Shown: piece by piece, positions 1 through 54,679 of the stretch | How positions within the stretch are numbered: position 1 is the first letter of the stretch | Layout: each line of letters starts with the position of its first letter | Assembly (NCBI GenBank): GCA_047621545.1 | Contig: JBLHMA010000001.1 | Location: 1 to 54,679, forward strand | Direction: 5' to 3' | Length of the DNA stretch: 54,679 nucleotides | From: Cognaticolwellia sp. | Lineage (GTDB): Bacteria > Myxococcota_A > UBA796 > CAJQPC01 | Position numbers and translations under genes: made by a program | The notes under the pieces: model-generated | What the model was told of the DNA's origin: nothing | What the model saw: only the letters and a program-made list of their open reading frames with translations | The model's database searches: none

Positions 1-1389
1 CCAGTCAAAGGTCTGACAGACCACAAAGTCGGTGCCCGGTGGGTTGATAGCCCACACCTCGATGCTGGAGTCCGCCTCTTCTGTCTCGGGGTCAAAGTCC
101 AGGTTGCCACTGGCGCCGAGTACATCAAAGCCCTCGCCACTGTTCAGCAGCTCCTTGGCCCGACCCCACGAGCTGGGACGCAGCTCCAGCTCCTCACCTG
201 CCGAGACCCGACGAAGTCCGCCACCGGCAGTTTTTCCGGTCACCTCGCCGTTCTTGTTGATGGCCCAGGTGGCCCCGTAGATCCCCAGCCACGCCGCATC
301 GTAGGCGTAGGCCGTAAAGATGGAGTCGGTGGGTTGCAGGTCTTGGAATGTGGCGGTGTACGAGGTCGAGAAGCTCTCGTAGACCGGCCCACTTGGAACC
401 TGAGGGCGGGTGCCTCGGATCAAGGGGAAGATGTCCTTGACCTCGGGCTTGGTGCCCGAGATGAGCTGCTGGTCCGCAGCCCCGTCCGCCAGGAAGATGG
501 AGCGCTCGTTCAAGTTCGATGCGCCCGCAGCCGCGTTCAGGAAGGCGATGATCTCGTCGATGTCCGAGCTGATAAAGAGCAGCTCCTCGATGTTGGGATC
601 TGCCAAGGCATCCACGAGCGCTTCTGTCAGGCCGGTGGGAGAGGCGAACCCCCACTCCTCCGAGGCGCCGCTGTAGTTGGCCAGGGCCACCTCTTTGAGC
701 GACTCCCCGTAGCTGTCCTCGGAAAAAATCACGCCGACCTTGGCCACCGCGCGGTTGCTTAGGTCCAAGCCGATGATTCGACCCTGGTAGACATCGCTTG
801 GCGCAGTGCGCCAGACGGTCCCCGGGTCCTCGTCGGACTTCTCAGCACCGTCCAGGTCGGTCAACGCGGGCGAGGTTGCGTTGGAGCTGATGATCAGGGG
901 CAGCGCTTCTTGGGTGGCCTTGTAGACCTCCTCCACTTTGGAGGAGCTGGCGGGGCCCAGAATGATCTGAACACCGAGCTGGGAGATCAGGTACTCGGCG
1001 TTGGCAATGGCCGCCTCGTCGCTGCTCAGGCCATCGTATGTATCGTCCTCGGCATAGTCGCAGGAGACCAGTCCAAAGCTCTGGCCGCGCAGACCGCCCT
1101 CGTCGTTGACCTGCTTGAAAGGAAGCTGTACTGCGGCCAGCTCCGCTTGGTCCTGGCCATGGTCAAACAGAGAGCCGATCACGATGACGTCGGGGTAGTC
1201 CTCGGGACGCTCCAAGAGATCAGCGGGCTCCGTCGTGGCACAACGCGCGGGAACAGCTTGAGACTCACAGAGCCCCTCATCCCCACAGGTAAATCCAAGT
1301 CCAAAAGCCGCTCGGCAGTCAGGGGTGGTGGTGCACTCCTGCAGATCGAAGCGGGTCACGGAGCAGGACAACAGAAGCAAAAGGCTCAT
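1..1389 (-). CDS. Type-1 periplasmic solute-binding lipoprotein (LivK/ANF-receptor-like); 3' end runs off the window
   Basis: Absent from the ORF track because it has no stop inside the window. I checked every minus-strand codon in the frame ending at nt 1. The frame is open from ATG 1389..1387 for 463 codons. The product starts MSLLLLLSCSVTRF (lipobox LLSC) and continues ...VIVIGSLFDHGQD...QIILGPASSSKVEEVYKA...LIISSNATSPALT...VGVIFSEDSYGESL...AYAYDAAWL, the layout of Leu/Ile/Val-type binding proteins. The ATG overlaps the upstream TGA (ATGA at 1389..1386). Confidence 0.7.
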   Translation of the reverse strand, partial: MSLLLLLSCSVTRFDLQECTTTPDCRAAFGLGFTCGDEGLCESQAVPARCATTEPADLLERPEDYPDVIVIGSLFDHGQDQAELAAVQLPFKQVNDEGGLRGQSFGLVSCDYAEDDTYDGLSSDEAAIANAEYLISQLGVQIILGPASSSKVEEVYKATQEALPLIISSNATSPALTDLDGAEKSDEDPGTVWRTAPSDVYQGRIIGLDLSNRAVAKVGVIFSEDSYGESLKEVALANYSGASEEWGFASPTGLTEALVDALADPNIEELLFISSDIDEIIAFLNAAAGASNLNERSIFLADGAADQQLISGTKPEVKDIFPLIRGTRPQVPSGPVYESFSTSYTATFQDLQPTDSIFTAYAYDAAWLGIYGATWAINKNGEVTGKTAGGGLRRVSAGEELELRPSSWGRAKELLNSGEGFDVLGASGNLDFDPETEEADSSIEVWAINPPGTDFVVCQTFDW

Positions 1390-2063
1390 TGAAAACGCCC
1401 TCCCACCAGAAAGCCGTTGGGCGTTGGGCTCACGTACAGGCCACCGTCATCGATCAAGAGCAGCGTGACCCCTGTCCCAGCGGCAGCGATGCCGACCAAG
1501 AGCGCGGTGTCTGCAATCAAGGAGTCCTGGCGGTTTTTTGTTAGCAGGACGGACTGCTCACCGGTGCAGAGACCCGTGGGGCAGGCAATGGCCAACTCAG
1601 CGCTGCCTGTCCGTGACTGCAGCCCAAAGTAGGTGCCCGTTCCCAAACCGGCGACGCCTACGCCGACCAAAACCCAGGCCGGATCGATGCTCAAGCCGCC
1701 ACCGCTTACACGCCCGGTCGCGTTGGTAGCAGGGCTCTCTTGGCCGGGATCCAGCTTGGCTTCCAGGGACTTGATGCGGCGCTCGATGATGCCCCGCTCA
1801 GACTCGGGGGCAAAGCGCCAGTACTCGTCCAGAGACTCGATGGCCTCGGGATAGCGACCCAGCTTCTCGTAAGCGCTGGCCATGTTGTAGAGGATCAGGG
1901 GCCGGCCCGACAGGTCATAGGCGGCACCCCAGTACTTGAGCGCCTGCTCGTACTCTTCCTCGGCGTAGGCCTCCTCGCCTTGAGCGTACAAGGCCTTGGC
2001 CTGCTCTTCGTCCTCAGTGCTCTGGGCCAGGGCCGGCACACTGAGGAGCATCCACAAACTCAT
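1386..2063 (-). CDS. TPR-repeat protein with signal peptide and C-terminal hydrophobic segments
   Basis: ORF 1386..2075 as listed starts at TTG 2075. I prefer ATG 2063..2061 (MSLWMLLSVPALAQS...), which forms ATGA with the kinase stop at 2062..2060. TPR-like helices are present (AKALYAQGEEAYAEEEYEQALKYWGAAYDL, LILYNMASAYEKLGRYPEAIESL). Two Gly/Ala-rich hydrophobic stretches lie near the C-terminus. Confidence 0.7.
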   Translation of the reverse strand: MSLWMLLSVPALAQSTEDEEQAKALYAQGEEAYAEEEYEQALKYWGAAYDLSGRPLILYNMASAYEKLGRYPEAIESLDEYWRFAPESERGIIERRIKSLEAKLDPGQESPATNATGRVSGGGLSIDPAWVLVGVGVAGLGTGTYFGLQSRTGSAELAIACPTGLCTGEQSVLLTKNRQDSLIADTALLVGIAAAGTGVTLLLIDDGGLYVSPTPNGFLVGGRFQ

Positions 2064-3610
2064 GGAGTCTCCCAAGGATCCCGCAGCTCGCGGGGCTTGT
2101 TCTGGGTCTCAGGAGCGGCCTGCTGGGGCTCGGGCTCCTGAATCAAGGGCTTTGCCGTCGGAGCGCTCTCTGGAGAGACGGACGGCTTGTCGGGGACCAG
2201 GTCAGCGGCTGGGCTGGGTGCGGTCTTGGGCCTACTGGCCGCAGGCTTGACCTGGGCCGGGGCTGGACTGGCCTGTGGGACAGGCGCGGGAACATCCGGA
2301 TCCTGAACCGGGAGAGCGTCCGGGAGAGCGTCCGGCACAACAACAGGGATCCCCACTTCCACGGCCACAGGGCCAACAACAGGCATCCCCCCTTCGGGCA
2401 TCACAAAGAAGTAGACCGCGACCGCCGTGAGCACCGAGACCACCAAGACAGCCGCTCCCGCCACGCCCAACCCCATGGCGAACTGACCGACAGCGCTGCG
2501 ATCTTGCTGGACCGGCTCGGAGAGCGCCAAGGTGGCCTGGGAGTTGACCGGCTCGGGATTGATGGCGCGGGTGGGCGCTGTGTTGATCGGGTTGGACTTG
2601 CGAACGAAGGGCCTGTCGGGGCGCAGCTCCGTCGAGTCTTCCAAGTCGGCGGAGACGAGCACGCCCTCCACCAAGCTCATTGGAGCCGCCTCCCCTTGTC
2701 CGCGCAGCTCACGCTCGACCATGCGCAGGGCACGGTCCAGCTGGCGCATGCTGGAGAAGCGCAGCTCAGGCTCCTTCTCCAGTGCCCGGGCCATCACCCA
2801 CTCCAGGGAGTCAGGGAATTCGGCTGTGGGCAGGGTCTCCCGCAGTGTCGGAGGGGGTGCGTTGATCTGGGCGTTGAGCACCGCCATGGGGTGGTCCCGG
2901 CGGAAGGGCATCTCGCGGGTGAGCAGCACAAACATGCAGGCGGCCAAGCTGTACACGTCGCTGGCCGGGCTCACGGGCTTGCCCATGACCTGCTCAGGGC
3001 TCATGTAGGCAGGGCTGCCCAGGATGTTTCCGGCGCGCGTGACCTGCGTGCCGGCGTCCATGGGCTTGACCAGGCCAAAGTCCAGGACCTTGACGAACTC
3101 CTCGTCCCCATCCTCGTCCCCGTGGTTGCAGACAAAGATGTTGGCAGGCTTAAGGTCTCGGTGGATGACCCCTTGCTGGTGGGCTTGGTACAGGCTGCGG
3201 GAGATCTGCCGCACAATGCGCACCACCCGAAGGGGATTCAGCGGTCCCTCGTCCTTGACCATGCGGTGCAAGGTGCGCCCTTCGAGCAGCTCCATGACCA
3301 GGAAGTAAGTCTCCCCGTCTTGGCCGTAGTCAAAGACGCGCACCGTGTTGGGGTGGGTGAGCTTGGCGCAGACCGAGGCTTCTCGGAAGAAGCGGCTGCG
3401 GAAGTGCCCGTCGTCCTCGACCGAATCCGACAGATCCAAGACCTTGACGGCGACCTCTCGACCCAAGGGCGACTGGATCCCCTTGTACACGCGCCCCATT
3501 CCACCTTTGGCGAGCAGCTCCACAAGCTGGAAGCGGCCATCTAGGACGCGTCCAAGCAGGGGGTCATGGGATGTGGTGCCCGGCACAACGCTGCCGGTGG
3601 TTGGGTCCAT
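2060..3610 (-). CDS. Hanks-type Ser/Thr protein kinase with Pro-rich linker and one TM segment
   Basis: Kinase motifs GGMGRVYKG, VAVKVL, HRDLKPANIF, DFGLVK and SPAYMSPEQ. The ORF is open to ATG 3667. That start would overlap the divergent carboxypeptidase gene head-to-head. ATG 3610 (MDPTTGS...) has AGGA about 8 nt upstream and is preferred. Confidence 0.9.
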   Translation of the reverse strand: MDPTTGSVVPGTTSHDPLLGRVLDGRFQLVELLAKGGMGRVYKGIQSPLGREVAVKVLDLSDSVEDDGHFRSRFFREASVCAKLTHPNTVRVFDYGQDGETYFLVMELLEGRTLHRMVKDEGPLNPLRVVRIVRQISRSLYQAHQQGVIHRDLKPANIFVCNHGDEDGDEEFVKVLDFGLVKPMDAGTQVTRAGNILGSPAYMSPEQVMGKPVSPASDVYSLAACMFVLLTREMPFRRDHPMAVLNAQINAPPPTLRETLPTAEFPDSLEWVMARALEKEPELRFSSMRQLDRALRMVERELRGQGEAAPMSLVEGVLVSADLEDSTELRPDRPFVRKSNPINTAPTRAINPEPVNSQATLALSEPVQQDRSAVGQFAMGLGVAGAAVLVVSVLTAVAVYFFVMPEGGMPVVGPVAVEVGIPVVVPDALPDALPVQDPDVPAPVPQASPAPAQVKPAASRPKTAPSPAADLVPDKPSVSPESAPTAKPLIQEPEPQQAAPETQNKPRELRDPWETP

Positions 3611-3665
3611 GCAAGTGTCCTGAAACTCATGGTACCCAAAGATACAGGTGCATGGAGGCCAAGGC

Positions 3666-4670
3666 ATGTGGTTGATCTGGACAGCAGCGGCCCTGGCTTA
3701 CAGCCCGGAGAATCCGGACACGCAAGCGTTCCTAAGCTTCGCTGCCGGGTTCAAGGCCGAAGAGCCGCTCCCTGAGCGGGCCGATGGCTACGCCAGCACG
3801 GGGGAGCTCTGGGGGCAGATCGCCAGCTTGATGAAAGAGAATCCAGGGTTGATCCGCCCGGAGCATCTGGGCTGGTCGGTAGAAGAGAGGCCCCTCTGGG
3901 CCATGCACTTAGGGGCACCCGGACAGTCCGAGCGCCGCGTAATGGTGGTGGCCCAGCTCCATGCCCTGGAGTGGGTAGGCGCTCAGGCCGCCTTGGAGTT
4001 GATCAACGACTTTGTGGCTGCACCGCACTCGGGAGTGGCGCTGGTGGTGGTCCCGGTGGCCAATCCAGACGGACGTGCCCGGGTGGAGGCAGACCTGCGC
4101 ACGGGCGCCCCAAAGGACACCTACCGGCGCGCCAACACCAACTTGGTAGACCTAAACCGCGACTGGGCGGTCAACCGCGAGCCGGACAGCTGGCTCTGGC
4201 CCCGCCTTCCAATCACCCGCAACTTTTACAGCGTGTCTCCCGGTCCTCTCTCCCAGCCCGAGACCCAGGCCATCGATACGTTGGCGGCCAGCTTTCAGCC
4301 CACCGATGTGGTCGATTTACACGCCTATGGGGGCTATGTCTTGGTGCCCTGGGCCGGTCGCTACGAGCACACGCCGGATCACGAACGCCTCATGGAAAAA
4401 GCCACTGGCATGAGCGAGGCCATGCCGGGCCGGCCCTACCGGGCCATGCAGCTCTGCCACTGGACCCGTACCTTTAGGGCCATGGGCGCGCAGATCGACC
4501 ACATGTACGCCACCTACGACGCCGATAGCTTCCTGATTGAGATCGGCAACATTGGCGTGCGGCACCTGCGCCAAGACACATTTCGCTGGTACAATCCAAA
4601 AGACCCCAGGAAAGACCTGGACAAAGTGAGCGCAGCGCTCTGGGCGCTGATCCGCTGGGAGACTCCTTGA
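3666..4670 (+). CDS. M14-family zinc carboxypeptidase (secreted)
   Basis: Zn ligand and catalytic motifs in M14 order: HALEW (HxxE), NPDG, RRANTNLVDLNRDW, DLHAYG, FLIEIG. GGAGG lies 7 nt before ATG 3666 (MWLIWTAAALAYS signal-like). The ORF track start at 3648 is the alternative. Confidence 0.85.
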   Translation: MWLIWTAAALAYSPENPDTQAFLSFAAGFKAEEPLPERADGYASTGELWGQIASLMKENPGLIRPEHLGWSVEERPLWAMHLGAPGQSERRVMVVAQLHALEWVGAQAALELINDFVAAPHSGVALVVVPVANPDGRARVEADLRTGAPKDTYRRANTNLVDLNRDWAVNREPDSWLWPRLPITRNFYSVSPGPLSQPETQAIDTLAASFQPTDVVDLHAYGGYVLVPWAGRYEHTPDHERLMEKATGMSEAMPGRPYRAMQLCHWTRTFRAMGAQIDHMYATYDADSFLIEIGNIGVRHLRQDTFRWYNPKDPRKDLDKVSAALWALIRWETP

Positions 4671-5122
4671 CCCTGCTTTTCTGGCTTGCCTGCAGCACCA
4701 CACCGAACACCACGGCCCCGTCCACCGGGCCGCCGCCGCCCGGCACCGTGATCACGACGACCGAGACCCTGGCCCAGCGCGTGCCCCTGCCAGAGGCGGT
4801 GGAGTCGGTTCGCTATCGACTGGACATGCTGGGTAGTCCCGGACTTGGGCCCACGGACTACCGGCTTGCCGCGTGGGTCAGCCTGTCCTCGGATGCGGAA
4901 GTGGAGTCGCTGTATGGCCCCTCGCTCAAGGTATCCCAGTCCCCGGAGATTTCTTCCACGGAAGCCGATCTTCTCCCACCCGACCTGCGCCCGGTGCCTA
5001 AGCACGGGGTGATGCGCTTGAACGGGGCGCTTCGACCCGGCGGGTCAGGAGGAAGCATGGTGGTAGACCAAGTGGTTCAGGTACACGGGCGCGGCGTTTT
5101 CATCTGGGCGCACACCCAATGA
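4667..5122 (+). CDS. Hypothetical lipoprotein
   Basis: MTLLFWLACSTT has a lipobox (LAC). The TTG start overlaps the upstream TGA (TTGA at 4667..4670). Its own stop overlaps the next ATG (ATGA at 5119..5122). I recognise no family motif. Confidence 0.5.
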   Translation: MTLLFWLACSTTPNTTAPSTGPPPPGTVITTTETLAQRVPLPEAVESVRYRLDMLGSPGLGPTDYRLAAWVSLSSDAEVESLYGPSLKVSQSPEISSTEADLLPPDLRPVPKHGVMRLNGALRPGGSGGSMVVDQVVQVHGRGVFIWAHTQ

Positions 5123-6078
5123 AAGCCATGCAGTTCCCTCGCTATGGCGGTCCAGAAGTCCTGACACTGAACGACGTGCCCGACCCAGTCCCAGGGGCCG
5201 GTCAGCTCCTGGTGCGCATGCAGGCCAGCTCGGTGAACCCCGTCGACTGGAAGCTGGCCAGCGGCGCGCTTCGATTCCTGATGCGGATCAAGCGTCCGGC
5301 AACCCCTGGCTTTGACCTAGTGGGCGAGGTGCTGCAGCTCGGCGCCGGCGTGACGACCTTCAAAGTCGGTCAACAGGTGGTCGCGCGCATTCCGAACACC
5401 CCAGGCGGCGCGGCGGCTGAAAAGGCGCTGGTCCCTGCAGAAGACTGCGTGCTGCTCCCTGCGGGGGTCTCGACTACGGACGCCGCCGCAGTGCCATTGG
5501 CCGGCATGACGGCCTTGCAAGCCCTGCACAACGACTGCGGGATGAAGCTCCAGGGCGAGACCAAGCGGGTTCTCATCGTGGGCGGGAGCGGCGGTGTGGG
5601 CCACTACGCCGTTCAGATCGCCCACAACGCGGGTGCCCACGTCACGGCCGTCTGCAGCGGCAAACGAGCCGAGGTTGTACGCGGACTAGGAGCCGATGTG
5701 GTCATCGACTACCGCGAGCAGGACCACTTCCGCACCGACGCCCCCTACGACATCATCCTCGACTGCGCAGCAAAGGCCCCCTGGGCGAGCTTTGAGGAGG
5801 TGCTCACCGAGACCGGGGTCCTCTCTCAGATCACCCTGGATCCGGGCTGGATTCCACGTATCGCCTGGACCAACCTGAGTTCCAAGAAGAAGATCAAGCC
5901 CACCATGCTCAAGCCAAACGCCAAAGACCTGTCCATCCTGCTGGGCTGGATGCAGCAGGGCAAGCTGAAGAGCTTGGTGGGTGCCAGCTTTCCCTTCACT
6001 GAGCTGGCCGACGCTTGGCGACTGAACGAGAAGGGTGGGACCCTGGGTAAGATCGGAATCACCTACCCGGAATCTTAG
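5119..6078 (+). CDS. Medium-chain dehydrogenase/reductase, NADPH:quinone oxidoreductase-like
   Basis: Zeta-crystallin-type layout: SSVNPVDWK, a PGFDLVGEV substrate domain, and the Rossmann motif VLIVGGSGGVGHYAVQIA. Confidence 0.85.
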   Translation: MKAMQFPRYGGPEVLTLNDVPDPVPGAGQLLVRMQASSVNPVDWKLASGALRFLMRIKRPATPGFDLVGEVLQLGAGVTTFKVGQQVVARIPNTPGGAAAEKALVPAEDCVLLPAGVSTTDAAAVPLAGMTALQALHNDCGMKLQGETKRVLIVGGSGGVGHYAVQIAHNAGAHVTAVCSGKRAEVVRGLGADVVIDYREQDHFRTDAPYDIILDCAAKAPWASFEEVLTETGVLSQITLDPGWIPRIAWTNLSSKKKIKPTMLKPNAKDLSILLGWMQQGKLKSLVGASFPFTELADAWRLNEKGGTLGKIGITYPES

Positions 6079-6191
6079 TGACCCCAACCGTTCTCCTGCA
6101 TCAACTCGCTGGCCTGCGCACGGTCACTTGGACGACGGGAGTGGCGGGCACAGTAGCCGTGGCGATCGGGCTGCTCCCCTAAGAAAGCGCT

Positions 6192-7700
6192 TCAATCACG
6201 ACGACGGAAGCTGGCCAACATCACGCCCGCTACGACCAACCAGCCCATCCAAGGGGCTGCTGGAGCGCTGGAGCAGCCAAAGCCGCCGCCACCCTTGAGG
6301 GTGCCGCCTGGGCGGGGAGGACGGTCGCCCAAGTCATCAGCTGGGTTGAGCAAGTCGGTACCGCGGTCGGCCTCTACACCGTCCGAGACGCCGCCATCGT
6401 CGGTGTCGGCCTTGTTGGGATCCGAGCCGTAGTTGTCGACCTCGTCACCGTCTAAGAGGGTGTCGTTGTCGGAGTCGTCGTCCCAGGGGTCGGTAAAGGT
6501 CTCGTCGACCTCGCGCCCGTCCAGCAGTCCATCATCGTCGGAGTCGGGATCGGTGGGGTTGGTCTCGGTCTCGTTGACCTCGCGTCCATCATCCAATCCA
6601 TCGTCGTCGGTGTCGGCATCCGTCGGGTCCGTGCCGTGGTTGAACACCTCGGGGCCGTCCTCCAAGCCGTCCTTGTCGGTGTCTGGATCGTTGGGGTCGC
6701 TGCCCCACTCCAGGACCTCTTCTCCGTCGTGCAACCCGTCGTCGTCGCTGTCCTTGTCCAGGGGATCGGTGTACCAGGTGTTCACCTCGGCCCCATCACC
6801 CAGGCCATCGCCGTCGGTGTCAAAGACGTAAGGATCGGTGCCGTAGATATCGACCTCGTCCCAGTCGCTCAGGCCGTCCCCGTCGGTGTCCCCGTAGTTG
6901 GGGCCGCAGATGCTCTCGCCTTGCGGGTCCAGCAGCGTGTAGGTCACCGAGTCTTGACTCAGGATGTAAAAGCCGAACTCACCGCCGACTGGCCAGGAGC
7001 CGAGCTCGTCGAACTCCAGCTGGCCGTCGATCCACACCCGGATGCGGGTCGAGTTGTAGTCCAACTCCACATTGTAGGTGCGGTCGTACTCCCAGCCGGT
7101 CTCGCCAAAGCGGTTGCCGGTAGCCACGACGCTGGCGCTGCCGGTCTGCTGCCAGAGATCGGTGTCCTTGGTCGCGCCCTGCACCCGCATCATGCTCAGG
7201 CCCATCGGGCACTCGCCCAGGCCGGTGGTGATCTGGTACTGCTTCTTCCAGGACCAAACCATCCAGTCCGCGCTGCTGTTCGTGGAATCGCCGGGGTGGT
7301 AGCCGACCAGGAACCCGATGATGTCGTCGTCCCAAGAGCTCGCCGCGGTCATCTCGAACTCAATGCTGCCGCTCTCTGCAGGCAGGTTGGTCAAGTACAC
7401 GCCAGGCGCCGCGTTCTCACTCTGCTCGACTGTGCGCGCGTCGGAGCTGATCGACCAAGAAGGGGCGCCGTCGTGCGAGTAGTCGGTGGGCAGGACCTCA
7501 TCGAACTGCAGGGAGAAGGTGCCGTCCACGCACTCCCAGCCGTCCTCGACCTGGCAAGAAGAGGAGCAGCCGTCCCCGCTGCTCTTGTTGCGGTCATCAC
7601 AGACCTCGCCCGAGTCCACTACGCCATCGCCGCATGCGGCATCCGCCGCGGAGAGAGAGAGCATTGCCAAGAGCATTTCGACCTTCCTTTTCGTCAACAA
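6192..7700 (-). CDS. Secreted mosaic protein: Cys-rich repeat, beta-sandwich-like domain, 8 thrombospondin type-3-like Ca-binding repeats, MYXO-CTERM tail
   Basis: N-terminal signal peptide, then CGDGVVDSGEVCDDRNKSSGDGCSSSCQVEDGWEC (myxobacterial Cys-rich repeat style). Eight DxDxDG(L)xDGxE units follow (DTDGDGLSDWDE ... DTDDGGVSDGVE). The C-terminus is GGFGCSSAPAAPWMGWLVVAGVMLASFRRRD. Confidence 0.8.
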   Translation of the reverse strand: MLTKRKVEMLLAMLSLSAADAACGDGVVDSGEVCDDRNKSSGDGCSSSCQVEDGWECVDGTFSLQFDEVLPTDYSHDGAPSWSISSDARTVEQSENAAPGVYLTNLPAESGSIEFEMTAASSWDDDIIGFLVGYHPGDSTNSSADWMVWSWKKQYQITTGLGECPMGLSMMRVQGATKDTDLWQQTGSASVVATGNRFGETGWEYDRTYNVELDYNSTRIRVWIDGQLEFDELGSWPVGGEFGFYILSQDSVTYTLLDPQGESICGPNYGDTDGDGLSDWDEVDIYGTDPYVFDTDGDGLGDGAEVNTWYTDPLDKDSDDDGLHDGEEVLEWGSDPNDPDTDKDGLEDGPEVFNHGTDPTDADTDDDGLDDGREVNETETNPTDPDSDDDGLLDGREVDETFTDPWDDDSDNDTLLDGDEVDNYGSDPNKADTDDGGVSDGVEADRGTDLLNPADDLGDRPPRPGGTLKGGGGFGCSSAPAAPWMGWLVVAGVMLASFRRRD

Positions 7701-7840
7701 AACCTACGCGGTGCCACGCAGGGTACTGAAGGCCCCGCCCTATAGCAGCACTCCGCCTTACATGACCACTTCTACTTGACTAGAAGCTGGTAGGGGCTAC
7801 CTGCCCCTTGCTCATTTTTCAGGCTCTCGGAGGCCGCAAT

Positions 7841-8782
7841 ATGATCGAGGTCCAAAACCTCACCCGCTACTACGGCCGCCATGCTGCCGTCGCGGGCCTG
7901 TCCTTCAGCATCCAGAACAACGAGATCGTTGGTTTTCTGGGGCTAAACGGCGCTGGTAAGTCCACCACACTCAAAATCCTCGCGGGGCTGCTGTTGCCCA
8001 GCTCGGGAACGGTGACCGTAGACGGCGTGGATGTCGTCCAGGCCCCGGATTCCCTGCGTGCGCAGATCGGGTACCTGCCCGAGGATGCGCCTCTGTACCT
8101 GGACATGCGGGTCAGGGACTTTGTGGCCTATGTAGGCCAGCTCAAGGGGATGAGTAGCGATCAGGTGGACGCGCACATCGACGGCGTCCTGGAGCGCTGC
8201 GGTCTCAGCGATCGCTCCGACCAGGTGATCTCCGAGCTCTCCCACGGCTACCGGAAGCGGGTCGGGATTGCACAAGCGATCATCCACCAGCCCAAGCTCG
8301 TCATCCTCGACGAGCCCATCTCCGGCCTGGACCCCTTGCAGATCCGTGAGATCCGCGAGGTCATTGTGGGCCTGAAAGCCGACTGCACGGTCCTGATCTC
8401 CTCCCACATCTTGGGTGAGATCAGCCAGACCTGTGACCGCATCTTGGTGCTCAAGGACGGCAAGATGGCCGCCCAGGGCACCGAGGAGGAGCTCTCCAGT
8501 GGCCTGGGCCAGGGAGGACAGCTGGAGCTGAGCATTCGCGGTGCACAGGACGCTGTGGTGACGGCTCTGGAAGCCTACCCACACACGAGCGCCGTCACAC
8601 GGGTCCGAGTCGAGGACATTGACGGAGGCACTGTGGTGCACTGTCAGGTGGCCTTGGCCGCCGATGAGCGAGAAGGCTTGATCGCCGCTTTGGTGGCCGC
8701 TGGCCTGGGGCTGCGCCGAATGGACGAAGCCGACTCTGAGCTGGAAGCAATCTTCGTGAACCTCACGCAAGGGAAGAGCTGA
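7841..8782 (+). CDS. ABC transporter ATP-binding protein (ABC-2/GldA-like)
   Basis: Walker A GLNGAGKST, signature LSHGYRKR, Walker B LVILDEP. ATG 7841 (MIEVQNLTRYYG) is the typical N-terminus. The ORF is open from 7808. Confidence 0.9.
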   Translation: MIEVQNLTRYYGRHAAVAGLSFSIQNNEIVGFLGLNGAGKSTTLKILAGLLLPSSGTVTVDGVDVVQAPDSLRAQIGYLPEDAPLYLDMRVRDFVAYVGQLKGMSSDQVDAHIDGVLERCGLSDRSDQVISELSHGYRKRVGIAQAIIHQPKLVILDEPISGLDPLQIREIREVIVGLKADCTVLISSHILGEISQTCDRILVLKDGKMAAQGTEEELSSGLGQGGQLELSIRGAQDAVVTALEAYPHTSAVTRVRVEDIDGGTVVHCQVALAADEREGLIAALVAAGLGLRRMDEADSELEAIFVNLTQGKS

Positions 8783-9507
8783 TGCGCGGTTTGATCTTGG
8801 TGGCCAAGCGAGAGCTTGGCGCGTACACCAACACACCGATGGGGTACGTCATCCTGGCCGCTTTTCTGCTGCTGGAGGGCCTGTTCTTCAACGCCTTCGC
8901 GGTGGGCGCCTCGGCCAAGGCCAGCGCGGACGTGCTGGGCGACTTCTTCTACTTCTCCTTCGGCTGCACCGTCGCCGCAGCGCTGTTCTTCAGCATGCGC
9001 CTGATCGCAGAGGAGCGGCAGACCGGAACCATGGTGCTGCTCCAGTCCAGCCCCCTGGCCAACTGGCAGGTGGTGGGCGGCAAGTTCCTCTCGGTCATCG
9101 TCCTGATAACCGTAATGCTACTGATCTCCGGCTACATGCCTGCGCTCATCTTCGTCAACGGCAAGGTCTCCCTCGCCCACATCGGCGTGGGCTACCTGGG
9201 CGTGTTTCTGGCCGGCGCAGCCGCTGCCAGCATCGGCACCTTCGGCAGCACACTGGCCAAGTCTCAGCTGGTCGCAGTCATCGTCTCCGGGGGCATCACG
9301 GTGGCCCTGTTGATGGCCTGGATCCTGGGCCGGGTCACCGACCCACCCGTGGCTGAACTCTGGAGCTATCTGAGTATCTACGACCGCCACTTCCAAGGCT
9401 TCCAGAAGGGCCGCATCAACACCGAAGATGTGATCTTCTACCTGAGCCTCTGCTTTGGCTTTTTGCTGCTCTCTACCCGCGTGCTCAGCGCCCGGAGGTG
9501 GAAGTGA
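8782..9507 (+). CDS. ABC-2 type permease (GldF-like)
   Basis: Six hydrophobic segments. The start overlaps the upstream stop (TGATG at 8780..8784). It sits between the ATPase and the GldG-like gene. Confidence 0.8.
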   Translation: MRGLILVAKRELGAYTNTPMGYVILAAFLLLEGLFFNAFAVGASAKASADVLGDFFYFSFGCTVAAALFFSMRLIAEERQTGTMVLLQSSPLANWQVVGGKFLSVIVLITVMLLISGYMPALIFVNGKVSLAHIGVGYLGVFLAGAAAASIGTFGSTLAKSQLVAVIVSGGITVALLMAWILGRVTDPPVAELWSYLSIYDRHFQGFQKGRINTEDVIFYLSLCFGFLLLSTRVLSARRWK

Positions 9508-11402
9508 GTCCCATCGGAATCCTTCAGCTGGGCAGCTTTGCCCTGATCTTTGTGGGCCAGCGCCTGCTCACCGACACCACTGGAATGGTCATCACTCTGG
9601 TGGGCGTGGTCGGTCTGCTGGCCGCTGTCGCCATGCGGGTCTCGGCCCGCACCAAGGCCGAGCACAAGAGCACCGCTGCGGCCCACTCCAAGGCGCTGAT
9701 CCTTCAGATCTTAGGCTTGGTCGCTGTGGCTGTGTACGGACTGAGCACCGATGCCTGCATCGACGCTCTGGGCCTGGAAGATGAGATGGCCAACCGCTGG
9801 GAGGTGGTGTTCTACGCACTCTGGCCCGTGCTCACACTGGCCTCGACCGTGCCCCTGCTGCTCGTCGATGCCGCGATTCAAGACAGCCCCCTGGCGGTAC
9901 AGCCACTGCGGGTGCGTCACGCCATAGACAATGGCGTGGTCGTCGCCCTGGGAATCAGCCTTCTCTTTCCCATCAACTACCTAGCCAGCCAGACCAACGA
10001 GCGCTTTGACTACGCCTACTTCAAGACGACCGAAGTGGGCGGCTCCAGTCGGGCCATTGTTGAGAACCTGAACGAGCCGGTGACCGCGCGCATCTTCTTG
10101 CCCACCTCCTCGGATGTGGCCGCAGAGCTGATGCCCTATTTTGAGGACCTGGCGTCTGCGAACCCCGGGATGTTCAAGGTGGAGTTGGTGGATCACGCCG
10201 CTGTGCCCGCTCTGGCCGAGTCTCTGAAGATTCGGGACAACGGCTACATCGCACTGACGATTCGCGACGGCGAGGACAACGCCCAGACCAAGAGCTGGAA
10301 GGTGGGCGATGACCTGGACAAGGCCAAGCGCAACCTGAAGAAGCTGGACCAAGAGTTCCAGAAGCGCATGCTGGACTTGGCCAAGGACGATCGCGTGGCC
10401 TACTTCACAGTGGGGCACGAAGAACTGAACTGGAAGGGCGGCGATTTCCCCGAAGACAAGCTGACCCAGCTCAAGCAGGGCATGCAGAAGCTGAACTTCA
10501 AGGTCAAGGAGCTGGGCCTGTCCCAGGGCCTGGGCGACAGCATCCCCGACGACGCCAGCGTGGTTGTGGTGATGGCCCCCAAAATGGCCTTTTTGCCCGC
10601 CGAGGTCCAAGCGATTCAGGACTACTTGGCCCGTGGTGGCTCGGTCATCCTGGCCGTTGAGCCTGGCACCCAGGAAGAGAACGCGGCGCTGCTGTCCCTG
10701 GTGGGCGCTGAGCTTGGCGAGGGCATCCTGACCAGCGAGGTGAACTACCTGGCCAAGGACAAGAACCTGGCCGACCGCTACAACGTGGTGACCAACCGAT
10801 ACAGCAGCCACGCATCCACGGTGACCCTGGGCAAGTACAGCCGCCAGCTGCAGCTCATCACCCCTCGGGCCGGCTGGCTCAAGGAGACCACACCGGTCAT
10901 CGTGGGCACCAAGACCACCGTCACGGTGCGCAGCCTGCAGGACAACTTCGCTGACCTCAATGGCAACCTGGAGTTGGACAAGAAGACTGAGAAGAAGGAA
11001 GTGCGCCCCATCGCGATGGTGGCCACCGGTCCCGCTCCGATGGCGCCCAACCCCGACGACCTCCCGCAGCTGGACGAGGCCTCTGAGGCTGACGCTGATC
11101 CGCCCGAGTTCCGCGTGGTCATCGTCGCAGACAGCACCTTGTTCTCGGATCTGGCCCTGGCCAGCCAAGGCAACCAGGTCTTCGTCTCCGATGCCCTGAA
11201 CTGGCTCTTGGGTGACGAGGCACTGGCCGGCACCACCGAGTCCGAAGAGGACGTGAAGATCGAGCACACGAAGGAGGACCAGACCCTCTGGTTCTACGGC
11301 ACCTCTTTAGGCGTGCCCCTCATCGTGTTGCTGCTGGGTCTGTTGCGGGTTCGCCGCCGCAAGCGCTCTACCCCTGACCTGCGCACCGGAGATTCCGCAT
11401 GA
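9498..11402 (+). CDS. GldG-like ABC-transporter auxiliary protein with N-terminal multi-TM extension
   Basis: 634 aa. N-terminal TM helices, a large soluble domain, and a C-terminal TM followed by an RRRKR anchor (LWFYGTSLGVPLIVLLLGLLRVRRRKR), as in the ABC-type uncharacterized transport system / GldG family. It overlaps the permease stop. GTG 9504 is an alternative start, 5 nt after GGAGG. Confidence 0.7.
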   Translation: MEVSPIGILQLGSFALIFVGQRLLTDTTGMVITLVGVVGLLAAVAMRVSARTKAEHKSTAAAHSKALILQILGLVAVAVYGLSTDACIDALGLEDEMANRWEVVFYALWPVLTLASTVPLLLVDAAIQDSPLAVQPLRVRHAIDNGVVVALGISLLFPINYLASQTNERFDYAYFKTTEVGGSSRAIVENLNEPVTARIFLPTSSDVAAELMPYFEDLASANPGMFKVELVDHAAVPALAESLKIRDNGYIALTIRDGEDNAQTKSWKVGDDLDKAKRNLKKLDQEFQKRMLDLAKDDRVAYFTVGHEELNWKGGDFPEDKLTQLKQGMQKLNFKVKELGLSQGLGDSIPDDASVVVVMAPKMAFLPAEVQAIQDYLARGGSVILAVEPGTQEENAALLSLVGAELGEGILTSEVNYLAKDKNLADRYNVVTNRYSSHASTVTLGKYSRQLQLITPRAGWLKETTPVIVGTKTTVTVRSLQDNFADLNGNLELDKKTEKKEVRPIAMVATGPAPMAPNPDDLPQLDEASEADADPPEFRVVIVADSTLFSDLALASQGNQVFVSDALNWLLGDEALAGTTESEEDVKIEHTKEDQTLWFYGTSLGVPLIVLLLGLLRVRRRKRSTPDLRTGDSA

Positions 11403-12466
11403 GCAAGCAAGTAATCATCCTGGCTGGCCTGTTGGGCGTGGGCATGGTGGCCTCGTACATGAGCTGGACCTCCGAGGATCCCACCGCCGACACCGAAGGC
11501 GTGGTGGTCATCGACGCCAAGCCCGAGCAGATCGAGAGCATCGCTTGGACCAGCGAGACGATGGACGTGGAGCTCAGCCGCCGCAGCGACGCTGTGGGCG
11601 ACTACATCTGGGTCAAGACCATCGAGCGCATCGAGAAAGAGATCCCTGCCGAGGTGACCGTCTCGCCTCTTGATCCTGATGCCCCAGCGCCGGCGGATGG
11701 TGAAGAGCCCGCCGAACCCAGCGAACCCGAGATGCGCATCGAAACGGAGACCGTGCATCGCGACTTTAAGGCCGGCGACACAGCTCAAGAGTTGATCGAG
11801 AGCTTTGCGCCCCTGATGGCCTCCCGTCGCCTGGAAGTTGCCCCCGACAAGTACGTCGATTTTGGTCTGGACACTCCGCAAGCCACGTTGGTCATCACCC
11901 GCAGCGGCAAAGAGCCACGCGAGCTGAGCATCGGCGGCGAGGCCTACGGCACCCGGGACCGCTACGCACTGGATGCGGACAAAAACAACGTGGTCCTGTT
12001 GGACTCCGATCTGCTGCGTCCCCTCAAGTTCGCAATCAGCCGCTTGCCCGACCGCGACTTGCTCACGGTGGAGACCCCGAAGCTAACGAAGGTCACTGTT
12101 AGTTCGCCGAACCGCGAGCCCGTGAACTTGGACCAGCTCAACGCTGCAGACCCCCAAAAGGCCACCTGGGCCTACCTCGGCGAGACCGAGGGCGATGAGT
12201 CCGCAGCAGCCTGGATGAACAAGGCCCTGAGTCTCAAGGCAAAGGCCTATGTTCAGGCAGAAGAGATGCCAACGAGCACCACCACCGAGCTGACTCTGGT
12301 CTACATGGCCGAGGACGGCAGCCAGCATCAGGTCGAGGTCATTCAGGGCACGGATGCCCAGGGCGAGACCCAGTGGTACGGGCGCTCGACCAACACCCGA
12401 GAGTTGGTGACCTTGCACGCAGCACAAGCCAGCGAGTTGGTCGCCGATTTGGATGCGCTACCCTAG
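11399..12466 (+). CDS. DUF4340-like protein (usual partner of GldG-type genes)
   Basis: ATGA overlap with the upstream gene (11399..11402). It has an N-terminal TM anchor (IILAGLLGVGMVASYM). The size and position after a GldG-like gene match the usual DUF4340 arrangement. The assignment rests on context, not on a motif. Confidence 0.5.
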   Translation: MSKQVIILAGLLGVGMVASYMSWTSEDPTADTEGVVVIDAKPEQIESIAWTSETMDVELSRRSDAVGDYIWVKTIERIEKEIPAEVTVSPLDPDAPAPADGEEPAEPSEPEMRIETETVHRDFKAGDTAQELIESFAPLMASRRLEVAPDKYVDFGLDTPQATLVITRSGKEPRELSIGGEAYGTRDRYALDADKNNVVLLDSDLLRPLKFAISRLPDRDLLTVETPKLTKVTVSSPNREPVNLDQLNAADPQKATWAYLGETEGDESAAAWMNKALSLKAKAYVQAEEMPTSTTTELTLVYMAEDGSQHQVEVIQGTDAQGETQWYGRSTNTRELVTLHAAQASELVADLDALP

Positions 12467-12471
12467 ATGGG

Positions 12472-13212
12472 ATGAGCGGAGACGACAAATCCACGACCTC
12501 GATCCACACTCTGCCGCTGCTGGCAGGGGGGCCTATGGATCACGTCGCACCGGTGGCCCTGGACGCTATCGCAGTTATCTCACCTGATCTGGAGCGCCTG
12601 GCTTCCTGAATGTACAGCGCGGCTGGGAGGAGGAGGCCACCCAACCCGTGCCCCGAGAACGCAGCGGATTGCGCCACAGCACCGGCACCGAGCCCCACGC
12701 ACGGGACCGCAACGGGCACTTCCTGCTGGACGAGAGCCAGAGCGGCGAGTGGAAGGTTGAACTGGCCTGTTCTGATGACCGATTGGGTTGGAGCCTCGGC
12801 CCATGCGCAGTGGTTCCGCAGTCAGAGCGGCCTGCCATGGCGCCTGCCCATGTCCGATCAGTGGAGCAGGGCTACGCGCGGCGTAGACGGGCGTTTCTAC
12901 CCTTGGGGCGACAGCTTCGATCCGTCTTGGCGCGCCATGCGCGACAGCGTGCACGAGTCTGAGCTGTCCCCTGTGGACGTTGGCAGCTACCCGGTTGATG
13001 AGAGTCCCTTTGGGGTGCGGGACATGGCAAGCAGCGCGAAAGACTGGTGCCTGGATGGAATGCGCGGTGGACGCCGAGCGGTTCGTGGGGGATTCTGGCG
13101 TGGAGATGCGATGCGCGCCAGGGCGAGCAGCCGCCAGAAATACGAGCCCAGCATGCGCTCGCGCCACCTGAGCTTTCGCTTGGCGCGCGCCTTTCCAATG
13201 ACGAATACTTAG
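12472..13212 (+). pseudogene. FGE-sulfatase (SUMF1-like) domain gene interrupted by an out-of-frame segment
   Basis: The family signature is split over frames. Frame 1 reads MSGDDK...LLAGGPMDH..ALDAIAVISPDLERL and then hits TGA at 12607. Frame 0 reads FLNVQRGWEEEATQPVPRERSG...RDRNGHFLLDESQSGEWKV between about 12600 and 12760. Frame 1 then resumes with NWPVLMTDWVGASAHAQWF..LPWRLPMSDQWSRATRGVDGRFYPWGD...YPVDESPFGVRDM...RGGFWRG...SFRLARAF. As listed in the track, ORF 12610..13212 carries only the C-terminal half. Confidence 0.6.
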
Positions 13213-13225
13213 GACGGACCCCCTG

Positions 13226-13894
13226 ATGCTCTTTGCTTTGATCTTTGCTTGCGCAGGCCGACAGGCGACCGACAACGCCGACAACGCCGAAGACACTCCG
13301 GTCGAGAACGATGCGGACACCGATGCAGACAGCGACAGCGACACGGACGCGGACTCCGATGCGGACAGCGACGCCGACGCCGACAGTGACTCCGACAGTG
13401 ACTCCGACACCGACACCGACATCTCCGCCCCTTGGGAGGGACTGAGCGCCGATCCGAACTGCGAGGAGGTGACCGGCCAGGCCGTGCCAGGCGCCACCAG
13501 CTATTTCTGGGGTGACTTCAACATCACTGGCGACATCGTCAAAGGCGACGAGGGCTGGACGCTGCTCTCCAACCAGGCTTGGCGCGACGAGGGCGGCTCG
13601 GACTGCGTGGTCGTGTGGAGCGCTGCGGGCGGCAAAGCTTCCCCCAGCAGCGCCTGTCCGACCTGCGACTACAGCTTTGGCCTGTTCATGTCTATCGACG
13701 AGAGCCAGACCACCTGTCCAGAGGGCCTATACAGTGGCGACGAGAGCTTCGCGATTACCTACAACATCGCGGTCGACGGCCGGACCACCGACTACAGCTT
13801 TGCCAGCAGCGGCGACGCCTTGGGCGTCGGAGAGACCGACGGAACGCGCAGCACCTACCTGGCCGAGTCGACCTGCAAGTACTTCGGTCGCTAG
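13226..13894 (+). CDS. Lipoprotein with acidic D-[STA] repeat linker and Cys-containing C-terminal domain
   Basis: MLFALIFACAG has a lipobox. A 37-residue (D-x)n tract is encoded at 13310..13420. It is followed by a ~150-aa domain with 6 Cys. No family recognised. Confidence 0.65.
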   Translation: MLFALIFACAGRQATDNADNAEDTPVENDADTDADSDSDTDADSDADSDADADSDSDSDSDTDTDISAPWEGLSADPNCEEVTGQAVPGATSYFWGDFNITGDIVKGDEGWTLLSNQAWRDEGGSDCVVVWSAAGGKASPSSACPTCDYSFGLFMSIDESQTTCPEGLYSGDESFAITYNIAVDGRTTDYSFASSGDALGVGETDGTRSTYLAESTCKYFGR

Positions 13895-13981
13895 GGCGCC
13901 CCGCTTCTCGTTAGACCCTGCAGCAAATCTCCACCAAGGCGCCCCCACGGCTGCCGCGCATCTCCCCGACAAAGGTCATCC

Positions 13982-14746
13982 GTGCTCCAAGTCCTGCAGA
14001 TCCCCGTCTGGCGCGACAACTACGCCTACCTGCTCCGCTGCACCGCCACGGACACCGTGGCCTGTGTCGACAGCCCGGAGGCGGCGCCCATCCTAAAGGA
14101 GCTCAAGACCCGGGGATGGACCCTGGACCTTCTCCTGAACACCCACCACCACCCAGACCACATCGGCGCCAACAAAGAGCTGAAGCGGGAGACGGGCTGC
14201 CGCATCGTGGGCTCCTGTCACGACCCCGAGCGCATCCCAGGCATTGACCGGCAAGTGGACCAAGGGGACCAGGTGCAGGTCGGCGAGCAACATGCTCAGG
14301 TGCTCTTTATTCCCGGCCACACGCGGGGTCACATCGCCTACCACTTCGAGCAGGCCCAGGCCTTGTTCAGCGGAGACACGCTCTTCGTCGCGGGCTGCGG
14401 CCGCCTCTTCGAGGGCACGCCCGAGCAGCTCTGGGACAGCTTCCAGAAGCTCATGGCCCTGCCTCCCCAGACCAAGATCTACGGCGCCCACGAGTACACG
14501 ATGTCCAACATCCGCTTCGCCAAGACGGTGGATCCCGACAACATGGCATTGCAGGTGCTCGAGGTCCAAGCCCAGGCCCTGAGGGACTCTCAGCAGCCCA
14601 CCGTGCCCAGTACCTTGGCGCAGGAACTGAAAACCAACCCCTTCCTGCGCGTGGACCAGCCACAGATCGCGCAGGCCATGGGCCTCTCCGGCGCGCCTCC
14701 AGCCCAGGTCTTGGGCGAGCTGCGCGCCCGCAAGGACCGATTCTGA
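13982..14746 (+). CDS. gloB: Hydroxyacylglutathione hydrolase (glyoxalase II)
   Basis: N-terminus ..IPVWRDNYAYLL, metal motif THHHPDH, then PGHTRGHI and GDTLFVAGCGRLFEG. The full GloB motif order is present. GTG start. Confidence 0.9.
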   Translation: MLQVLQIPVWRDNYAYLLRCTATDTVACVDSPEAAPILKELKTRGWTLDLLLNTHHHPDHIGANKELKRETGCRIVGSCHDPERIPGIDRQVDQGDQVQVGEQHAQVLFIPGHTRGHIAYHFEQAQALFSGDTLFVAGCGRLFEGTPEQLWDSFQKLMALPPQTKIYGAHEYTMSNIRFAKTVDPDNMALQVLEVQAQALRDSQQPTVPSTLAQELKTNPFLRVDQPQIAQAMGLSGAPPAQVLGELRARKDRF

Positions 14747-14763
14747 ACTCCCTACTGCCCAAG

Positions 14764-15546
14764 GTGCACCGCCTGAGAATCGGCGGCAAACAGGCCCTAG
14801 TCCGCACAGCTGGCCAAGGCCCCCCTTTGCTGCTCCTGCATGGGGTTCCCACGAGCTCTCTGCTCTTTCGGGACTGCGTTGAACCACTGGTCCAGGCAGG
14901 CTTTTCTCTGATCATGCCGGACCTGCCTGGCTACGGGGAGTCAGAAGGCATCGAGCCCGCTCTGCGTGTGCAGGATCACTTGGACTGGCTAGAGGAGCTC
15001 TTGGACCAGCTCAAGCTCACCCGCGTGCACGTGGCCGGCTTGGATCTGGGGGGCCTGCTCGCTGCCGGTCTCTGCCTTCGAGGCCGGGCTGAGCACGTCG
15101 CACTGACCAGCACCGCCATCGGGCCGGGCTGGTTGGCGGCTTGGGCCACAGCGCTTCCCGGCCCACACCTGTTCTTCTACAAGTTCTACGGAGGCAGGCG
15201 CTGGCTACAGCAGGGCGTAAACCCGGATCGCGCCGATGCCTTGCTGGCCCTGCACAGCCCCCGCCTGGAATCCGATCCCGGCTTTGTGGAGCGCATGCAG
15301 AACACCGCGCTGGCCTTTTCCTTCGGCGAGTGGCTGCGCTGGCCAAAAGAGCTGGCGGCGACCCCCAACCCCAAGCACCTGATCTGGGGCCAAGACGACC
15401 GCTTCTTCCCGCCCTGGATGGCCCGGCGCATCGCAGCCAACCTGGACTGCGGGATCACCTGGATCCCTCAGGGCCGCCACCACCTGCCCTTCGGACACCC
15501 CGCGGCCTGGAGTCGGGCCTTGATAGCGTTTTTGCCGAAGCCCTGA
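14764..15546 (+). CDS. Alpha/beta-fold hydrolase
   Basis: LLLLHGVPTSSLLFRD is the oxyanion region. A nucleophile-elbow-like HVAGLDLGG and a C-terminal His region (GRHHLPFGHP) are also present. Confidence 0.8.
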   Translation: MHRLRIGGKQALVRTAGQGPPLLLLHGVPTSSLLFRDCVEPLVQAGFSLIMPDLPGYGESEGIEPALRVQDHLDWLEELLDQLKLTRVHVAGLDLGGLLAAGLCLRGRAEHVALTSTAIGPGWLAAWATALPGPHLFFYKFYGGRRWLQQGVNPDRADALLALHSPRLESDPGFVERMQNTALAFSFGEWLRWPKELAATPNPKHLIWGQDDRFFPPWMARRIAANLDCGITWIPQGRHHLPFGHPAAWSRALIAFLPKP

Positions 15547-15564
15547 GGGGTGTCCAATACCGGT

Positions 15565-15799
15565 GCCTTAGGGCGCAGCCCAACGGACTCGAAGAGTCCC
15601 TCTCCCCGGAAACGCCCCAAGCCAGCCCCAACGACCGGGGAGGGCCGCAAGCCACCGACCCGGTCTCCAGAACGCCCCCCGGTATCCGGCAGCAGGCCTT
15701 AGGGCGCAGCCCAACGGACTCGAAGAGTCCCTCTCCCCGGAAACGCCCCAAGCCAGCCCCGACGACCGGGGAGGGCCGCAAGCCACCGACCCGGTCTCC
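15565..15799. repeat. Two direct copies of a 104-bp element (15565..15668 and 15696..15799), period 131 bp
   Basis: By hand alignment the copies differ at one position (ccccAacgacc versus ccccGacgacc). Each contains the hairpin GGACTC-GAA-GAGTCC and a CCGGG...CCCGG stem. The region is non-coding. The ORF track shows the same peptide twice only because of the repeat. Confidence 0.9.
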
Positions 15800-15882
15800 C
15801 AGCGCGGAGCAAGTGGCCCATCGGGCTGTATGGACGACTCCAAAACGAAGCGCGCTGCGTAAGGCTTTGGAGAGTCCGTGCA

Positions 15883-16008
15883 GGTTCGCATAGCGAACCC
15901 ACCCAGGAAAGGGGGACCCGCAACGCGGGGGGAAACCTGGGTTTCCCTATCGCAGGGGGTGCAGTGTTGCCGGCAGGCAACCTCGCAAGGGGGGCCGCGC
16001 AGCCCCCC
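15883..16008. other. Cluster of six short GC-rich stem-loops in non-coding DNA (REP-like or structured RNA candidate)
   Basis: The stem-loops are:
- GGTTCGC-ATA-GCGAACC (15883..15899)
- CCCGC-AAC-GCGGG (15917..15929)
- GGGAAAC-CTGG-GTTTCCC (15930..15947)
- GTTGCC-GGCA-GGCAAC (15966..15981)
- CCTC-GCAA-GGGG (15981..15992)
- GGGGGGC-CGCGCA-GCCCCCC (15989..16008). Confidence 0.6.
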
Positions 16009-16009
16009 T

Positions 16010-16226
16010 CAGAAACATAGCGGCCGGAGGCGCGACAGAAACACAGCGGCGAAGGCCGCTCGTCGGCGCCGGAGGCGCGACAGAAACACAGCGGCGAAGG
16101 CCGCTCGTCGGCGCCGGGGGCGCGACAGAAACACAGCGGCGAAGGCCGCTCGTCGGCGCCGGAGGCGCGACAGAAACACAGCGGCGAAGGCCGCTCGTCG
16201 GCGCCGGAGGCGCGACAGAAACACAG
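16010..16226. repeat. Tandem repeat: 45-bp unit x4 plus truncated units at both ends
   Basis: The unit is cgcgacagaaacacagcggcgaaggccgctcgtcggcgccggagg, found at 16031, 16076, 16121 and 16166. I count one substitution among the four copies. A partial unit lies at 16211..16226 and a 19-nt-deleted unit at 16010..16030. Each unit carries the hairpin GCGGC-GAAG-GCCGC. There are no unique spacers. Confidence 0.95.
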
Positions 16227-16550
16227 AAAAACCCCCGCCCGGAACAATCCCAAGCGAGGGCTTTTTGAGTCAACGCGCTCTTTGGGAACCCGTCTCCAGG
16301 TTCAGCGGGCACCGAATCGCTGCCGACACCGGGGAATTCCGATGCCGGTACCCAAGGCCTCTCTTCCTTGGGACCCAAAGTCCATGCTGACATTCACCCT
16401 GGTCTTAGCAATACCTGTGCCAACATCAAGGAAGCCCACGGCATCGGGATCTTGTATGGAAACGCTGAGGAAAATGTGTCGCAGTTGGGAGATCCGGGTC
16501 CCGGGCTCAAGGGTACCGGAGAAGGATCCGACAACCAGCTTGGAGGAATC

Positions 16551-17549
16551 ATGCTGGCCATCGCGCCCAAATCCACGGAAATTCGTCTGGAGGTCAAAGC
16601 CCTCCTGGCCGAGGGACACGCCGACCTGCGCCAACTGGACCTGACCGGAGCGGATCTGAGCGAACTGGACCTGAGCGGCTGCGAGCTCTCGGGACAAGAC
16701 CTGAGCCAGTGCTCCCTTCGCAAGGCCCGCCTCTCACACGCAAGGCTGGTCGATGCGGTGCTCTACCAAGCCGACCTACAGGGCGCCGAGTTCCTGGGAG
16801 CCGACCTGAGCGGCGCGGACCTGTCCGAAGTCCAAGCCAAAGGGGCCGGCTTTGGCCACGCCATCCTAAAGCAGGCCCGTCTCAGCGGAGGCCACTTTGA
16901 GCGCTGCACATTTAGCGGCGCAGACCTGGAGGGCGCAGACTTGGCGGCCGCAGAGTTTGCCGATGCAAGGTTTAGAGACACCAACCTGAAGGGCGTGGAA
17001 GGGATCCGAGCCTCCTTCAAAGGCGCCGACCTCAGTGAGGCGAAAGTACACGGGGCAAACTTTAGAGAGGTGGATCTGCGCCATGCCAGGCTGACCCACA
17101 TCCGCGGCTACAGCGACGCCCTTTGGATCCTGGCGGACACCCGACACGCCGACTGGCGCGGTTCCAGCCTGTTCCGACGCCACATGATGGACGAAAACTA
17201 CCTGTACGAGTTCCGGACCAGCTCCAAGGCCAACGCGACCGCTCACGCCATCTGGCAGGCGACCTCGGACTGTGGACGCAGCCCCACCCGATGGGGGCTT
17301 TGGACCGGATTCATCGCTGTGTCCTTTGCCGGGATCTACGAGGGCATGGCCATTGACTACGGGGCCCACGAGGCGCCCCTCTCGAGCGTGTACTTCTCCA
17401 TCGTGACCCTGACGACCTTGGGTTTTGGAGACGTTCTCCCGGCCGATGGATGGGCCCAAGGGGCGGTCCTGGCCGAGGTCATCCTCGGATATGTGATGCT
17501 TGGTGGACTACTCAGCATCTTCGCCAATAAAATGGCACGGAGAGCCTAA
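16551..17549 (+). CDS. Pentapeptide-repeat domain fused to a 2-TM K+-channel pore
   Basis: GGAGGA lies 5 nt before ATG 16551 (MLAIAPKSTE). The ORF is open from 16368, but that region looks non-coding. About 35 A(D/N)LxX pentapeptides are present (DLTGADLSELDLSGCELSGQDLSQCSL...). These are followed by TM1, the pore helix and filter SVYFSIVTLTTLGFGDVLP, then TM2. Confidence 0.8.
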   Translation: MLAIAPKSTEIRLEVKALLAEGHADLRQLDLTGADLSELDLSGCELSGQDLSQCSLRKARLSHARLVDAVLYQADLQGAEFLGADLSGADLSEVQAKGAGFGHAILKQARLSGGHFERCTFSGADLEGADLAAAEFADARFRDTNLKGVEGIRASFKGADLSEAKVHGANFREVDLRHARLTHIRGYSDALWILADTRHADWRGSSLFRRHMMDENYLYEFRTSSKANATAHAIWQATSDCGRSPTRWGLWTGFIAVSFAGIYEGMAIDYGAHEAPLSSVYFSIVTLTTLGFGDVLPADGWAQGAVLAEVILGYVMLGGLLSIFANKMARRA

Positions 17550-18373
17550 TGTTCGCAGCACTCAAGCGCATGATGGGCGACACCCCCACCAAGCTAGCCG
17601 ACGTGATCGGGGATGCCCCCCTTCCTAGCTTCCCAAAGGTAGCCAACCAGGCGCTGGACAAGCTGCGAGACCCAAACGCGGCCCTAAGGGACGTGGGCAA
17701 ACTGCTGGAGCGGGATCCCAACATGAGCATCTGCCTGCTCAAGACGGTCAACTCGGCCGCCTTTGGTCTTCGGCGGCCCTGCGCAAGCCTTGGGCATGCA
17801 GCAAGCCTACTGGGCCGAGCGCAACTGGAGGGCCTGGTCTTGGCTGTGGCCGTAAAGTCCACCAGCCCCGAGCGCGTCCCAGGGATCAACCAAACCCGTT
17901 TCTGGAAGACTGCAGCTAGGCGGGCAGCCATCGCCCGGTCCATCGCGGCAGTGGTCAGCCCAAGTTTGGCCTCGGAAGCTTTTACAGCCGGCCTGCTGCA
18001 GGATCTGGCCGTGCCCCTGATCGCCCAACGCAAGAAGGGCTACAGCGAGGTCCTAGATGCTTGGCACGGAGGCGAGGGAGACCTGGATGATCTGGAGCGG
18101 GATCGCTTTGGCTGGGACCACGCCGAGATTGGTGGCCTTCTCGCGAAAAAGTGGACCTTCCCCAAAGGCCTACGGCAGTCCATCAGCGGCCACCACAGCT
18201 CCCACGCGGACGCCGCTTCAGGCATCGTAGGCCTACTCCATGAGACGGTAAACGACCTGGACCAGCTCATCGAGAAGGCCCACGTGCGCTACGGAATTTC
18301 CCACGACAATGTGGTTCTGGCCATCGCGACGGGGGACGCAGAGGCCGCCGAGCTGCACGCGCTCTGGGCTTAA
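17549..18373 (+). CDS. HDOD-domain signalling protein
   Basis: LPSFPKVANQALDKLRDPNAALRDVGKLLERDPNMSICLLKTVNSAAFG, then GWDHAEIGGLLAKKW and SGHH, which is the HDOD motif order. The start overlaps the channel gene stop (TAATG at 17547..17551). Confidence 0.85.
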   Translation: MFAALKRMMGDTPTKLADVIGDAPLPSFPKVANQALDKLRDPNAALRDVGKLLERDPNMSICLLKTVNSAAFGLRRPCASLGHAASLLGRAQLEGLVLAVAVKSTSPERVPGINQTRFWKTAARRAAIARSIAAVVSPSLASEAFTAGLLQDLAVPLIAQRKKGYSEVLDAWHGGEGDLDDLERDRFGWDHAEIGGLLAKKWTFPKGLRQSISGHHSSHADAASGIVGLLHETVNDLDQLIEKAHVRYGISHDNVVLAIATGDAEAAELHALWA

Positions 18374-18444
18374 GCCAAAGCGCGTCGTCCGAAGCTTCGG
18401 GCCCGGCTGGAGTGCGGTAGGCTGGAGGCCTAAGGAGCCCTCGC

Positions 18445-19608
18445 TTGAGCGAACCTCGCCCCTGTCCAGGCTGCAGCAGGCCCAACGCCTCCCATCGCGT
18501 GTCTTGCTTGTACTGCGGCCACACCATGCCCAACCCAAGCTCGGCACCCCCACCAAAGCGTCAGCGTCTCTCACGGGAGCTAGACCGGGCGCTCGACAAG
18601 GCCCTGCGCGGTGGAAACCTGGGCCAGGTCGAACAGGTCTTGGGCCAAGTGGAGAGCGACGCTTCAACAGCCCCACGGCGTCCTGAACCAAGAGTAGTGC
18701 TGGCCTTTGAGCAGCCTTCGCCTGCGCTCCAGGACCCAAAAGAGCTCTTCGAGAGCTTGGCAACCCACACTGCACAAGCCACTGAGCGCTGGGAGGACGA
18801 CCCCCAGGGAGCACAGGCCAGCTTGGCCCAGGCCAGCAGCATCCTGCGCGACTTACAGGTGCTGGCAAAGGCCCTGCCCGAGCCCGCCCCCATCGCTCTG
18901 CCCCCTTTCCGCTTGCCTGTGGCTTTGTTGATTGAGCCGCCCGGAGACCTGGAGCAAGCCCCAGAGCTGGCGCGGGCCCTTGGACTGGACCTGGCCTCGG
19001 CCCGCATGCATGCCCGAGCGGCCCATCCAAAGGTCGTTCTACGCTCGGGGGACCTTGGAGACATCCAAGATCGAGCCACCCGATACAGCGCTCAATTCCA
19101 GCGACCGGCCCGGCCCATACAGGCCTCGGATCTGCGCGCTATTGGACGCCCCATGACCGCCCTGCGCATCGACCCCACCACCTGGGTGCTGGCCAGTGGG
19201 GGGCAGTGGGCCTTGGAGCCGGGCGAGATCCCTCCAGGCGCCGGCAGCGCGTGTGAGCCACCCACCTTTGAGCTGGCTGTTCCCGGCGAAATCATCGTAG
19301 CCACCTACCGCCGACGCAGCGAAGGCGTCGTCCCCAGCGGCGAGCGACGCATCACCGTGACCGACCTGCACGGCCCAGACACCTTTGTGCGGGTGGTCGC
19401 AGGGCACTGCACCCTGCCGCTGCCGGGAGAGAGCGCGCTGCGGGCCCACCGGGCGTGGCTCGATGCCTTGGACTGCCGGGTGCTTGGCTCACGAAGCTGC
19501 GCCCCAGGAGAGCCCCCGGACGCACGGAGCCAGGACCCCTTGCAGGCCACCGGCTGGGCAAACTTTGAGGAACACAGCCGGGGCGCCAGACTGCTGTATA
19601 TAGGCTGA
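18445..19608 (+). CDS. Hypothetical protein with N-terminal CxxC...CxxC zinc-ribbon
   Basis: TTG start. CPGCSRPNASHRVSCLYCGH sits at the N-terminus. The amino-acid composition is protein-like, whereas the competing antisense ORF 18233..19030 is Arg/Pro/Gly-rich. No family recognised. Confidence 0.5.
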   Translation: MSEPRPCPGCSRPNASHRVSCLYCGHTMPNPSSAPPPKRQRLSRELDRALDKALRGGNLGQVEQVLGQVESDASTAPRRPEPRVVLAFEQPSPALQDPKELFESLATHTAQATERWEDDPQGAQASLAQASSILRDLQVLAKALPEPAPIALPPFRLPVALLIEPPGDLEQAPELARALGLDLASARMHARAAHPKVVLRSGDLGDIQDRATRYSAQFQRPARPIQASDLRAIGRPMTALRIDPTTWVLASGGQWALEPGEIPPGAGSACEPPTFELAVPGEIIVATYRRRSEGVVPSGERRITVTDLHGPDTFVRVVAGHCTLPLPGESALRAHRAWLDALDCRVLGSRSCAPGEPPDARSQDPLQATGWANFEEHSRGARLLYIG

Positions 19609-19653
19609 ACAGCGGTCCCTAAACGGAGCGAATAGCAGGCCGGCCTATGGCGT

Positions 19654-20763
19654 CTATTCGTGGTCGATCCAGTACTTCGAGACCCCAGACTCCCGATGGA
19701 CCGTCTGGCCCATCATCGGAGAGAGCAGCTGGATGTCGCGCTCACTGGCCAGCTCCACCAGGCGCTCAAGGGGCTGGTCCCAAGCGTGCATGGCCAGGCT
19801 GAAGGTGCCCCAGTGCACCGGCATCATGGTCTTGCCCTTGACCAGCTCGTGCACCCGCGCAGCGTTGTCGGGTCCTAGGTGGATGTTGCCCCAGCTTGGG
19901 TGCCACGCACCGATCTCGATCATCGTTAGGTCAAAGCCGCCAAAACGCTCCCCGATCTCGGCAAAACCATCGTCCCAAGGGCCGGTGTCTCCGCTGAACC
20001 AGGCGCTGCTCTTTGGGCCCTGGATGGCCCAGGAGGCCCAAAAGGTCTCTGCAGCCGCGCTTGGCCCCCGGCCTTGGAAGTGGCGAGAAGGGGTCGCGGT
20101 GATGTTTAGCCCCTTGAACTGGGCAGCCTGCCACCAGTCCAGCTCCGTGATGCGCTCCGCCGGCACTCCCCAGGACTCAAGGTGAGCGCCCACCCCCATG
20201 GTCGTCACCCACTGGGTCTCGCGCTTCGCGAGCTTGATGATGGTGGGGTAGTCCAGGTGATCGTAGTGGTCGTGGGAGATCAGGATCACATCCAGCGGCG
20301 GCAGATCCTCGGGGGCCACAGGTGCAGGATGGAATCGCTTGGGGCCCATCCACGACACAGGTGCAGCACGGGGGCCGAAGACCGGGTCGGTCAGCACCAG
20401 GTGGCCGTCGATCTCCAGCAGAGTGGAGCTGTGCCCCAGCCAGGTGATGCGCAGATCCTCGCCCTTGCCCGGCACCAGGCTGCCCTTGGGCGGCATGAAG
20501 ATGGGATGGGGTTTCTTGGGCTCGCGCTGCTGCTTGCCCGAAATGTATTCCTTGGCCACACTCGCCACATTCTTGAGTTCCTGAGGTGTGTCGATGGCGT
20601 TCATGAAGCGCGTGCCATTGAAGTTCGGGGAGTCTTGGATGCGCTCCCGGCGCGCGTCCACCACTGCACCACCCAAGGCGGGGATCCCTAGCATGGCGCC
20701 GCAGGCCTGGGCTCCAGTGGCCTGGGCTAGGTTTTGGGGAAGTACAGAGGTGTCCCAGCTCAT
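19654..20763 (-). CDS. MBL-fold metallo-hydrolase (NAPE-PLD-like)
   Basis: ITWLGHSSTLLEIDG, ISHDHYDHLD (HxHxDH) and SRHFQGRG. Only the C-terminal 370 codons of the listed 937-aa ORF look like protein. ATG 20763 (MSWDTSV...) is the first sensible start. Confidence 0.85.
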   Translation of the reverse strand: MSWDTSVLPQNLAQATGAQACGAMLGIPALGGAVVDARRERIQDSPNFNGTRFMNAIDTPQELKNVASVAKEYISGKQQREPKKPHPIFMPPKGSLVPGKGEDLRITWLGHSSTLLEIDGHLVLTDPVFGPRAAPVSWMGPKRFHPAPVAPEDLPPLDVILISHDHYDHLDYPTIIKLAKRETQWVTTMGVGAHLESWGVPAERITELDWWQAAQFKGLNITATPSRHFQGRGPSAAAETFWASWAIQGPKSSAWFSGDTGPWDDGFAEIGERFGGFDLTMIEIGAWHPSWGNIHLGPDNAARVHELVKGKTMMPVHWGTFSLAMHAWDQPLERLVELASERDIQLLSPMMGQTVHRESGVSKYWIDHE

Positions 20764-20838
20764 GATTCGCTCCAGTGAATGCGGTGTCCATCGTATAGCT
20801 GCCCGCAAGTCACTCCCCGGCAAGGGCATACTTGCAGC

Positions 20839-22197
20839 ATGAAGCTGAACAGACGGAACTTTGTCCTGGCCAGCGGCGCGACCGCTCTGCTGGCTTGCCG
20901 CGACCGCCAATCCCAGGACACCGCCATACCCACGGGCTCTCCGGTGCGTGGCGAGGAGCCAGCTCCCTGGACCGACGCGCCCGGGGAACCCAACGCCAGC
21001 ATCTTTGCCTGGTCGCTGCAGGTGGGAGACGTGGGACCCGACAACGCGATCTGTAGCTGTCGCAGCTCCTTGGAGACCGGAAGCTTGGTGCTGGTCCAGG
21101 CCGAAGGAGACGCTTGGGTACAAGCACAACAAATCCCCGATGTTGTGGCCGAGAACGGCATGCTCCGACACACTCTGCAGGGCCTGGAGCCCGACACCGC
21201 CTACCGCTTGGTCTGGACCAGCTCGGATGACACACAGCGCAGCCCCATCGGCCGTTTTCGTACCGCCTTGGCAGAAGACCAGGACCGCGTCGTGGTCTTT
21301 GGAGCCAGCAGCTGCTTGGGCTTCACAGGCGCACCCTGGCCCACCTTGAGCCACGCCGCTGAGGCGGAGCTGGACTTCTTCCTGTTGGGCGGGGACACCG
21401 TCTACGCCGACGGCAGTGTGGACCGGAGCGACTACGAGGCGGTCTGGGACCAGGCCATGTCCCGACAGGGCTTGGTCGATCTGAGCGCCAGCACCTCTCT
21501 TGTGGTGGCTTGGGACGACCACGAGGTAGACAACGACTGGTACGAAGAGGACCTCTCCGAGGGCCAATACCAGGCCGCCCTGGATGTCTTTCGCGAGCGC
21601 ATGCCTCAAGTCCAGGGGCCCGGAGGCGGTCTGTACCGCTCTCTGAAGTGGGGGCGAACTTTGGAGGTTTTCGTCCTGGACTGCCGCGGAGAGCGGGGCC
21701 CAGGCTGGCCACAAATGATGAGTCCTGAGCAGCTCCAGTGGCTGATCACAGGCGTTCAGAACAGCAGCGCCCGCTTCAAGGTGGTGCTCACATCCATCCA
21801 AGTCACCGACTGGAGCACCATGCTCCGGGACACCTTGGACACCAGCCGCTGGAGCGGGCATCCTGAGCAGCGTCAGGCCCTGTTGGAAGGAGTCGCGGAG
21901 GTGGAGGGTCTGATCTGGGTGACCGGAGACATGCACTTTGGCGCTCTGAGCTACGTAGATCCCGAAGGGGGCACAGCAGCCCACCAAGTCGAGGTCATGG
22001 CGGGCCCCTCCGGCTCCACGGTCAACCCCATCCCAGGCTTCTTCACCGGGGATCGCAGCCAGTATCCTCACGTGCTCTCCGAGGTGGAGCTCTGGACCTG
22101 GTGCCGCTTTGTCTGCGACGCGGAGCTCGGCACCATCGCCGTGGAGTTCCGGGACAACAACGACGCCATCGTGGCCAGCGAGATCCTGGCGCTGTAA
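20839..22197 (+). CDS. phoD: PhoD-like alkaline phosphatase/phosphodiesterase lipoprotein with Tat-type signal
   Basis: MKLNRRNFVLASGATALLAC combines a twin-Arg motif with a lipobox. LGGDTVYAD and AWDDHEVDNDW are PhoD metallophosphatase motifs. The ORF is open from 20779. Confidence 0.85.
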   Translation: MKLNRRNFVLASGATALLACRDRQSQDTAIPTGSPVRGEEPAPWTDAPGEPNASIFAWSLQVGDVGPDNAICSCRSSLETGSLVLVQAEGDAWVQAQQIPDVVAENGMLRHTLQGLEPDTAYRLVWTSSDDTQRSPIGRFRTALAEDQDRVVVFGASSCLGFTGAPWPTLSHAAEAELDFFLLGGDTVYADGSVDRSDYEAVWDQAMSRQGLVDLSASTSLVVAWDDHEVDNDWYEEDLSEGQYQAALDVFRERMPQVQGPGGGLYRSLKWGRTLEVFVLDCRGERGPGWPQMMSPEQLQWLITGVQNSSARFKVVLTSIQVTDWSTMLRDTLDTSRWSGHPEQRQALLEGVAEVEGLIWVTGDMHFGALSYVDPEGGTAAHQVEVMAGPSGSTVNPIPGFFTGDRSQYPHVLSEVELWTWCRFVCDAELGTIAVEFRDNNDAIVASEILAL

Positions 22198-22222
22198 AAG
22201 GCACCCACTCTTAAGGTAGGCC

Positions 22223-23074
22223 ATGCCCGAACAGACCGGCTCCGAACTCCACAGCATCAGCATCGGCGACGGCCCCAAGCTCGCCTTGGTCCTGCACGGC
22301 ATCCTGGGCTCCGGCCGCAACTGGATGAGCTTCGCAAAGTCGATGGTGCAGGCCTGCCCAGAGTGGCGCTTTGAGCTGATGGACCTGCGGGCCCATGGGC
22401 GCTCACCCACCTTCACCCCGCCCCATACAGTGGGGGCCTGCGCAGGGGACCTGAAACGCTTCGTCACCGCGCTGAAAGTTCAGGCCGGCCAAGACGCACA
22501 CCCCAGCGCAATCATCGGCCACTCCTTTGGTGGCAAGGTCGCCCTATCCTACGGGCGCGACTTCTCCGAGGGCCTTGAGCAGGTGTGGGTGCTGGACAGC
22601 CCGCCGAGCAACCAGGCCTCGGATGTGGATGACAGCGAGGTCGTGCAGGTGATTCGTGCTCTCCGCAGCATTCGACTGCCCTTGGCCAAGCGGGACGAAC
22701 TCATCCCACTCCTGGCAGCACACGGCCTAAGCAAGAGCTTGGCGTTGTGGATGACCACCAACCTGAAGCGCGAGGGCAAAGGTCTGGTCTGGCGCTTTGA
22801 CCTGGACGCGGTAGCCGAGCTCATCGGCGACTACTTTGAGCAGGACTTTTGGCCCCTGCTGCAGCGCCCCCCCAGCGGGCCCACCTGGCACATCCTGCAA
22901 GCCGATCGCTCCGAGCGGTGGCGACCTGAAGACGCCCAGCGCATCGCCCAGCTACCCGCTTGGAATCCGGTGCACCACCACACCCTGGCCGACAGCGGCC
23001 ACTGGGTGCATGTGGACAACCCCAAGGGCCTGGAAGCGCTGATGCTCCCTTGGCTCTCCGGGGAGCGTTCCTAA
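22223..23074 (+). CDS. Alpha/beta-fold esterase (YbfF-like)
   Basis: LVLHGILGSGRNW, nucleophile elbow IGHSFGG, and a C-terminal DSGHWVH. Confidence 0.8.
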   Translation: MPEQTGSELHSISIGDGPKLALVLHGILGSGRNWMSFAKSMVQACPEWRFELMDLRAHGRSPTFTPPHTVGACAGDLKRFVTALKVQAGQDAHPSAIIGHSFGGKVALSYGRDFSEGLEQVWVLDSPPSNQASDVDDSEVVQVIRALRSIRLPLAKRDELIPLLAAHGLSKSLALWMTTNLKREGKGLVWRFDLDAVAELIGDYFEQDFWPLLQRPPSGPTWHILQADRSERWRPEDAQRIAQLPAWNPVHHHTLADSGHWVHVDNPKGLEALMLPWLSGERS

Positions 23075-23180
23075 GGGAGAAGTTAGCCGGTTGCCCGCTG
23101 CCGGAAGACCACCGTCCTCCCAGAACAGCCAGGTGACGTAGGCCGGCCACAACCATGATTAAGACCTGGATCCCGAGCAA

Positions 23181-23344
23181 TACACCCTCGGTCAGGCAAG
23201 ATGGTCCGCGGGAGGCGCCAGCGGAGTGCGACTCCGCAAGGCACGAGAACGAAGGAGTCCGCGAGCATTTCGAGGACGAAGAACGCAGCGGAGGCGAGAG
23301 AGAGCAAGCCTCGCATGTGGTCAGTCTGCCTGATCGAGGGTGTA
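23181..23344 (-). mobile_element. MITE copy A (164 bp including TA/TA flanks), inverted relative to copy C
   Basis: Terminal inverted repeats TAcaccctcg(a/g)tcaggca... and ...tgcctgatcgagggtgTA. The reverse complement aligns with 52972..53135 without indels and with 14 mismatches (hand count). It is intergenic. Confidence 0.85.
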
Positions 23345-23487
23345 AGTAGCCTGAGCGCCGCTCGGTTGGATCGTCGCGAGAGTCCACAGGAACGCACCGA
23401 TCGACGAGAGCCAAGAAGCGCATGTCAGCGTGGGGCGGGGTCTTCTCAGCCACCCATTACGGCAGTTCTACCAGGGCCTTTAGCCCA

Positions 23488-26115
23488 TCAGGGGGTTGCG
23501 CTGTAGCCGGGATCAGGCTCAGCCACAGTGGCCTCTTCCGTCGTGGCTCCTGAGGTGCCTTGGATCTGGGAGTTCAGCTCGTTGTAGTCGAGTCGGATCC
23601 TACCCTCTCCTCCATCTCCCCCGAGCCGAATGTGGGTGGACTCTCCAAATCCGCCTTCGGCCGAGACCGCCCCCGAGGCCAGGGTGAGCACATCCGCAAT
23701 CAGCCAGACGCTGCCACCTGCGCCGCCGCCTGCACCATAAGTGTAGCTGCCGGTGGACCAGTGAGGCGTGGTTCCGCCAACTGCCGTGATGCCGTCCGCA
23801 CCCTGTGCGTCGATCTCAAAGGCTGCGATGATGACCATTCCCGCGCCGTCGCCCCCGGGACCAGGGTTGCCGCTGCCCACCCAGACACCGCCTCCGCCAG
23901 AGCCAAAGAAGAGGCTGCTCAGGTCCGTGGCGCCGTAGGTGTCTCCGCCGTAGGGCGCCGTAGCGCTGCCGCCGGTCCAGGAGTCGCCATCTGTGGCTCC
24001 GCCGGCGTACTCGCCACCGCCGCCGGTGATGTGGGCGCCGCCGCCGCCATAGTTGTTGACCCAGTGCCCGTAGCTCTCGTTGTACGCGGTGCAGGCGCCG
24101 TCGCCGTCGCCGTCGCCTTCCCCGGCGTAGGACTCACCCTGAAAGGCATCACAGTTCGACGCGCTGCCTGTGGCCCCGCCGGCGTAGCCCAGCTCGGAGA
24201 CTTGGATTGCGCCGCCACTCTCGACCGTGACCGTTCCGGTCGCCCGGAACGCCAGCACGCCACCGGTGGACCCGTCCCAGACATCCACACTCAAGGTGCC
24301 GGCACTGGTGATGTCCACATCGGTGTACTGGGGGACCCGTTGAACCAGCACGGTCTGGTCGGTCAGATCGGCGTTGCTGCTGTCTCCGAAGGTCACTGAG
24401 GGCGTGCTGCTCAAGGTCACATCGGCACCCGAGACACTGGCGACCTCGACAAACTCGTAGTTGCCCACGTTGGTGTAGGCCGAATCCGAACCGTGCAGGT
24501 TGATGACCAGCAACTCATCGCCAGCCGCGATGCCATCGGCCGTTCCGTCGAGGGTCAGAACAGCACCCGAGATGCTGTCCACGTTGTAGCCAACCGCGTC
24601 CCCGTAGCTTCGCGAGCCGCTTGGGTCGGTGCTCAGGTTGGTGGAGCCGCTGACGCTCAGGGCGCCGTCGCCGCCGGAGCCCACCCAGGTGTTGTCGTCC
24701 ACCGTCCCGTCGCAGTCGTTGTCCACGCCGTCCAGGAGCTCGCGGGCGCCGGGGTAGGCCTCGGCGTCGGTGTCATCGCAGTCCGTGTCGTCGGCCACGT
24801 AGCCAGTGGGTTGATCGCACTCGACATCGCTGACGCTGGCGTCGCCATACGTGTCCGCGTCGGCATCGGCGTACCAAGTGCTGGCGTCCAGGGCGGTGTC
24901 CTCGTCGACGGCGCCATCGCAGTTGTCGTCCACCGTGTTGCAGTACTCGTCGGCGCCGGGGTTGATGCTCGCCTCGGAGTCATCACAATCGCTGCTGTCG
25001 CTGGTGTAGCCAGAAGGCGCGGAGCAGGCCGAGGTGGTGAAACTGGTGCCGCCATATCCGTCGGAGTCAAAGTCCAGGTAGAAGGTGGAGCCGTCGGTCA
25101 GCCCGGGGTCCCCATCGTCGATGTAGCCGTTGCAGTCGTTGTCGACGGTATCGCAGACCTCGGATGCAGCAGGGTTCACAGCCGAGTCGGAGTCATCACA
25201 GTCCTGGGCGTTGCCGACGTAGCCAGAGGGCGCCTCGCAGGCGGCCGAAGACGTGCTCGAGTCCCCATAGCCGTCGCTGTCTGCGTCCAAGTAAAAGTCG
25301 GCGGCGTCCACAGCAGTGTCGTTGTCGATGGTGCCGTCGCAGTCGTTGTCCACGCCGTCACAGATTTCGGTCCCGTCTGGAGAGACGGACGCATCGGCGT
25401 CGTCGCAGTCGCCCGACCTGTCCTCGTACCCGAGGGGAGGCTCGCAGGCGTCCAGAGTGGAATCTCCGCCCCAGCCATCGCCGTCACTGTCAGCGTAGAA
25501 GAGCTCCGTGACCCCCTCGTCTATCTGGCCATCACAGTTGTTGTCCGTTTCATCGCAGACCTCTTCCGCGGCGGGGTTGGTGCTGGCGACCAGGTCGTCA
25601 CAGTCGGTGTCGTCGACCACCCAGCCTGGTCCCGGATCGCACTCGTCCAGAGTGCTGCTGGCGTTGCCGTAGGTGTCCCCGTCCACGTCGGCGTACCAGA
25701 GCGTGTTCAGGTCGTTGTCGACCACGCCATCGCAGTCGTTGTCCACATCATCACAGCGCTCTGGCGCGCCCGGGAAGCTCTCGGCGTCCAGGTCATCGCA
25801 GTCCCCACCGACCGCTGCATACAGGGCGCCAGGGCTCTCGCAGGAGCGCAGATCGGTCCCGTCCAAGCCTGCGCCGTCGCCGTCCTTGTCTTCGTACCAG
25901 GCCGACGCGTCGGTGGCATCGGCGTCGATCACGCCATCGCAGTTGTTGTCCACGCCATCGCAGATCTCTTCTGCGCCCGGGTAGATCGCCGCATCGTCTG
26001 GGGCGCAGTCTTCGTCGTCGGGGATACCATCGGCGTCTTGGTCGGTGACCAGAGAGCCGGTGTCCACTGCAACATCTTTGGTTCTACAGGCGAGTGAGAG
26101 CAAGAGCAGGAACAT
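23488..26115 (-). CDS. MopE-like lipoprotein: 7 'putative metal-binding motif' repeats plus Gly-rich beta-helix-like C-terminal domain
   Basis: MFLLLLSLACRT has a lipobox. Seven units of DCDDxDxxxxPGAxExCDGxDNDCDGxxD alternate with DxDGDGYG-like segments. The C-terminal region is rich in GGGG / GxG. Confidence 0.85.
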   Translation of the reverse strand: MFLLLLSLACRTKDVAVDTGSLVTDQDADGIPDDEDCAPDDAAIYPGAEEICDGVDNNCDGVIDADATDASAWYEDKDGDGAGLDGTDLRSCESPGALYAAVGGDCDDLDAESFPGAPERCDDVDNDCDGVVDNDLNTLWYADVDGDTYGNASSTLDECDPGPGWVVDDTDCDDLVASTNPAAEEVCDETDNNCDGQIDEGVTELFYADSDGDGWGGDSTLDACEPPLGYEDRSGDCDDADASVSPDGTEICDGVDNDCDGTIDNDTAVDAADFYLDADSDGYGDSSTSSAACEAPSGYVGNAQDCDDSDSAVNPAASEVCDTVDNDCNGYIDDGDPGLTDGSTFYLDFDSDGYGGTSFTTSACSAPSGYTSDSSDCDDSEASINPGADEYCNTVDDNCDGAVDEDTALDASTWYADADADTYGDASVSDVECDQPTGYVADDTDCDDTDAEAYPGARELLDGVDNDCDGTVDDNTWVGSGGDGALSVSGSTNLSTDPSGSRSYGDAVGYNVDSISGAVLTLDGTADGIAAGDELLVINLHGSDSAYTNVGNYEFVEVASVSGADVTLSSTPSVTFGDSSNADLTDQTVLVQRVPQYTDVDITSAGTLSVDVWDGSTGGVLAFRATGTVTVESGGAIQVSELGYAGGATGSASNCDAFQGESYAGEGDGDGDGACTAYNESYGHWVNNYGGGGAHITGGGGEYAGGATDGDSWTGGSATAPYGGDTYGATDLSSLFFGSGGGGVWVGSGNPGPGGDGAGMVIIAAFEIDAQGADGITAVGGTTPHWSTGSYTYGAGGGAGGSVWLIADVLTLASGAVSAEGGFGESTHIRLGGDGGEGRIRLDYNELNSQIQGTSGATTEEATVAEPDPGYSATP

Positions 26116-26204
26116 GATGGATAGGCCTCCGGGGCAGGAACACTACCAATCCTCGACACAAAGAGGTTGGAAATTCGCTACGCTGCTGCCGTTAGGAGAG
26201 ACCG

Positions 26205-27164
26205 ATGCTGCTTCTTACAACTCTGACGCTTACCGGCCCAGCCAGGGCTCAAGCCCCACCCCCCATGGTGAACGGGGAGCTCACCAGTGAGCACCCTCAG
26301 GTTGGCGCTCTGGTCGTACTGAGCGGACAAGGCGGCGGTTCCTTCTGCTCCGGAACCCTGATTCATCCTGAGTGGGTCCTGACTGCCGGGCACTGCGTCA
26401 TCCCGGCCGAAGACTATGACAACGCTGGAGCCCGCGTCCTGTTTTACATGGCGCCGAACGTCTACGTACAGGAAGACGTTGTTGGGTACGCGGACGCGGA
26501 CGAGTTCTACGTTCACCCCACTTACAAGGGCGAGAGTTCGATCGGCAGCGCCTGGGATCTGGGGCTTCTGCATCTGGAGACCCCGATCACGGCGGTCCCT
26601 CCCATGCCGCTCAACACGGACGATATGACCGACTGGGTGGGAGAGATCATCACCTTCCTGGGCTACGGCGTCACTTCGGACAACGGCAGCGGCAGCGGAA
26701 TCAAGCGCAAGACGAACATCCCGATCCGACCCGAGACCAACGACGTGGTCATCTACGCCTATGACCCGGTTCAGAACCTGTGTTCGGGCGACTCAGGGGG
26801 CGGCGGCCTCCGCCAGGACGACGCGACGGGTGCGTGGGAGATCGTTGGGGTGAACTCCTTTGTCTTTGCCGTCCAGAGCAGCAACTCCCTCTGCGTCGGC
26901 GGTGGCTCCGGCTCCGCCCGCATCGACACCGCCATGGAGTGGATCGAGGGCTACGTGCCACTGGACGAGGTGAGCTTTGGGGCCCCGGCCCTGGACGTGG
27001 ACGACCCGATGTACATCGATACGGGTGACCCCTCGGACCCCTACGACAACGACATGGTCGCTGAAGAGCCCGGTCTGTTTGGCTGCAGTCAGGTGCCCGG
27101 TGGCAGCTCCCTCTGGGTCGTGGCCATGGCCATGGGCGGCTTGCTGCTCCGGCGGCGGGACTGA
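26205..27164 (+). CDS. Secreted trypsin-like (S1) serine protease with MYXO-CTERM tail
   Basis: MVNGELT, LTAGHC (His), WDLGLLHL (Asp), CSGDSGGG (Ser). The tail is FGCSQVPGGSSLWVVAMAMGGLLLRRRD. AGGAGA lies upstream of the ATG. Confidence 0.9.
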   Translation: MLLLTTLTLTGPARAQAPPPMVNGELTSEHPQVGALVVLSGQGGGSFCSGTLIHPEWVLTAGHCVIPAEDYDNAGARVLFYMAPNVYVQEDVVGYADADEFYVHPTYKGESSIGSAWDLGLLHLETPITAVPPMPLNTDDMTDWVGEIITFLGYGVTSDNGSGSGIKRKTNIPIRPETNDVVIYAYDPVQNLCSGDSGGGGLRQDDATGAWEIVGVNSFVFAVQSSNSLCVGGGSGSARIDTAMEWIEGYVPLDEVSFGAPALDVDDPMYIDTGDPSDPYDNDMVAEEPGLFGCSQVPGGSSLWVVAMAMGGLLLRRRD

Positions 27165-28054
27165 CTTCAGAGCATCAGGACCCGGCGCAGCCGAGCCTAC
27201 AACCACTCCGCGTCACCGAGCTCTTCTGCGGCATTGGCGGTCTTGCAGCGGCGTTGCCTCCCCACTCTGACGTGTTGGCTGTAGACCAGTCAGAGCTGGC
27301 CCGTCAGAGCTACGCCCACAACTTTGCAGAGGCACCAAAGGCTTGGAATATCGCAGGCATAAAAACCCTGCCTTCAAGCGATCTGCTCTGGCTCTCTCCC
27401 CCATGTCAGCCCTACACTCAACGGGGCGAGCAGCGGGACTTGGCCGACAAACGCTCTGCGGCGCTGCTTCGGGTCTGCTCGCTGATTCCCGACGCTCAGC
27501 CCCGCTCTGTGGGCCTGGAGAATGTGCCCCAGTTTCAGGGGTCTGAGGGCCATGCACGCTTCTTGGAGTCCCTGGATGGCTACCAGATCTGGCAGGGGGT
27601 GCTCTGCCCCAGCCAGCTTGGCATTCCCAACAAGCGGCGCAGGTTCTACGTCCTGGCCTCGCGTTTGGGACCGGTCTCAGAGCCTGTCTTGGCACCCGAG
27701 AATCTGGGCCTGGGCCAGTACCTGGATCCGCACCCAGATCCCAGCCTCTTCCTACCAGACGAGGACACCACACGCCTACTCGGCGTGCTGCCCATCATCA
27801 CCCTGACGCAGTGCAGCGAGACCTTCACCAGCGGCTATGGGCGCAGCCTGCTCAGAGCGGGCTCCCTACTGCGCACCTCCGATGGGCGTGTCAGGCGCTT
27901 CTCACCCACTGAGATTCTGCGTTTGCATGGCTTTCCAGCAGACTTTGAGCTGGCCCCTGGCTTGGACCGGGTCAAGGAGTACAAGCTGGTGGGGAACAGC
28001 CTGAGTGTGCCCGTGGTGCGCGTGCTCTTGCGCGCTTTGGGGCTGGGTCAGTAG
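27161..28054 (+). CDS. Dnmt2/TRDMT1-like C5-cytosine methyltransferase (probable tRNA methyltransferase); start codon unresolved
   Basis: Motifs: I ELFCGIGG (27218..27241), IV SPPCQPYT, VI LENV, VIII IPNKRRRFY, TRD TFTSGYG, then RRFSPTEILRLHGFP and GNSLSVPVV. The first canonical start (TTG 27254, the ORF track start) lies downstream of motif I. CTG 27161 is the only near-cognate candidate and forms CTGA with the trypsin stop. The stop coordinate is secure. The start is not. Confidence 0.75.
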   Translation: MTSEHQDPAQPSLQPLRVTELFCGIGGLAAALPPHSDVLAVDQSELARQSYAHNFAEAPKAWNIAGIKTLPSSDLLWLSPPCQPYTQRGEQRDLADKRSAALLRVCSLIPDAQPRSVGLENVPQFQGSEGHARFLESLDGYQIWQGVLCPSQLGIPNKRRRFYVLASRLGPVSEPVLAPENLGLGQYLDPHPDPSLFLPDEDTTRLLGVLPIITLTQCSETFTSGYGRSLLRAGSLLRTSDGRVRRFSPTEILRLHGFPADFELAPGLDRVKEYKLVGNSLSVPVVRVLLRALGLGQ

Positions 28055-28056
28055 AC

Positions 28057-30471
28057 TCAGGGCTTGTTCGCCAAGGCGCGCACATCCGCAGGTGAGAGCC
28101 CTTCCGCCAAGCTGCGGGGCTCGGGTGGATGCGTCCCCAGAGAACGGGCCAGAGCACGGCGGCCCAGCCAAGCCAAGGTGCGCCAGCCGTTGTTGCCCGC
28201 CTCGATAACCACCTGGTTGGCGCGCTCCTGGGCCGCCGCGCGATCCCCCGCCTCCAGGCCGGCCTGGGCCAGCTGTAGCTGAATCCGCAGCCGCAGCACG
28301 GTGGGGGCCAGGTCCAGCACAGCATGGGCACGCTGAACAGCCTTCTCGTAGCCGCGCCGGTCTCCAATGCGGGCAGCACAGCGGGCCTGAATGGCGGCCG
28401 CCAGGGCAGACTCCACGGGTCCGATGGGCGCCTCGACCCGGTTCAACGCGCGGCCCACCCGGTCCAGGGCAGAGCTGGCCGCAGCGCGGGAGTCCGGCCG
28501 CTTGTCTAAGGTGGCCACGGCGCGCCAGAGGTGGGCCACACGGCGCTCATGGGGCCGGTCTTGGGCGCGGGCCAAAGCAACGGCATCGGCCAACCGGGCC
28601 TCGGCCAAGCGCAGCTGGCCCTGCTCCAACAAGATCAGTCCCATGCCGGCCTGAAGATCCATCTCCAGCGTGGGGTTTCGCTCCGCACGGGAGCTCTTGA
28701 TCAAGGCCTCGCAGGCCCGACGCGCCCCAGCGAGGACCCCCGAGAGGTGCAGGTCCATGGCCAGGTTCAAACGCTGACCAGGCTCTTGCTCCCCACGCGC
28801 TGGACGGGCTGGCGCGTCCTCGGCCCGGGCATCACCACAGGCCACCAGGTGGTGGTGGGCCTCGAAGTGCATCTCTCGATCTTCAAGGGCCAGCGCTGCC
28901 CGACGGTGCATGGCGTTCAGGTCTGGCAGGGCCTGCAGCGCTGCGCGCGCCACCAAGCGGCCGACCGGTGTGCTCCTGGAGGCGTGGGTGCGCAGCAGGC
29001 CTTCCTCCTCCAGCAGCATCAAGATGTCCTTGCACGGGATTAGGGCGACCTCCTCGACGAGCGCACGATCCGGCGGCTGGCGCAGGATGCAGACCGCGCA
29101 GAGCACGTCGAGCGCCTCCAAAGGGAGCTCCTCCACAGCCTCGATCAGGCGGCCTGGAGGCTCCAAGGGCACAGGCAACTCCAAGACCTTGCCCTGGCGG
29201 TGCTCGGCCAAGGTCGCCAAGAGCCAAGCGGGATGCCCACCGGTGGCCCGGTACAGGCGCTCGGCCACCAGGTGCGGCTCGGGGGTGTCGGGCCCCATGG
29301 AGACCACGGTACGGCGCAGATCCGCTGGGCCGACTGGCTCCAAGATGATGCGCACCGTCTCCACGTCGTCGGGCAGGCGAAAGCGGGTGGCGATCGCCAT
29401 GACCTCGCCGGCGCGCATCCGCCTTAGGCCGGCCGTCAGTGTGGGTTTGTCTCGCGCCACCAGGAGCGGCACCCCCAGAGTGCCAGCCAGCTCTTCGGCC
29501 ACCTCCAGCAGCCAAGAACGCCCAGATCCCGACACTCCCACAGACTGAATGGCCACCGCACGGCCCTGTTTGACCTGTTGCAGAGCCTCGCGAACCGCGT
29601 CCACGTACCGCTGCCGTCCAGCGAGAGGAGGAGGCGCCTTGGCCCCGCCCGTTGCCTGGAGAGCGCGCTTGGCCTGGCGGGCATTTGCTGGGCGGTCCTT
29701 GGCTTTCTTGGCCATCAACTTGAGAATGGCCAGCTCGAGCGCTGGGGGCACGCTGGGGTCGATGGCGCTGGGCTGCGGGATAGGCTCGTGCAGATGGGCG
29801 TAGACCACCTTGTCCCGCTCACGCCTGGGGTAGGGCGGCTGGCCGGTCAGCAGCGCGAACAGGGTGCAGCCCAGCCCATATAGGTCCGCGCGTCCGTCCA
29901 CCGGCTCACCGCGCAGCTGCTCGGGGGCGCAGTAGTTGGTCGTGCCGATCAGAGTGCCGGCGCGGGTGCGCTCCAGCTCCTCGGGATCCCGAATCACCCC
30001 AAAGTCGGAGAGCGCTACACGCCCGTTGGACTCCAGCAACACATTGGAGGGCTTTACGTCGCGGTGCACGATGTCCAGGTCATGCACAACGGCCAAGGCA
30101 TCGCAGAGGGCCACTCCAATGCGCTGGGTCTCGCGGTAGCGCTCGTGGGCTGGCCGCAGACGCAGCTTGTCGGCGTACACGAACAGGTCCTGGCCTTCGA
30201 CATACTCGATGACCATGTAGGGGCGGCCCTCGAAGTGGCCATCGTCGATGTAGCGCACGATGTTGGGGTGCTTGAGGCGCTTGAGCGCACGGATCTCCCC
30301 GGCAAAGCGCTGGACCACCCGGCCGGTCCCCTTGTCGAGCCACTTGACCGCAACCTCGACCCCGCGGGGGTCCACAGCCAGGTAGACCGCAGCCATACCG
30401 CCACGGCCCAAGAGGCGTAGAGGCAGGTAGGGGCCAATGGCCTCTGGGAAGGTGCTCGTTTGCTCAGACAT
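28057..30471 (-). CDS. Ser/Thr kinase fused to a degenerate P-loop NTPase and helical-repeat region (K2)
   Basis: GRGGMAAVY, VAVKWL, HRDVKPSNVL, DFGVIR, NYCAPEQ. Walker A-like GVSGSGRS has an Arg codon at 29518..29520. An Ala/Leu/Arg-rich TPR-like tail follows. Its stop lies 2 nt from the convergent methyltransferase stop. Confidence 0.9.
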   Translation of the reverse strand: MSEQTSTFPEAIGPYLPLRLLGRGGMAAVYLAVDPRGVEVAVKWLDKGTGRVVQRFAGEIRALKRLKHPNIVRYIDDGHFEGRPYMVIEYVEGQDLFVYADKLRLRPAHERYRETQRIGVALCDALAVVHDLDIVHRDVKPSNVLLESNGRVALSDFGVIRDPEELERTRAGTLIGTTNYCAPEQLRGEPVDGRADLYGLGCTLFALLTGQPPYPRRERDKVVYAHLHEPIPQPSAIDPSVPPALELAILKLMAKKAKDRPANARQAKRALQATGGAKAPPPLAGRQRYVDAVREALQQVKQGRAVAIQSVGVSGSGRSWLLEVAEELAGTLGVPLLVARDKPTLTAGLRRMRAGEVMAIATRFRLPDDVETVRIILEPVGPADLRRTVVSMGPDTPEPHLVAERLYRATGGHPAWLLATLAEHRQGKVLELPVPLEPPGRLIEAVEELPLEALDVLCAVCILRQPPDRALVEEVALIPCKDILMLLEEEGLLRTHASRSTPVGRLVARAALQALPDLNAMHRRAALALEDREMHFEAHHHLVACGDARAEDAPARPARGEQEPGQRLNLAMDLHLSGVLAGARRACEALIKSSRAERNPTLEMDLQAGMGLILLEQGQLRLAEARLADAVALARAQDRPHERRVAHLWRAVATLDKRPDSRAAASSALDRVGRALNRVEAPIGPVESALAAAIQARCAARIGDRRGYEKAVQRAHAVLDLAPTVLRLRIQLQLAQAGLEAGDRAAAQERANQVVIEAGNNGWRTLAWLGRRALARSLGTHPPEPRSLAEGLSPADVRALANKP

Positions 30472-30742
30472 TCGGACCTGACTCTATTCGGATGCGTAGG
30501 CCTGTGCGGGCAAGGAACAGAACCGTGACCGGAGACAAGACGGAAGAAGAGAAGACCGGCATCGGGGGGGTGTGCGCCCTCTGAGACCTATGATTTCGCC
30601 CGCGATGCATTTTGATGCTCGACAAGGATCACTCCACCCTATAGAACAATCGTGGGTTGAGTCTTCGGATTCCCCAGAGCTGGCCCTGTATGCCCCCCCA
30701 TTGGGGTCAGCTCACCCTTCCGGGACTCAACCGGACCCGGCC

Positions 30743-33700
30743 TCACAGCTTCCCAGCCAGCTCCGCTGCAATGGCGTTCGCTTCCCGCGTCCAGCCTGCG
30801 GCATCGGCTGGCTTGACGGCCAAGCTGGCCAACAGGCGCCGCGCTTCCAGATCCATCAGCTTTAGCCCCCGTGCCGCGCAGAGATGCGCTGCTGACCGGG
30901 CCACGCGCTCCGCGTCGCTCACATCTCCCAAGACCTGATGGGCGCGGGCGCACTCCATGAGCACGCGGGCACGCCTGGGGACCGGCAAGGCGTCGGCGCT
31001 ACGCTCGGCGGCCTGGAGCATTCGGCGGGCGTCTCCGGCGTCTCCGGTCAGGGCACAGGCCCAGGCGCTCAGGGCCACGATGGCGGGGCCGTAGGACTCG
31101 GGATCCTGGCGCTTGGCCAGGTTGCGCGCGATGGCCAGGTGGGCCTCAGCCGTAGTGGGATCCTCGTGACGAGCGGCCAAGCGTGCCAGTGACCAGCGGC
31201 AGGCGATGGTCTCCTGGTGCACCCCGAGTGGCTGGACCTCAGAGAGTGCCTGGCCCAGCGCCTTGCGGGCCTCGCCGTCCTCGCCCGCTTCCAGAAGGGC
31301 GTCGCCCAGAACCCGCAGAGCGGTGCCCCGACCCACCCGGAAGTGGATCTCTTCTGCTTCGGCCTGGGCCCGGCGAGCCGTGCGCTCAGCTTCCTGCAGA
31401 CGACCCTGCCACGTTCGCATTTCAGCCAGGTTGCACAGCGCGACACATCGGCTGGCTTTCTGGCCCAGCTCCTCAAAGAGCTTCTCAGCACTGGCAAGCC
31501 CGCGCGAGGCCAGATGGATCTGCCCCCGGGCCGCTTGGGCCGCCGACAGGGCGACCTGAAGATCTCCGCGGATGACCGCGCGTGGCGCCGCCAAGAGCAG
31601 CCCTTCCTCCGAGAGCTGCTGCACAGCGTCGAGATCCCCAGCTTCCCAAGCGAGCGCTGCCCGAGCGTAGAGAGCCTGGGCCACTGACTCCCGCAGCCGC
31701 CCTTCGCGGGCGTCGACCAAGGCTTGATCGGCCTGTTGAATGGCCAACTCGGGTTTCTCCAAGCGCGCCAAGACCCGAGCCAGGGTGCAGCGGGCGTTCA
31801 CAGACTCGGCGCTGGCTGGCAGCTTCTCGGCCGTACGAAGCAGAGCCAAGCTAGTCTTCTGGCAGTCCTCCCACTCTCCGCGCAGGTAGAGCACCTTGAG
31901 GCGCACGTCCAAGAGCGTGATGCGGGCAGCCACAAAGGCCGCCTCGGAGAGATCCGTGCGGGCCATCTCCTCCACCGCCATGGCCCGGGTGCTCAAGTCC
32001 CACGCGATGGCCGGCAAACTGCGGCCCTGCATGCGGTGGGCGGAGTCGGTCAGGTAGACAAAGGCCTTTCCGGCGTTTCCGGCCAGACGAAAGTGCTCAC
32101 CCACCTGCTCCAGATGCCGTGGCTGGTGCTCGGCAGCCACTTCCAAGGCGGCGGCCAGAGCCTCGTGGAGGCCAGCCCGGTCTTGGGAGTCCAGGCCTCG
32201 GTAGACCACGTCCGCAAGCAAACGGTGAGAGCACTCGTGCAGTACGGCGCTGCCACGTCGTTTTTCGCGGATCAGACCGCTTCCAATCAGAGCATCGAGC
32301 TGGTCGAGCACCTCGTCTTCGTCCTTGTCCAAGACCTCCAAGAGCAGATCCAGGTCCAGAGATCCGCCGGCGACCGCCAAGACGTTGAGGACCTCTCGCG
32401 CTTGGTCTCCCACAGCCTGCAGACGTTGGCGCACGACGGCCTGTACACCCCGAGGGATCTCCAAGTGACCGGTGCGCACCTCTTCCGTGTCCGCGCTCAG
32501 GCGCAGGCCCTTGGTGGTGGAGGCGATCAGCCCCGACTGGAGCAGGGACTCCAAGAACTGGGTGATGAAGAGGGGGTTGCCCTCGGTCTCGGCGTGCAGG
32601 CGCTTTGAGAGCACCTCGCCGCGGGGACTCTGGCCGATCAAGCTCTCGACAAGCTGACCCACGGCGTACTCGGAGAGGGCCTCCAGGCGTACCTGGCGGG
32701 GGGCCACACCCAGGTCCTCCCCATCCAGAAGACGCTCGGTGTCCTGGCGGAGCTGGCCCTCTTGAGCCGAGAGCACGACCAGGAGCGGCAAGCCGGCGCC
32801 CACAAGGCTGCGGGTCAGGGTCGAGAGCAGCTCTACGCCGCGTCGGGGCAGCCGATGCACGTCGTCAAAGAGCAAGACGCGGGGTCCCTCGTCCAGCAGC
32901 TTGGCCATGACAGGTCGCAGGCGATCGGTCAGGCGGTACAGGGCGTCGCCCTTGGCTCGGCCTTCGCGTAGCTCGGTCACCGCCTCCTCCAGCTCGTGGG
33001 CGTGGGGGGCGTCCTGGAGCACCTGCTCACACAGATCCAAGAGCCCGTACAGGCTCTCCGCGTTCGGCTGCAGACGGTGATGGGGAATGCCGATAGCGCC
33101 GGCCCGGTCCTGCATCGCGTCAAGGAGTCGGCTGCGGCCCATGCCCACTCGCCCGCGCAGGCTGACCACGTTGCCCTCGCTCCGGGTCAGACGATCCACC
33201 GCGCTGTTGAGCAGCTCCAGCTCCGCGCCACGGCCAACGATGGGCGGCACCCAATCCTGACCTTCATCCTCCCGACCCGGCTGCAGCTGCTCCAAGCGGT
33301 AGAGGATCTCTCGGGCAGATTGGAAGCGCTCTTTGGGCTGCTTCTGGAGCAGCTTGGCGCAGATCTCGTCCAAGTGCCTGGGCACCTGAACTTCGAGATC
33401 CCGGGCCGAAGGTGGGGTCTGCTTGGTGTGCGCTTCCAGGTAGCCAGCCATGTCCTTGGCATCGAAGGGGCGGTAACCCGTGAGCATCGCAAAGAGCAGG
33501 ATGCCCAGGGAGTACAGATCCGAGCGGTGGTCGATCGGGGCGCCGGTGATCTGCTCCGGGCTGGCGTAGGCCCACGTTCCCACCAGGGTGCCGCTCTTAA
33601 AGGCGTCGTCTGGATCCAGATCCTTCACAATGCCAAAGTCGGTTAACTTGGCCCGTCCATCTTGATCGATCAGGATATTGCTGGGTTTCAGGTCCCGATG

Positions 33701-34147
33701 CACCAACCCTTTCTGGTGTACATGCGCCAGAGCCCTGCAGAGATCGACAAGGATCTCCTCGCAGCGTGTCCAGCGGTCTTCGGGGTTGTCCAGATAGCGG
33801 AAGCTCCGGATGGTCTGGTGCAGGTCCTTGCCGTCCACGTACTCCATGCAGATGTAGGGCTGCCCGTGCAGATCGCCGTAGGCATCCACCCGGATGACGT
33901 TGGGGTGTCGGATGCGGGAGAGCGCCCGGAACTCTCGGCGGAAGCGCTGCAGAGCGGAGCCCGTGTTCAGCCTGCTGCCCTTGAGGATCTTCAAGGCCAC
34001 TTGATCCTCGTTCGGGTCCCGCGCCAAGACCACATCGGCCATGCCCCCCGTACCGATCCTTTTGACGTATACGTAAGCCCCCAAGCGCCCGCCTGGAGCA
34101 ATGCGGGTGTCGCCGATCTCGAGCACGTCGGTGGAGGGCTGTGTCAC
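30743..34147 (-). CDS. Ser/Thr kinase / AAA-type (STAND-like) NTPase / TPR protein (K3)
   Basis: GTGGMADVV, VALKIL, HRDLKPSNIL, DFGIVK, WAYASPEQ. Walker A GRVGMGRS has an Arg codon at 33134..33136. Walker B-like is VLLFDDVH. A long TPR-like C-terminal region follows. GTG start. Confidence 0.9.
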   Translation of the reverse strand: MTQPSTDVLEIGDTRIAPGGRLGAYVYVKRIGTGGMADVVLARDPNEDQVALKILKGSRLNTGSALQRFRREFRALSRIRHPNVIRVDAYGDLHGQPYICMEYVDGKDLHQTIRSFRYLDNPEDRWTRCEEILVDLCRALAHVHQKGLVHRDLKPSNILIDQDGRAKLTDFGIVKDLDPDDAFKSGTLVGTWAYASPEQITGAPIDHRSDLYSLGILLFAMLTGYRPFDAKDMAGYLEAHTKQTPPSARDLEVQVPRHLDEICAKLLQKQPKERFQSAREILYRLEQLQPGREDEGQDWVPPIVGRGAELELLNSAVDRLTRSEGNVVSLRGRVGMGRSRLLDAMQDRAGAIGIPHHRLQPNAESLYGLLDLCEQVLQDAPHAHELEEAVTELREGRAKGDALYRLTDRLRPVMAKLLDEGPRVLLFDDVHRLPRRGVELLSTLTRSLVGAGLPLLVVLSAQEGQLRQDTERLLDGEDLGVAPRQVRLEALSEYAVGQLVESLIGQSPRGEVLSKRLHAETEGNPLFITQFLESLLQSGLIASTTKGLRLSADTEEVRTGHLEIPRGVQAVVRQRLQAVGDQAREVLNVLAVAGGSLDLDLLLEVLDKDEDEVLDQLDALIGSGLIREKRRGSAVLHECSHRLLADVVYRGLDSQDRAGLHEALAAALEVAAEHQPRHLEQVGEHFRLAGNAGKAFVYLTDSAHRMQGRSLPAIAWDLSTRAMAVEEMARTDLSEAAFVAARITLLDVRLKVLYLRGEWEDCQKTSLALLRTAEKLPASAESVNARCTLARVLARLEKPELAIQQADQALVDAREGRLRESVAQALYARAALAWEAGDLDAVQQLSEEGLLLAAPRAVIRGDLQVALSAAQAARGQIHLASRGLASAEKLFEELGQKASRCVALCNLAEMRTWQGRLQEAERTARRAQAEAEEIHFRVGRGTALRVLGDALLEAGEDGEARKALGQALSEVQPLGVHQETIACRWSLARLAARHEDPTTAEAHLAIARNLAKRQDPESYGPAIVALSAWACALTGDAGDARRMLQAAERSADALPVPRRARVLMECARAHQVLGDVSDAERVARSAAHLCAARGLKLMDLEARRLLASLAVKPADAAGWTREANAIAAELAGKL

Positions 34148-34222
34148 GGGAGCAGTGTAACTGCGAGTACGTCAGCGGACCCCAAGTTGAAACGGTAGCG
34201 TGCCCGTCCCCCAGGAGACTCC

Positions 34223-34639
34223 TTGCAAAGTACGGTAATTTGGACGGTCGGTATGGCCTTTGACGCCTCGCGCGACGGGCACAGCCTGGCCATGGACGCC
34301 ACGCCAAAAGACGGAGGCGACGGCGCCGCCCCAAGCCCCAAGGATCTGCTCTTGGCGTCCCTGGCCGGCTGTCTGGGCATCAGCGTGTTGTCGATCCTGC
34401 AGAAGATGCGCATGAGCCCGGACTCTTTTGTCGTCCATATCGATGGCACCGAGGGCCAAGAGCACCCGAAGGTGTTCACCGAGATCACGGTCACCTGCAA
34501 GTTTTCCGGACAGCTTTCAGCCGATCGCCTTCTGCGAGCCGTGCACCTGAGCGAGTCGCGCTACTGCCCGGTGAGCGCGATGCTGGCCCAGAGCTGCCCA
34601 GTGAACACGGTGGTGGAGCTCAATGGGGAGCGGGCTTAG
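34223..34639 (+). CDS. OsmC/Ohr-family peroxiredoxin-like protein
   Basis: GAAPSPKDLLLASLAGCLGISV and ESRYCPVSAML give the two conserved Cys in OsmC spacing. The TTG start is chosen because the family N-terminus (..W.G..F) lies upstream of ATG 34253. Confidence 0.85.
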   Translation: MQSTVIWTVGMAFDASRDGHSLAMDATPKDGGDGAAPSPKDLLLASLAGCLGISVLSILQKMRMSPDSFVVHIDGTEGQEHPKVFTEITVTCKFSGQLSADRLLRAVHLSESRYCPVSAMLAQSCPVNTVVELNGERA

Positions 34640-34656
34640 GCACCGTAGGCGCTGCG

Positions 34657-37600
34657 TCAGCCCGGAAACAGCCCCAGCCTCTGCAACCTGCCCACAAATC
34701 CCCGGCGTAGCTCCTCCGGCATGCCCGAGAGCTGCCTTTGCACCAGCTCGCGCAGCTCCTGACTCGGCGGCACGCCTAGTGCCCCAAGGCAGAGCAACGA
34801 CTCCATGCGAAGCGACGCCATTCCCGGCCCCTCACACAGCTCTGAGCAGCGCTTGGCGTGCCCCATGGCCGCTCCAGAGGCGCCCTCGCGAATCATCGCC
34901 CAGGCCCGATACAGCTCCCAACGGGCCGCATCGACCAAGGTGGCCGGCGCCGCATCCAGAGCGGGCAGGCCGCGCACGGAGGAAGGCCCCAGGATCTGGA
35001 GCGCCAGGTTGTGCAGCAGGTCCTGTCCCACCGCGTCCAAGACTGGGTCCCCAGCCTCCTGGGCGATGAGTCCGGGCAGCATCGCATGGCACTCGTCCAT
35101 GTTGCCAGCGCTCATGTACGCCTCGGTCAACAGCAGCTGAGAGAGCGAGAGTAGATCAGCTTGCTCGACAGATTTTGCCAAACGCAGAGCCTGCCTTCCG
35201 CGATCCAGCGCGACCCGCAGCCTTCCGTCAAGCAAGGCCAGGTTGCCGCTGTAGAGCAAGCACAGCGCCAAGTCCCGAGGGGCCTGGTCCGGCAGCTTGC
35301 GCTCGGCCAACTCCAGCGCTCGCGCGGCGCGAATCAGGCTGCCAGCGCGCAGCTCCAGATGCCCCAAACCCAAGAGACAGCGACCCTCCTGGGCAGGTTC
35401 TCCGCTGCGACGGGCGGCGGTCAGAGCCTCCTCCCAGGTGCGCGCCGCGTCCGCCCGGCGGCCGTCCTGCAAAAAAGCCTCGGCCAAGGCACGGATACAG
35501 GCGTGGCGAACGGCGGTGTTCTGGGGGAGCACCGTCAAGGCGCCCTGCAGGTGTGTTCGGGCAGCGCTTGGATGCCCCATTGCGAGCAGGGCCATGCCCA
35601 AGCGCGCCTTGGTCTCAGCGCCAAGCAGGTCCGTACTGGACAGCTCCAGAGCCGCCTGCAGCGCCAGTCCGGCCTCGTCCGCGCGACCCAGCTCCAAGAG
35701 TGCGTGGCCCTGCAGAGCCAGGAGCTGACGCATGAGTTCCTGCTGGCCAGCATCCTTGACCAACCCCCGGACCTCCAAGGCCCGCTCAGCCAATAGCAGG
35801 GCGGCGCTTACCCGGTGGCGGCGCATGCTCCATTGGGCGGCCCGAGCCAACAACGGCCAGGCCTGCTCGGACTCGCCAGCCCGCAGAAAGTGGGTGGCAG
35901 CGCGCTCCGCTACCGAACCTTGTCGGCGGCGGTGCTTACGGATGAGCAGCTCTGCGGCGGCGCGGTTTAGGCGTGCCCGGTCACTCCCATCCAGGCCCTC
36001 GAGTACGACACGTTGTGTGTCCTTTCGGGCAAAGCGCAGCTGCTCTTGTAGTCCCTCACCGGCACGGAGCACGATGGGATCCAAGGCCTCGGTGCCCAGG
36101 GCCCGCGGACCGCCGGGACACAGCCCCGCGATCAGGCCCAGATCGGCCTCGCCGTCTAGGATGGCTAGGGCCTGCAGGGCCCTACGCTGGGTAGGCTCCA
36201 GCTCTACCAGGATGCCCTCGACAAGCTCCCTGTGCGCCTGGGGAACCGGCAAGTCCCCACCGCGCACCCGGGCACCTGGAACGGTGAGCTCCAGAGCGCC
36301 ATCGCTGCGCTCACGCAGCCAGCCGGCCTCGTGAAAGGCCTGAACAGACTCCAGGATCGCTCTTGGGTTTCCGTCACACCAGCTGTGCAGGCGCGCACCT
36401 GAGAGGGTGGCGGCTTTGCCGGCAAAGCCTTGGTCCCGGAGCAGCGTGATGGTGGCCTTTCGGGAGATGGGACCGCAGTCCAAAGGTTCGGACTGCACAT
36501 CGATCAGCAGGCCCGCACTCAGGCGCTCCAGCAGGTAGCTAGTGTCCTCGCTTAGGGGACTGTTCACCTGCCCGGTCAATCCGTAGATCACCAGCAGACG
36601 GCCACGGGAACGGGTGTCCCGCAGCAGAGCCTCCAGAGCCCCAATCTCCGGACGCTTTGCCGCATCCAGATCGTCGATAAGCAACACCAACGGTTGCTCC
36701 AGCCCTTCTCGGAGCAGGGGCTCGACGTGCTCCTTGATGGTGTTGGAGAGTCCCCCTTCACAGGGCAGCTGCACCCCATGGTGGACCAAACCGAGCTCCA
36801 GGGCCTGCTCCTCGATGGCGGCCAACAGCACGCTGCGACCGCTCCCTGGCAGTCCCAAAAGCGCGACCTCACCGCCCTCTCCCCGGCGCAAGCCCTGCAG
36901 CCGCTGGCCGCTCTGACGCAGCAGCTCATCTCTGCCGTGCAAGCGCAGGCTGGTCTGGGCTTCGGGAGCGTCCAGGGCCTCGATCACCTCTATCGCCGAT
37001 TGAGGACGCTGGGCGGGATCCTTTCGCATCAGCTTCATGCACAAGCGAGAGAGCTTGCGCGGGCAACGGGGATCCACCTGCAGGGGTGGCGGTGGGTCCT
37101 CCATCAGGTGCTTGGCCAGGTAGCCGGCGATGGAGTCGGCCTCGACCGGGCGGCGTCCCGTCAGCATCACGTAGAACACAGCGCCCAAGGCGTAGAGATC
37201 CACGCGCGGGCTGATCTCATCCTCGGTGATCTGCTCGGGGGCCATAAACGCCACCGTACCCACCAGGTGCCCGGCCATGGTCAGGTTGGTGGTGAACTGG
37301 TCGGGGGCTTTGACCGAGCCAAAGTCGGTCAGCTTGGGCAGGCCCTCTCGGTCAACCAGGATGTTGCTGGGCTTGATGTCGCGGTGAACCAAGCCCTTCT
37401 CATGGATGTGGGCCAGGGCTGAGCACAAGCCGCGCAACAGACGGGCCGCTTCCCCAAAGCGGTCCATTGTAGGCCGCTCGTCCCATCTCTTTAGCAGCGA
37501 ATCCAGAGTTCCACCGCCCACATACTCCAGGGACAACCATGGGTATCCCTGCTCTTCTCCAGATGAAAGCACCTTGACCACGTGTGGGCTATCCATCAGC

Positions 37601-37818
37601 TTCATCGCGATGAACTCACGGTGAATGCGGGTCACCTGCTCGGGGGTGGTGCGGTTGGGGCTCATGACCTTGACGGCCACCTCGCCCTCGGGACCCTGGG
37701 CTCGCCAAACAGTCGCAAGACCACCGGAGCCCACCCGCTCCAAGAGACGGTAGGGGCCTACCACAGAACCAGGACCTGGGGGTGGTCCCAGGTGTCGGGG
37801 GCCATTGCGCACACTCAT
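34657..37818 (-). CDS. Ser/Thr kinase / AAA-type (STAND-like) NTPase / TPR protein (K4)
   Basis: GSGGLATVW, VAVKVM, HRDIKPSNIL, DFGSVK, VAFMAPEQ. Walker A GLPGSGRS has an Arg codon at 36835..36837. Walker B-like is LVLLIDDLD. ATG 37818 is preferred over TTG 37824. Confidence 0.9.
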   Translation of the reverse strand: MSVRNGPRHLGPPPGPGSVVGPYRLLERVGSGGLATVWRAQGPEGEVAVKVMSPNRTTPEQVTRIHREFIAMKLMDSPHVVKVLSSGEEQGYPWLSLEYVGGGTLDSLLKRWDERPTMDRFGEAARLLRGLCSALAHIHEKGLVHRDIKPSNILVDREGLPKLTDFGSVKAPDQFTTNLTMAGHLVGTVAFMAPEQITEDEISPRVDLYALGAVFYVMLTGRRPVEADSIAGYLAKHLMEDPPPPLQVDPRCPRKLSRLCMKLMRKDPAQRPQSAIEVIEALDAPEAQTSLRLHGRDELLRQSGQRLQGLRRGEGGEVALLGLPGSGRSVLLAAIEEQALELGLVHHGVQLPCEGGLSNTIKEHVEPLLREGLEQPLVLLIDDLDAAKRPEIGALEALLRDTRSRGRLLVIYGLTGQVNSPLSEDTSYLLERLSAGLLIDVQSEPLDCGPISRKATITLLRDQGFAGKAATLSGARLHSWCDGNPRAILESVQAFHEAGWLRERSDGALELTVPGARVRGGDLPVPQAHRELVEGILVELEPTQRRALQALAILDGEADLGLIAGLCPGGPRALGTEALDPIVLRAGEGLQEQLRFARKDTQRVVLEGLDGSDRARLNRAAAELLIRKHRRRQGSVAERAATHFLRAGESEQAWPLLARAAQWSMRRHRVSAALLLAERALEVRGLVKDAGQQELMRQLLALQGHALLELGRADEAGLALQAALELSSTDLLGAETKARLGMALLAMGHPSAARTHLQGALTVLPQNTAVRHACIRALAEAFLQDGRRADAARTWEEALTAARRSGEPAQEGRCLLGLGHLELRAGSLIRAARALELAERKLPDQAPRDLALCLLYSGNLALLDGRLRVALDRGRQALRLAKSVEQADLLSLSQLLLTEAYMSAGNMDECHAMLPGLIAQEAGDPVLDAVGQDLLHNLALQILGPSSVRGLPALDAAPATLVDAARWELYRAWAMIREGASGAAMGHAKRCSELCEGPGMASLRMESLLCLGALGVPPSQELRELVQRQLSGMPEELRRGFVGRLQRLGLFPG

Positions 37819-37890
37819 GCCCAAAGTCTACCGCGATCCCAGCGTCAATCCGCCGCACCGCCGTCTACATCCCGTGGTTAGCTTCACCTC

Positions 37891-39120
37891 ATGCCGTCTT
37901 CCCGACCCGAATGGCTCGCTGACCGGCGCGCCGCCCAGCGTTTTCTGGTGCAGCTCAGGTGGGCGGGCATGGCCTTAGTCGCAGTCGCAAGCGGCATCGC
38001 CATGTTCCTGGATCGCAGCCTGAGCCCTTGGCCCTTGCTGATTCCAATCGGCCTGCAAGCCATCTCGAATGTGGCCCTGCACCAAGCCACCAAGCAGCTG
38101 CCGGCGCCAAGCTGGCTCGCCACCGGGGCGCTGGTCTTCGACGTGGTCTTATTGACCCTCGTGCTCAGTCTCAGCGGCGGCGCGATGAACCCCTTCTCGG
38201 CCAGCTATCTGACCTTGATCGTAGTGGCCTCGCTCATCCTGCAGCGCGCAGGGGTCGTCACCGTGGTGGTGGCCTGCGCGGTGCTATACGGCAGCCTGTT
38301 CTTGCTGCCCGCCGCCGGCCACGCCGCCCAAATGCGCGGACATCTACTGGGCATGTGGCTGGGTACCGGATTGGTCGGCGCCTTTGTCTCGGTGGCGATC
38401 CTGCGCTTCCGGCGCGCACTGGCCAACGCCGAGGCCGAGCTGCTTGATGCACAAGTCAGCCAAGCCCGAAGCGCCCAGCTCGCTGCCCTGGGAACGCTAG
38501 CCGCCGGTGCCGCCCACGAGCTGGCCAGCCCCCTGACCACCGTGGCCGTCATTTCCAAGGAACTAAGTTTGCGCCTGGAGAACTCACAGGACAGGGAAGA
38601 CGCCCAAGTTCTCCGCGAGGAGGTTGACCGCTGCCGTGAAATCCTCTCCCAGATGGCCGTTCAAGTAGGCAGCTCACCGGCAACCAGCACCGCCCCCATC
38701 GCCATAGAGACACTCTTGGAGCACGCCCTACAAGGCATCGCCCCAAATCCCCGCGTCCGGGTCGAGCTGCAACCCGCAACCATTCGTGTGCCAAAAGACC
38801 TGATGGCCCAAGTCGTCCGCTCCCTGGTGCGGAACGCCCAGCAGGCCTCCGGTCCAGAACAGTCCGTCTTGCTGCAGGTGAAAACCAGCCCTGAACACGT
38901 GGAGATCCGCATCGAAGACCACGGCCACGGCATGAGTCCCAAAGTCTTAGAGCGGGCCACCCAGCCCTTCTTCACCACCAAGGAGCCAGGCCGCGGCATG
39001 GGCTTGGGCCTGTTCGTCGCCGACTCTGTGCTGCGCCAGCTTGGCGGCACCCTTACCCTGGAGAGCATGCCCGAGCAGGGCACCACCGCCATCCTCTCCC
39101 TACCCACGGAGAACCCATGA
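37891..39120 (+). CDS. regB: RegB/PrrB/ActS-type redox-sensing histidine kinase
   Basis: Multi-TM N-terminus containing GGAMNPF (38176..38196), which matches the GGxxNPF quinone-site heptapeptide of RegB. H-box AAGAAHELASPLTT. A Cys flanked by Arg (R-C-R, 38629..38637) sits after the H-box. G1 is DHGHGM and G2 is GRGMGLGL. Confidence 0.8.
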   Translation: MPSSRPEWLADRRAAQRFLVQLRWAGMALVAVASGIAMFLDRSLSPWPLLIPIGLQAISNVALHQATKQLPAPSWLATGALVFDVVLLTLVLSLSGGAMNPFSASYLTLIVVASLILQRAGVVTVVVACAVLYGSLFLLPAAGHAAQMRGHLLGMWLGTGLVGAFVSVAILRFRRALANAEAELLDAQVSQARSAQLAALGTLAAGAAHELASPLTTVAVISKELSLRLENSQDREDAQVLREEVDRCREILSQMAVQVGSSPATSTAPIAIETLLEHALQGIAPNPRVRVELQPATIRVPKDLMAQVVRSLVRNAQQASGPEQSVLLQVKTSPEHVEIRIEDHGHGMSPKVLERATQPFFTTKEPGRGMGLGLFVADSVLRQLGGTLTLESMPEQGTTAILSLPTENP

Positions 39121-39635
39121 AAGAGAGCATTCTGGTTGTAGAGGACGATCTGCGTCTGGCCAGCGCCATGGCCAACGCTCTGGAACGCCGTGGTCACCCC
39201 ACCTCGGTCGCCCATGATGCAGAAGAGGCCATCGAGTCCATGGCCGAGTTTCCCAGCGACTGGGTTCTGCTCGACCTGAAGGTTCCTGGCGCCAAAGGCT
39301 TGAGCATCCTGGCCGAGCTGATGCACCGAAATGTGCCTCCTCAGGTGGTGCTGCTCACTGGCTTTGCAAGCTTGGCCACCGCGGTGGAGGCCGGCGCTCT
39401 GGGCGCGCTCCAAGTCCTACAGAAACCAGCCGACGCAGACGAGGTCTTGGCAGCCTTTCAGCACGCCACCAGAGACCAGGATCTAACCGCCCCGACCCTG
39501 GCTCGGGCCGAGTGGGAACACATCCAGCGGGTGCTGGAAGAGTGCGGCGGCAACATCTCCCAGGCGGCCCGGATTCTGGGCCTGCACCGGCGCACCCTCC
39601 AGCGAAAACTAGGGAAGGATGCGCCGAAGCGCTGA
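39117..39635 (+). CDS. regA: RegA/PrrA/ActR-type response regulator (REC plus Fis-type HTH)
   Basis: ATGA overlap with the kinase (39117..39120). REC motifs are VVEDD and VLLDLKVPG. The C-terminal AEWEHIQRVLEECGGNISQAARILGLHRRTLQRKL closely matches the RegA HTH as I recall it. Confidence 0.85.
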   Translation: MKESILVVEDDLRLASAMANALERRGHPTSVAHDAEEAIESMAEFPSDWVLLDLKVPGAKGLSILAELMHRNVPPQVVLLTGFASLATAVEAGALGALQVLQKPADADEVLAAFQHATRDQDLTAPTLARAEWEHIQRVLEECGGNISQAARILGLHRRTLQRKLGKDAPKR

Positions 39636-39720
39636 GTCGAGGGTGAACCAGGGTCTGAGCTGCACTCAGGCCTTCTGGCGATCCATCCAACGCAGCACCG
39701 CTGGGTACGCATCTACCCTT

Positions 39721-39805
39721 TACACCCTCGATCAGGCAGACTGACCACATGCGAGGCTTGCGCTCGCACGCCTCCCACGGATCATCTTGCCTGACCGAGG
39801 GCGTA
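39721..39805 (+). mobile_element. MITE copy B: 85-bp internal-deletion derivative
   Basis: It has the same termini and TA flanks as copies A and C. The central 79 bp are missing, exactly between two CGCCTCC direct repeats present in copy C. The right end abuts the K5 stop codon (39806..39808). Confidence 0.85.
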
Positions 39806-42800
39806 TCAGCCGTGCGCGATACTCGCGCACACAGCCATGAGACGCTTACCGTCCTCGCGGCCCAAGTTGGCCGACAAGGTGCGGGCCAAGGCCCGAGAGA
39901 CCCGCCCATGCATGGAGACGCTGGCATCTTCCTCGGAGAAGCGGGCCAACAGGCAGTGGGACTTGAGGGCGTAGAAACGGAAACCACAGGTCTCCGCTTG
40001 GCTCAGCGCCTCCTTGGCGCGCTTGTTCGCCTCGAAGAGCAGTCCGCTGGCTCCAAGCGCCCACGCTGCAATGAGATCCAAGCGAATGCGCTGGTGCGGC
40101 CAGGGCCTACCCACATTGGCGTAGGCCAACTCGACTGCAGCGAGCACCTGCTCCGAGGGAGCACCACGCTCGGCCAAGAGGCGGCCACGCCAGGCCCGAA
40201 CCAGAGGACCGAAGCCCTCCAAGTCGTAGCGGCCCAGAAGCTCTTCGACCCGCACCAGCTCGCGTTCCACCTCGTCCAGGCGACGCTCGCGCAGCGCGAT
40301 ACGAACCAGAGTGATGCGCACGGCCAGTTCGTCATCGTGCCGGTGTAGCCGTTCGCTGAGCATCAGGGCTTCCGCCGCGGACTCACGGGCATCTGCCAGG
40401 CGCTCCAGATCCACCAAGACCAGGGCACGGTACTGCAGGCCGATGGCCACGCCGTTCTGGTAGCGGGTCTCCCGAGCCTGGGAGATGGTGCGATCGGCCA
40501 GCTGCATGGCCCGGCGCAGGTTGCCCGTGCAGTGACACAGCTCCACCAGGTTTACCCGGGCCACCATCAAAGGCCCCAGCTTGCCCAAGCGAGAAAAGGT
40601 CTCTACCGACTGCTCCAGGTATTTCCTGGACTCTGCCGCTTGACCCTTGCACAGGGCAACCAGCCCCAGGCCGGTGTAGCCCTGGGCCAATGCCTCGTCG
40701 TCATGCACCGCGCCCGCCGCGCTCAGAGCCTCCAGCCAGTGCTGCCGGGCCCCGTCCAGGTCCCCCCGGTTCCAGCGCACTGACGCCATGCCGTGCAGGG
40801 GGGCGACCTGCAGAGTGGTGTCCCCCAAGCGGCGCGCCATGGACAAGGCCTCGGTGTAGCGGTCCTCGGCGGTGTCCAGATCTACGTCCCGGCGGGCGGC
40901 GGAGCCCAGAGCTGCCAGAGTGCGTGTGCGTAGGCGCTCATCGCCGATGGCCAAGGCCAGCTCGTCGGCCTGATACTGGTCCAGATCCGCCTCTTCACTG
41001 CGCCCAAGATGCTCCATGGCCTGTCCACGGCGCAGCAGCAGCGTTGCCAGCGCCCTGTCGGCGTCCTCCAAGGTCATGTACTCGCGGGCGTCGGGCTCCA
41101 CGGCCAGGGCCCGGTCGTAGAAGACCTCGGCCTCCCCCACAAAGCTGCGGTCCTGAAGACGGATGCCCGCACGTAGCAGGTAGGGGTAGGCCTTGGCGGG
41201 CAGCTCTCCCTGCTCGAAGTGCCATGCAATGGCCTCGACGACGGTGGAGATCCGGTGCCTGTACAGACGCTCCAACGTGGCCCCAAGCCGGCGGTGCAGT
41301 TGCCGCCGCAGTTGATCGGGCATCCCCTCCAGCAAAATGTCCTGCAGCCTAGGCCTGGCCAGCTCGTAGAGCTCATCCATGCCGCCTAAACGCGCCCGAA
41401 TAAGACCGTGGTCCAGAAGCGCTTCAAGCTCCAGGAGGAGCTCAGTCTCGGTGGTGCGCAGGGCTTCGAGTAGGGCGTCTAAGGTGAGTTCTTGCCCGGA
41501 GACGGCCAAGACACGAGCCACCGCAAGCGAGGACGGACTGAGCTTGGTCAGCCGCGCACGCAGAGCGTCCCGAATGCTGGCCGGGATGGGCAACCGGGCC
41601 TGGGCAACCAGCGCCGTATCCAGCTCCAATCTATAGCCAGTCTCGGCTGGCTGAATGACCCCCTGGGCCACCAAACCGCGAATCATCTCGGCGATAAAGT
41701 GCGGGTTTCCCTCGCCTTCTCGATGCAGGCGAGTCGCAAGGGTGCGGGAGCGCTCATCGTCTGGAATGAGCTGAAGCAGCATCTCCTCGACCGCGGAGAT
41801 CGAGATGGGCTGCAGGGAGAGCACCCGAGGCGCGATGCCACTGGCCGTGTCCTCGAACAGCCCAGCCAGGGGGTCCAGCACCTCGCCTGCCTTTCGACCC
41901 AAGACGAAGAGGATGGGGTCGCTGGAGAGGTGCAGGTGGTTGCGGAGCAAGAACTCCAGCATCGCCACCGCGCCCCGACGGGCCCGGTGAACCTCGTCCA
42001 AGATGATGACCAGCGGCATGTGCTCCCGCAAGAGATCGCGGGTGGCCGTGAGAAGCTGGTAGCGCTCCAAGGTGCCCTGGGCCTGACCGAAGGCCACATC
42101 CAGAGGAGCGGGCAAGACCGTCAGCTTTAGGTCTGCGAGGATGCCGTCAAACCCACCGAACTCGTGGTCGTCGCGCCCACAGCGGCCCGCGAGAACACGA
42201 AGACCCAAGCTTTCGGCACGCTCCTGCACGACCCGCAGCAGCGCGCTCTTTCCAAAGCCGGGGGCGCCCTCCACCACGATGGAGCCACCGCGGCCATTCT
42301 GGAGTTGGGAGAGCGCCTCACGCAGCTGGGCGAGCTCAGAGACCCGGCCAACCAAGCGAACGGGAAAGCGCTTTAGATCGACCGCCGCACGCTGGTGCTG
42401 ATCTAAGACCGAGAGCAGGTGCCTTGCGCTACCGTAGCGGGCCACCGGGTCCTTCTCAAGCAGCCGCATGCACACCCCGTCCAAGTGAGCGGGCACCGTG
42501 GGGCTCACTTCTCGTGGAGACCGCGGTACTTGATGCAGGTGCTTGTCCAATAAGCTCGCCACCGAGTTGGCCTGAAAGGGCCTCCGGCCGGTCAGCATGT
42601 AGTAGAAAACCGCGCCCAGCGAATACAGGTCTGCCCGCGCGTCGACCCGGCCGTTGCCAATCTCTGCGGAGATCTGTTCCGGGGAGATCCAGGCCACCGT
42701 ACCGACCATCTCACCGACGGTGGTCAGCTCTGCGCCAGGCATATGCACCACACCAAAGTCCATCAACACCGCTCGACCACTGGCGTTGACGCGAATGTTA

Positions 42801-43246
42801 CCGGGGGTCACGTCCCGGTGTACCAGGCCTTGCTCGTGCACAGCAGCTAAAGCCTGAGCAACTTGTACCAGGAGGGTCTCGCAGCGAGCGTAGCGCTTCT
42901 CCGGGGGAAGCTCCGCCCAAGCCAAAACCTCGGCCTTTAGATCTCGGCCGTCCAAGCATTCCATGGTGAACCACAGGCGGCCCTCGTGCTCACCATTCTC
43001 ATTCACCCGCAGAATATGGGGATGTTTCAGCCCTTTCAGAGTCTGAAATTCCGCCACAAAGCGCTGCCGAAGTTCGGTGGAACTCAGTCCGCCGTGCAGC
43101 AGCTTTAGAGCCTGGAGGGAGCCATCTCGGCTGTCGCGCACCCGCAGAACGGTCGCCATACCGCCACGACCCAGAGTCTCCAGGACCTGGTAGTGGCCAA
43201 TGCTTGCACCTGGTGAGGTGTCCGGCTCTGGTGGTGGGGGGGCCAT
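39806..43246 (-). CDS. Atypical Ser/Thr kinase / AAA-type (STAND-like) NTPase / TPR protein (K5)
   Basis: GRGGMATVL, QALKLL, DFGVVH, VAWISPEQ. The catalytic loop reads HRDVTPGN (42797..42820), with Thr where HRDxKxxN has Lys. Walker A GAPGFGKS is canonical (Lys codon 42248..42250). Walker B is LVIILDEVH. Confidence 0.9.
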   Translation of the reverse strand: MAPPPPEPDTSPGASIGHYQVLETLGRGGMATVLRVRDSRDGSLQALKLLHGGLSSTELRQRFVAEFQTLKGLKHPHILRVNENGEHEGRLWFTMECLDGRDLKAEVLAWAELPPEKRYARCETLLVQVAQALAAVHEQGLVHRDVTPGNIRVNASGRAVLMDFGVVHMPGAELTTVGEMVGTVAWISPEQISAEIGNGRVDARADLYSLGAVFYYMLTGRRPFQANSVASLLDKHLHQVPRSPREVSPTVPAHLDGVCMRLLEKDPVARYGSARHLLSVLDQHQRAAVDLKRFPVRLVGRVSELAQLREALSQLQNGRGGSIVVEGAPGFGKSALLRVVQERAESLGLRVLAGRCGRDDHEFGGFDGILADLKLTVLPAPLDVAFGQAQGTLERYQLLTATRDLLREHMPLVIILDEVHRARRGAVAMLEFLLRNHLHLSSDPILFVLGRKAGEVLDPLAGLFEDTASGIAPRVLSLQPISISAVEEMLLQLIPDDERSRTLATRLHREGEGNPHFIAEMIRGLVAQGVIQPAETGYRLELDTALVAQARLPIPASIRDALRARLTKLSPSSLAVARVLAVSGQELTLDALLEALRTTETELLLELEALLDHGLIRARLGGMDELYELARPRLQDILLEGMPDQLRRQLHRRLGATLERLYRHRISTVVEAIAWHFEQGELPAKAYPYLLRAGIRLQDRSFVGEAEVFYDRALAVEPDAREYMTLEDADRALATLLLRRGQAMEHLGRSEEADLDQYQADELALAIGDERLRTRTLAALGSAARRDVDLDTAEDRYTEALSMARRLGDTTLQVAPLHGMASVRWNRGDLDGARQHWLEALSAAGAVHDDEALAQGYTGLGLVALCKGQAAESRKYLEQSVETFSRLGKLGPLMVARVNLVELCHCTGNLRRAMQLADRTISQARETRYQNGVAIGLQYRALVLVDLERLADARESAAEALMLSERLHRHDDELAVRITLVRIALRERRLDEVERELVRVEELLGRYDLEGFGPLVRAWRGRLLAERGAPSEQVLAAVELAYANVGRPWPHQRIRLDLIAAWALGASGLLFEANKRAKEALSQAETCGFRFYALKSHCLLARFSEEDASVSMHGRVSRALARTLSANLGREDGKRLMAVCASIAHG

Positions 43247-43353
43247 CGTCTCGCCCTAAAGTCCGGTGTGACTGCCGTGTAAGAGGAACCCGGCTTATAG
43301 TGCGTATCCCGCTGATTCAACCCCGAAAAGCCCCGCCAGGAAAAGGACCTTCC

Positions 43354-44118
43354 GTGCAAGTCGAAGCCTACGCCGCCACAGACATCGGTCCCGTGCGGGA
43401 CAACAACGAAGACGCCTGGCTCATTGACCTGGATGGCGGCCTATTGGTCGTCGCCGACGGCATGGGTGGACACGCCGCGGGAGAGGTGGCCTCGGCCATC
43501 GCTGTCGAGACCGTTCAGGAGATCCTAATGGGTGGCGAGGATCCCGACGAGACCCGCCTCTCCACCACTGTGGACGACCCCGCCGACGCCCTGCGCGAGC
43601 GCCTGCGCTACGCCATGAACCAGGCCAGCGTAAACATCCGCCGGGAAGTGGAACGCAATCCCAAGCATTCCGGTATGGGCACCACCTTGGTAGTCGTCGT
43701 CTTGGACAGGGACCAGGCCCACTTGGCTCACGTGGGCGACTCCCGCGCATACCTGTTCCGCGATGAACGCCTGATGCGCCTGACCCGTGACCACACGGTC
43801 GTGCAACAAGAAGTGGACGCCGGGCGCCTGACCCCCGAACTGGCCCGCATTGTTCCCCACAAGAACATCCTGACCCGCAGCGTTGGGTTTCACGGGAGCG
43901 TGGAGCCGGACACAAGCACACGCTCGCTGATGCCCGGGGACGTTCTCGTTCTGTGCAGCGATGGACTGAGTGACCCGGTCGAGGACAGCACGATCGAGGC
44001 GATCTGCGTGAAGACCCACATCGAGGACCTGGCGGGCACCCTGGTGCAGGAGGCCATCAAGTCCGGTGGCGAAGACAACATCACCGTGGTCGTCGCCCAG
44101 TTGCGGGAAGATGACTGA
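43354..44118 (+). CDS. PP2C-family Ser/Thr phosphatase
   Basis: ATDIGPVRDNNEDAW, VVADGMGGHAAGEVAS, GTTLVV, HVGDSRAY, CSDGLSD, GGEDNITVVV. GTG 43354 lies after AGGAAAAGGA. The ORF is open from 43204, but that part is antisense to the K5 start region. Confidence 0.85.
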   Translation: MQVEAYAATDIGPVRDNNEDAWLIDLDGGLLVVADGMGGHAAGEVASAIAVETVQEILMGGEDPDETRLSTTVDDPADALRERLRYAMNQASVNIRREVERNPKHSGMGTTLVVVVLDRDQAHLAHVGDSRAYLFRDERLMRLTRDHTVVQQEVDAGRLTPELARIVPHKNILTRSVGFHGSVEPDTSTRSLMPGDVLVLCSDGLSDPVEDSTIEAICVKTHIEDLAGTLVQEAIKSGGEDNITVVVAQLREDD

Positions 44119-44545
44119 GTCAACAGGCGAAGCGCTGCTCAGCACTCCGGCTCCCTTTGGCAAGATCCGCGGCATCCTGGTGGCCATGGCCGTCTTCTGG
44201 GCTCTAATGAGCCTGGTGACCGTCTACGGGAACACCCAGCTCAGCGCGGAGGATCTCGGGGACACCCCTCTCTGGGCCACAGTCGCGGCCCCCGCTTTTG
44301 TGGGGCTATTCTCCGCCCTGGCCGCGTGGCGCACCCGCCCCGGAGACCGCCAAGGCTGGGGTTTGGGGGTCAGCGCAATGGCCCTAAACCTTCTTGGCTG
44401 CGTCACCGCACCTCTGGCCATCTGGGGCATCCTTATGCTCTTTAAGCCAACTACAAAGGCACAGATGCTCGGGGGCCGCTTTGCAAAGCCCCTTCCCCAA
44501 CGGGGTTTAGCTGCGACGCCGCCGGAGCCCAAGCAGACCGACTAA
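44111..44545 (+). CDS. Small integral membrane protein coupled to the PP2C gene
   Basis: ATG 44111 overlaps the PP2C stop by 8 nt. Three or four hydrophobic helices are present (ILVAMAVFWALMSLVTV, LWATVAAPAFVGLFSALAAW, VSAMALNLLGCVTAPLAIWGILMLF). Its 3' end overlaps the convergent trypsin gene by 39 nt. Confidence 0.5.
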   Translation: MTESTGEALLSTPAPFGKIRGILVAMAVFWALMSLVTVYGNTQLSAEDLGDTPLWATVAAPAFVGLFSALAAWRTRPGDRQGWGLGVSAMALNLLGCVTAPLAIWGILMLFKPTTKAQMLGGRFAKPLPQRGLAATPPEPKQTD

Positions 44546-45493
44546 GCCCAGGGCCCACCAGCCCGAGGGGCTGCCCTGACTGCAGCCACCACACTCCGCA
44601 GCCTGGCCACCGTCGCGGTCCCCGCCAGTGTCCGCGTCCGTCTCTTCCAGCACGCCGGAGTCAGAGTCCGCGTCGGTGTCCGTGTCTGTATCGCTGTCCG
44701 AGTACGCGTCCGTGTCGCTGTCCCCTTCCAGCTCAAACTCCACGTGCTCCTCCAGGAACTCCAGCTCGCGGTCGATGCGAACCGCAGCCGCGCCCGGCTT
44801 GCCTGAGTCACAGTCAATTGCTCCTTCATCCATGTCGAAGACAAAGGTGTTCACCCCGACCAGCTCCCAGCTGTCGGTGTCCGGATCCTTCCACATCGCG
44901 GCCCCACCAGAGTCTCCGCTACACACGTTCTTGGATTCCCCGTCCGCGTAGGTGTAGACAAAGTTGTTGTCAGAGAAGTAGATGGGGACATTGACCTTTC
45001 GGCGAGTGCCGCCACTGTCGGCCTTGTCTGAGTCGGTCAACCCGTAGCCCACGTAGGTGAGGTTTTCTCCCACGTCGCTCGTGACCAAAGCCTGGGTGTT
45101 CAGAGACATGGTCCCAAAGTCTTGGATGCCCGACTCCAGGTAGAGCACAGCGATGTCGTGATGGGCGGTCTGCGCACTGTAGTCCGGATGCGCGTACATG
45201 GACTTGATCTCAGCCGAGGCCTCCCAAGAGTCCGCGATCTGGTCGGCCACCACAAAGTACAAGGTGTATCCGGCCCCCTGGTACCCCTCTGCAGCCTCTA
45301 CGCAGTGGGCTGCCGTGATCACACGACGGGCAGCAACCAAGGTCCCGCTGCAGAAGCTGCCCGCGAAACCACCTTTCTCCGCCACAAAGGCGCCCACCTG
45401 CTTGTAGGGGTGGCCGCTGACCTGGCTGCCACCAACGATTGGAGGAGGGGTCACGGCGAAAGCCACGGACAGAAACGGGGTGATCAGAAGCAT
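44507..45493 (-). CDS. Secreted trypsin-like (S1) serine protease with acidic linker and MYXO-CTERM tail
   Basis: PPPIVGGS, ITAAHC, HDIAVLYL, CSGDSGGA. The linker is DSDTDAYSDSDTDTDTDADSDSG. The tail is CGGCSQGSPSGWWALGLVGLLGLRRRRS. Confidence 0.9.
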   Translation of the reverse strand: MLLITPFLSVAFAVTPPPIVGGSQVSGHPYKQVGAFVAEKGGFAGSFCSGTLVAARRVITAAHCVEAAEGYQGAGYTLYFVVADQIADSWEASAEIKSMYAHPDYSAQTAHHDIAVLYLESGIQDFGTMSLNTQALVTSDVGENLTYVGYGLTDSDKADSGGTRRKVNVPIYFSDNNFVYTYADGESKNVCSGDSGGAAMWKDPDTDSWELVGVNTFVFDMDEGAIDCDSGKPGAAAVRIDRELEFLEEHVEFELEGDSDTDAYSDSDTDTDTDADSDSGVLEETDADTGGDRDGGQAAECGGCSQGSPSGWWALGLVGLLGLRRRRS

Positions 45494-45542
45494 GGTGACA
45501 AGAATCCTCTGGCCCTACTCTACGGTACTTTCCCAGACTTGG

Positions 45543-46547
45543 CTAAGCGCGGCGCCGGCGAAGCAGCAATAGGCCGAAGGCGCCCACCAAGCCCAACCAT
45601 CCAGCCGGGCCAGGCTGAGCGGAACAACCCAACAGACCGCCGCTTTCTTCACGGCTAAACGTCGGACGCGGGGGGCCTGCCGTGTCACCTGTCTCCCAGT
45701 TGGGATCGCTGTCTGCATCCGAATCGGAGTCGGAGTCGGAGTCGGCGTCCGAGTCGGTGTCGGAGTCCGAGTCGGCATCGGTGTCTGCGTCCAGGTCGCC
45801 AGCCGGCACGTAGTCGGTGATGAAGCTCCACTGGCTGTCGGTCCGGGAGGAGCCTGCTGCAGCGCCCTGGCGGTCACAGTCAGGCTGGCCCCCATTCTTG
45901 TTGTAGCCAAAGGAGTTGGCGCCGACTAGCTTTTGGGTGCCACCCAGGGTCATCAGTGCTGCGCCACCTGAATCACCGGAGCAGATGTTCTGAATGGTGC
46001 CCGAGTTCCCGCTGTAGGTGTAGATGATGGTGGAAGCGTAGCCATCGTAAGGCACGTCCACCGTACGCTTTACACCACCGTCATTCCGGTCATCGGAGGT
46101 GATCCCAAAACCGACATAGGTCACGTCCTTGGTGCTCCAAGAGCTGGCCGGGGACGAGCGGTTCACCGGCATTGGCGTGATGGACGTGATGCTCGTCTTG
46201 AGCTCCAACAGGCCCAGGTCGTGCTCCAGGGTGCTCGTGTTGTAGCTGGGGTGAGCGATGGCCCGCTTGACCTCGGCGTAATCCTGCCAAGAACTCTCGT
46301 TGTACACGTCGCTGGCAAACACGAAGTACACGTCCCAGCCTGCGTCCCAGTATTCATCGGCGGCCTCTACACAGTGGGCCGCGGTGATGACCCACTTTTG
46401 GGTGACCAGCGTTCCCGAGCAGAAGCTGCCGCCCGAGCTTCCCGCGATGGCCACCATGGATCCCACAGCAGGAAAACTGCTGGTGGTGCTGCCGTTGACT
46501 ATCGGCGGCGGCGTGTTGGCTAGAGCAAGGGACGTAAGCAGAAGCAT
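45543..46547 (-). CDS. Secreted trypsin-like (S1) serine protease with acidic linker and MYXO-CTERM tail
   Basis: PPPIVNGS, ITAAHC, HDLGLLEL, CSGDSGGA. The linker is DADTDADSDSDTDSDADSDSDSDSDADSD. The tail is GCSAQPGPAGWLGLVGAFGLLLLRRRRA. Confidence 0.9.
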   Translation of the reverse strand: MLLLTSLALANTPPPIVNGSTTSSFPAVGSMVAIAGSSGGSFCSGTLVTQKWVITAAHCVEAADEYWDAGWDVYFVFASDVYNESSWQDYAEVKRAIAHPSYNTSTLEHDLGLLELKTSITSITPMPVNRSSPASSWSTKDVTYVGFGITSDDRNDGGVKRTVDVPYDGYASTIIYTYSGNSGTIQNICSGDSGGAALMTLGGTQKLVGANSFGYNKNGGQPDCDRQGAAAGSSRTDSQWSFITDYVPAGDLDADTDADSDSDTDSDADSDSDSDSDADSDPNWETGDTAGPPRPTFSREESGGLLGCSAQPGPAGWLGLVGAFGLLLLRRRRA

Positions 46548-46597
46548 GGATCCTCCGAGGAACCCGAATAGGCCCCCTGACTATAGGCAGCCCGGCT

Positions 46598-47500
46598 CTA
46601 TAGAGCCACTGCGCCAGACTTACGGCGGCACAGCAGCGCAAGCCCTGCAGCCAGAAGAGCAGGTAGTAAAGGCGCTTGGCTGCCACCGCAGCCGCCGCAG
46701 TCCTGGCCCTCTGTTTCGAAGACCAGCTCCTCGAAGCCGGAGTCCAAGGCGCCACTGTCCATGGAGTCCCCATCGATCAGGCCCAGGGTCACCTCTTGAA
46801 CCCATCCGGCGTGAACGTCCGTCCGCGGGGAGATCGCGTAGCCCTTGCAGGGGTCCGAGCTCTCTCCGTCTTGGAGCACCTCGGCGTTGACCCCCACAAC
46901 CGTAGAAACCCCATCCAGTTCAAGAATGGCTGGGCCCCCAAAGTCTTGGTCACAGATACCTCTCGGCGCTGCAATGTCATCGTGGTAGCCCCACACCGCG
47001 TTGGCCGTGACACGCAACACCGGCACCTGAGTGACCCGCCGAAAGCCTGCGTCTGACGCACTGCTCTGGGAGATTCCAAAGCCGACGTAGCTCAGGGTAC
47101 TGCCCTGGTACTCGGCGGTGATCTTCTCCCTGTTCCATGGCGCTGGGGTGACCTGGGCCGGCGAGGCCAGCTTGAGCAGACCCACATCCGTACCCACATG
47201 GTCCCACTGAGGGTAGGGAAAAGCCTGCTCGACGGCGTGCTGCTCATCGAGCTGGCTCAGGTTCAAACCCAGCAGCAGCTTCACACTCAGGCCCTGGTCC
47301 AAATGGGCTTGAGACTGCTCTGCGCAGGATGCTGACGTGAGCACCCACTCGGCCTCGATCACAGTACCCGAGCAGAAGATGTAACCGCCCAAGTCATCGA
47401 ACTGAGCGACCATCCCCACGGCCGGGTTCTCCAGGTCAAGCTCTCCACCGACAATGGGCGGCGGGCTCTGAGCAAGCGCAAGAGAAGCGAAGAGCGGCAT
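46598..47500 (-). CDS. Trypsin-fold paralogue lacking the catalytic His and Ser (pseudo-protease) with MYXO-CTERM-like tail
   Basis: PPPIVGGE and the fold landmarks are retained. However, LTSASC replaces LTAAHC (Ser codon 47327..47329) and CDQDFGGP replaces CxGDSGGP (Phe codon 46940..46942). The Asp is retained (TDVGLLKL). The tail is CGGCGGSQAPLLPALLAAGLALLCRRK. Confidence 0.8.
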   Translation of the reverse strand: MPLFASLALAQSPPPIVGGELDLENPAVGMVAQFDDLGGYIFCSGTVIEAEWVLTSASCAEQSQAHLDQGLSVKLLLGLNLSQLDEQHAVEQAFPYPQWDHVGTDVGLLKLASPAQVTPAPWNREKITAEYQGSTLSYVGFGISQSSASDAGFRRVTQVPVLRVTANAVWGYHDDIAAPRGICDQDFGGPAILELDGVSTVVGVNAEVLQDGESSDPCKGYAISPRTDVHAGWVQEVTLGLIDGDSMDSGALDSGFEELVFETEGQDCGGCGGSQAPLLPALLAAGLALLCRRKSGAVAL

Positions 47501-47545
47501 GCCAACTCTATGCTGCCCCGCCTCTTTGAATGCGGGGAAAGCTGC

Positions 47546-48556
47546 TCAACGGCGGCGGCGTACCATCAGCAATCCTGCGACCAGGGCCAATCCCAACCAA
47601 CCGGCACCTTGTACGGGCGCGCTGGAGCACCCCCCTGCGGCGCTGAGACTATCAGATCCTACCGGAGAGGTAGGCCGCTCATCGCTGTCATCGGCCACCA
47701 CATCGGTGTCGGTGTCGGAGTCGGTGTCAGAGTCCGAGTCGGAGTCCGCATCGGTGTCGGTGTCGGTGTCGGTGTCAGAGTCCGCGTCGGTGTCCGCATC
47801 GCCGTCGGCGAGCTCCACATAATCGGAGATCCAGTCAATGTGCGTGTCGACGCGAGTCGCACCGGCATAGCCCAGGCAGGGGTCGCTGTTGACGCCGTCC
47901 CCATCCACAAAGCTGTTCACGCCCGCCAAGACCAGCTCGCCGCTGACCTTCAAGAGCGCCGCACCGCCCGAATCGCCCGAGCAGACGTTCTTCGGGTTGC
48001 TCGGGTCACCGTGGTAGGCGTAGATAAAGCGGTCATCGGCACCGTTGAAAGGAACATCAACCGTGCGCCGAACCCCAGAGCTTCCGTCGTTGACGCCGTA
48101 GCCACCGCTCACACCGTAGCCGACGTAGGTCACGTCTTTGCTGGTCCAACCGTCCTTGGGGGCCACCGTGTTGGCCAGGTAGATTCCCTGATCTGGCAGG
48201 GGCTCGGAGAGCTCCATCAGCCCAATGTCGTGGTCTAGGTTGTTGGCGTTGTACCCGGGGTGCGGGATCAGGTCGATGGCCTGAGCGTAGGTGTCGATGC
48301 TCGACCAGCTGTCTCCAATGATGAAGAAGGTCGCCAGACCGTAGTCGTCTTCGTATTGCTGGGCCGCCTCCAAGCAGTGTGCGGCCGTGAGCACCCAGCT
48401 AGCTTCGATCAAGGTGCCGGAGCAAAAATCGAAGGTGGTGTTGCCGCCATCGGACATGGCCAGCATGCCCACCTGGATGTGGTCCGAGGTCGGAGCACCG
48501 CCAACGATGGGGGGTGCCTCTTGTGCAAAGGACACAGCGCTCATAAGCCACAGCAT
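47546..48556 (-). CDS. Secreted trypsin-like (S1) serine protease with acidic linker and MYXO-CTERM tail
   Basis: ATG 48556 gives MLWLMSAVSFAQEAPPIVGG. The ORF is open to 48622. LTAAHC, HDIGLMEL, CSGDSGGA. There is a long D-[STA] linker. The tail is GGCSSAPVQGAGWLGLALVAGLLMVRRRR. Confidence 0.9.
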   Translation of the reverse strand: MLWLMSAVSFAQEAPPIVGGAPTSDHIQVGMLAMSDGGNTTFDFCSGTLIEASWVLTAAHCLEAAQQYEDDYGLATFFIIGDSWSSIDTYAQAIDLIPHPGYNANNLDHDIGLMELSEPLPDQGIYLANTVAPKDGWTSKDVTYVGYGVSGGYGVNDGSSGVRRTVDVPFNGADDRFIYAYHGDPSNPKNVCSGDSGGAALLKVSGELVLAGVNSFVDGDGVNSDPCLGYAGATRVDTHIDWISDYVELADGDADTDADSDTDTDTDTDADSDSDSDTDSDTDTDVVADDSDERPTSPVGSDSLSAAGGCSSAPVQGAGWLGLALVAGLLMVRRRR

Positions 48557-48634
48557 GGGGACTCCGGGGTCGGTATACGTCCAGGGTAGACACATGGTGG
48601 ACGGTGCCGATGCAAAGCCCACGTCATGCTAGGC

Positions 48635-49498
48635 TCAGGGAAGGAAAATACCCGCCACAACGCCCCCAATGAACACCATGCTGATCATCGAATTAAGCTG
48701 GAAGAACGCCTTGTTCATCCGACTCAAATCATCCGGACGCAGCAGCCAGTGCTCCCAGGTGAGTATTCCAACGATGATGGCGGCTCCAATCCAGTACGGC
48801 CATCCCAGCTCCCCGATAAAGGGCAGCCATGCAATCAAGCCAACGGTCACCACATGGAGCAAGGCGGAGACGATCATGGCGCCTTTGAGCCCCAGCTTGG
48901 CGGGAATAGAGTTGAGACCCTCGCCCGCATCAAAGTCGGCGTCCTGACAGGCATAGAGAATGTCAAAGCCCGCCACCCAAGTGCCCACAATCCCCGCCAT
49001 CACCAAGGAGCTGCCGCTCACTGAGCCCAGGATGGCGACCGAGGCACAGACGGGCGCCAGAGCCAACGCCAAGCCCAGAAAGAGATGGCACAAGGCGGTG
49101 AATCGCTTGGTCAGCGAGTAGCCCATGACCACGGCCAGAACCAGCGGCGAGAGCATCAAACAGAGAGTGCTCAGACCCCAACTGGCCAACACGAACACCA
49201 GCGCCGAGCCCCCGGTAAAGGCCCAGGCCCGAATCAGTGAGATGCGGCCGGAGGGGATCTCCCGGTCGGCCGTGCGCGGGTTCGCCGCGTCGATGTCCCG
49301 GTCCGCGATTCGGTTGAATCCCATCGCAGCGCTGCGGGCGGTGACCATGCAGACCAGGATCAACAGTAGGTCCAGCCAGGCAAAGTCGCCGTAGCGCCAG
49401 CTCATCAGGGCCGCAGCCAGCGCAAAGGGCAGGGCAAAGATGGTGTGGGAGAGCTTGATCATGCGGGAGTAGTCCGCTGCGCTCTTCATCAGGGTCAT
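48635..49498 (-). CDS. UbiA-superfamily aromatic prenyltransferase (4-hydroxybenzoate polyprenyltransferase / MqnP-like)
   Basis: About 8 TM helices. The first Asp-rich motif is NRIADRDIDAANPRT (NxxxDxxxD). The N-terminus is LSHTIFALPFAL. Confidence 0.85.
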   Translation of the reverse strand: MTLMKSAADYSRMIKLSHTIFALPFALAAALMSWRYGDFAWLDLLLILVCMVTARSAAMGFNRIADRDIDAANPRTADREIPSGRISLIRAWAFTGGSALVFVLASWGLSTLCLMLSPLVLAVVMGYSLTKRFTALCHLFLGLALALAPVCASVAILGSVSGSSLVMAGIVGTWVAGFDILYACQDADFDAGEGLNSIPAKLGLKGAMIVSALLHVVTVGLIAWLPFIGELGWPYWIGAAIIVGILTWEHWLLRPDDLSRMNKAFFQLNSMISMVFIGGVVAGIFLP

Positions 49499-49612
49499 CT
49501 CAAGCTCCCGGCGTGCGCTCTCCTAACGGGTGCCCTGCCCAAGTGTGAGAGAGGTGAAGGGTCCAAGTGCCCAGGGTCTGGGCTAGGTTGTGTCCACCTA
49601 AGGAGAACCCCA

Positions 49613-52378
49613 ATGACCTGGACCCTGCTGCTCTCATTCCTGGCCTGCCCTCGTGACCAACCCCAGGACAGTGGTGTTGAGGACAGTGGATTCGCAGACA
49701 CCGGGGACACCGGTGACAGCGGAACCCAGGATCCTGACTGCACCGTGGGCAGCCTCTGGCCCCTGACCACCTCCTGGAATGGCGGAGAGACCATCGACCT
49801 GGAGGTGGACTGCGCCGATGCCGGGGATCTGGAAGACGCTCAAGTCTTGGTCGATGGCAAGGAAGTAGAGACCTGGTCTACAGAAGGCGGGGTGGCCTTC
49901 AAGCTCGAGCCCGGAGCGCAAGCGGCCTTTGGGGTCTCCAGCGTTTCGCTCTCCATCCGCCAATCGAGGGGGATGCCGGGCCCAGATCTGCGCTTCCGCG
50001 TGGACCCCTCCGAGCTCGAAGACGTGGTGCGAACCCAGGGCAGCACCCCATTTAGCGACACCGTCAACAACGTCCTGGGGATCAGCGAGCAGGCACAGAT
50101 GCTCTTTTGGCAGAAGGACGGCCAGCTCCAGTTCAGCACCACCTTCGCCGGCAGCTTGCAGAGCCAGGAGACCGGCTTGGACTTGGAGGAAGTCGTTGTC
50201 GACAACGGCACCTTTTCCGGTCGCTATGGAGCTGGTGCGCCCGTGTTCACCACGCAGTTCAAGTCCAGCGCATCCGAGGCCATGTTGGTCCCAACGCTCG
50301 ATGCCACCAATGACCGCTTGATGCTGGCTCTGGCCACCCAAGGTGCCAAGGGCTTCTCGGTGCAGCAGATCCCGCTCTACTTTGAGTCCATCGGCCAGCA
50401 CAAGATCGACGCTGGAATGGAGGCTGAACAGGCACCGGTGCTCTACGACGCAGAAATGGCGATCGACGAGTCCGGCGCGCTGTTGGCCTTGACCGTATTG
50501 GTGGGCATCAACGCCACCCAAGACAAGCCATCCGCCGCCTTGGCGTCCTACTCCTATAGTGCAAAGGGCGGCGGCGTCTGGGTACGCAACTGGCAGTGGT
50601 CCGCTTCTACACGGGTCGCCTTCGCTGGGCCGATCCAGAGCGGCGAGGGACGCGGCGGAACCGTGGTGCTCGCCGAGGAAGAGGACAAGGACAAAGACAA
50701 GACCCCAATGCTGTTGTTCCTTCTCAATGAGAACGGCGAGATCGGCATCCAGGGCCACCTCGGGTCCGCTGGAGACAACCCCACCACCGTCACAGGGGCA
50801 GCCGCGCCCGACATTCAGGGCAAGACCGGGGGTCTCATCCTGATCTCACACAACGGCGAAGGCAACATGGCCGACTACCTGGTGCGCACCGACGGCTTCG
50901 AGTCCGTCACAGTGGACCAGGGCGACTTGAGGAATGTGCCCGAGCTGCAAGACATGACGCTGCGCACCAGCACAGACGGCAGCGTGCACCTCTACATGCG
51001 CCAAGGTCGAGCCGGCTGGGACGGCGTGCAGGCGCCATCGGTGCTCAGCAAGTGGACCTGGAACACTGAGAAGGGCTGGGACACCAGCCTCTCGCCAAGC
51101 GTCCAGGTCCTCTCCACGGGCGGAGACACGGTGGTCGCTGGCTCGGCAAACGACGCCCAAGCGGCTGCCCCTTCCGTGTGGCTGGACATGGACGGCGGCC
51201 GCTGGCTCGGCGACGGCGAGCTCTCCCTGTGCAGCGTGGACGACTGGTCCCTGCGCACCCAAGACGGGTGCGCCATCATCACGCTCCCTGGCGGCGAAGA
51301 GATGGACCTGGCCGTCGACCCTACCGCGCCACTGAGCTGCCTCTTGATGCAGGGGACCTTCGTGGTCTTGGGCACGGTCGACGGCAAGTCCGGCCTGGTC
51401 ACAGCGGACAGCAGCGGCACCGGTCAGGCCAGCTTTAAGAGGCTGCGGCCTGGTCGGTGGACCCACATCGCCATCTCTCACGAGTCCCGCTCGCTCTCGC
51501 TGCAGACCGACAGCGTGGGCGTGCTCGGTGACAGCATCAGCGACGAGGGCGCCTGGGAGCTCTCTCTGGGCGCCTTGAATGCGGGCGATCTGCCAGGGGC
51601 CGGTGAGTCCACAGAGCTGGACCTAGGCGAGAGCAGTTGGGCCTACACCGCACCGAGCGCAGCCAAGCGCGGCGGACCCTCCTTCTGGCTCAAGCCCAGC
51701 TCCACACAGCTTCGGGTGCGCTCGGGCGCCAAGCTGGCGCCACCGAAAGGCGATGTATTGGCCTCGCTCTCGGAGAATCAGCTGATGGGGGACCGGGTCG
51801 CGGTCTTGCCCAACGGAAACGCTGAGGGCTGTACATTGAGCACCTACTACATCCCCGGAAACACCCTGGACCCAGCACAGAATATGGCCGCCGCCGTCGA
51901 GATTGGCAGCTCCACCGCCGAAGACTGCTCGGACCTGCCCCTCCCACTGGGCGCGGCCGACTTGGACGGAGAAGGGCAAGGCACCCTGATCTTGGGGAGC
52001 ACCCAGGCGGACGGCAGCGCCAGCATCCAAGAGGTGGTCTTTGACGGAGCAGCACTGGTGGCCCTTCCAACAGTGAGCGTGCCAGCCTTTGACCAGCTCA
52101 GCATCCTGGATCTGGACGGCGATGGCCTAGACGAGATCATCTTGAGCTTCGCTACGCCCTACGGGAGCGCGAGCGGCATGGTGCTTCGCAGTCAGGGCGT
52201 CAGCTTGAGCTTCTCGGGCACGGCTTGGAGCGGCGAGGAGCTGGCGGCGGCCACACTGGACGGCGAGGGGCTGTACGGGGAAGAGGTCGGCGGAGATGCC
52301 CTGGCGCTGCGCGGTATTGGCGTGCAACGGCCTCTCAGTCCGGTGTTTCTCAGCTCTTGGGCGGTGATGCTGGATTGA
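49613..52378 (+). CDS. Large lipoprotein with C-terminal FG-GAP/VCBS-like repeats
   Basis: AGGAGA lies 6 nt before ATG 49613. MTWTLLLSFLACPRD has a lipobox. The C-terminal AADLDGEGQGTLIL and ILDLDGDGLDEIIL resemble FG-GAP Ca-binding loops. The ORF is open from 49445. Confidence 0.7.
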   Translation: MTWTLLLSFLACPRDQPQDSGVEDSGFADTGDTGDSGTQDPDCTVGSLWPLTTSWNGGETIDLEVDCADAGDLEDAQVLVDGKEVETWSTEGGVAFKLEPGAQAAFGVSSVSLSIRQSRGMPGPDLRFRVDPSELEDVVRTQGSTPFSDTVNNVLGISEQAQMLFWQKDGQLQFSTTFAGSLQSQETGLDLEEVVVDNGTFSGRYGAGAPVFTTQFKSSASEAMLVPTLDATNDRLMLALATQGAKGFSVQQIPLYFESIGQHKIDAGMEAEQAPVLYDAEMAIDESGALLALTVLVGINATQDKPSAALASYSYSAKGGGVWVRNWQWSASTRVAFAGPIQSGEGRGGTVVLAEEEDKDKDKTPMLLFLLNENGEIGIQGHLGSAGDNPTTVTGAAAPDIQGKTGGLILISHNGEGNMADYLVRTDGFESVTVDQGDLRNVPELQDMTLRTSTDGSVHLYMRQGRAGWDGVQAPSVLSKWTWNTEKGWDTSLSPSVQVLSTGGDTVVAGSANDAQAAAPSVWLDMDGGRWLGDGELSLCSVDDWSLRTQDGCAIITLPGGEEMDLAVDPTAPLSCLLMQGTFVVLGTVDGKSGLVTADSSGTGQASFKRLRPGRWTHIAISHESRSLSLQTDSVGVLGDSISDEGAWELSLGALNAGDLPGAGESTELDLGESSWAYTAPSAAKRGGPSFWLKPSSTQLRVRSGAKLAPPKGDVLASLSENQLMGDRVAVLPNGNAEGCTLSTYYIPGNTLDPAQNMAAAVEIGSSTAEDCSDLPLPLGAADLDGEGQGTLILGSTQADGSASIQEVVFDGAALVALPTVSVPAFDQLSILDLDGDGLDEIILSFATPYGSASGMVLRSQGVSLSFSGTAWSGEELAAATLDGEGLYGEEVGGDALALRGIGVQRPLSPVFLSSWAVMLD

Positions 52379-52465
52379 GCGCCACTGGATTGAGTCGTTC
52401 GGATACAAACGCACACAAGAAGTACGGTGAAAACCCAAGTGCAAAGCACATAAGGTAAGGACTCA

Positions 52466-53587
52466 ATGGAGCCACCCATGTTGCTGATCCTCTTGGCCTT
52501 CGCCTGCACCAACTCCAACGACGGCTCATCCAGCACCGACACTGTCTCCGCTGCTGTCGTTGGCGTCAATCCAGACAACTTCGCCGACGGCGCTCTGGCC
52601 ACCGACATCACCACCGTGGACTGCACCCTGTCCAACGGCACCGAGACCCAGTGCTACAGCATCACCATCACGGGTGATCCAGCCAACCACGACATCGGCC
52701 CCTTCTGCCCCCGCAACATCAGCGAGGGTGCGGAGACCGCCGGCAAGTGGATCGAGAGCGGCACGCTCTATGACCTGGACGGGGACTTTATCGTGGCCCT
52801 GGCCGAGTTCTACGGCGACGATGATTGGCAGCTCTACAACGAGAGTTCAGGAGCGGTCAACGTGACCGAGACCCAGGAGGCCTGCGAGGGCGCCGCCAAG
52901 CCCGATGTGGAGGAGCAGTACCAGAACCACTGTGTGGAGTGTGCGCTGGAGTACATCACCGACACCACCTATACACCCTCGATCAGGCAGACTGACCGCA
53001 TGCGAGGCTTGCGCTCGCACGCCTCCGCTGCGTTCTTCGCCCTTGAAATGCTTGCGCATTCCTTCGTTCTCACGCCTTGTGGAGTCGCACTCCGCTGGCG
53101 CCTCCCACGGATCATCTTGCCTGACCGAGGGTGTACCTTGGAGATTCCGGTCACGCCGACGCTGGCCAGCAGCGCCAATGAGATCGACACCCGCGGCAAG
53201 ATCGGCGTGGCACTGAGCGGTGTGGTCTTTGATCCGCCTGCCCCAACAGACGCCATCCTGGCCGCCCACACCATCGCCGCCTTCGACGACTGCGGTGGCC
53301 ACGTGAACCCCAACACCGGCTATTATTATTATGCAGCAACCGGCTGCTCGACGGAAGTAGAGCAGGCAGACCACGCGCCCTTGATCGGCTACGCGATGGA
53401 TGGATTCGGGCTCTACGGCAATGCGGCATAGGGGGGCAGCGAGCCCACTGACCTGGACGCCTGTAGAGGCCACAGCGACGATGTTCTGGGCTACCACTAC
53501 CATGTCGCTCAAGCCGGAGAAAACCAGCTTATTACTTGTTTTAGAGGCGAAGTGGCAGCAACGGAAGGTGGCGGACCACCTCAGTAG
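52466..53587 (+). pseudogene. YHYH-family lipoprotein gene carrying an in-frame MITE insertion and an in-frame TAG
   Basis: MEPPMLLILLAFACTN has a lipobox. DDCGGHVNPNTGYYYY sits at the position of the first CGGH...YHYH motif. TAG at 53429..53431 is in frame. The same frame continues GGSEPTDLDACRGHSDDVLGYHYHVAQAGENQLITCFRG to TAG at 53585..53587. MITE copy C occupies 52972..53135. Confidence 0.65.
52972..53135 (+). mobile_element. MITE copy C (164 bp including TA/TA), inserted inside the YHYH-family coding sequence
   Basis: Removing the 160-bp core and one TA restores gac acc acc tat acc ttg gag att ccg (DTTYTLEIP). The net insertion is 162 bp, which is 54 codons with no stop in the host frame. 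Confidence 0.85.
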
Positions 53588-53591
53588 CCGT

Positions 53592-53858
53592 TCAACCGCT
53601 CTGCGCGCAGCCTTGGCAGTAGAGGGTAAAGAACTCGACGGACTGCAGGCCCAGGCAGAGCAAGAGCGGAAGGGCCGGCAAGTAGCTGCGGCGCCTAAAG
53701 GTACGGACTGCGAGCACCACACAAGCAGCCAGAATCAGGGCGCCGTAGACCGGGCCCGGGTTCATGTGGCTGTTTGCGGCACTCTGGGCGTAGGGCAGCA
53801 GCAGGAACTGGATGAAGAGCGGAAGGGTCAGGGCGATGGCCCACTTGAGGTTGGACAT
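53592..53858 (-). CDS. Small hydrophobic protein (3 predicted TM segments)
   Basis: GGAG lies about 7 nt upstream of the ATG. Codons are GC3-rich. Hydrophobic stretches include WAIALTLPLFIQFLLLPY, VYGALILAACVVLAV and LPALPLLLCLGL. No family recognised. Confidence 0.45.
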   Translation of the reverse strand: MSNLKWAIALTLPLFIQFLLLPYAQSAANSHMNPGPVYGALILAACVVLAVRTFRRRSYLPALPLLLCLGLQSVEFFTLYCQGCAQSG

Positions 53859-54018
53859 GAGAGCTCCGGGGTTGGGCCCTCTGTTTCAAGTGGCGTGCCA
53901 GGTTTTGGGGGGATTTCTGAGCGCAGAATCTACTGCTGGCGTCGGCCCAGATTCGTACAGTAGATTCGAAGGGGGGTGGCTGAAACCCACTTAGAGCGCG
54001 CGTGCAAGTCCAACCTCC

Positions 54019-54068
54019 GTAGACTTGTCTGATTATCAGACAAGTCTACCTATCTGATTATCAGACAA
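54019..54068. repeat. Perfect 14-bp-arm palindrome plus adjacent partial second copy, upstream of the Y1 transposase gene
   Basis: GTAGACTTGTCTGA-TTA-TCAGACAAGTCTAC spans 54019..54049. TCTGATTATCAGACAA is repeated at 54053..54068. The core is AT-rich in otherwise GC-rich DNA. Confidence 0.85.
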
Positions 54069-54128
54069 CTGTTCCACGGTCACCCTCCAAGACTTGTGCC
54101 ATGCCAAGCTCCTGACCCAAGCACCACT

Positions 54129-54144
54129 GTCGACAGGCCTGTCG
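54129..54144. promoter_or_regulatory. Perfect 16-bp palindrome TCGACAGGCCTGTCGA, 83 nt upstream of the transposase ATG (operator or REP-like candidate)
   Basis: The sequence is self-complementary over all 16 nt. It lies between the large palindrome and the AAGGAG RBS at 54214..54219. No function is known. Confidence 0.4.
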
Positions 54145-54226
54145 AAGGCTCGACACCCATTCTCGTGATTGCAGCCACTTACCTCCTGGCACAGACCTTG
54201 CTTGACCCTCCCCAAGGAGCGCAAGC

Positions 54227-54679
54227 ATGTACCACTACGTCGCCAGAACCAGAACCGGCCTGCTGGCTGGAGGGACCCAGCACGCAGTAGCCCTCTGGGC
54301 CCGCCTCCGCCCGCTGTCCTTGGGATGCGAGGCGCTCTGCCTGATGCCCAACCACATCCACCTACTCACCAAGCGAGAGATACGGCTAGAGCTTGCTCAG
54401 GTACTGGCGGGTCACGTGCGCAGCCTGAACCGCTCAGGGGGGCGGGTCCGCTTGGAGTCCGTGCCTCGAGTCACGCCGTGTACAGACCTCAAGAAGATCC
54501 GACGGCAAGCCAGGTATATCCATCTAAATCCTTGTCGAGCCCGCATCGTCCAGGACCCGCTCGCTTGGACTTGGTCCAGCTACAGAGACTGCTTGGGGTT
54601 GAGCGCCCATGCCATTCGAGACGGGGTGAACGATGCCGAGCGCCTGCACAGCTACGTCAGCTCGGACCCCAGCGTCGGA
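54227..54679 (+). CDS. IS200/IS605-type Y1 (HUH) transposase, RAYT-like; 3' end runs off the window
   Basis: Absent from the ORF track. AAGGAG lies 7 nt before ATG 54227. My translation (151 codons, open to the window end) is MYHYVARTRTG...CLMPNHIHLLTK (HUH motif)...RRQARYIHLNPCRARIVQDPLAWTWSSYRD (catalytic Tyr region)... This is the pattern of REP-associated tyrosine transposases. Confidence 0.8.
   Translation, partial: MYHYVARTRTGLLAGGTQHAVALWARLRPLSLGCEALCLMPNHIHLLTKREIRLELAQVLAGHVRSLNRSGGRVRLESVPRVTPCTDLKKIRRQARYIHLNPCRARIVQDPLAWTWSSYRDCLGLSAHAIRDGVNDAERLHSYVSSDPSVG

Follow-up and report, generated by a model that had tools for sequence, protein, structure and literature searches.

A previously undescribed TA-duplicating MITE family in uncultured marine Myxococcota-like bacteria

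The Correia elements (CREE/NEMIS) of Neisseria are about 100-155 bp long, carry terminal inverted repeats (TIRs) of about 26 bp, make a TA duplication, form RNA hairpins and occur as full-length and internally deleted size classes, and we know of no transposase for them. The repeat unit of pneumococcus (RUP) makes a TA target duplication. For the Rickettsia palindromic elements (RPEs), to our knowledge there is no clear evidence of TIRs together with a TSD. Correia elements are listed among the MITEs (PMC3184786, PMC10969869), and the 107-bp RUP has been proposed, from its ends, to be moved in trans by IS630-Spn1 (PMC3049150). RPEs are palindromic repeats of about 150 bp that often lie in frame within genes, to which they add a peptide (PMC10969869). 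ISY100 inserts at TA with duplication, and its transposase binds the ends of the element and suffices for a gene-less mini-element (PMC2170065).

The element described here is a real, mobile and previously undescribed MITE family with TA duplication. It resembles RUP, by description, in being a small non-coding element with TIRs in a bacterial genome. RUP, however, is an AT-rich, high-copy element of a Firmicute with a known candidate partner IS, whereas the present element has a G+C content of 64%, is rare, occurs in uncultured marine Myxococcota-like hosts and has no partner found. The likeness to the Correia elements extends to size, TIRs, TA duplication, deleted forms, hairpin folding and the lack of a transposase, but those elements are confined to Neisseria, where they number in the hundreds, and they contain IHF sites and promoters, features not found here. 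Like the RPEs, the element enters genes in frame (2 of about ten sites, each an insertion of 54 codons), although RPEs belong to obligate intracellular Rickettsia and are known from dozens of intragenic sites; here there are two, and at one of these the host gene is decaying. ISY100 and other IS630 elements share with it an almost exclusive insertion at TA and duplication of that TA (PMC2170065), but they are autonomous, about 1 kb long and encode a DDE transposase, whereas this element has no gene and no matching IS was found.

The window analyzed is an entire metagenome contig of 54,679 bp (62-70% G+C). Its genes encode several Ser/Thr kinases with AAA-TPR tails, MopE and TSP3 repeat proteins and trypsins, and the nearest named homologs belong to a 'Myxococcota bacterium' MAG (66%) and to Enhygromyxa salina (56%), both of Myxococcota. 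On this ground the source is probably an uncultured marine representative of the phylum. The preliminary description reported three copies in this window, in ranges that include the flanking TAs. Reading of the sequence and alignment gave exactly these three. Full-length copy A occupies 23181-23344 on the minus strand (TA, 160-bp core at 23183-23342, TA), copy B is an internal deletion form at 39721-39805 on the plus strand (81-bp core, 39723-39803) and full-length copy C lies at 52972-53135 on the plus strand (160-bp core, 52974-53133). Copy A is flanked by two convergent genes whose 3' ends face it, one for an alpha/beta hydrolase (22223-23074, plus strand) and one for a MopE-repeat protein (23488-26115, minus strand). 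Copy B is found between a RegA-type response regulator gene and the stop codon of a Ser/Thr kinase gene (1146 aa, minus strand), with its right TA abutting the TGA stop (39806-39808). Copy C is inside the ORF of a YHYH-domain lipoprotein gene (52466-53587, plus strand), where it supplies codons 170-223, in frame and without stops.

Alignment of copies A and C gave 14 mismatches in 160 nt and no indels, the same figure as the earlier hand count, and an independent repeat search of the window recovered this pair (164 nt at 91%). A 17-nt terminal motif occurs seven times in the window against 1.03 expected, and none of 100 shuffles gave at least seven occurrences. The occurrence at 29136 was rejected, being a chance match within coding sequence. 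An nhmmer profile built from five copies detected no further copies in the whole window at E ≤ 1.

The termini read CACCCTCGATCAGGCAGA... and ...TCTTGCCTGACCGAGGGTG, with TA on both sides of all three window copies. The outer TIR sequence is CACCCTCGRTCAGGCA. In copy C the left TIR is 52974-52997 (plus strand, CACCCTCGATCAGGCAGACTGACC) and the right TIR is 53110-53133 (minus strand, reverse complement CACCCTCGGTCAGGCAAGATGATC). The left 24 nt are the same in all three window copies, and the termini are conserved in all copies of the family. The two ends match at 15 of the 16 and at 19 of the 24 outermost positions, in agreement with the imperfect inverted repeats first proposed. The internal 7-bp hairpin that had been called conserved is perfect in copy A (GCGGAGT-GCG-ACTCCGC, 23221-23237, plus strand) and keeps its pairing in copy C despite one substitution (GTGGAGT-CGC-ACTCCGC, 53079-53095; a G-U pair is still possible on that strand), whereas it is deleted from copy B. 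In the copy at locus L012 a G-C pair replaces the closing T-A pair. Copy B consists of element positions 1-53 joined to 133-160. The 79 nt that are missing (positions 54-132) have the direct repeat CGCCTCC at their borders (positions 47-53 and 126-132). A short form from another lineage (L014) has a different junction, indicating that deletion derivatives arise independently.

Mobility was examined by comparison of occupied and empty sites. At site C the orthologous contigs L015 (82% nt identity) and L016 (89%) align with the window on either side and lack exactly 162 nt, that is, the 160-bp core plus one TA. The occupied site reads ...ACCACCTA-TA-core-TA-CCTTGGAG..., whereas in the empty alleles, which share ACCACCTA, a single TA-equivalent site is found (...GACACCACCTA followed directly by CACC(C/T)TGGAG...). 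Removal of the core and one TA from the window restores ACC ACC TAT ACC TTG GAG. The single difference from the relatives is synonymous (TAT in the reconstructed target, TAC in the empty alleles), and one such substitution has to be assumed. All seven orthologous YHYH proteins lack the insert and read ...DTT(Y/F)TLEIPV....

A second empty site was found in a related lineage. Protein P0126, a 291-aa lipoprotein present in eight contigs, contains the element in frame, whereas P0144 (237 aa), which falls in the same 90% cluster and differs by two substitutions, lacks exactly the 54 MITE-encoded residues and reads ...GALI joined to QVDG... at the insertion point. The occupied DNA reads CTGATA-core-TACAGG, and P0144, known as a protein alone, would fit an empty allele in which ATA is joined to CAG with a single TA (...CTGATACAGGTT...). 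P0158, a 59% homolog of P0126, also lacks these residues. The P0126/P0144 pair is a presence/absence polymorphism among near-identical strains, the kind of comparison that the preliminary description had called for.

Over about ten distinct sites (three in the window and about seven in other contigs) TA flanks 14 of 16 intact ends, the exceptions being L018 (TT/TA) and one truncated copy with TG. The flank preference across sites is C-T-K-TA-T-C-A. Two independent empty sites differ from their occupied counterparts by 160 + 2 nt or 54 codons, the behavior expected if the TAs are target duplications as the preliminary description supposed, although sequence comparison reads identically for a duplicated TA and for a TA-bearing element inserted beside a TA. 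The element has moved, as shown by its different loci in related lineages and by two exact empty alleles, and the lineage-specific movement dates after the lineages split. The element is less than 400 bp long without a transposase gene, has TIRs, has a TSD seen at empty sites and occurs as dispersed non-orthologous copies, all as in a MITE, and it duplicates a TA target on insertion, as do MITEs of the IS630/Tc1-mariner type. REP/BIME sequences, which are RAYT-mobilized imperfect palindromes of 20-40 bp without TIRs plus a TSD, were considered and rejected, the element being 160 bp with TIRs and TA duplication. We consider it likely that this is a 160-bp non-coding DNA transposon with imperfect TIRs of about 24-35 bp that duplicates TA and would be mobilized in trans.

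The search for the enzyme was made in the window and the fetched loci, together 350 kb. The six-frame translations of the element give only 54-residue peptides, into which a Pfam transposase domain could not fit. Among the best 25 of 29 Pfam families matched by window ORFs of at least 200 aa (down to E 3.6e-17) there was no transposase family, hence none of the IS630/Tc1-mariner type, consistent with the preliminary description, and none of the RAYT type (Y1 transposase). The genes tabulated for the fetched loci likewise included no transposase, and the window, the fetched flanks, plasmids and viral contigs yielded no autonomous element whose termini match. Two truncated copies (L001 and L003) were examined as possible ends of a longer autonomous element and rejected, since the ORFs beyond the shared end are not transposase-like. 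A cluster of fragments in contig L011 was likewise rejected as an IS, as the genes there are aroA, dnaG, rpoD and a zinc-ribbon gene with no transposase.

Because no transposase with matching ends was found, it is the TA duplication alone that assigns the element to the IS630/Tc1-mariner type, and a 2-bp TA duplication is a hallmark of that superfamily but not unique to it. Of the assignment made at the outset, the duplication of TA on insertion stands, whereas the window and fetched loci gave no transposase to match. The link is plausible. The mobilizing enzyme might instead lie outside IS630/Tc1-mariner, for example in an IS5-family subgroup making 2-3 bp duplications, or be an unknown or extinct partner as for the Neisseria Correia elements, a proposal we rate as unlikely. 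Many Tc1/IS630 elements have CAG- or TACAG-type ends and the IS630 target preference is CTAG, whereas the present termini start with CACCC and the flank preference is the one given above; together with the lack of an IS630-type gene or matching IS ends in the 350 kb, these features favor such a partner. They are outweighed in our judgment by the strict TA duplication at nearly all sites, which is the IS630/Tc1-mariner signature (PMC2170065), and the search covered the 350 kb of the window and fetched loci.

In the favored mechanism a DDE transposase supplied in trans would cut out and paste the element, its N-terminal helix-turn-helix domain presumably binding the conserved 16-24 bp termini. 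Integration with a probable 2-nt stagger at TA would duplicate the TA, and the best candidate enzyme would belong to the IS630/Tc1-mariner family, of which TA duplication is the hallmark. Among the consequences observed, internally deleted forms arise between short direct repeats, and the surviving copies occupy dispensable DNA, namely gene remnants and intergenic regions between convergent 3' ends.

The folding of the element raised the question of a structured RNA. Taken end to end, the element forms an extended imperfect palindrome (59 predicted pairs), and both strands fold as rods or a long hairpin. The strand starting CACCCTCGGTC gives -90.4 kcal/mol (z -9.3) and its complement -75.4 kcal/mol (z -6.0). 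The former folds better because several mismatches of the repeat become G-U pairs. This asymmetry is inherited by all copies and is no evidence of selection. Among five near-identical sequences, covariation amounted to a single compensatory pair in each of two places, the long stem and the small internal hairpin, which is not enough to support selection on the structure. A structured RNA gene or cis-regulatory hairpin (a small RNA, mRNA stabilizer or terminator) spread by recombination could account for the strong strand-unequal folding, for these two compensatory changes and for the position of copies A and B in the 3' regions of convergent genes. However, the insertions are precise to 162 nt with TA duplication even inside coding sequence, orientation relative to genes varies, and any palindromic MITE folds similarly. 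Moreover, Rfam gave no match at E ≤ 1 around copy A and none at gathering score across the whole window, and neither promoter-like nor terminator-like sites nor a T-run were found in or beside copies A and C. The structured-RNA reading is disfavored and we consider it highly improbable. No tRNAs were found in the window.

What chiefly sets this otherwise ordinary element apart is its in-frame insertion inside genes. The reading frame survives an insertion because 160 + 2 = 162 nt, or 54 codons. Both intragenic copies (copy C and that of P0126) are in frame and stop-free, using different frames. In P0126 the conserved C-terminus is kept and five 291-aa strain variants have no changes within the insert; this host gene looks intact. 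Stops are absent from four of the six frames in the window copies and from three in L012 and L018. Four or more open frames turned up in 1.4% of shuffles, a figure to be read with the caution that the frames of a palindrome are not independent. These findings would suit a translation-compatible module, in which a length of 3n and open frames were selected for persistence as a translated 54-residue insert, a counterpart in free-living marine Myxococcota of the RPEs (precedent in PMC10969869). We think this quite unlikely, as there are only two intragenic cases, the frames differ between them, the host gene in the window is decaying, the majority of copies lie outside genes and the lengths of the short forms are not divisible by 3. 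Such a role is in any case compatible with the MITE explanation and not a replacement for it.

The decay of the copy C host gene is seen in several features of its sequence. The Pfam YHYH match starts two residues past the MITE insert. The motif GYHYH has become GYYYY by five C-to-T changes within 12 nt (TATTATTATTAT), with loss of both histidines, and a premature in-frame TAG at 53429-53431 replaces a codon that is GAG (Glu) in all orthologs, with homology continuing in frame beyond it. The gene looks like a decaying pseudogene. The insert-free ortholog closest to the window, in contig L016 (Logan SRR20241786), has a 1-nt deletion that results in a frameshift (P0020, 249 aa), which is either a second independent inactivation of the YHYH gene or a unitig error.

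Gene loss was also found at sites A and B. At site B the window has 171 nt (39637-39807) where contig L027 has 1.87 kb (10521-12385) with 2OG-Fe(II) oxygenase and glutathione S-transferase (GST) genes. The window retains about 46 nt of the GST 3' end (39672-39717, minus strand), the rest of the gene being missing with copy B at the gap. The GST gene is intact in relatives, and in the closest relative (L044) it directly follows RegA (1831-2365). In the alignment with L027 the right TA of copy B falls on the first two letters of the stop codon TAG of the orthologous kinase gene, and the window kinase stops one codon earlier at TGA. At site A a gene for a 573-aa hybrid histidine kinase/response regulator lies between the hydrolase and MopE-repeat genes in L043, the closest ortholog contig (2795-4621), whereas the corresponding window interval is 438 nt (23054-23491) including copy A, with weak remnant matches (E 0.002-0.02). 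L043 was rejected as a simple empty site for copy A, as the full kinase gene fills the interval. Most simply, copies would persist where the DNA was already dispensable. The gene losses at sites A and B are placed beside the copies, an association of position that does not establish a causal role of the copies in the deletions.

The family is common to at least three related uncultured marine Myxococcota-like lineages, with different loci in each, and it is rare. A 19-base terminal pattern, searched for exactly in 185,579 species-representative genomes, was present in two of them, on two contigs each, and in metagenomes the pattern gave six loci plus three chance matches in coding DNA (L006, L010 and L013), which were rejected as copies. 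The four open-frame translations used as query recovered 7 protein clusters among 5.8 billion. Proteins P0121, P0123 and P0124 represent three copies in one NCBI/JGI MAG labelled 'Cognaticolwellia sp.' The L018 copy is 97.5% identical to copy C, and it recurs at one and the same locus in 13 marine metagenome contigs. Contig L027, syntenic with the window over 18 kb (82-83% nt identity), lacks the element at site B and throughout 20 kb, and the assembly that holds it carries copies at other loci (L040). Contig L011 comes from a third lineage (MAG CAJQPC01) and has three copies, degenerate or truncated (5890-5968, 7429-7484 and 8054-8181, the last being L001), within 2.3 kb downstream of rpoD and the zinc-ribbon gene, in a stretch without recognizable genes. 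Neither of the two outcomes that the preliminary description named as refuting was seen, since further copies are present in other contigs and lineages and the flanks behave as TA duplications at the empty sites. The high genomic load that it suggested is unsupported: no copies were found in about 30 kb of syntenic contigs from relatives (L027, L043, L044, L015 and L016), and the scan gave two contigs in each of two MAGs. Its view that the family is undescribed holds, as no matching Rfam family, plasmid record (blastn, E ≤ 0.01) or paper was found. A scan of a viral contig collection also gave no matches.

Our literature search for MITEs in myxobacteria gave nothing relevant, and the family is thus documented in a phylum where that search found none described. 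The documentation spans empty and occupied alleles, TA duplication, deletion derivatives and in-frame intragenic copies. Our understanding of MITEs is unchanged by it. The 16-24 bp termini provide a handle for finding the responsible transposase in uncultured marine Myxococcota, and P0126 with insert-free P0144, set against the decaying YHYH gene, makes a small natural test of in-frame MITE tolerance.

The element also breaks short-read assemblies and produces spurious or chimeric ORF calls in protein catalogues (P0002, P0121-P0126 and P0160). Logan contig L005 (SRR28416806), from the same organism, matches the window at 100% identity and stops 27 nt inside copy B (contig positions 2800-2826), as expected for a repeat, since such repeats break de Bruijn-graph assemblies. 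P0160 (175 aa) is a macro-domain-like protein with a called N-terminus that is MITE-derived. P0159 (63 aa) joins a PVISVDTKKKELIG transposase fragment, which we take to be of an ISAzo13-like transposase, to a truncated MITE-derived peptide, suggesting a MITE fragment inside another insertion sequence.

Other repeats were seen in the window. A repeat-rich intergenic region of about 820 bp (15547-16367), for which no Rfam match at gathering score was found, contains two tandem copies of a 131-bp unit (15565-15668 and 15696-15799, 99% identity) and 4.5 repeats of a 45-bp unit (16023-16226, 98%), in which every unit has a GCGGC-GAAG-GCCGC hairpin. Long Asp/Ser/Thr-rich coding repeats of the GAC/AGC/ACC type (13300-13420, 44610-44750, 45690-45820 and 47680-47840) are common to several genes for secreted and trypsin-like proteins on both strands and make up most of the other repeat families given by the repeat search.

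Follow-up and report, generated by a model that had tools for sequence, protein, structure and literature searches.

The window analysed here is a 54,679-nt stretch of contig JBLHMA010000001.1, from an uncultured Myxococcota-like bacterium, in which the gene for a secreted trypsin-like serine protease (Pfam Trypsin, 1.3e-19) is followed by a methyltransferase ORF and then by a convergent gene for a Ser/Thr protein kinase (Table 1). The protease ends in a Gly-Cys motif, a hydrophobic helix and an Arg cluster, i.e. the features by which MYXO-CTERM tails are recognized, and its tail scores 18.8 bits with TIGR03382 (MYXO-CTERM), exceeding the cutoff of 15.85, and 17.3 bits with TIGR03901, short of the cutoff of 20. 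This tail is kept in all orthologues. The order MopE-repeat protein, protease, methyltransferase and kinase is common to nine orthologous lineages, and the protease gene directly precedes that of the methyltransferase in all orthologous loci; a metagenome scan for further orthologues added two loci, both from a lineage already sampled. No restriction endonuclease or Vsr gene lies next to the methyltransferase gene in the window or in any orthologous locus, the neighbours being the protease and Ser/Thr kinases throughout, in agreement with the lack of an adjacent endonuclease remarked on in the original prediction. Rfam and tRNA scans of the window returned no matches.

Table 1. Features at the protease-methyltransferase locus (positions in the window)
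Feature	Position	Strand	Remarks
Trypsin-like serine protease, secreted, MYXO-CTERM tail EEPGLFGCSQVPGG..LLLRRRD	26205..27164	+	stop TGA 27162-27164
TGA, nearest upstream in-frame stop in the methyltransferase frame	27062..27064	+	frame open from 27065
In-frame CTG inside the protease gene	27083..27085	+	-79 from the protease stop; GGC|TGC, Gly-Cys of the sorting signal
In-frame CTG inside the protease gene	27113..27115	+	-49; CTC|TGG, Leu-Trp of the protease
Candidate start codon CTG	27161..27163	+	CTGA with the protease stop; '-4 nt' NTGA geometry, N = C
Full Dnmt2-family methyltransferase ORF as proposed	27161..28054	+	297 codons + stop TAG 28052-28054
Variable spacer, probable N-terminal extension TSEHQDPAQPSLQPLR	27164..27211	+	without start-like codon
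Motif I, VTELFCGIGG	27212..27241	+	strand beta-1 and FxGxG AdoMet-binding loop; Pfam DNA_methylase alignment begins here
TTG, first canonical and annotated start	27254..27256	+	downstream of motif I; truncated 266-aa call
Motif IV, SPPCQPYT	27395-27418	+	
Motif VI, LENV	27515-27526	+	
Motif VIII, IPNKRRRFY	27623-27649	+	
TRD motif, TFTSGYGRS	27821-27847	+	
RRFSPTEILRLHGFP	27893-27937	+	quoted in the original prediction
Motif X, GNSLSVPVV	27992-28018	+	
Ser/Thr protein kinase, 804 aa, convergent downstream neighbour	28057..30471	-	Pfam Pkinase 6.6e-44

Family assignment of the methyltransferase

The methyltransferase matches Pfam PF00145 (6e-33) and contains motifs I (FxGxG), IV (PPCQ), VI (ENV), VIII (RxR) and X (GNS), all in canonical order. 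Every motif quoted when the sequence was first read was found in the ORF at its mapped coordinates, including the upstream stretch QPLRVTELFCGIGG, which is encoded at 27200-27241. In an alignment of 51 sequences of the family, G24-G27, P80-Q83, E120-V122, R159, R161 and N279 are invariant, and the GNS residues G278 and S280 are each conserved in at least 90% of the sequences.

Sequence, profile and predicted fold all place the protein closer to Dnmt2 than to HhaI, as anticipated by the original prediction, which had set it apart from the Dcm enzymes of restriction-modification systems. The best matches among solved structures by sequence were human DNMT2, Schizosaccharomyces pombe Pmt1 and EhMeth, with 7e-33 for Dnmt2 against 2e-19 for HhaI in single-sequence searches. 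In profile searches, Dnmt2 aligned over positions 4-292, i.e. the full length including the TRD, at 3e-70 and 240 bits, whereas M.HhaI, which like the Dcm-type methyltransferases has the fold and catalytic motifs of the window protein, aligned only over the N-terminal half (positions 5-200; 1.7e-34, 123 bits). The AF2 model (pLDDT 93.9, pTM 0.90) folds the motif I segment into a strand (E17-21) followed by a loop, and its mean pLDDT rises from 67 in residues 1-10, which fall in the spacer (residues 2-17), to 91-98 in residues 11-80. Foldseek ranked Dnmt2 structures (EhMeth, human DNMT2, Pmt1) in positions 1-8, with TM scores of 0.78-0.85 and HhaI close behind at 0.77. Among NCBIfam models, solely the generic dcm superfamily model was matched, at 100.4 bits against a cutoff of 100.65, and this match did not discriminate. 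Taken as sequence and model evidence, these comparisons show the methyltransferase to belong to the Dnmt2 family.

The eukaryotic Dnmt2/TRDMT1 proteins (human 1G55 and 9HGM, Pmt1 6FDF and EhMeth 3QV2), which rank at the top by all three approaches, share with the window protein the signatures PPCQP[FY]T, ENV, PN.R.R[FY][FY], [CT]FT..YG and GNSL.V, but identity amounts only to 26-31%, and the window protein is shorter, lacking a TRD insertion of about 25 residues, and has Thr for the Cys of CFT. This CFT motif in the TRD has been described as defining Dnmt2 (PMC4041430). Compared with the Dnmt2 consensus CFTxxYxxY, the window sequence TFTSGYGRS keeps F, T, Y and G but has Thr where Cys would stand and Ser in place of the second Tyr. 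Among the 51 sequences of the bacterial family, the motif opens with C in 40 and with T in 11, and Holophaga has been reported to have CFI in place of CFT.

The closest characterized bacterial counterpart is Geobacter sulfurreducens Dnmt2 (GSU0227), a tRNA-Glu C38 methyltransferase (Shanmugam et al. 2014, PMC4041430). Both are single-domain bacterial Dnmt2 homologues of similar size and identical motif order, and both are orphan genes with no restriction partner. The likeness to Geobacter was measured on the homologue of G. argillaceus, recovered in the same family scan, which is 45% identical over the full length (E 1e-68) and whose own best match is Dnmt2. In contrast to GSU0227, the window clade has TFT instead of CFT, and the window gene stands behind a protease gene and has no canonical start. 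By analogy with the Geobacter enzyme, the methyltransferase is probably a tRNA C38 methyltransferase.

The junction between protease and methyltransferase

From 27065 to 27253 the methyltransferase frame includes no ATG, GTG or TTG codon, and the first canonical start is TTG 27254; a frame scan thus bore out the start-less gap described from the sequence alone. The in-frame stop that had been placed at 27026-27028 is indeed in frame, but a nearer one exists, TGA 27062-27064. The overlap reported between CTG 27161-27163 and the protease TGA 27162-27164 is present as well (gaCTGAc, 27159-27165), and past the last codons of the protease this CTG is the sole near-cognate start in the window. The true N-terminus must lie upstream of 27212. 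The spacer that precedes motif I probably constitutes an N-terminal extension of the methyltransferase; its base composition by codon position does not appear coding-like, over a length of only 16 codons, and its CAG at 27176 is homologous to a GTG or CTG of orthologues.

No Shine-Dalgarno-like sequence was found ahead of CTG 27161. A scan of 26000-28300 revealed no promoter-like site, and neither a promoter-like nor a terminator-like site parts the protease from the methyltransferase, the one terminator-like match in this interval falling within the protease gene, on its minus strand. An RNAalifold consensus at the junction (-11.2 kcal/mol, with a positive covariation term of +0.43 and one compensatory pair) was unconvincing as a conserved RNA structure. 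Of the ATGA couplings cited as parallels elsewhere in the window, those at 5119, 11399 and 39117 are real and on the plus strand, and the two at 1386-1389 and 2060-2063 appear as TCAT on the plus strand, i.e. ATGA on the minus strand. NTGA overlaps with ATG or TTG were found at other positions of the window.

Start codons and selection across orthologous lineages

Canonical starts were counted in rescanned frames, including ATG, GTG and TTG codons far upstream, rather than from the starts chosen by gene callers. By this count, no canonical in-frame start occurs in three of the nine lineages (the window with its identical contig L096, L010 and L008), and six have some canonical start that is possibly used in place of the CTG: GTG at +14 in the L001 group, ATG or GTG at -79 or -49 in L007, L009 and the L011 group, and TTG at -83 in L006. 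No canonical start common to all nine lineages was found. At the -79 codon orthologues have ATG or GTG, or else CTG with TAG directly after it; because the -79 and -49 codons fall within GGN|TGC and CTN|TGG of the protease, they are by-products of its coding sequence. A plain ATG shortly before motif I, which the original prediction had named (at about 27197) as evidence against it, was found in no orthologue; the codon in question reads CAG in the window, whereas five lineages have CTG there and one has GTG.

The sole start-like codon common to all orthologues is the in-frame CTG that overlaps the protease stop or lies 1 nt past it, at -1 (CTGA) in seven of the nine lineages and at +4 (TGAgCTGagc) in two. 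The N of NTGA is C in 14 out of 14 loci examined, and none of them has a canonical NTG (ATG, GTG or TTG) at the overlap. Spacer length varies from lineage to lineage: in one group it is 50, 35, 44, 35, 32 and 20 nt, and in the second 25 and 31 nt. Of the six indel events inferred, five have lengths divisible by 3, while the sixth shifts the frame yet keeps the stop-adjacent CTG in frame. Three in-frame indels precede the alternative NTG at codon -7, which favours translation from the stop-adjacent CTG, the indel statistic being modest (about p = 0.02) and dependent on the inferred phylogeny. On the other hand, CTG at -1 is forced by GAC|TGA, the last codon and stop of the protease, so that its conservation could be wholly owed to the latter, GAC (74%) and TGA (69%) being the preferred choices of the genome. 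Synonymous diversity in the protease, alike in tail (pS 0.45) and body (0.48), gives no sign of a second coding layer.

The methyltransferase gene itself bears clear marks of protein-level constraint. Motif I is kept in all nine lineages under strong purifying selection (pairwise dN/dS of 0.13-0.18 at dS of 0.55-0.97), and its changes across orthologues are synonymous only, save for one C>S. Over the 14 codons that precede TTG 27254, pairwise differences amount to 298 synonymous against 24 nonsynonymous. The window lineage has 15 synonymous and 10 nonsynonymous changes of its own, much as the lineage with a canonical GTG has 13 and 9. As judged from these substitution patterns, purifying selection is shown to act on motif I and on the whole methyltransferase gene, and the ORF 27161-28054 is intact and under selection.

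Proposed re-initiation and alternative origins of the start

We propose that ribosomes finishing the protease ORF would re-initiate at the weak near-cognate CUG 27161 through the CTGA overlap, which would result in low-level synthesis of the enzyme. Of the CTG start coupled to the trypsin stop suggested in the original prediction, the overlap and its conservation are observed, and we infer from the sequence both the use of the codon and its coupling to termination; these are plausible, CUG 27161 being most likely the start codon. NTGA is the most frequent spacing among coupled genes, and re-initiating ribosomes pick the start closest to the stop (PMC12548453). As in the NTGA pairs described previously (Huber et al. 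2019, PMC6728339; PMC12548453), the start codon ends in the TG with which the upstream TGA begins, and both genes run in one direction with no signals between them. Unlike in those pairs, N is C in the window and yields a near-cognate CUG rather than AUG, GUG or UUG, and the products, one a protease that is secreted and the other a cytoplasmic methyltransferase of RNA or DNA, are not subunits of one complex. In E. coli, near-cognate starts, CUG among them, have been measured to initiate at about 1-2% of the level of AUG (bioRxiv 10.1101/063800). In Caulobacter dnaA, a CUG gave a toeprint in vitro and was non-functional in vivo (PMC8443254), and therefore candidate CUG starts can mislead.

We judge the chances to be about even that the intact Dnmt2-family ORF is translated by termination-reinitiation at CUG 27161 in this bacterium. 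The broader proposal that the whole clade, across which synonymous divergence is 0.6-1.0, has long kept a functional Dnmt2-family gene with a CUG start read via CTGA re-initiation is put forward tentatively, and such a start was possibly selected to keep the enzyme scarce. Non-canonical starts in bacteria are exemplified by the AUU of E. coli infC, and genes of this type likewise combine a conserved weak start codon with a product needed in small amounts; they differ from the window case, in which no autoregulatory logic is evident and the use of CUG is itself a prediction. To our knowledge, CUG has rarely been documented as a bacterial start codon.

Start-codon turnover might explain the pattern differently, with each lineage using its own canonical start and the window, L010 and L008 having lost theirs, the gene being silent or barely expressed in them on its way to becoming a pseudogene. 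The canonical starts of six lineages agree with this scenario, as do the mutation to CAG of the window codon homologous to the GTG or CTG at codon -7 and the somewhat higher frequency of non-C bases at the wobble position of the -79 Gly codon than the 55% usage of GGC predicts. However, the three independent start-less lineages all retain an ORF of some 840 nt that is intact and free of frameshifts and stops, the synonymous to nonsynonymous ratio on the window branch is like that of the GTG lineage, and the canonical starts occupy four unrelated positions, with TAG right after the -79 codon in four lineages. The protease tail gives no sign of a second coding layer either, and we consider turnover unlikely.

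A start at CTG 27083 or CTG 27113 by ordinary 30S binding within the protease gene, which would lengthen the N-terminal tail by 26 or 16 residues, appears quite improbable. Both codons are near-cognate and lie in the open frame, the -79 codon is ATG or GTG in several orthologues, and GAAGAG (GAGGAG in L093 and L006) occurs some 14-19 nt upstream of it. Nevertheless, this purine-rich stretch is farther away than a normal Shine-Dalgarno sequence would be, ribosomes already translating the protease ORF would compete with initiation, and the protease tail shows no dual-coding constraint; besides that, TAG directly after -79 closes the frame in four lineages, and the frame differs in the two with the +1 offset.

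It is very improbable that a sequencing or assembly error conceals a normal ATG or GTG, although the contig comes from a metagenome-assembled genome. Contig L096 (Logan SRR28416806), which was assembled separately, does not differ from the window at any position of 25935-30054 (100% identity over 4,120 nt), so that the missing start is not an assembly artefact, and the read-level error considered in the original prediction found no counterpart in this independent assembly. L010 and L008, from independent samples, likewise have no canonical start, and since no ATG, GTG or TTG occurs in any frame of 27142-27233, a single indel could not supply one.

Programmed ribosomal frameshifting near the 3' end of the protease gene, giving a protease-methyltransferase fusion for which a start codon would be unneeded, is just as remote. 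In all lineages the open methyltransferase frame reaches back into the protease ORF, and residues past the sorting-signal helix would face the cytoplasm, but neither a slippery heptamer nor a conserved downstream RNA structure is present and the MYXO-CTERM tail, as a sorting signal, is expected to be removed; the fusion was rejected because the frame offset varies among lineages (-1 in seven, +1 in two).

That the annotated 266-aa product is the true protein, functional without motif I, is hardly credible: TTG 27254, the first canonical start, is called by both NCBI and JGI, but this product would have neither strand beta-1 nor the FxGxG AdoMet loop seen in the model, the segment upstream is conserved as protein with nearly all changes synonymous, and the TTG codon is CTG or CTC in most orthologues.

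The public 266-aa product thus loses motif I in the way foreseen for an automatic call, and because this motif is needed for AdoMet binding and is conserved as protein, we regard the annotation as a mis-call. The public gene calls for the orthologue group all differ, from 203 to 317 aa, and most of them drop the AdoMet-binding motif, so that the protein would be misjudged as inactive or be mis-clustered.

The rarity of bacterial Dnmt2 homologues assumed in the original prediction corresponds to the view published in 2014-2016, which counted "very few" (PMC4041430, PMC5699548), and is outdated: in our genome scan, relatives turned up in 372 species genomes, which belong to Acidobacteriota, Planctomycetota, Myxococcota and Geobacter. 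No modern survey of bacterial Dnmt2 emerged from a literature search, the hits of which were all unrelated papers on community profiling. This wider bacterial spread bears on the proposed acquisition of Dnmt2 by Geobacter from eukaryotes. The case described here is a variation on phenomena already known; if CUG 27161 is used, it would constitute a conserved, natural instance of a near-cognate codon serving for re-initiation within NTGA, the commonest overlap geometry.

Family identity and spread of the methyltransferase

The methyltransferase encoded downstream of the trypsin-like protease matched Pfam PF00145 (6e-33), and its best sequence matches among solved structures were human DNMT2 (7e-33), S. 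pombe Pmt1, Entamoeba EhMeth and Spodoptera DNMT2, with M.HhaI (2e-19) ranked below all four. The gap between Dnmt2 and HhaI was wider in a profile search, in which the bacterial family profile aligned to Dnmt2 over its full length, including the target-recognition domain (3e-70, 240 bits), and to HhaI over the N-terminal two-thirds only (1.7e-34). An AlphaFold2 model built from 51 homologues (pLDDT 93.9) retrieved Dnmt2 structures as its top eight Foldseek matches (TM 0.78-0.85), HhaI following closely at 0.77. Sequence, profile and structural rankings thus bear out the Dnmt2-like assignment of the original prediction, ahead of the DNA methyltransferase M.HhaI; as it also stated, no endonuclease is adjacent, the flanking genes encoding a MYXO-CTERM trypsin-like protease and Ser/Thr kinases. 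The CFT motif has been described as Dnmt2-defining (PMC4041430), whereas the window enzyme carries TFT; the first position of this motif is Cys in 40 and Thr in 11 of the 51 sequences of the bacterial family alignment. A Geobacter argillaceus homologue shares 45% identity (E 1e-68), its own best match likewise being Dnmt2, and the Dnmt2 of Geobacter sulfurreducens methylates C38 of tRNA-Glu (PMC4041430). The window enzyme adds a new member to an established family.

In papers from 2014-2016 bacterial Dnmt2 homologues were counted as "very few", and their presence was ascribed to transfer from eukaryotes (PMC4041430, PMC5699548). The anticipated rarity did not hold, as relatives were found in 372 species-representative genomes (genome scan) and in at least 575 protein clusters (protein search). 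The Dnmt2-like homologues of the genome scan (loci L013-L092) share 39-48% identity; among their hosts are Acidobacteriota (Thermoanaerobaculia and others), Planctomycetota (Pirellulaceae and others) and Myxococcota, as well as Bradymonadales (Lujinxingia vulgaris) and Geobacter.

The public record places the contig in Cognaticolwellia sp., a genus of Colwelliaceae (Gammaproteobacteria). The GC content of the window is 64.3%, and its gene products include a protease with a MYXO-CTERM sorting tail, an AgmC-like MopE-repeat protein and a number of very large Ser/Thr kinases; judged from its sequence, the window looks like a mis-binned contig of a Myxococcota-like organism. The C-terminal half of the MopE-repeat protein, which is conserved beside the protease in orthologous loci, is similar to the N-domain of AgmC, a gliding-motility protein (85 bits, under the model cutoff). 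GC3 of the methyltransferase (27161-28051) is 0.74 vs about 0.80 in the flanking genes, a mild compositional difference. Elsewhere in the window, 172 open in-frame codons precede GTG 14764, the first canonical start of ORF 14764-15546 (+), which may in fact begin at another position.

A selected gene without a shared canonical start

The open methyltransferase frame begins at 27065, after TGA 27062-27064; the stop previously named at 27026 is also in frame but farther away. Scanning from 27065 confirmed that no ATG, GTG or TTG precedes TTG 27254 in this frame, the only near-cognate codons being three CTGs (27083, 27113 and 27161), of which the last overlaps the protease stop TGA 27162-27164, as proposed. 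The public product (P0001, 266 aa) begins at TTG 27254, 3' of motif I (VTELFCGIGG, 27212-27241), and so omits it, as had been expected of an automatic call. In the AlphaFold2 model, strand beta-1 comprises residues 17-21 and the FxGxG loop residues 22-27; a protein begun at residue 32 (TTG 27254) would have neither. Because ATG, GTG and TTG are absent from all frames between 27142 and 27233, a single indel cannot supply a start, and since a separately assembled contig (L096, Logan SRR28416806) is 100% identical over 4,120 nt, the window sequence is not an assembly artefact.

A protein search delimited a tight clade at 78-86% identity, the next matches lying at about 50%, and DNA was recovered for nine lineages (see table). 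They have in common, as far as contigs reach, the gene order MopE-repeat protein, protease, methyltransferase, kinase, and are deeply diverged (methyltransferase dS 0.55-0.97, dN/dS 0.13-0.18). Over the 14 codons from the start of motif I to TTG 27254 there were 298 synonymous vs 24 nonsynonymous pairwise differences, all of the latter tracing to one C>S change in L008; this synonymous excess argues that motif I is translated in the organisms of the clade. At sites conserved in the other lineages, the changes peculiar to the window lineage (15 synonymous, 10 nonsynonymous) gave no sign of decay when compared with the neutral expectation (about 1 to 2.8) and with a canonical-GTG lineage (13 to 9). 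In four orthologous loci the methyltransferase and the 804-aa kinase are separated by a minus-strand ORF of 120-136 aa, which is missing from the window (28055-28060), L096 and L093; in these, 2-9 nt separate the two stop codons.

In-frame start-like codons of the nine lineages (codon positions counted from the T of the protease stop) and other features
Feature or lineage	Location or codons	Strand	Remarks
window/L096	CTG -79, -49, -1 only		
L010	CTG -49, -1, +11, +26 only		
L008	CTG -41, +4 only		
L001/L014/L093	GTG +14		TAG at -76 closes frame
L007	ATG -79		
L009	GTG -79		
L011/L013	GTG -79, GTG -49		
L094	ATG -79, GTG -49		
L006/L095	TTG -83		
Distant member without canonical start	L033:2456-2536		Myxococcota MAG; ATT at usual Met, 8 nt past TAA of upstream gene
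Distant member without canonical start	L043:212-262		Acidimicrobiia MAG; CTG CTG six codons past in-frame TGA
Intergenic ORF	L001:4871-5260, L006:1276-1686, L007:4339-4725, L008:2713-3075	-	no Pfam match
875-aa MopE-repeat protein	23488-26115	-	at least seven MopE-type putative metal-binding repeats, PF11617, 3e-66
Two more trypsin-like protease genes in tandem	44507-45493, 45543-46547	-	

A canonical start is wholly missing in three lineages (window/L096, L010 and L008) and the remaining ones have none in common; this is reflected in the gene calls of this single orthologue group, which scatter over at least nine lengths (203, 230, 245, 256, 260/261, 266/267, 269, 286/287, 304 and 317 aa). 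Most calls lack motif I, and that of L093 passed over an available in-frame GTG 5' of it. In the wider family a canonical start is present in 68 of 70 scored loci, typically as M-R-V-L-E-L-F, the two exceptions having ATT or CTG at the usual Met position.

The recurrent codons at -79 (GGN|TGC, Gly-Cys), -49 (CTN|TGG, Leu-Trp) and -1 (GAC|TGA, Asp-stop) all fall in the MYXO-CTERM tail of the protease and are by-products of protease coding, N being a synonymous protease site. Six lineages might use their own canonical starts, with recent losses in the window, L010 and L008, but the intact ORFs and normal substitution pattern of these three speak against such losses. Initiation in the window at the upstream CTG 27083 or 27113 is possible, yet four lineages lack these sites, and no dual-coding constraint is seen in the protease tail (pS 0.45 vs 0.48 in the protease body). 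Frameshift fusion of protease and methyltransferase is unlikely, because the frame offset differs among lineages (-1 in seven, +1 in two) and a slippery site is lacking.

Proposed re-initiation at the stop-adjacent CTG

In all nine lineages a CTG lies in frame at the protease stop. The junction reads gaCTGA in seven; in L006 and L008 it reads gacTGAgCTGagc, of whose two CTGs the second is in frame, with the methyltransferase offset +1 rather than -1, and it looks like a CTGAG duplication. Conservation of the stop-overlapping CTG alone proves little, since it is set by GAC|TGA, both preferred in the genome (GAC 74%, TGA 69%). A second recurrent site is the codon seven positions before the Val of VTELF, which is GTG in the L001 group and CTG in L007, L009, L010, L011/L013/L094 and L006; in the L011 group and L006 it coincides with the stop-adjacent CTG. 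Its window counterpart is CAG 27176, followed by 15 extra in-frame bases, so that only the stop-overlapping CTG is retained there. Lineages of one group have 50, 35, 44, 35, 32 and 20 nt between stop and Val codon, those of the other 25 and 31 nt. When indels are placed on an identity-based tree, five of the six events have lengths divisible by three (neutral chance about 0.02), and the sixth keeps a CTG beside the protease stop. Three in-frame indels sit upstream of codon -7, a placement that favours translation from the stop-adjacent CTG.

Under such a scheme, ribosomes terminating at the protease stop would re-initiate at the overlapping CUG 27161. The CTGA geometry is that of the NTGA "-4 nt" overlaps, the most frequent type of stop-start overlap in prokaryotes; translation of such pairs is coupled, and ribosomes that re-initiate take whichever start is closest to the stop (PMC12548453, PMC6728339). 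The ATGA overlaps noted earlier at other gene pairs of the window were seen, and TTGA as well. Neither a promoter-like nor a terminator-like site was found in a scan of the junction between protease and methyltransferase, nor conserved RNA structure across orthologous junctions. CTG 27161 has no Shine-Dalgarno-like sequence ahead of it, unlike about half of the other window genes. Initiation at CUG reaches about 1-2% of that at AUG in E. coli (bioRxiv 10.1101/063800), a level that plausibly fits a tRNA-modifying enzyme; a candidate CUG start of Caulobacter dnaA was non-functional in vivo (PMC8443254), a warning that such candidates may mislead. Because of the NTGA geometry, the lack of separating signals and the plausible CUG level, we favour termination-reinitiation at CUG 27161, at roughly even chances of being correct.

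A CTG start is a known, rare option under genetic code table 11. The novelty lies in the comparative pattern, in which a clade retains a selected gene with no shared canonical start, its sole common start candidate being a CUG placed as in NTGA overlaps. The case constitutes a moderately interesting, experimentally tractable curiosity, together with a clear annotation error.

Follow-up and report, generated by a model that had tools for sequence, protein, structure and literature searches.

An ancient Myxococcota cassette of a PP2C phosphatase and paralogous STAND kinases whose nucleotide sites may be non-equivalent

Four long minus-strand open reading frames, here called K2 to K5, lie within the 54,679-nucleotide stretch of DNA that we analysed (the window). 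An earlier note described them as giant kinase/NTPase/TPR paralogues, each with a small stress or signalling gene as its partner and showing reciprocal motif degeneration. The question raised by this locus is whether the unusual active-site residues of these proteins reflect decay or a lasting property of each member. As judged by comparison with relatives, this genome carries here its version of an ancient conserved chromosomal cassette of uncultured Myxococcota, with a predicted signalling role. In this cassette, a PP2C phosphatase gene diverges from an operon that encodes three or four paralogous STAND kinases in the order K5-K4-K3(-K2), K2 being optional. The coordinates and motifs first reported for K2 to K5 were all correct:

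26205-27164, plus strand: trypsin-like serine protease gene (Pfam Trypsin), of a kind that recurs beside the cassette, on its K2 side
27254-28054, plus strand: C5-methylase-like ORF
28057-30471, minus strand: K2, canonical kinase, then NOD remnant and helical C-terminus
29515-29538, minus strand: K2 Walker A-like GVSGSGRS, Arg codon CGT at 29518-29520
30743-34147, minus strand: K3, canonical kinase, NOD and arm/TPR sensor (Pfam)
33131-33154, minus strand: K3 Walker A GRVGMGRS, Arg codon CGC at 33134-33136
34223-34639, plus strand: OsmC-like gene (Pfam OsmC), between K4 and K3
34657-37818, minus strand: K4, Pkinase (Pfam), ATG start, in-frame TTG at 37824
36832-36855, minus strand: K4 Walker A GLPGSGRS, Arg codon CGC at 36835-36837
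37891-39635, plus strand: RegB/RegA-like pair (Pfam), between K5 and K4
37891-39120, plus strand: HisKA/HATPase gene of this pair
39117-39635, plus strand: Response_reg+HTH_8 gene, directly after the HisKA/HATPase gene
39806-43246, minus strand: K5, Pkinase, AAA_16 (63 bits) and TPR_MalT (57 bits), Pfam
42245-42268, minus strand: K5 Walker A GAPGFGKS, Lys codon AAG at 42248-42250
42797-42820, minus strand: K5 catalytic loop HRDVTPGN, Thr147 replacing the catalytic-loop Lys; DFG present
43354-44118, plus strand: PP2C (Stp1/IreP-type) Ser/Thr phosphatase (Pfam PP2C/PP2C_2)
44507-45493, minus strand: trypsin-like protease (Pfam Trypsin) on the PP2C side, first of four consecutive (through 48622)

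The proposal that the four proteins share one architecture is borne out. A Hanks-type Ser/Thr kinase is fused to a MalT/PknK-type STAND NTPase (NOD) and a TPR sensor, with about 100 residues of the NTPase core missing from K2. Pfam recovers Pkinase in all four (E-values of 1e-37 to 1e-51). AAA_16 exceeds its gathering score in K3 (51 bits) and K5 only, the K4 match (23 bits) falling under the cut-off of 32.6; TPR_MalT is above cut-off in K3 and K5 and weak in K4, and K2 matches kinase families only, AAA_16 being absent. For an AlphaFold2 model of K3 (pLDDT 86), Foldseek matches the kinase domain to PknB and the remainder to 6mfv, a STAND protein whose sensor is a TPR domain. By these matches, K2 to K5 are MalT/PknK-class STAND proteins whose predicted effector domain is a Hanks-type kinase. 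The MalT-type STAND subfamily includes PknK-type Ser/Thr kinases (PMC4381067, PMC6468293). PknK of M. tuberculosis and other MalT-type STANDs (MalT; PH0952, PDB 6mfv) also combine, in this order, an N-terminal effector, a NOD (Walker A/B, AAA_16), an arm and a TPR sensor, and the PknK effector is likewise a Hanks kinase. Those systems are single genes, however, whereas here three to four paralogues stand in a conserved operon with a PP2C. The cassette also has features of its own: Walker A Arg in about half of its members, one paralogue with a Lys-less catalytic loop and another with a deleted NOD.

This gene order, with overlapping or tight spacing, recurs in dozens of uncultured Myxococcota genomes at identities down to ~30%. 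Of 79 genome loci most carry the cassette, as do seven of eight extra contigs; K4 comes next after K5 in 38 of 47 loci, K2 next after K3 in 23 of 51, and K5 has a divergent PP2C beside it in 40 of 41 related loci. The genes are separated by median gaps of 38, 87 and 26 nt, and in relatives' loci called cassette genes overlap by 1-4 nt, stop codon over start codon. Strict co-translation is not obligatory, since the cassette can be split (in DASCPX01, K5-K4 and K3-K2 lie on different contigs) or carry an inverted K5 (locus L168). In L072, L081 and L082, PP2C and K5 stand alone as a pair, and Arg is combined with a degenerate Walker B. All relatives carrying cassette members are uncultured MAGs. 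At 45-50% identity the flanks remain stable, with ABC transporter/DUF4340/peptidase M14, UbiA and trypsin genes; 24 of 51 loci have a trypsin gene no more than 6 kb downstream of K3/K2, and similar trypsin genes flank the cassette in L009 and L002. The paralogues might have been unrelated insertions, as the earlier note allowed; they sit in one conserved, tightly spaced cassette whose genes are probably co-transcribed and thus are not.

PP2C is the sole ancient small-gene partner of the cassette. Its product scores 233.3 bits against NCBIfam Stp1_PP2C_phos (cut-off 230), and translation probably begins with a GTG at 43354, in an ORF that is open from 43204. As in the Hanks kinase/PP2C pairs PknB-PstP and Stk1-Stp1, an Stp1/IreP-family PP2C stands beside PknB-like kinase domains (Foldseek TM 0.8-0.9). 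Here, however, one phosphatase gene diverges from three to four cytoplasmic STAND kinases without a PASTA or transmembrane sensor. The reported divergent pairs are all found in the window (OsmC 75 nt from the K3 start, the HisKA/HATPase gene 72 nt from the K4 start, PP2C 107 nt from the K5 start), but only the PP2C pairing is ancient, and the other supposed partners occur only in the closest relatives. OsmC is at the locus in just four of these (L002, L004, L005, L006). The RegB/RegA-like pair is present in L004, with only the histidine kinase seen in L001 and L006, and it is absent from the L002 and L005 loci, whose K3 is 92% identical; ~100 nt upstream of K4 are conserved between the window and L002. 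Its names follow the NCBIfam best hits (ActS/PrrB/RegB and ActR/PrrA/RegA), but both scores are under the equivalog cut-offs. The gene called Dnmt2-like does end 2 nt from the K2 stop, but has a generic DNA_methylase/dcm match only, under the NCBIfam cut-off; it is at the locus in the three closest relatives only. Recent lineage-specific insertions thus account for OsmC, the RegB/RegA-like pair and the methylase, none of which belongs to the conserved cassette.

The kinase domains differ in one conserved respect. In the tree, the four paralogues form four monophyletic orthogroups, the assignment having begun from best BLAST hits to window proteins. The kinase motifs of K2, K3 and K4 are canonical (HRD[VLI]KPSN and DFG). 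K5 was said to keep GFGKS and to have no catalytic-loop Lys, and both statements stand. The conclusion that its kinase is impaired fares less well, as every other kinase motif is intact, including the Lys of beta3 and the Asp residues of HRD and DFG. Nor does degeneration describe the loop: at the Lys position K5 orthologues carry T40/S7/N1, with Thr ancestral (T19/S6/N1 in independent representatives), no other conserved position in the kinase domain sets K5 apart from K2-K4, and the K5 kinase domain is as conserved as that of K4. There is precedent for such a pairing in fused giants with two kinase-AAA_16 modules per polypeptide (e.g. P0253, P0203, P0189), one family of which has HRDLKPSN in module 1 and HRDx(T/N/R)PxN in module 2, hence one canonical and one Lys-less loop. 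In another family both P-loops read G..G.GRS. Unlike the cassette proteins these giants are fused rather than operonic, and they are only ~28% identical to K5.

The NTPase sites are also distinguished by orthogroup. The Walker A position is usually Lys in K5 (K37/R10/others 3; root state K) and usually Arg in K4 (R39/K8/others 3; root state R; 12 R, 3 K and 1 L among K4-like representatives). K3 has Lys or Arg by clade (K35/R32 across loci); its best 120 homologues have 71 K, 40 R, 5 V, 2 C and 2 T, with R or C throughout the 20 nearest. In the window, K3 carries two replacements, Walker A Lys to Arg and sensor-1 Arg to Gln (LSAQE, with ..R. in most orthologues), and the K4 NOD combines Walker A Arg with the absence of a sensor-1 Arg. 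K2 had been counted among the proteins with Arg for Walker A Lys. The Arg is there, but its motif (GVSGSGRSW) is only Walker A-like, in a NOD remnant without Walker B from which ~97 NTPase-core residues are missing relative to K3 (BLASTP jumps from K3 residue 355 to 452). This deletion is itself conserved across K2 orthologues, which have R13/K4/L1 at the Walker A-like position and always Trp next after the motif.

The reciprocal pattern is real and conserved per orthogroup, K5 having an atypical loop and usually Lys, K4 and K2 a canonical kinase and usually Arg. The notion of motif degeneration does not survive for the Arg P-loops. Parsimony gives at least 8-9 changes of the Lys position in each of K5, K4 and K3; the P-loop glycines and Ser/Thr are invariant, and Walker B is retained in 32/32 of the Arg-bearing NODs in K3 and 38/39 in K4 (as DD). 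Because the Lys position changed repeatedly while the glycines and Walker B stayed, Walker A Arg appears to be a tolerated, constrained variant and no lesion. The earlier note would itself have yielded if Arg were the family norm with NTPase activity retained; a survey of GR versus GK finds Arg to be the norm in K4, K2 and K3's near clade, which supplies the sequence half of that argument. The Arg codons are CGY, two steps away from a Lys codon, and cassette proteins are strongly Arg-biased (R:K 4-6:1), so Lys-to-Arg drift is plausible at a merely tolerant site. The motif states recur in orthologues across dozens of genomes and thus go beyond chance. On this comparative evidence, the active-site residues are a long-standing, selected signature of each member rather than recent decay.

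None of 41 complete cassettes is without a Walker A Lys. K5 and K4 are both non-Lys in 0/19 cassettes when K3 is non-Lys versus 5/22 when K3 is Lys, a marginal difference with kinship ignored (Fisher one-sided P = 0.035 for the 41 cassettes; 0.03-0.06 after de-replication). The presence of at least one Lys per cassette speaks weakly for NTPase sites that are not equivalent. JBEIQK01 and CAXQUZ01, both fragmentary MAGs, may be exceptions: every retrieved member has Arg, their cassettes being dispersed over contigs and the genomes incomplete. We assign a probability of roughly 0.6 to the reading that this is an ancient cassette of PP2C and STAND kinases whose paralogues share a pathway and have non-equivalent nucleotide sites.

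Alternatively, the paralogues could be parallel sensors that are merely co-regulated, each homo-oligomeric with its own ligand and acting on the same or different substrates. NOD hydrolysis would then be dispensable, with PP2C as the off-switch, the Lys/Arg flips near-neutral drift driven by GC and Arg content, and the lack of Lys-less cassettes a sampling accident. We hold this to be possible but doubtful. The repeated flips, the Arg bias, the marginal P value, and the split or partial cassettes and all-Arg MAGs agree with it, as does the divergence of the TPR/arm regions, which at 30-41% identity are the most divergent parts, as expected with different ligands. It accounts poorly, however, for a gene order held to ~30% identity, the stop codon of one gene overlapping the start codon of the next, and for the 0/41 cassettes without Lys. 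The fixed signatures (K5 Thr loop, K4 Arg without sensor-1 Arg, K2 NOD deletion) argue for specialised, non-redundant roles, and K2, its NOD deleted, cannot work as a STAND switch on its own.

Defence systems often contain STAND NTPases with TPR sensors, and an anti-phage or immune-like module, as the earlier note had raised, would have STAND sensors that detect invader proteins and kinases as effectors. The kinase domains do match PADLOC kinase models (PD-T4-6, mad6), and a methylase gene abuts K2. Those matches are confined to the generic kinase domain (residues ~10-300), though, and K2-K5 matched no system-specific NOD or sensor model of PADLOC; the methylase is limited to the three closest relatives, and the locus shows vertical orthologous descent in a stable chromosomal neighbourhood without mobile-element context. 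Inactive STANDs (iSTAND) are known from the MoxR-vWA ternary conflict systems of multicellular bacteria, where the NTPase domains are predicted to be catalytically inactive (PMC7159879). MoxR and vWA partners are what defines those systems; the cassette has neither, and it has conserved rather than lost its P-loop scaffold and Walker B. We consider a defence role very improbable. Ordinary myxobacterial kinase expansion, by recent lineage-specific tandem duplication and decay of the copies to pseudoenzymes, seems more improbable still. Part of the K2 NOD is lost, and myxobacterial kinomes are large with many tandem duplicates, as PMC11032199 cites from Perez et al. 2008. Yet distances between paralogues (1.6-1.9) far exceed those within orthogroups (0.9-1.2), each orthogroup has members in dozens of genomes, all four ORFs are intact and keep their motif scaffolds, and the K2 deletion is shared by K2 orthologues. 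Recent duplication with decay is contradicted by cassette synteny, orthogroup motif signatures and monophyletic orthogroups.

A single pathway with non-equivalent nucleotide sites would have a functional analogue, and only that, in plant paired sensor/helper NLRs (RRS1/RPS4, RGA5/RGA4), where linked paralogous STANDs divide roles (PMC10698375). The plant proteins differ in their NB-ARC NOD clade, their effectors, their head-to-head pairing as against a co-directional operon, and their immune function. In MalT-type STANDs, ATP hydrolysis brings the return to the resting state (PMC4381067). By analogy with them, signal binding by the TPR/arm sensors would open the NOD and allow nucleotide exchange and oligomerisation, juxtaposing kinase domains for trans-phosphorylation and output; PP2C would reset the phosphorylation state. 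Some sensor members of paired NLRs tolerate or carry degenerate P-loops, and the helper needs an intact one. In the cassette, Arg P-loops may still bind nucleotide and hydrolyse it poorly, while a Lys-bearing NOD, usually that of K5, would supply the hydrolysis-dependent reset. The K5 Thr-loop kinase could be a specialised, low-activity or regulatory partner. Overall, our analysis suggests that these paralogues, perhaps as hetero-oligomers, probably work in one pathway.

PknK and other kinase-STAND fusions are known as single genes whose regulation is little understood. Here, by contrast, three to four such paralogues form an operon accompanied by a phosphatase. In the window these are K5, K4, K3 and K2, four giant kinase genes on the minus strand, with a PP2C gene divergent from K5. 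An ORF check agrees with the positions and strand that the earlier note gave them, and its codon positions for a Walker A arginine in K2, K3 and K4 and a lysine in K5 are exact.

Cassette genes and active-site codons in the window (codons from a codon check)
28057-30471, minus strand: K2; Pkinase, with only kinase families in Pfam
29518, minus strand: Walker A Arg codon of K2 (CGT)
30743-34147, minus strand: K3; Pkinase, AAA_16 and TPR_MalT
33134, minus strand: Walker A Arg codon of K3 (CGC)
34657-37818, minus strand: K4; ATG start, in-frame TTG at 37824; Pkinase, AAA_16 below cut-off
36835, minus strand: Walker A Arg codon of K4 (CGC)
39806-43246, minus strand: K5; Pkinase, AAA_16 and TPR_MalT
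42248, minus strand: Walker A Lys codon of K5 (AAG)
42797-42820, minus strand: catalytic loop HRDVTPGN of K5, with Thr147 at the catalytic-loop Lys position

HMM assignment recovered Pkinase in all four proteins (E 1e-37 to 1e-51, Pfam) and, above cut-offs, AAA_16 and TPR_MalT in K3 and K5 (AAA_16, 51 and 63 bits against a gathering score of 32.6; TPR_MalT, 45.8 and 57.1 against a cut-off of 45). The domains of K4 are arranged alike, with AAA_16 at 23 bits. The motifs of a STAND NTPase domain (NOD), GxxGxG[KR]S and hhhhD[DE], are present in K3 and K5 and also in K4. K2 has no NOD by this measure: when it is aligned with K3, the kinase and Walker A match and K3 residues 356-451 are then skipped, a deletion of the NTPase core of ∼97 residues that includes Walker B. 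An AlphaFold2 model of K3 on the family alignment (pLDDT 86.3) places its kinase domain close to Mycobacterium tuberculosis PknB (TM 0.83-0.89, 33% identity; Foldseek), and the rest of the protein matches 6mfv_A, a STAND crystal structure with a TPR sensor, over 724 columns (E 2e-11); we attribute the TM of 0.41 in this second match to differing domain orientation. Only the fold search with the K3 model reached 6mfv, and a PDB sequence search with the NOD-TPR part of K5 returned weak TPR matches only. K3 and K5 thus combine a NOD bearing Walker A and Walker B with an arm and TPR sensor (TPR_MalT), which in the K3 model has the fold of a solved member (6mfv), as in the MalT/PknK class. The MalT subfamily of STANDs is described as including PknK-type Ser/Thr kinases (PMC4381067). 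A further kinase gene outside the cassette, K1 (2060-3667, minus strand), encodes a 535-aa plain Pkinase protein without NTPase or TPR.

The cassette is old. K3 has thousands of full-length homologues, and a scan of one genome per GTDB species with the K3-family alignment yielded 79 loci, all in uncultured Myxococcota-type MAGs, which were taken with 10-kb flanks and their ORFs annotated against the window proteins. Down to ∼30% identity the same arrangement recurs, with PP2C on one strand and K5-K4-K3 on the opposite one, joined in many loci by K2, and frequently with a trypsin-like gene next after K3 or K2. Where a locus has sufficient upstream sequence, PP2C and K5 are divergent in 40/41 cases; K4 comes after K5 in 38/47 loci and K2 after K3 in 23/51, and upstream of K3 lie K4 (33/47), K5 (35/47) and PP2C (32/47). 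Median gaps are estimated at 38, 87 and 26 nt; all relatives are MAGs, and locus start codons were estimated from alignments. On contigs with called genes, adjacent cassette genes either touch or share 1-4 nt, consistent with co-transcription and translational coupling. Within 27800-44300 of the window, a sigma-70 promoter scan found no promoter-like sites, and an intrinsic terminator scan found fewer terminator-like sites than in shuffles. One variant locus (L168:2724-15917) carries an inverted K5 in the order K5(-), PP2C(+), K4, K3, K2; there PP2C heads a K4-K3-K2 operon with a 4-nt K4/K3 overlap, and the divergent PP2C/K5 pair is kept. A metagenome-contig scan with the K4-family alignment showed no cassettes among the 80 loci listed, all unrelated kinases; the patterns in that scan are generic kinase motifs, matched over residues ∼17-300 only.

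In a neighbor-joining tree of 188 sequences, with orthogroups seeded by BLAST to the window proteins, K2, K3, K4 and K5 form four monophyletic groups. Between-group distances (1.6-1.9) greatly exceed within-group distances (0.9-1.2), so the duplications predate this clade, and recent tandem duplication was rejected. A simple myxobacterial kinase expansion, one of the possibilities entertained in the earlier note, does not fit a conserved cassette that recurs to such low identity. The note also raised an immune-like module: in PADLOC-DB v2 only kinase-domain models matched (PD-T4-6, mad6, MkoA; residues ∼10-300), none of them system-specific and none on the NOD or TPR, and an anti-phage defense reading was rejected on these generic matches.

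The small genes beside the kinases have a different history. The earlier note paired each giant with its own small stress or signaling gene, and locally the distances hold: the K3 start is separated by 75 nt from OsmC, the K4 start by 72 nt from a HisKA/HATPase kinase that is accompanied by a receiver-HTH_8 regulator, and the K5 start by 107 nt from PP2C, counting GTG at 43354 as the PP2C start. A C5-methylase-like ORF does end 2 nt from the K2 stop; its "Dnmt2" label falls below curated cut-offs, the match being to generic PF00145 with a TIGR00675 dcm superfamily score of 86.3 against 100.65. Likewise, RegB and RegA are the best matches of the two-component pair, and both score below the NCBIfam equivalog cut-offs (kinase 194.9 against 350, regulator 141.4 against 250; ActS/PrrB, ActR/PrrA), so that "RegB/RegA-like" is at most what the sequences would support. 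PP2C scores as a Stp1/IreP equivalog (NF033484, 233.3 bits against a cut-off of 230; NCBIfam). Synteny rules out the general pairing, since OsmC (4 loci only), the methylase (3 only) and the two-component pair are confined to the closest relatives. The two-component pair is complete only in L004, reduced to the histidine kinase in L001 and L006, and missing in L002 and L005, both of which have a K3 with 92% identity to that of the window. By this comparison PP2C is the only ancient small-gene partner of the cassette.

Several features of this region vary among close relatives. The RegB/RegA-like block (37891-39635) is a presence/absence polymorphism among relatives with 92-93% identical K3, and ∼100 nt upstream of K4 is conserved on both sides of this indel (window compared with L002:6186-6343). 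L001 and L006 carry four extra genes (HXXSHH, PSD/PSCyt and two DUF6242-like) between K4 and OsmC. Together, the indel and the extra genes mark the K4-K3 and K5-K4 junctions as insertion hot spots in the window lineage.

More broadly, relatives at 45-50% identity share a neighborhood of an ABC transporter, DUF4340, peptidase M14, UbiA and trypsins, and by this synteny the cassette is a stable chromosomal locus. In the window, a Peptidase_M14 gene and an ABC_tran/ABC2_membrane/ABC_transp_aux/DUF4340 set (3648-4670 and 7808-12466, both plus strand) stand 15-25 kb away from the cassette; in distant relatives (L163, L164, L168, L169) the set flanks it directly, which indicates long-range synteny with ∼15 kb inserted in the window lineage. 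Trypsin-like genes flank the window cassette on both sides.

Trypsin-like serine protease genes
26205-27164, plus strand
44507-45493, minus strand
45543-46547, minus strand
46598-47500, minus strand
47546-48622, minus strand

Among related loci, 24/51 have a trypsin gene ≤6 kb downstream of K3/K2, with three in a row in L167. The flanking trypsins may be an output under regulation, or no more than conserved neighbors. At 23488-26115 (minus strand) lies the gene for an 875-aa protein that carries seven Cu-binding_MopE repeats (3e-66), and similar proteins lie near the cassette in L002, L004, L026, L057, L078 and others. The 977-aa ORF at 49445-52378 (plus strand) has no Pfam match, and the 937-aa ORF at 19654-22467 (minus strand) has Lactamase_B_2 only in its last ∼250 residues, preceded by ∼670 N-terminal residues without a recognizable domain. 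Unusual architectures occur at 6192-7700 (minus strand; bacterial TSP3 repeats with a thrombospondin C-terminal-like region) and 16368-17549 (plus strand; an Ion_trans_2 channel domain in fusion with a region of pentapeptide repeats).

Each paralogue carries its own active-site signature. The reading of intact kinase motifs in K2-K4 and a lost catalytic-loop lysine in K5 stands: K2, K3 and K4 have HRD[VLI]KPSN, DFG and the full Hanks set (Gly-rich loop, beta3 Lys, HRD Asp, catalytic-loop Lys and Asn, DFG, APE), and K5 keeps all of these, with DFG, beta3 Lys and APE intact, except for Thr147 in place of the catalytic-loop lysine. Every K2, K3 and K4 orthologue has this lysine, and the K5 orthologues have Thr (40), Ser (7) or Asn (1), with Thr ancestral. 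When 1.84 billion representative proteins were searched exhaustively, the K5 family showed T19, S6 and N1; one K5-like fragment, P0193, has the lysine. This is the only conserved kinase-domain position separating K5 from K2-K4, and the K5 and K4 kinase domains are equally conserved (mean pairwise identity 0.56). By convention, a pseudokinase lacks at least one of three residues (beta3 Lys, HRD Asp, DFG Asp). ALK, HRD and DFG are all present in K5 and in its orthologues, which therefore fall outside that definition. Nothing like K5 appears in a 2025 review of families of bacterial pseudokinases (PMC12599244).

In P-loop NTPases the Walker A lysine usually counts as invariant. In this family it is not.

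Residue at the Walker A Lys position, by orthogroup
K5: K 37, R 10, others 3; root K
K4: R 39, K 8, others 3; root R
K3: K 35, R 32; root R
K2: R 13, K 4, L 1; root K or R (ambiguous)

Parsimony requires at least 8 changes in K5, 9 in K4, 9 in K3 and 3 in K2. The best 120 K3 homologues show 71 K, 40 R, 5 V, 2 C and 2 T, and the nearest 20 are all R or C. Arginine is thus the norm in K4, in K2 and in the clade of the window K3; as far as sequence goes, this is one part of what the earlier note had said would refute its reading. The P-loop glycines and the next Ser/Thr are essentially invariant, and Arg-bearing NODs keep Walker B D[DE] in 32/32 K3 and 38/39 K4 orthologues. Because this scaffold is kept, arginine here is a tolerated, constrained alternative, not the degeneration it was first taken for. 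More distant kinase-AAA_16 families from the representative search mostly keep canonical GK[ST]. As to sensor-1, the window K3 has Gln, and Arg is absent from K4 and mostly absent from its orthologues. The STAND-class pairing of an invariant Walker A Lys with a sensor-1 Arg is missing in window K2, K3 and K4; window K5 alone combines Walker A Lys, Walker B DE and sensor-1 Arg. By comparison, all 14 human NLRPs carry GxxGxGKT (PMC9633759).

The stable paralogue-specific signatures and the NOD deletion in K2 argue that the paralogues are not redundant. In the mechanism that seems most likely, a division of labor, the arm/TPR sensors would bind ligand and open the NODs, after which nucleotide exchange would drive oligomerization, so that clustered kinase domains could trans-phosphorylate and signal until reversed by PP2C. 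Arg-type NODs plausibly bind nucleotide and hydrolyze it slowly, a Lys-type NOD, usually that of K5, would time the reset, and the Thr-loop kinase of K5 may be a low-activity or regulatory partner. The most far-reaching form of this reading is an obligate hetero-oligomeric STAND "kinasome," in which one hydrolysis-competent Lys NOD, usually on K5 with its Thr-loop kinase, would be the timer or reset subunit, and the canonical kinases of K4 and K3, with their hydrolysis-poor Arg NODs, and of NOD-less K2 would give the output; we give it a probability of only about 0.2. The main rival of the division of labor holds that the paralogues are parallel, independent sensors and that Lys and Arg drift near-neutrally under strong arginine bias, and the kinase proteins do have R:K ratios of 4-6:1.

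The distribution of lysines bears on this choice. In 34 complete cassettes, none lacks a Walker A Lys across K5+K4+K3, where 1.9 would be expected (column shuffle, P = 0.087). Contig look-ups added seven cassettes chosen for Val, Thr, Cys or Arg in K3, and K5 has Lys in 7/7, which brings the count without any Lys to 0/41. K5 and K4 are both non-Lys in 0/19 cassettes with non-Lys K3 versus 5/22 with Lys K3 (Fisher one-sided P = 0.035), a test conditioned on the K3 state because the added cassettes were chosen by it; de-replication by K3 identity gives P 0.03-0.06, and the test ignores phylogeny. This at-least-one-Lys pattern is suggestive of a division of labor, in a comparison uncorrected for kinship. 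The idea put forward in the earlier note survives in part: none of the 41 cassettes lacks a lysine, but the P values are marginal and two MAGs may be exceptions. In these, JBEIQK01 and CAXQUZ01, every retrieved member is Arg, with cassettes dispersed and genomes incomplete, and solitary PP2C-K5 pairs with a Walker A Arg also occur.

Fused double-module proteins offer a separate hint, in one family pairing a canonical with a Lys-less loop. In one family of about 2,420-2,460 aa (∼2,430 aa; P0199, P0203, P0211, P0227, P0253, P0262, P0264), two kinase-AAA_16 modules are joined, the first with HRDLKPSN and the second usually having its Lys replaced by Thr, Asn or Arg. In a second family (P0184, P0189, P0208; 2,650-2,830 aa), both Walker A motifs are G..G.GRS and both loops HRD[IV][ST][SAP]RN, similar to the tyrosine-kinase motif. 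Pfam finds two Pkinase and two AAA_16 domains each in P0253 and P0189.

Kinase-STAND fusions and kinase/PP2C pairs are already known. A full-text literature search found no description of this multi-paralogue operon, of a Thr-loop kinase family or of a natural Arg Walker A in kinase-STANDs. This deeply conserved operon of three to four kinase-STAND paralogues and a phosphatase keeps its paralogue-specific active sites across a large clade of uncultured Myxococcota, while its Walker A lysine position has gone back and forth between Lys and Arg 25 times or more with the rest of the P-loop fixed. It thereby supplies natural variants for two questions: whether every STAND subunit needs hydrolysis, and what an Arg P-loop does. 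A "kinasome," if true, would give bacteria a counterpart, outside immunity, to sensor/helper NLR pairs and also to heteromeric AAA+ rings that contain degenerate sites, and would represent a natural functional Arg-type Walker A in STAND proteins. If division of labor is false, what is left is a well-defined new conserved signaling cassette and a warning that Lys-to-Arg should not be taken for decay; if true, it would parallel sensor/helper NLR pairs outside immunity. Overall, bacterial STAND kinases may work as multi-paralogue assemblies.
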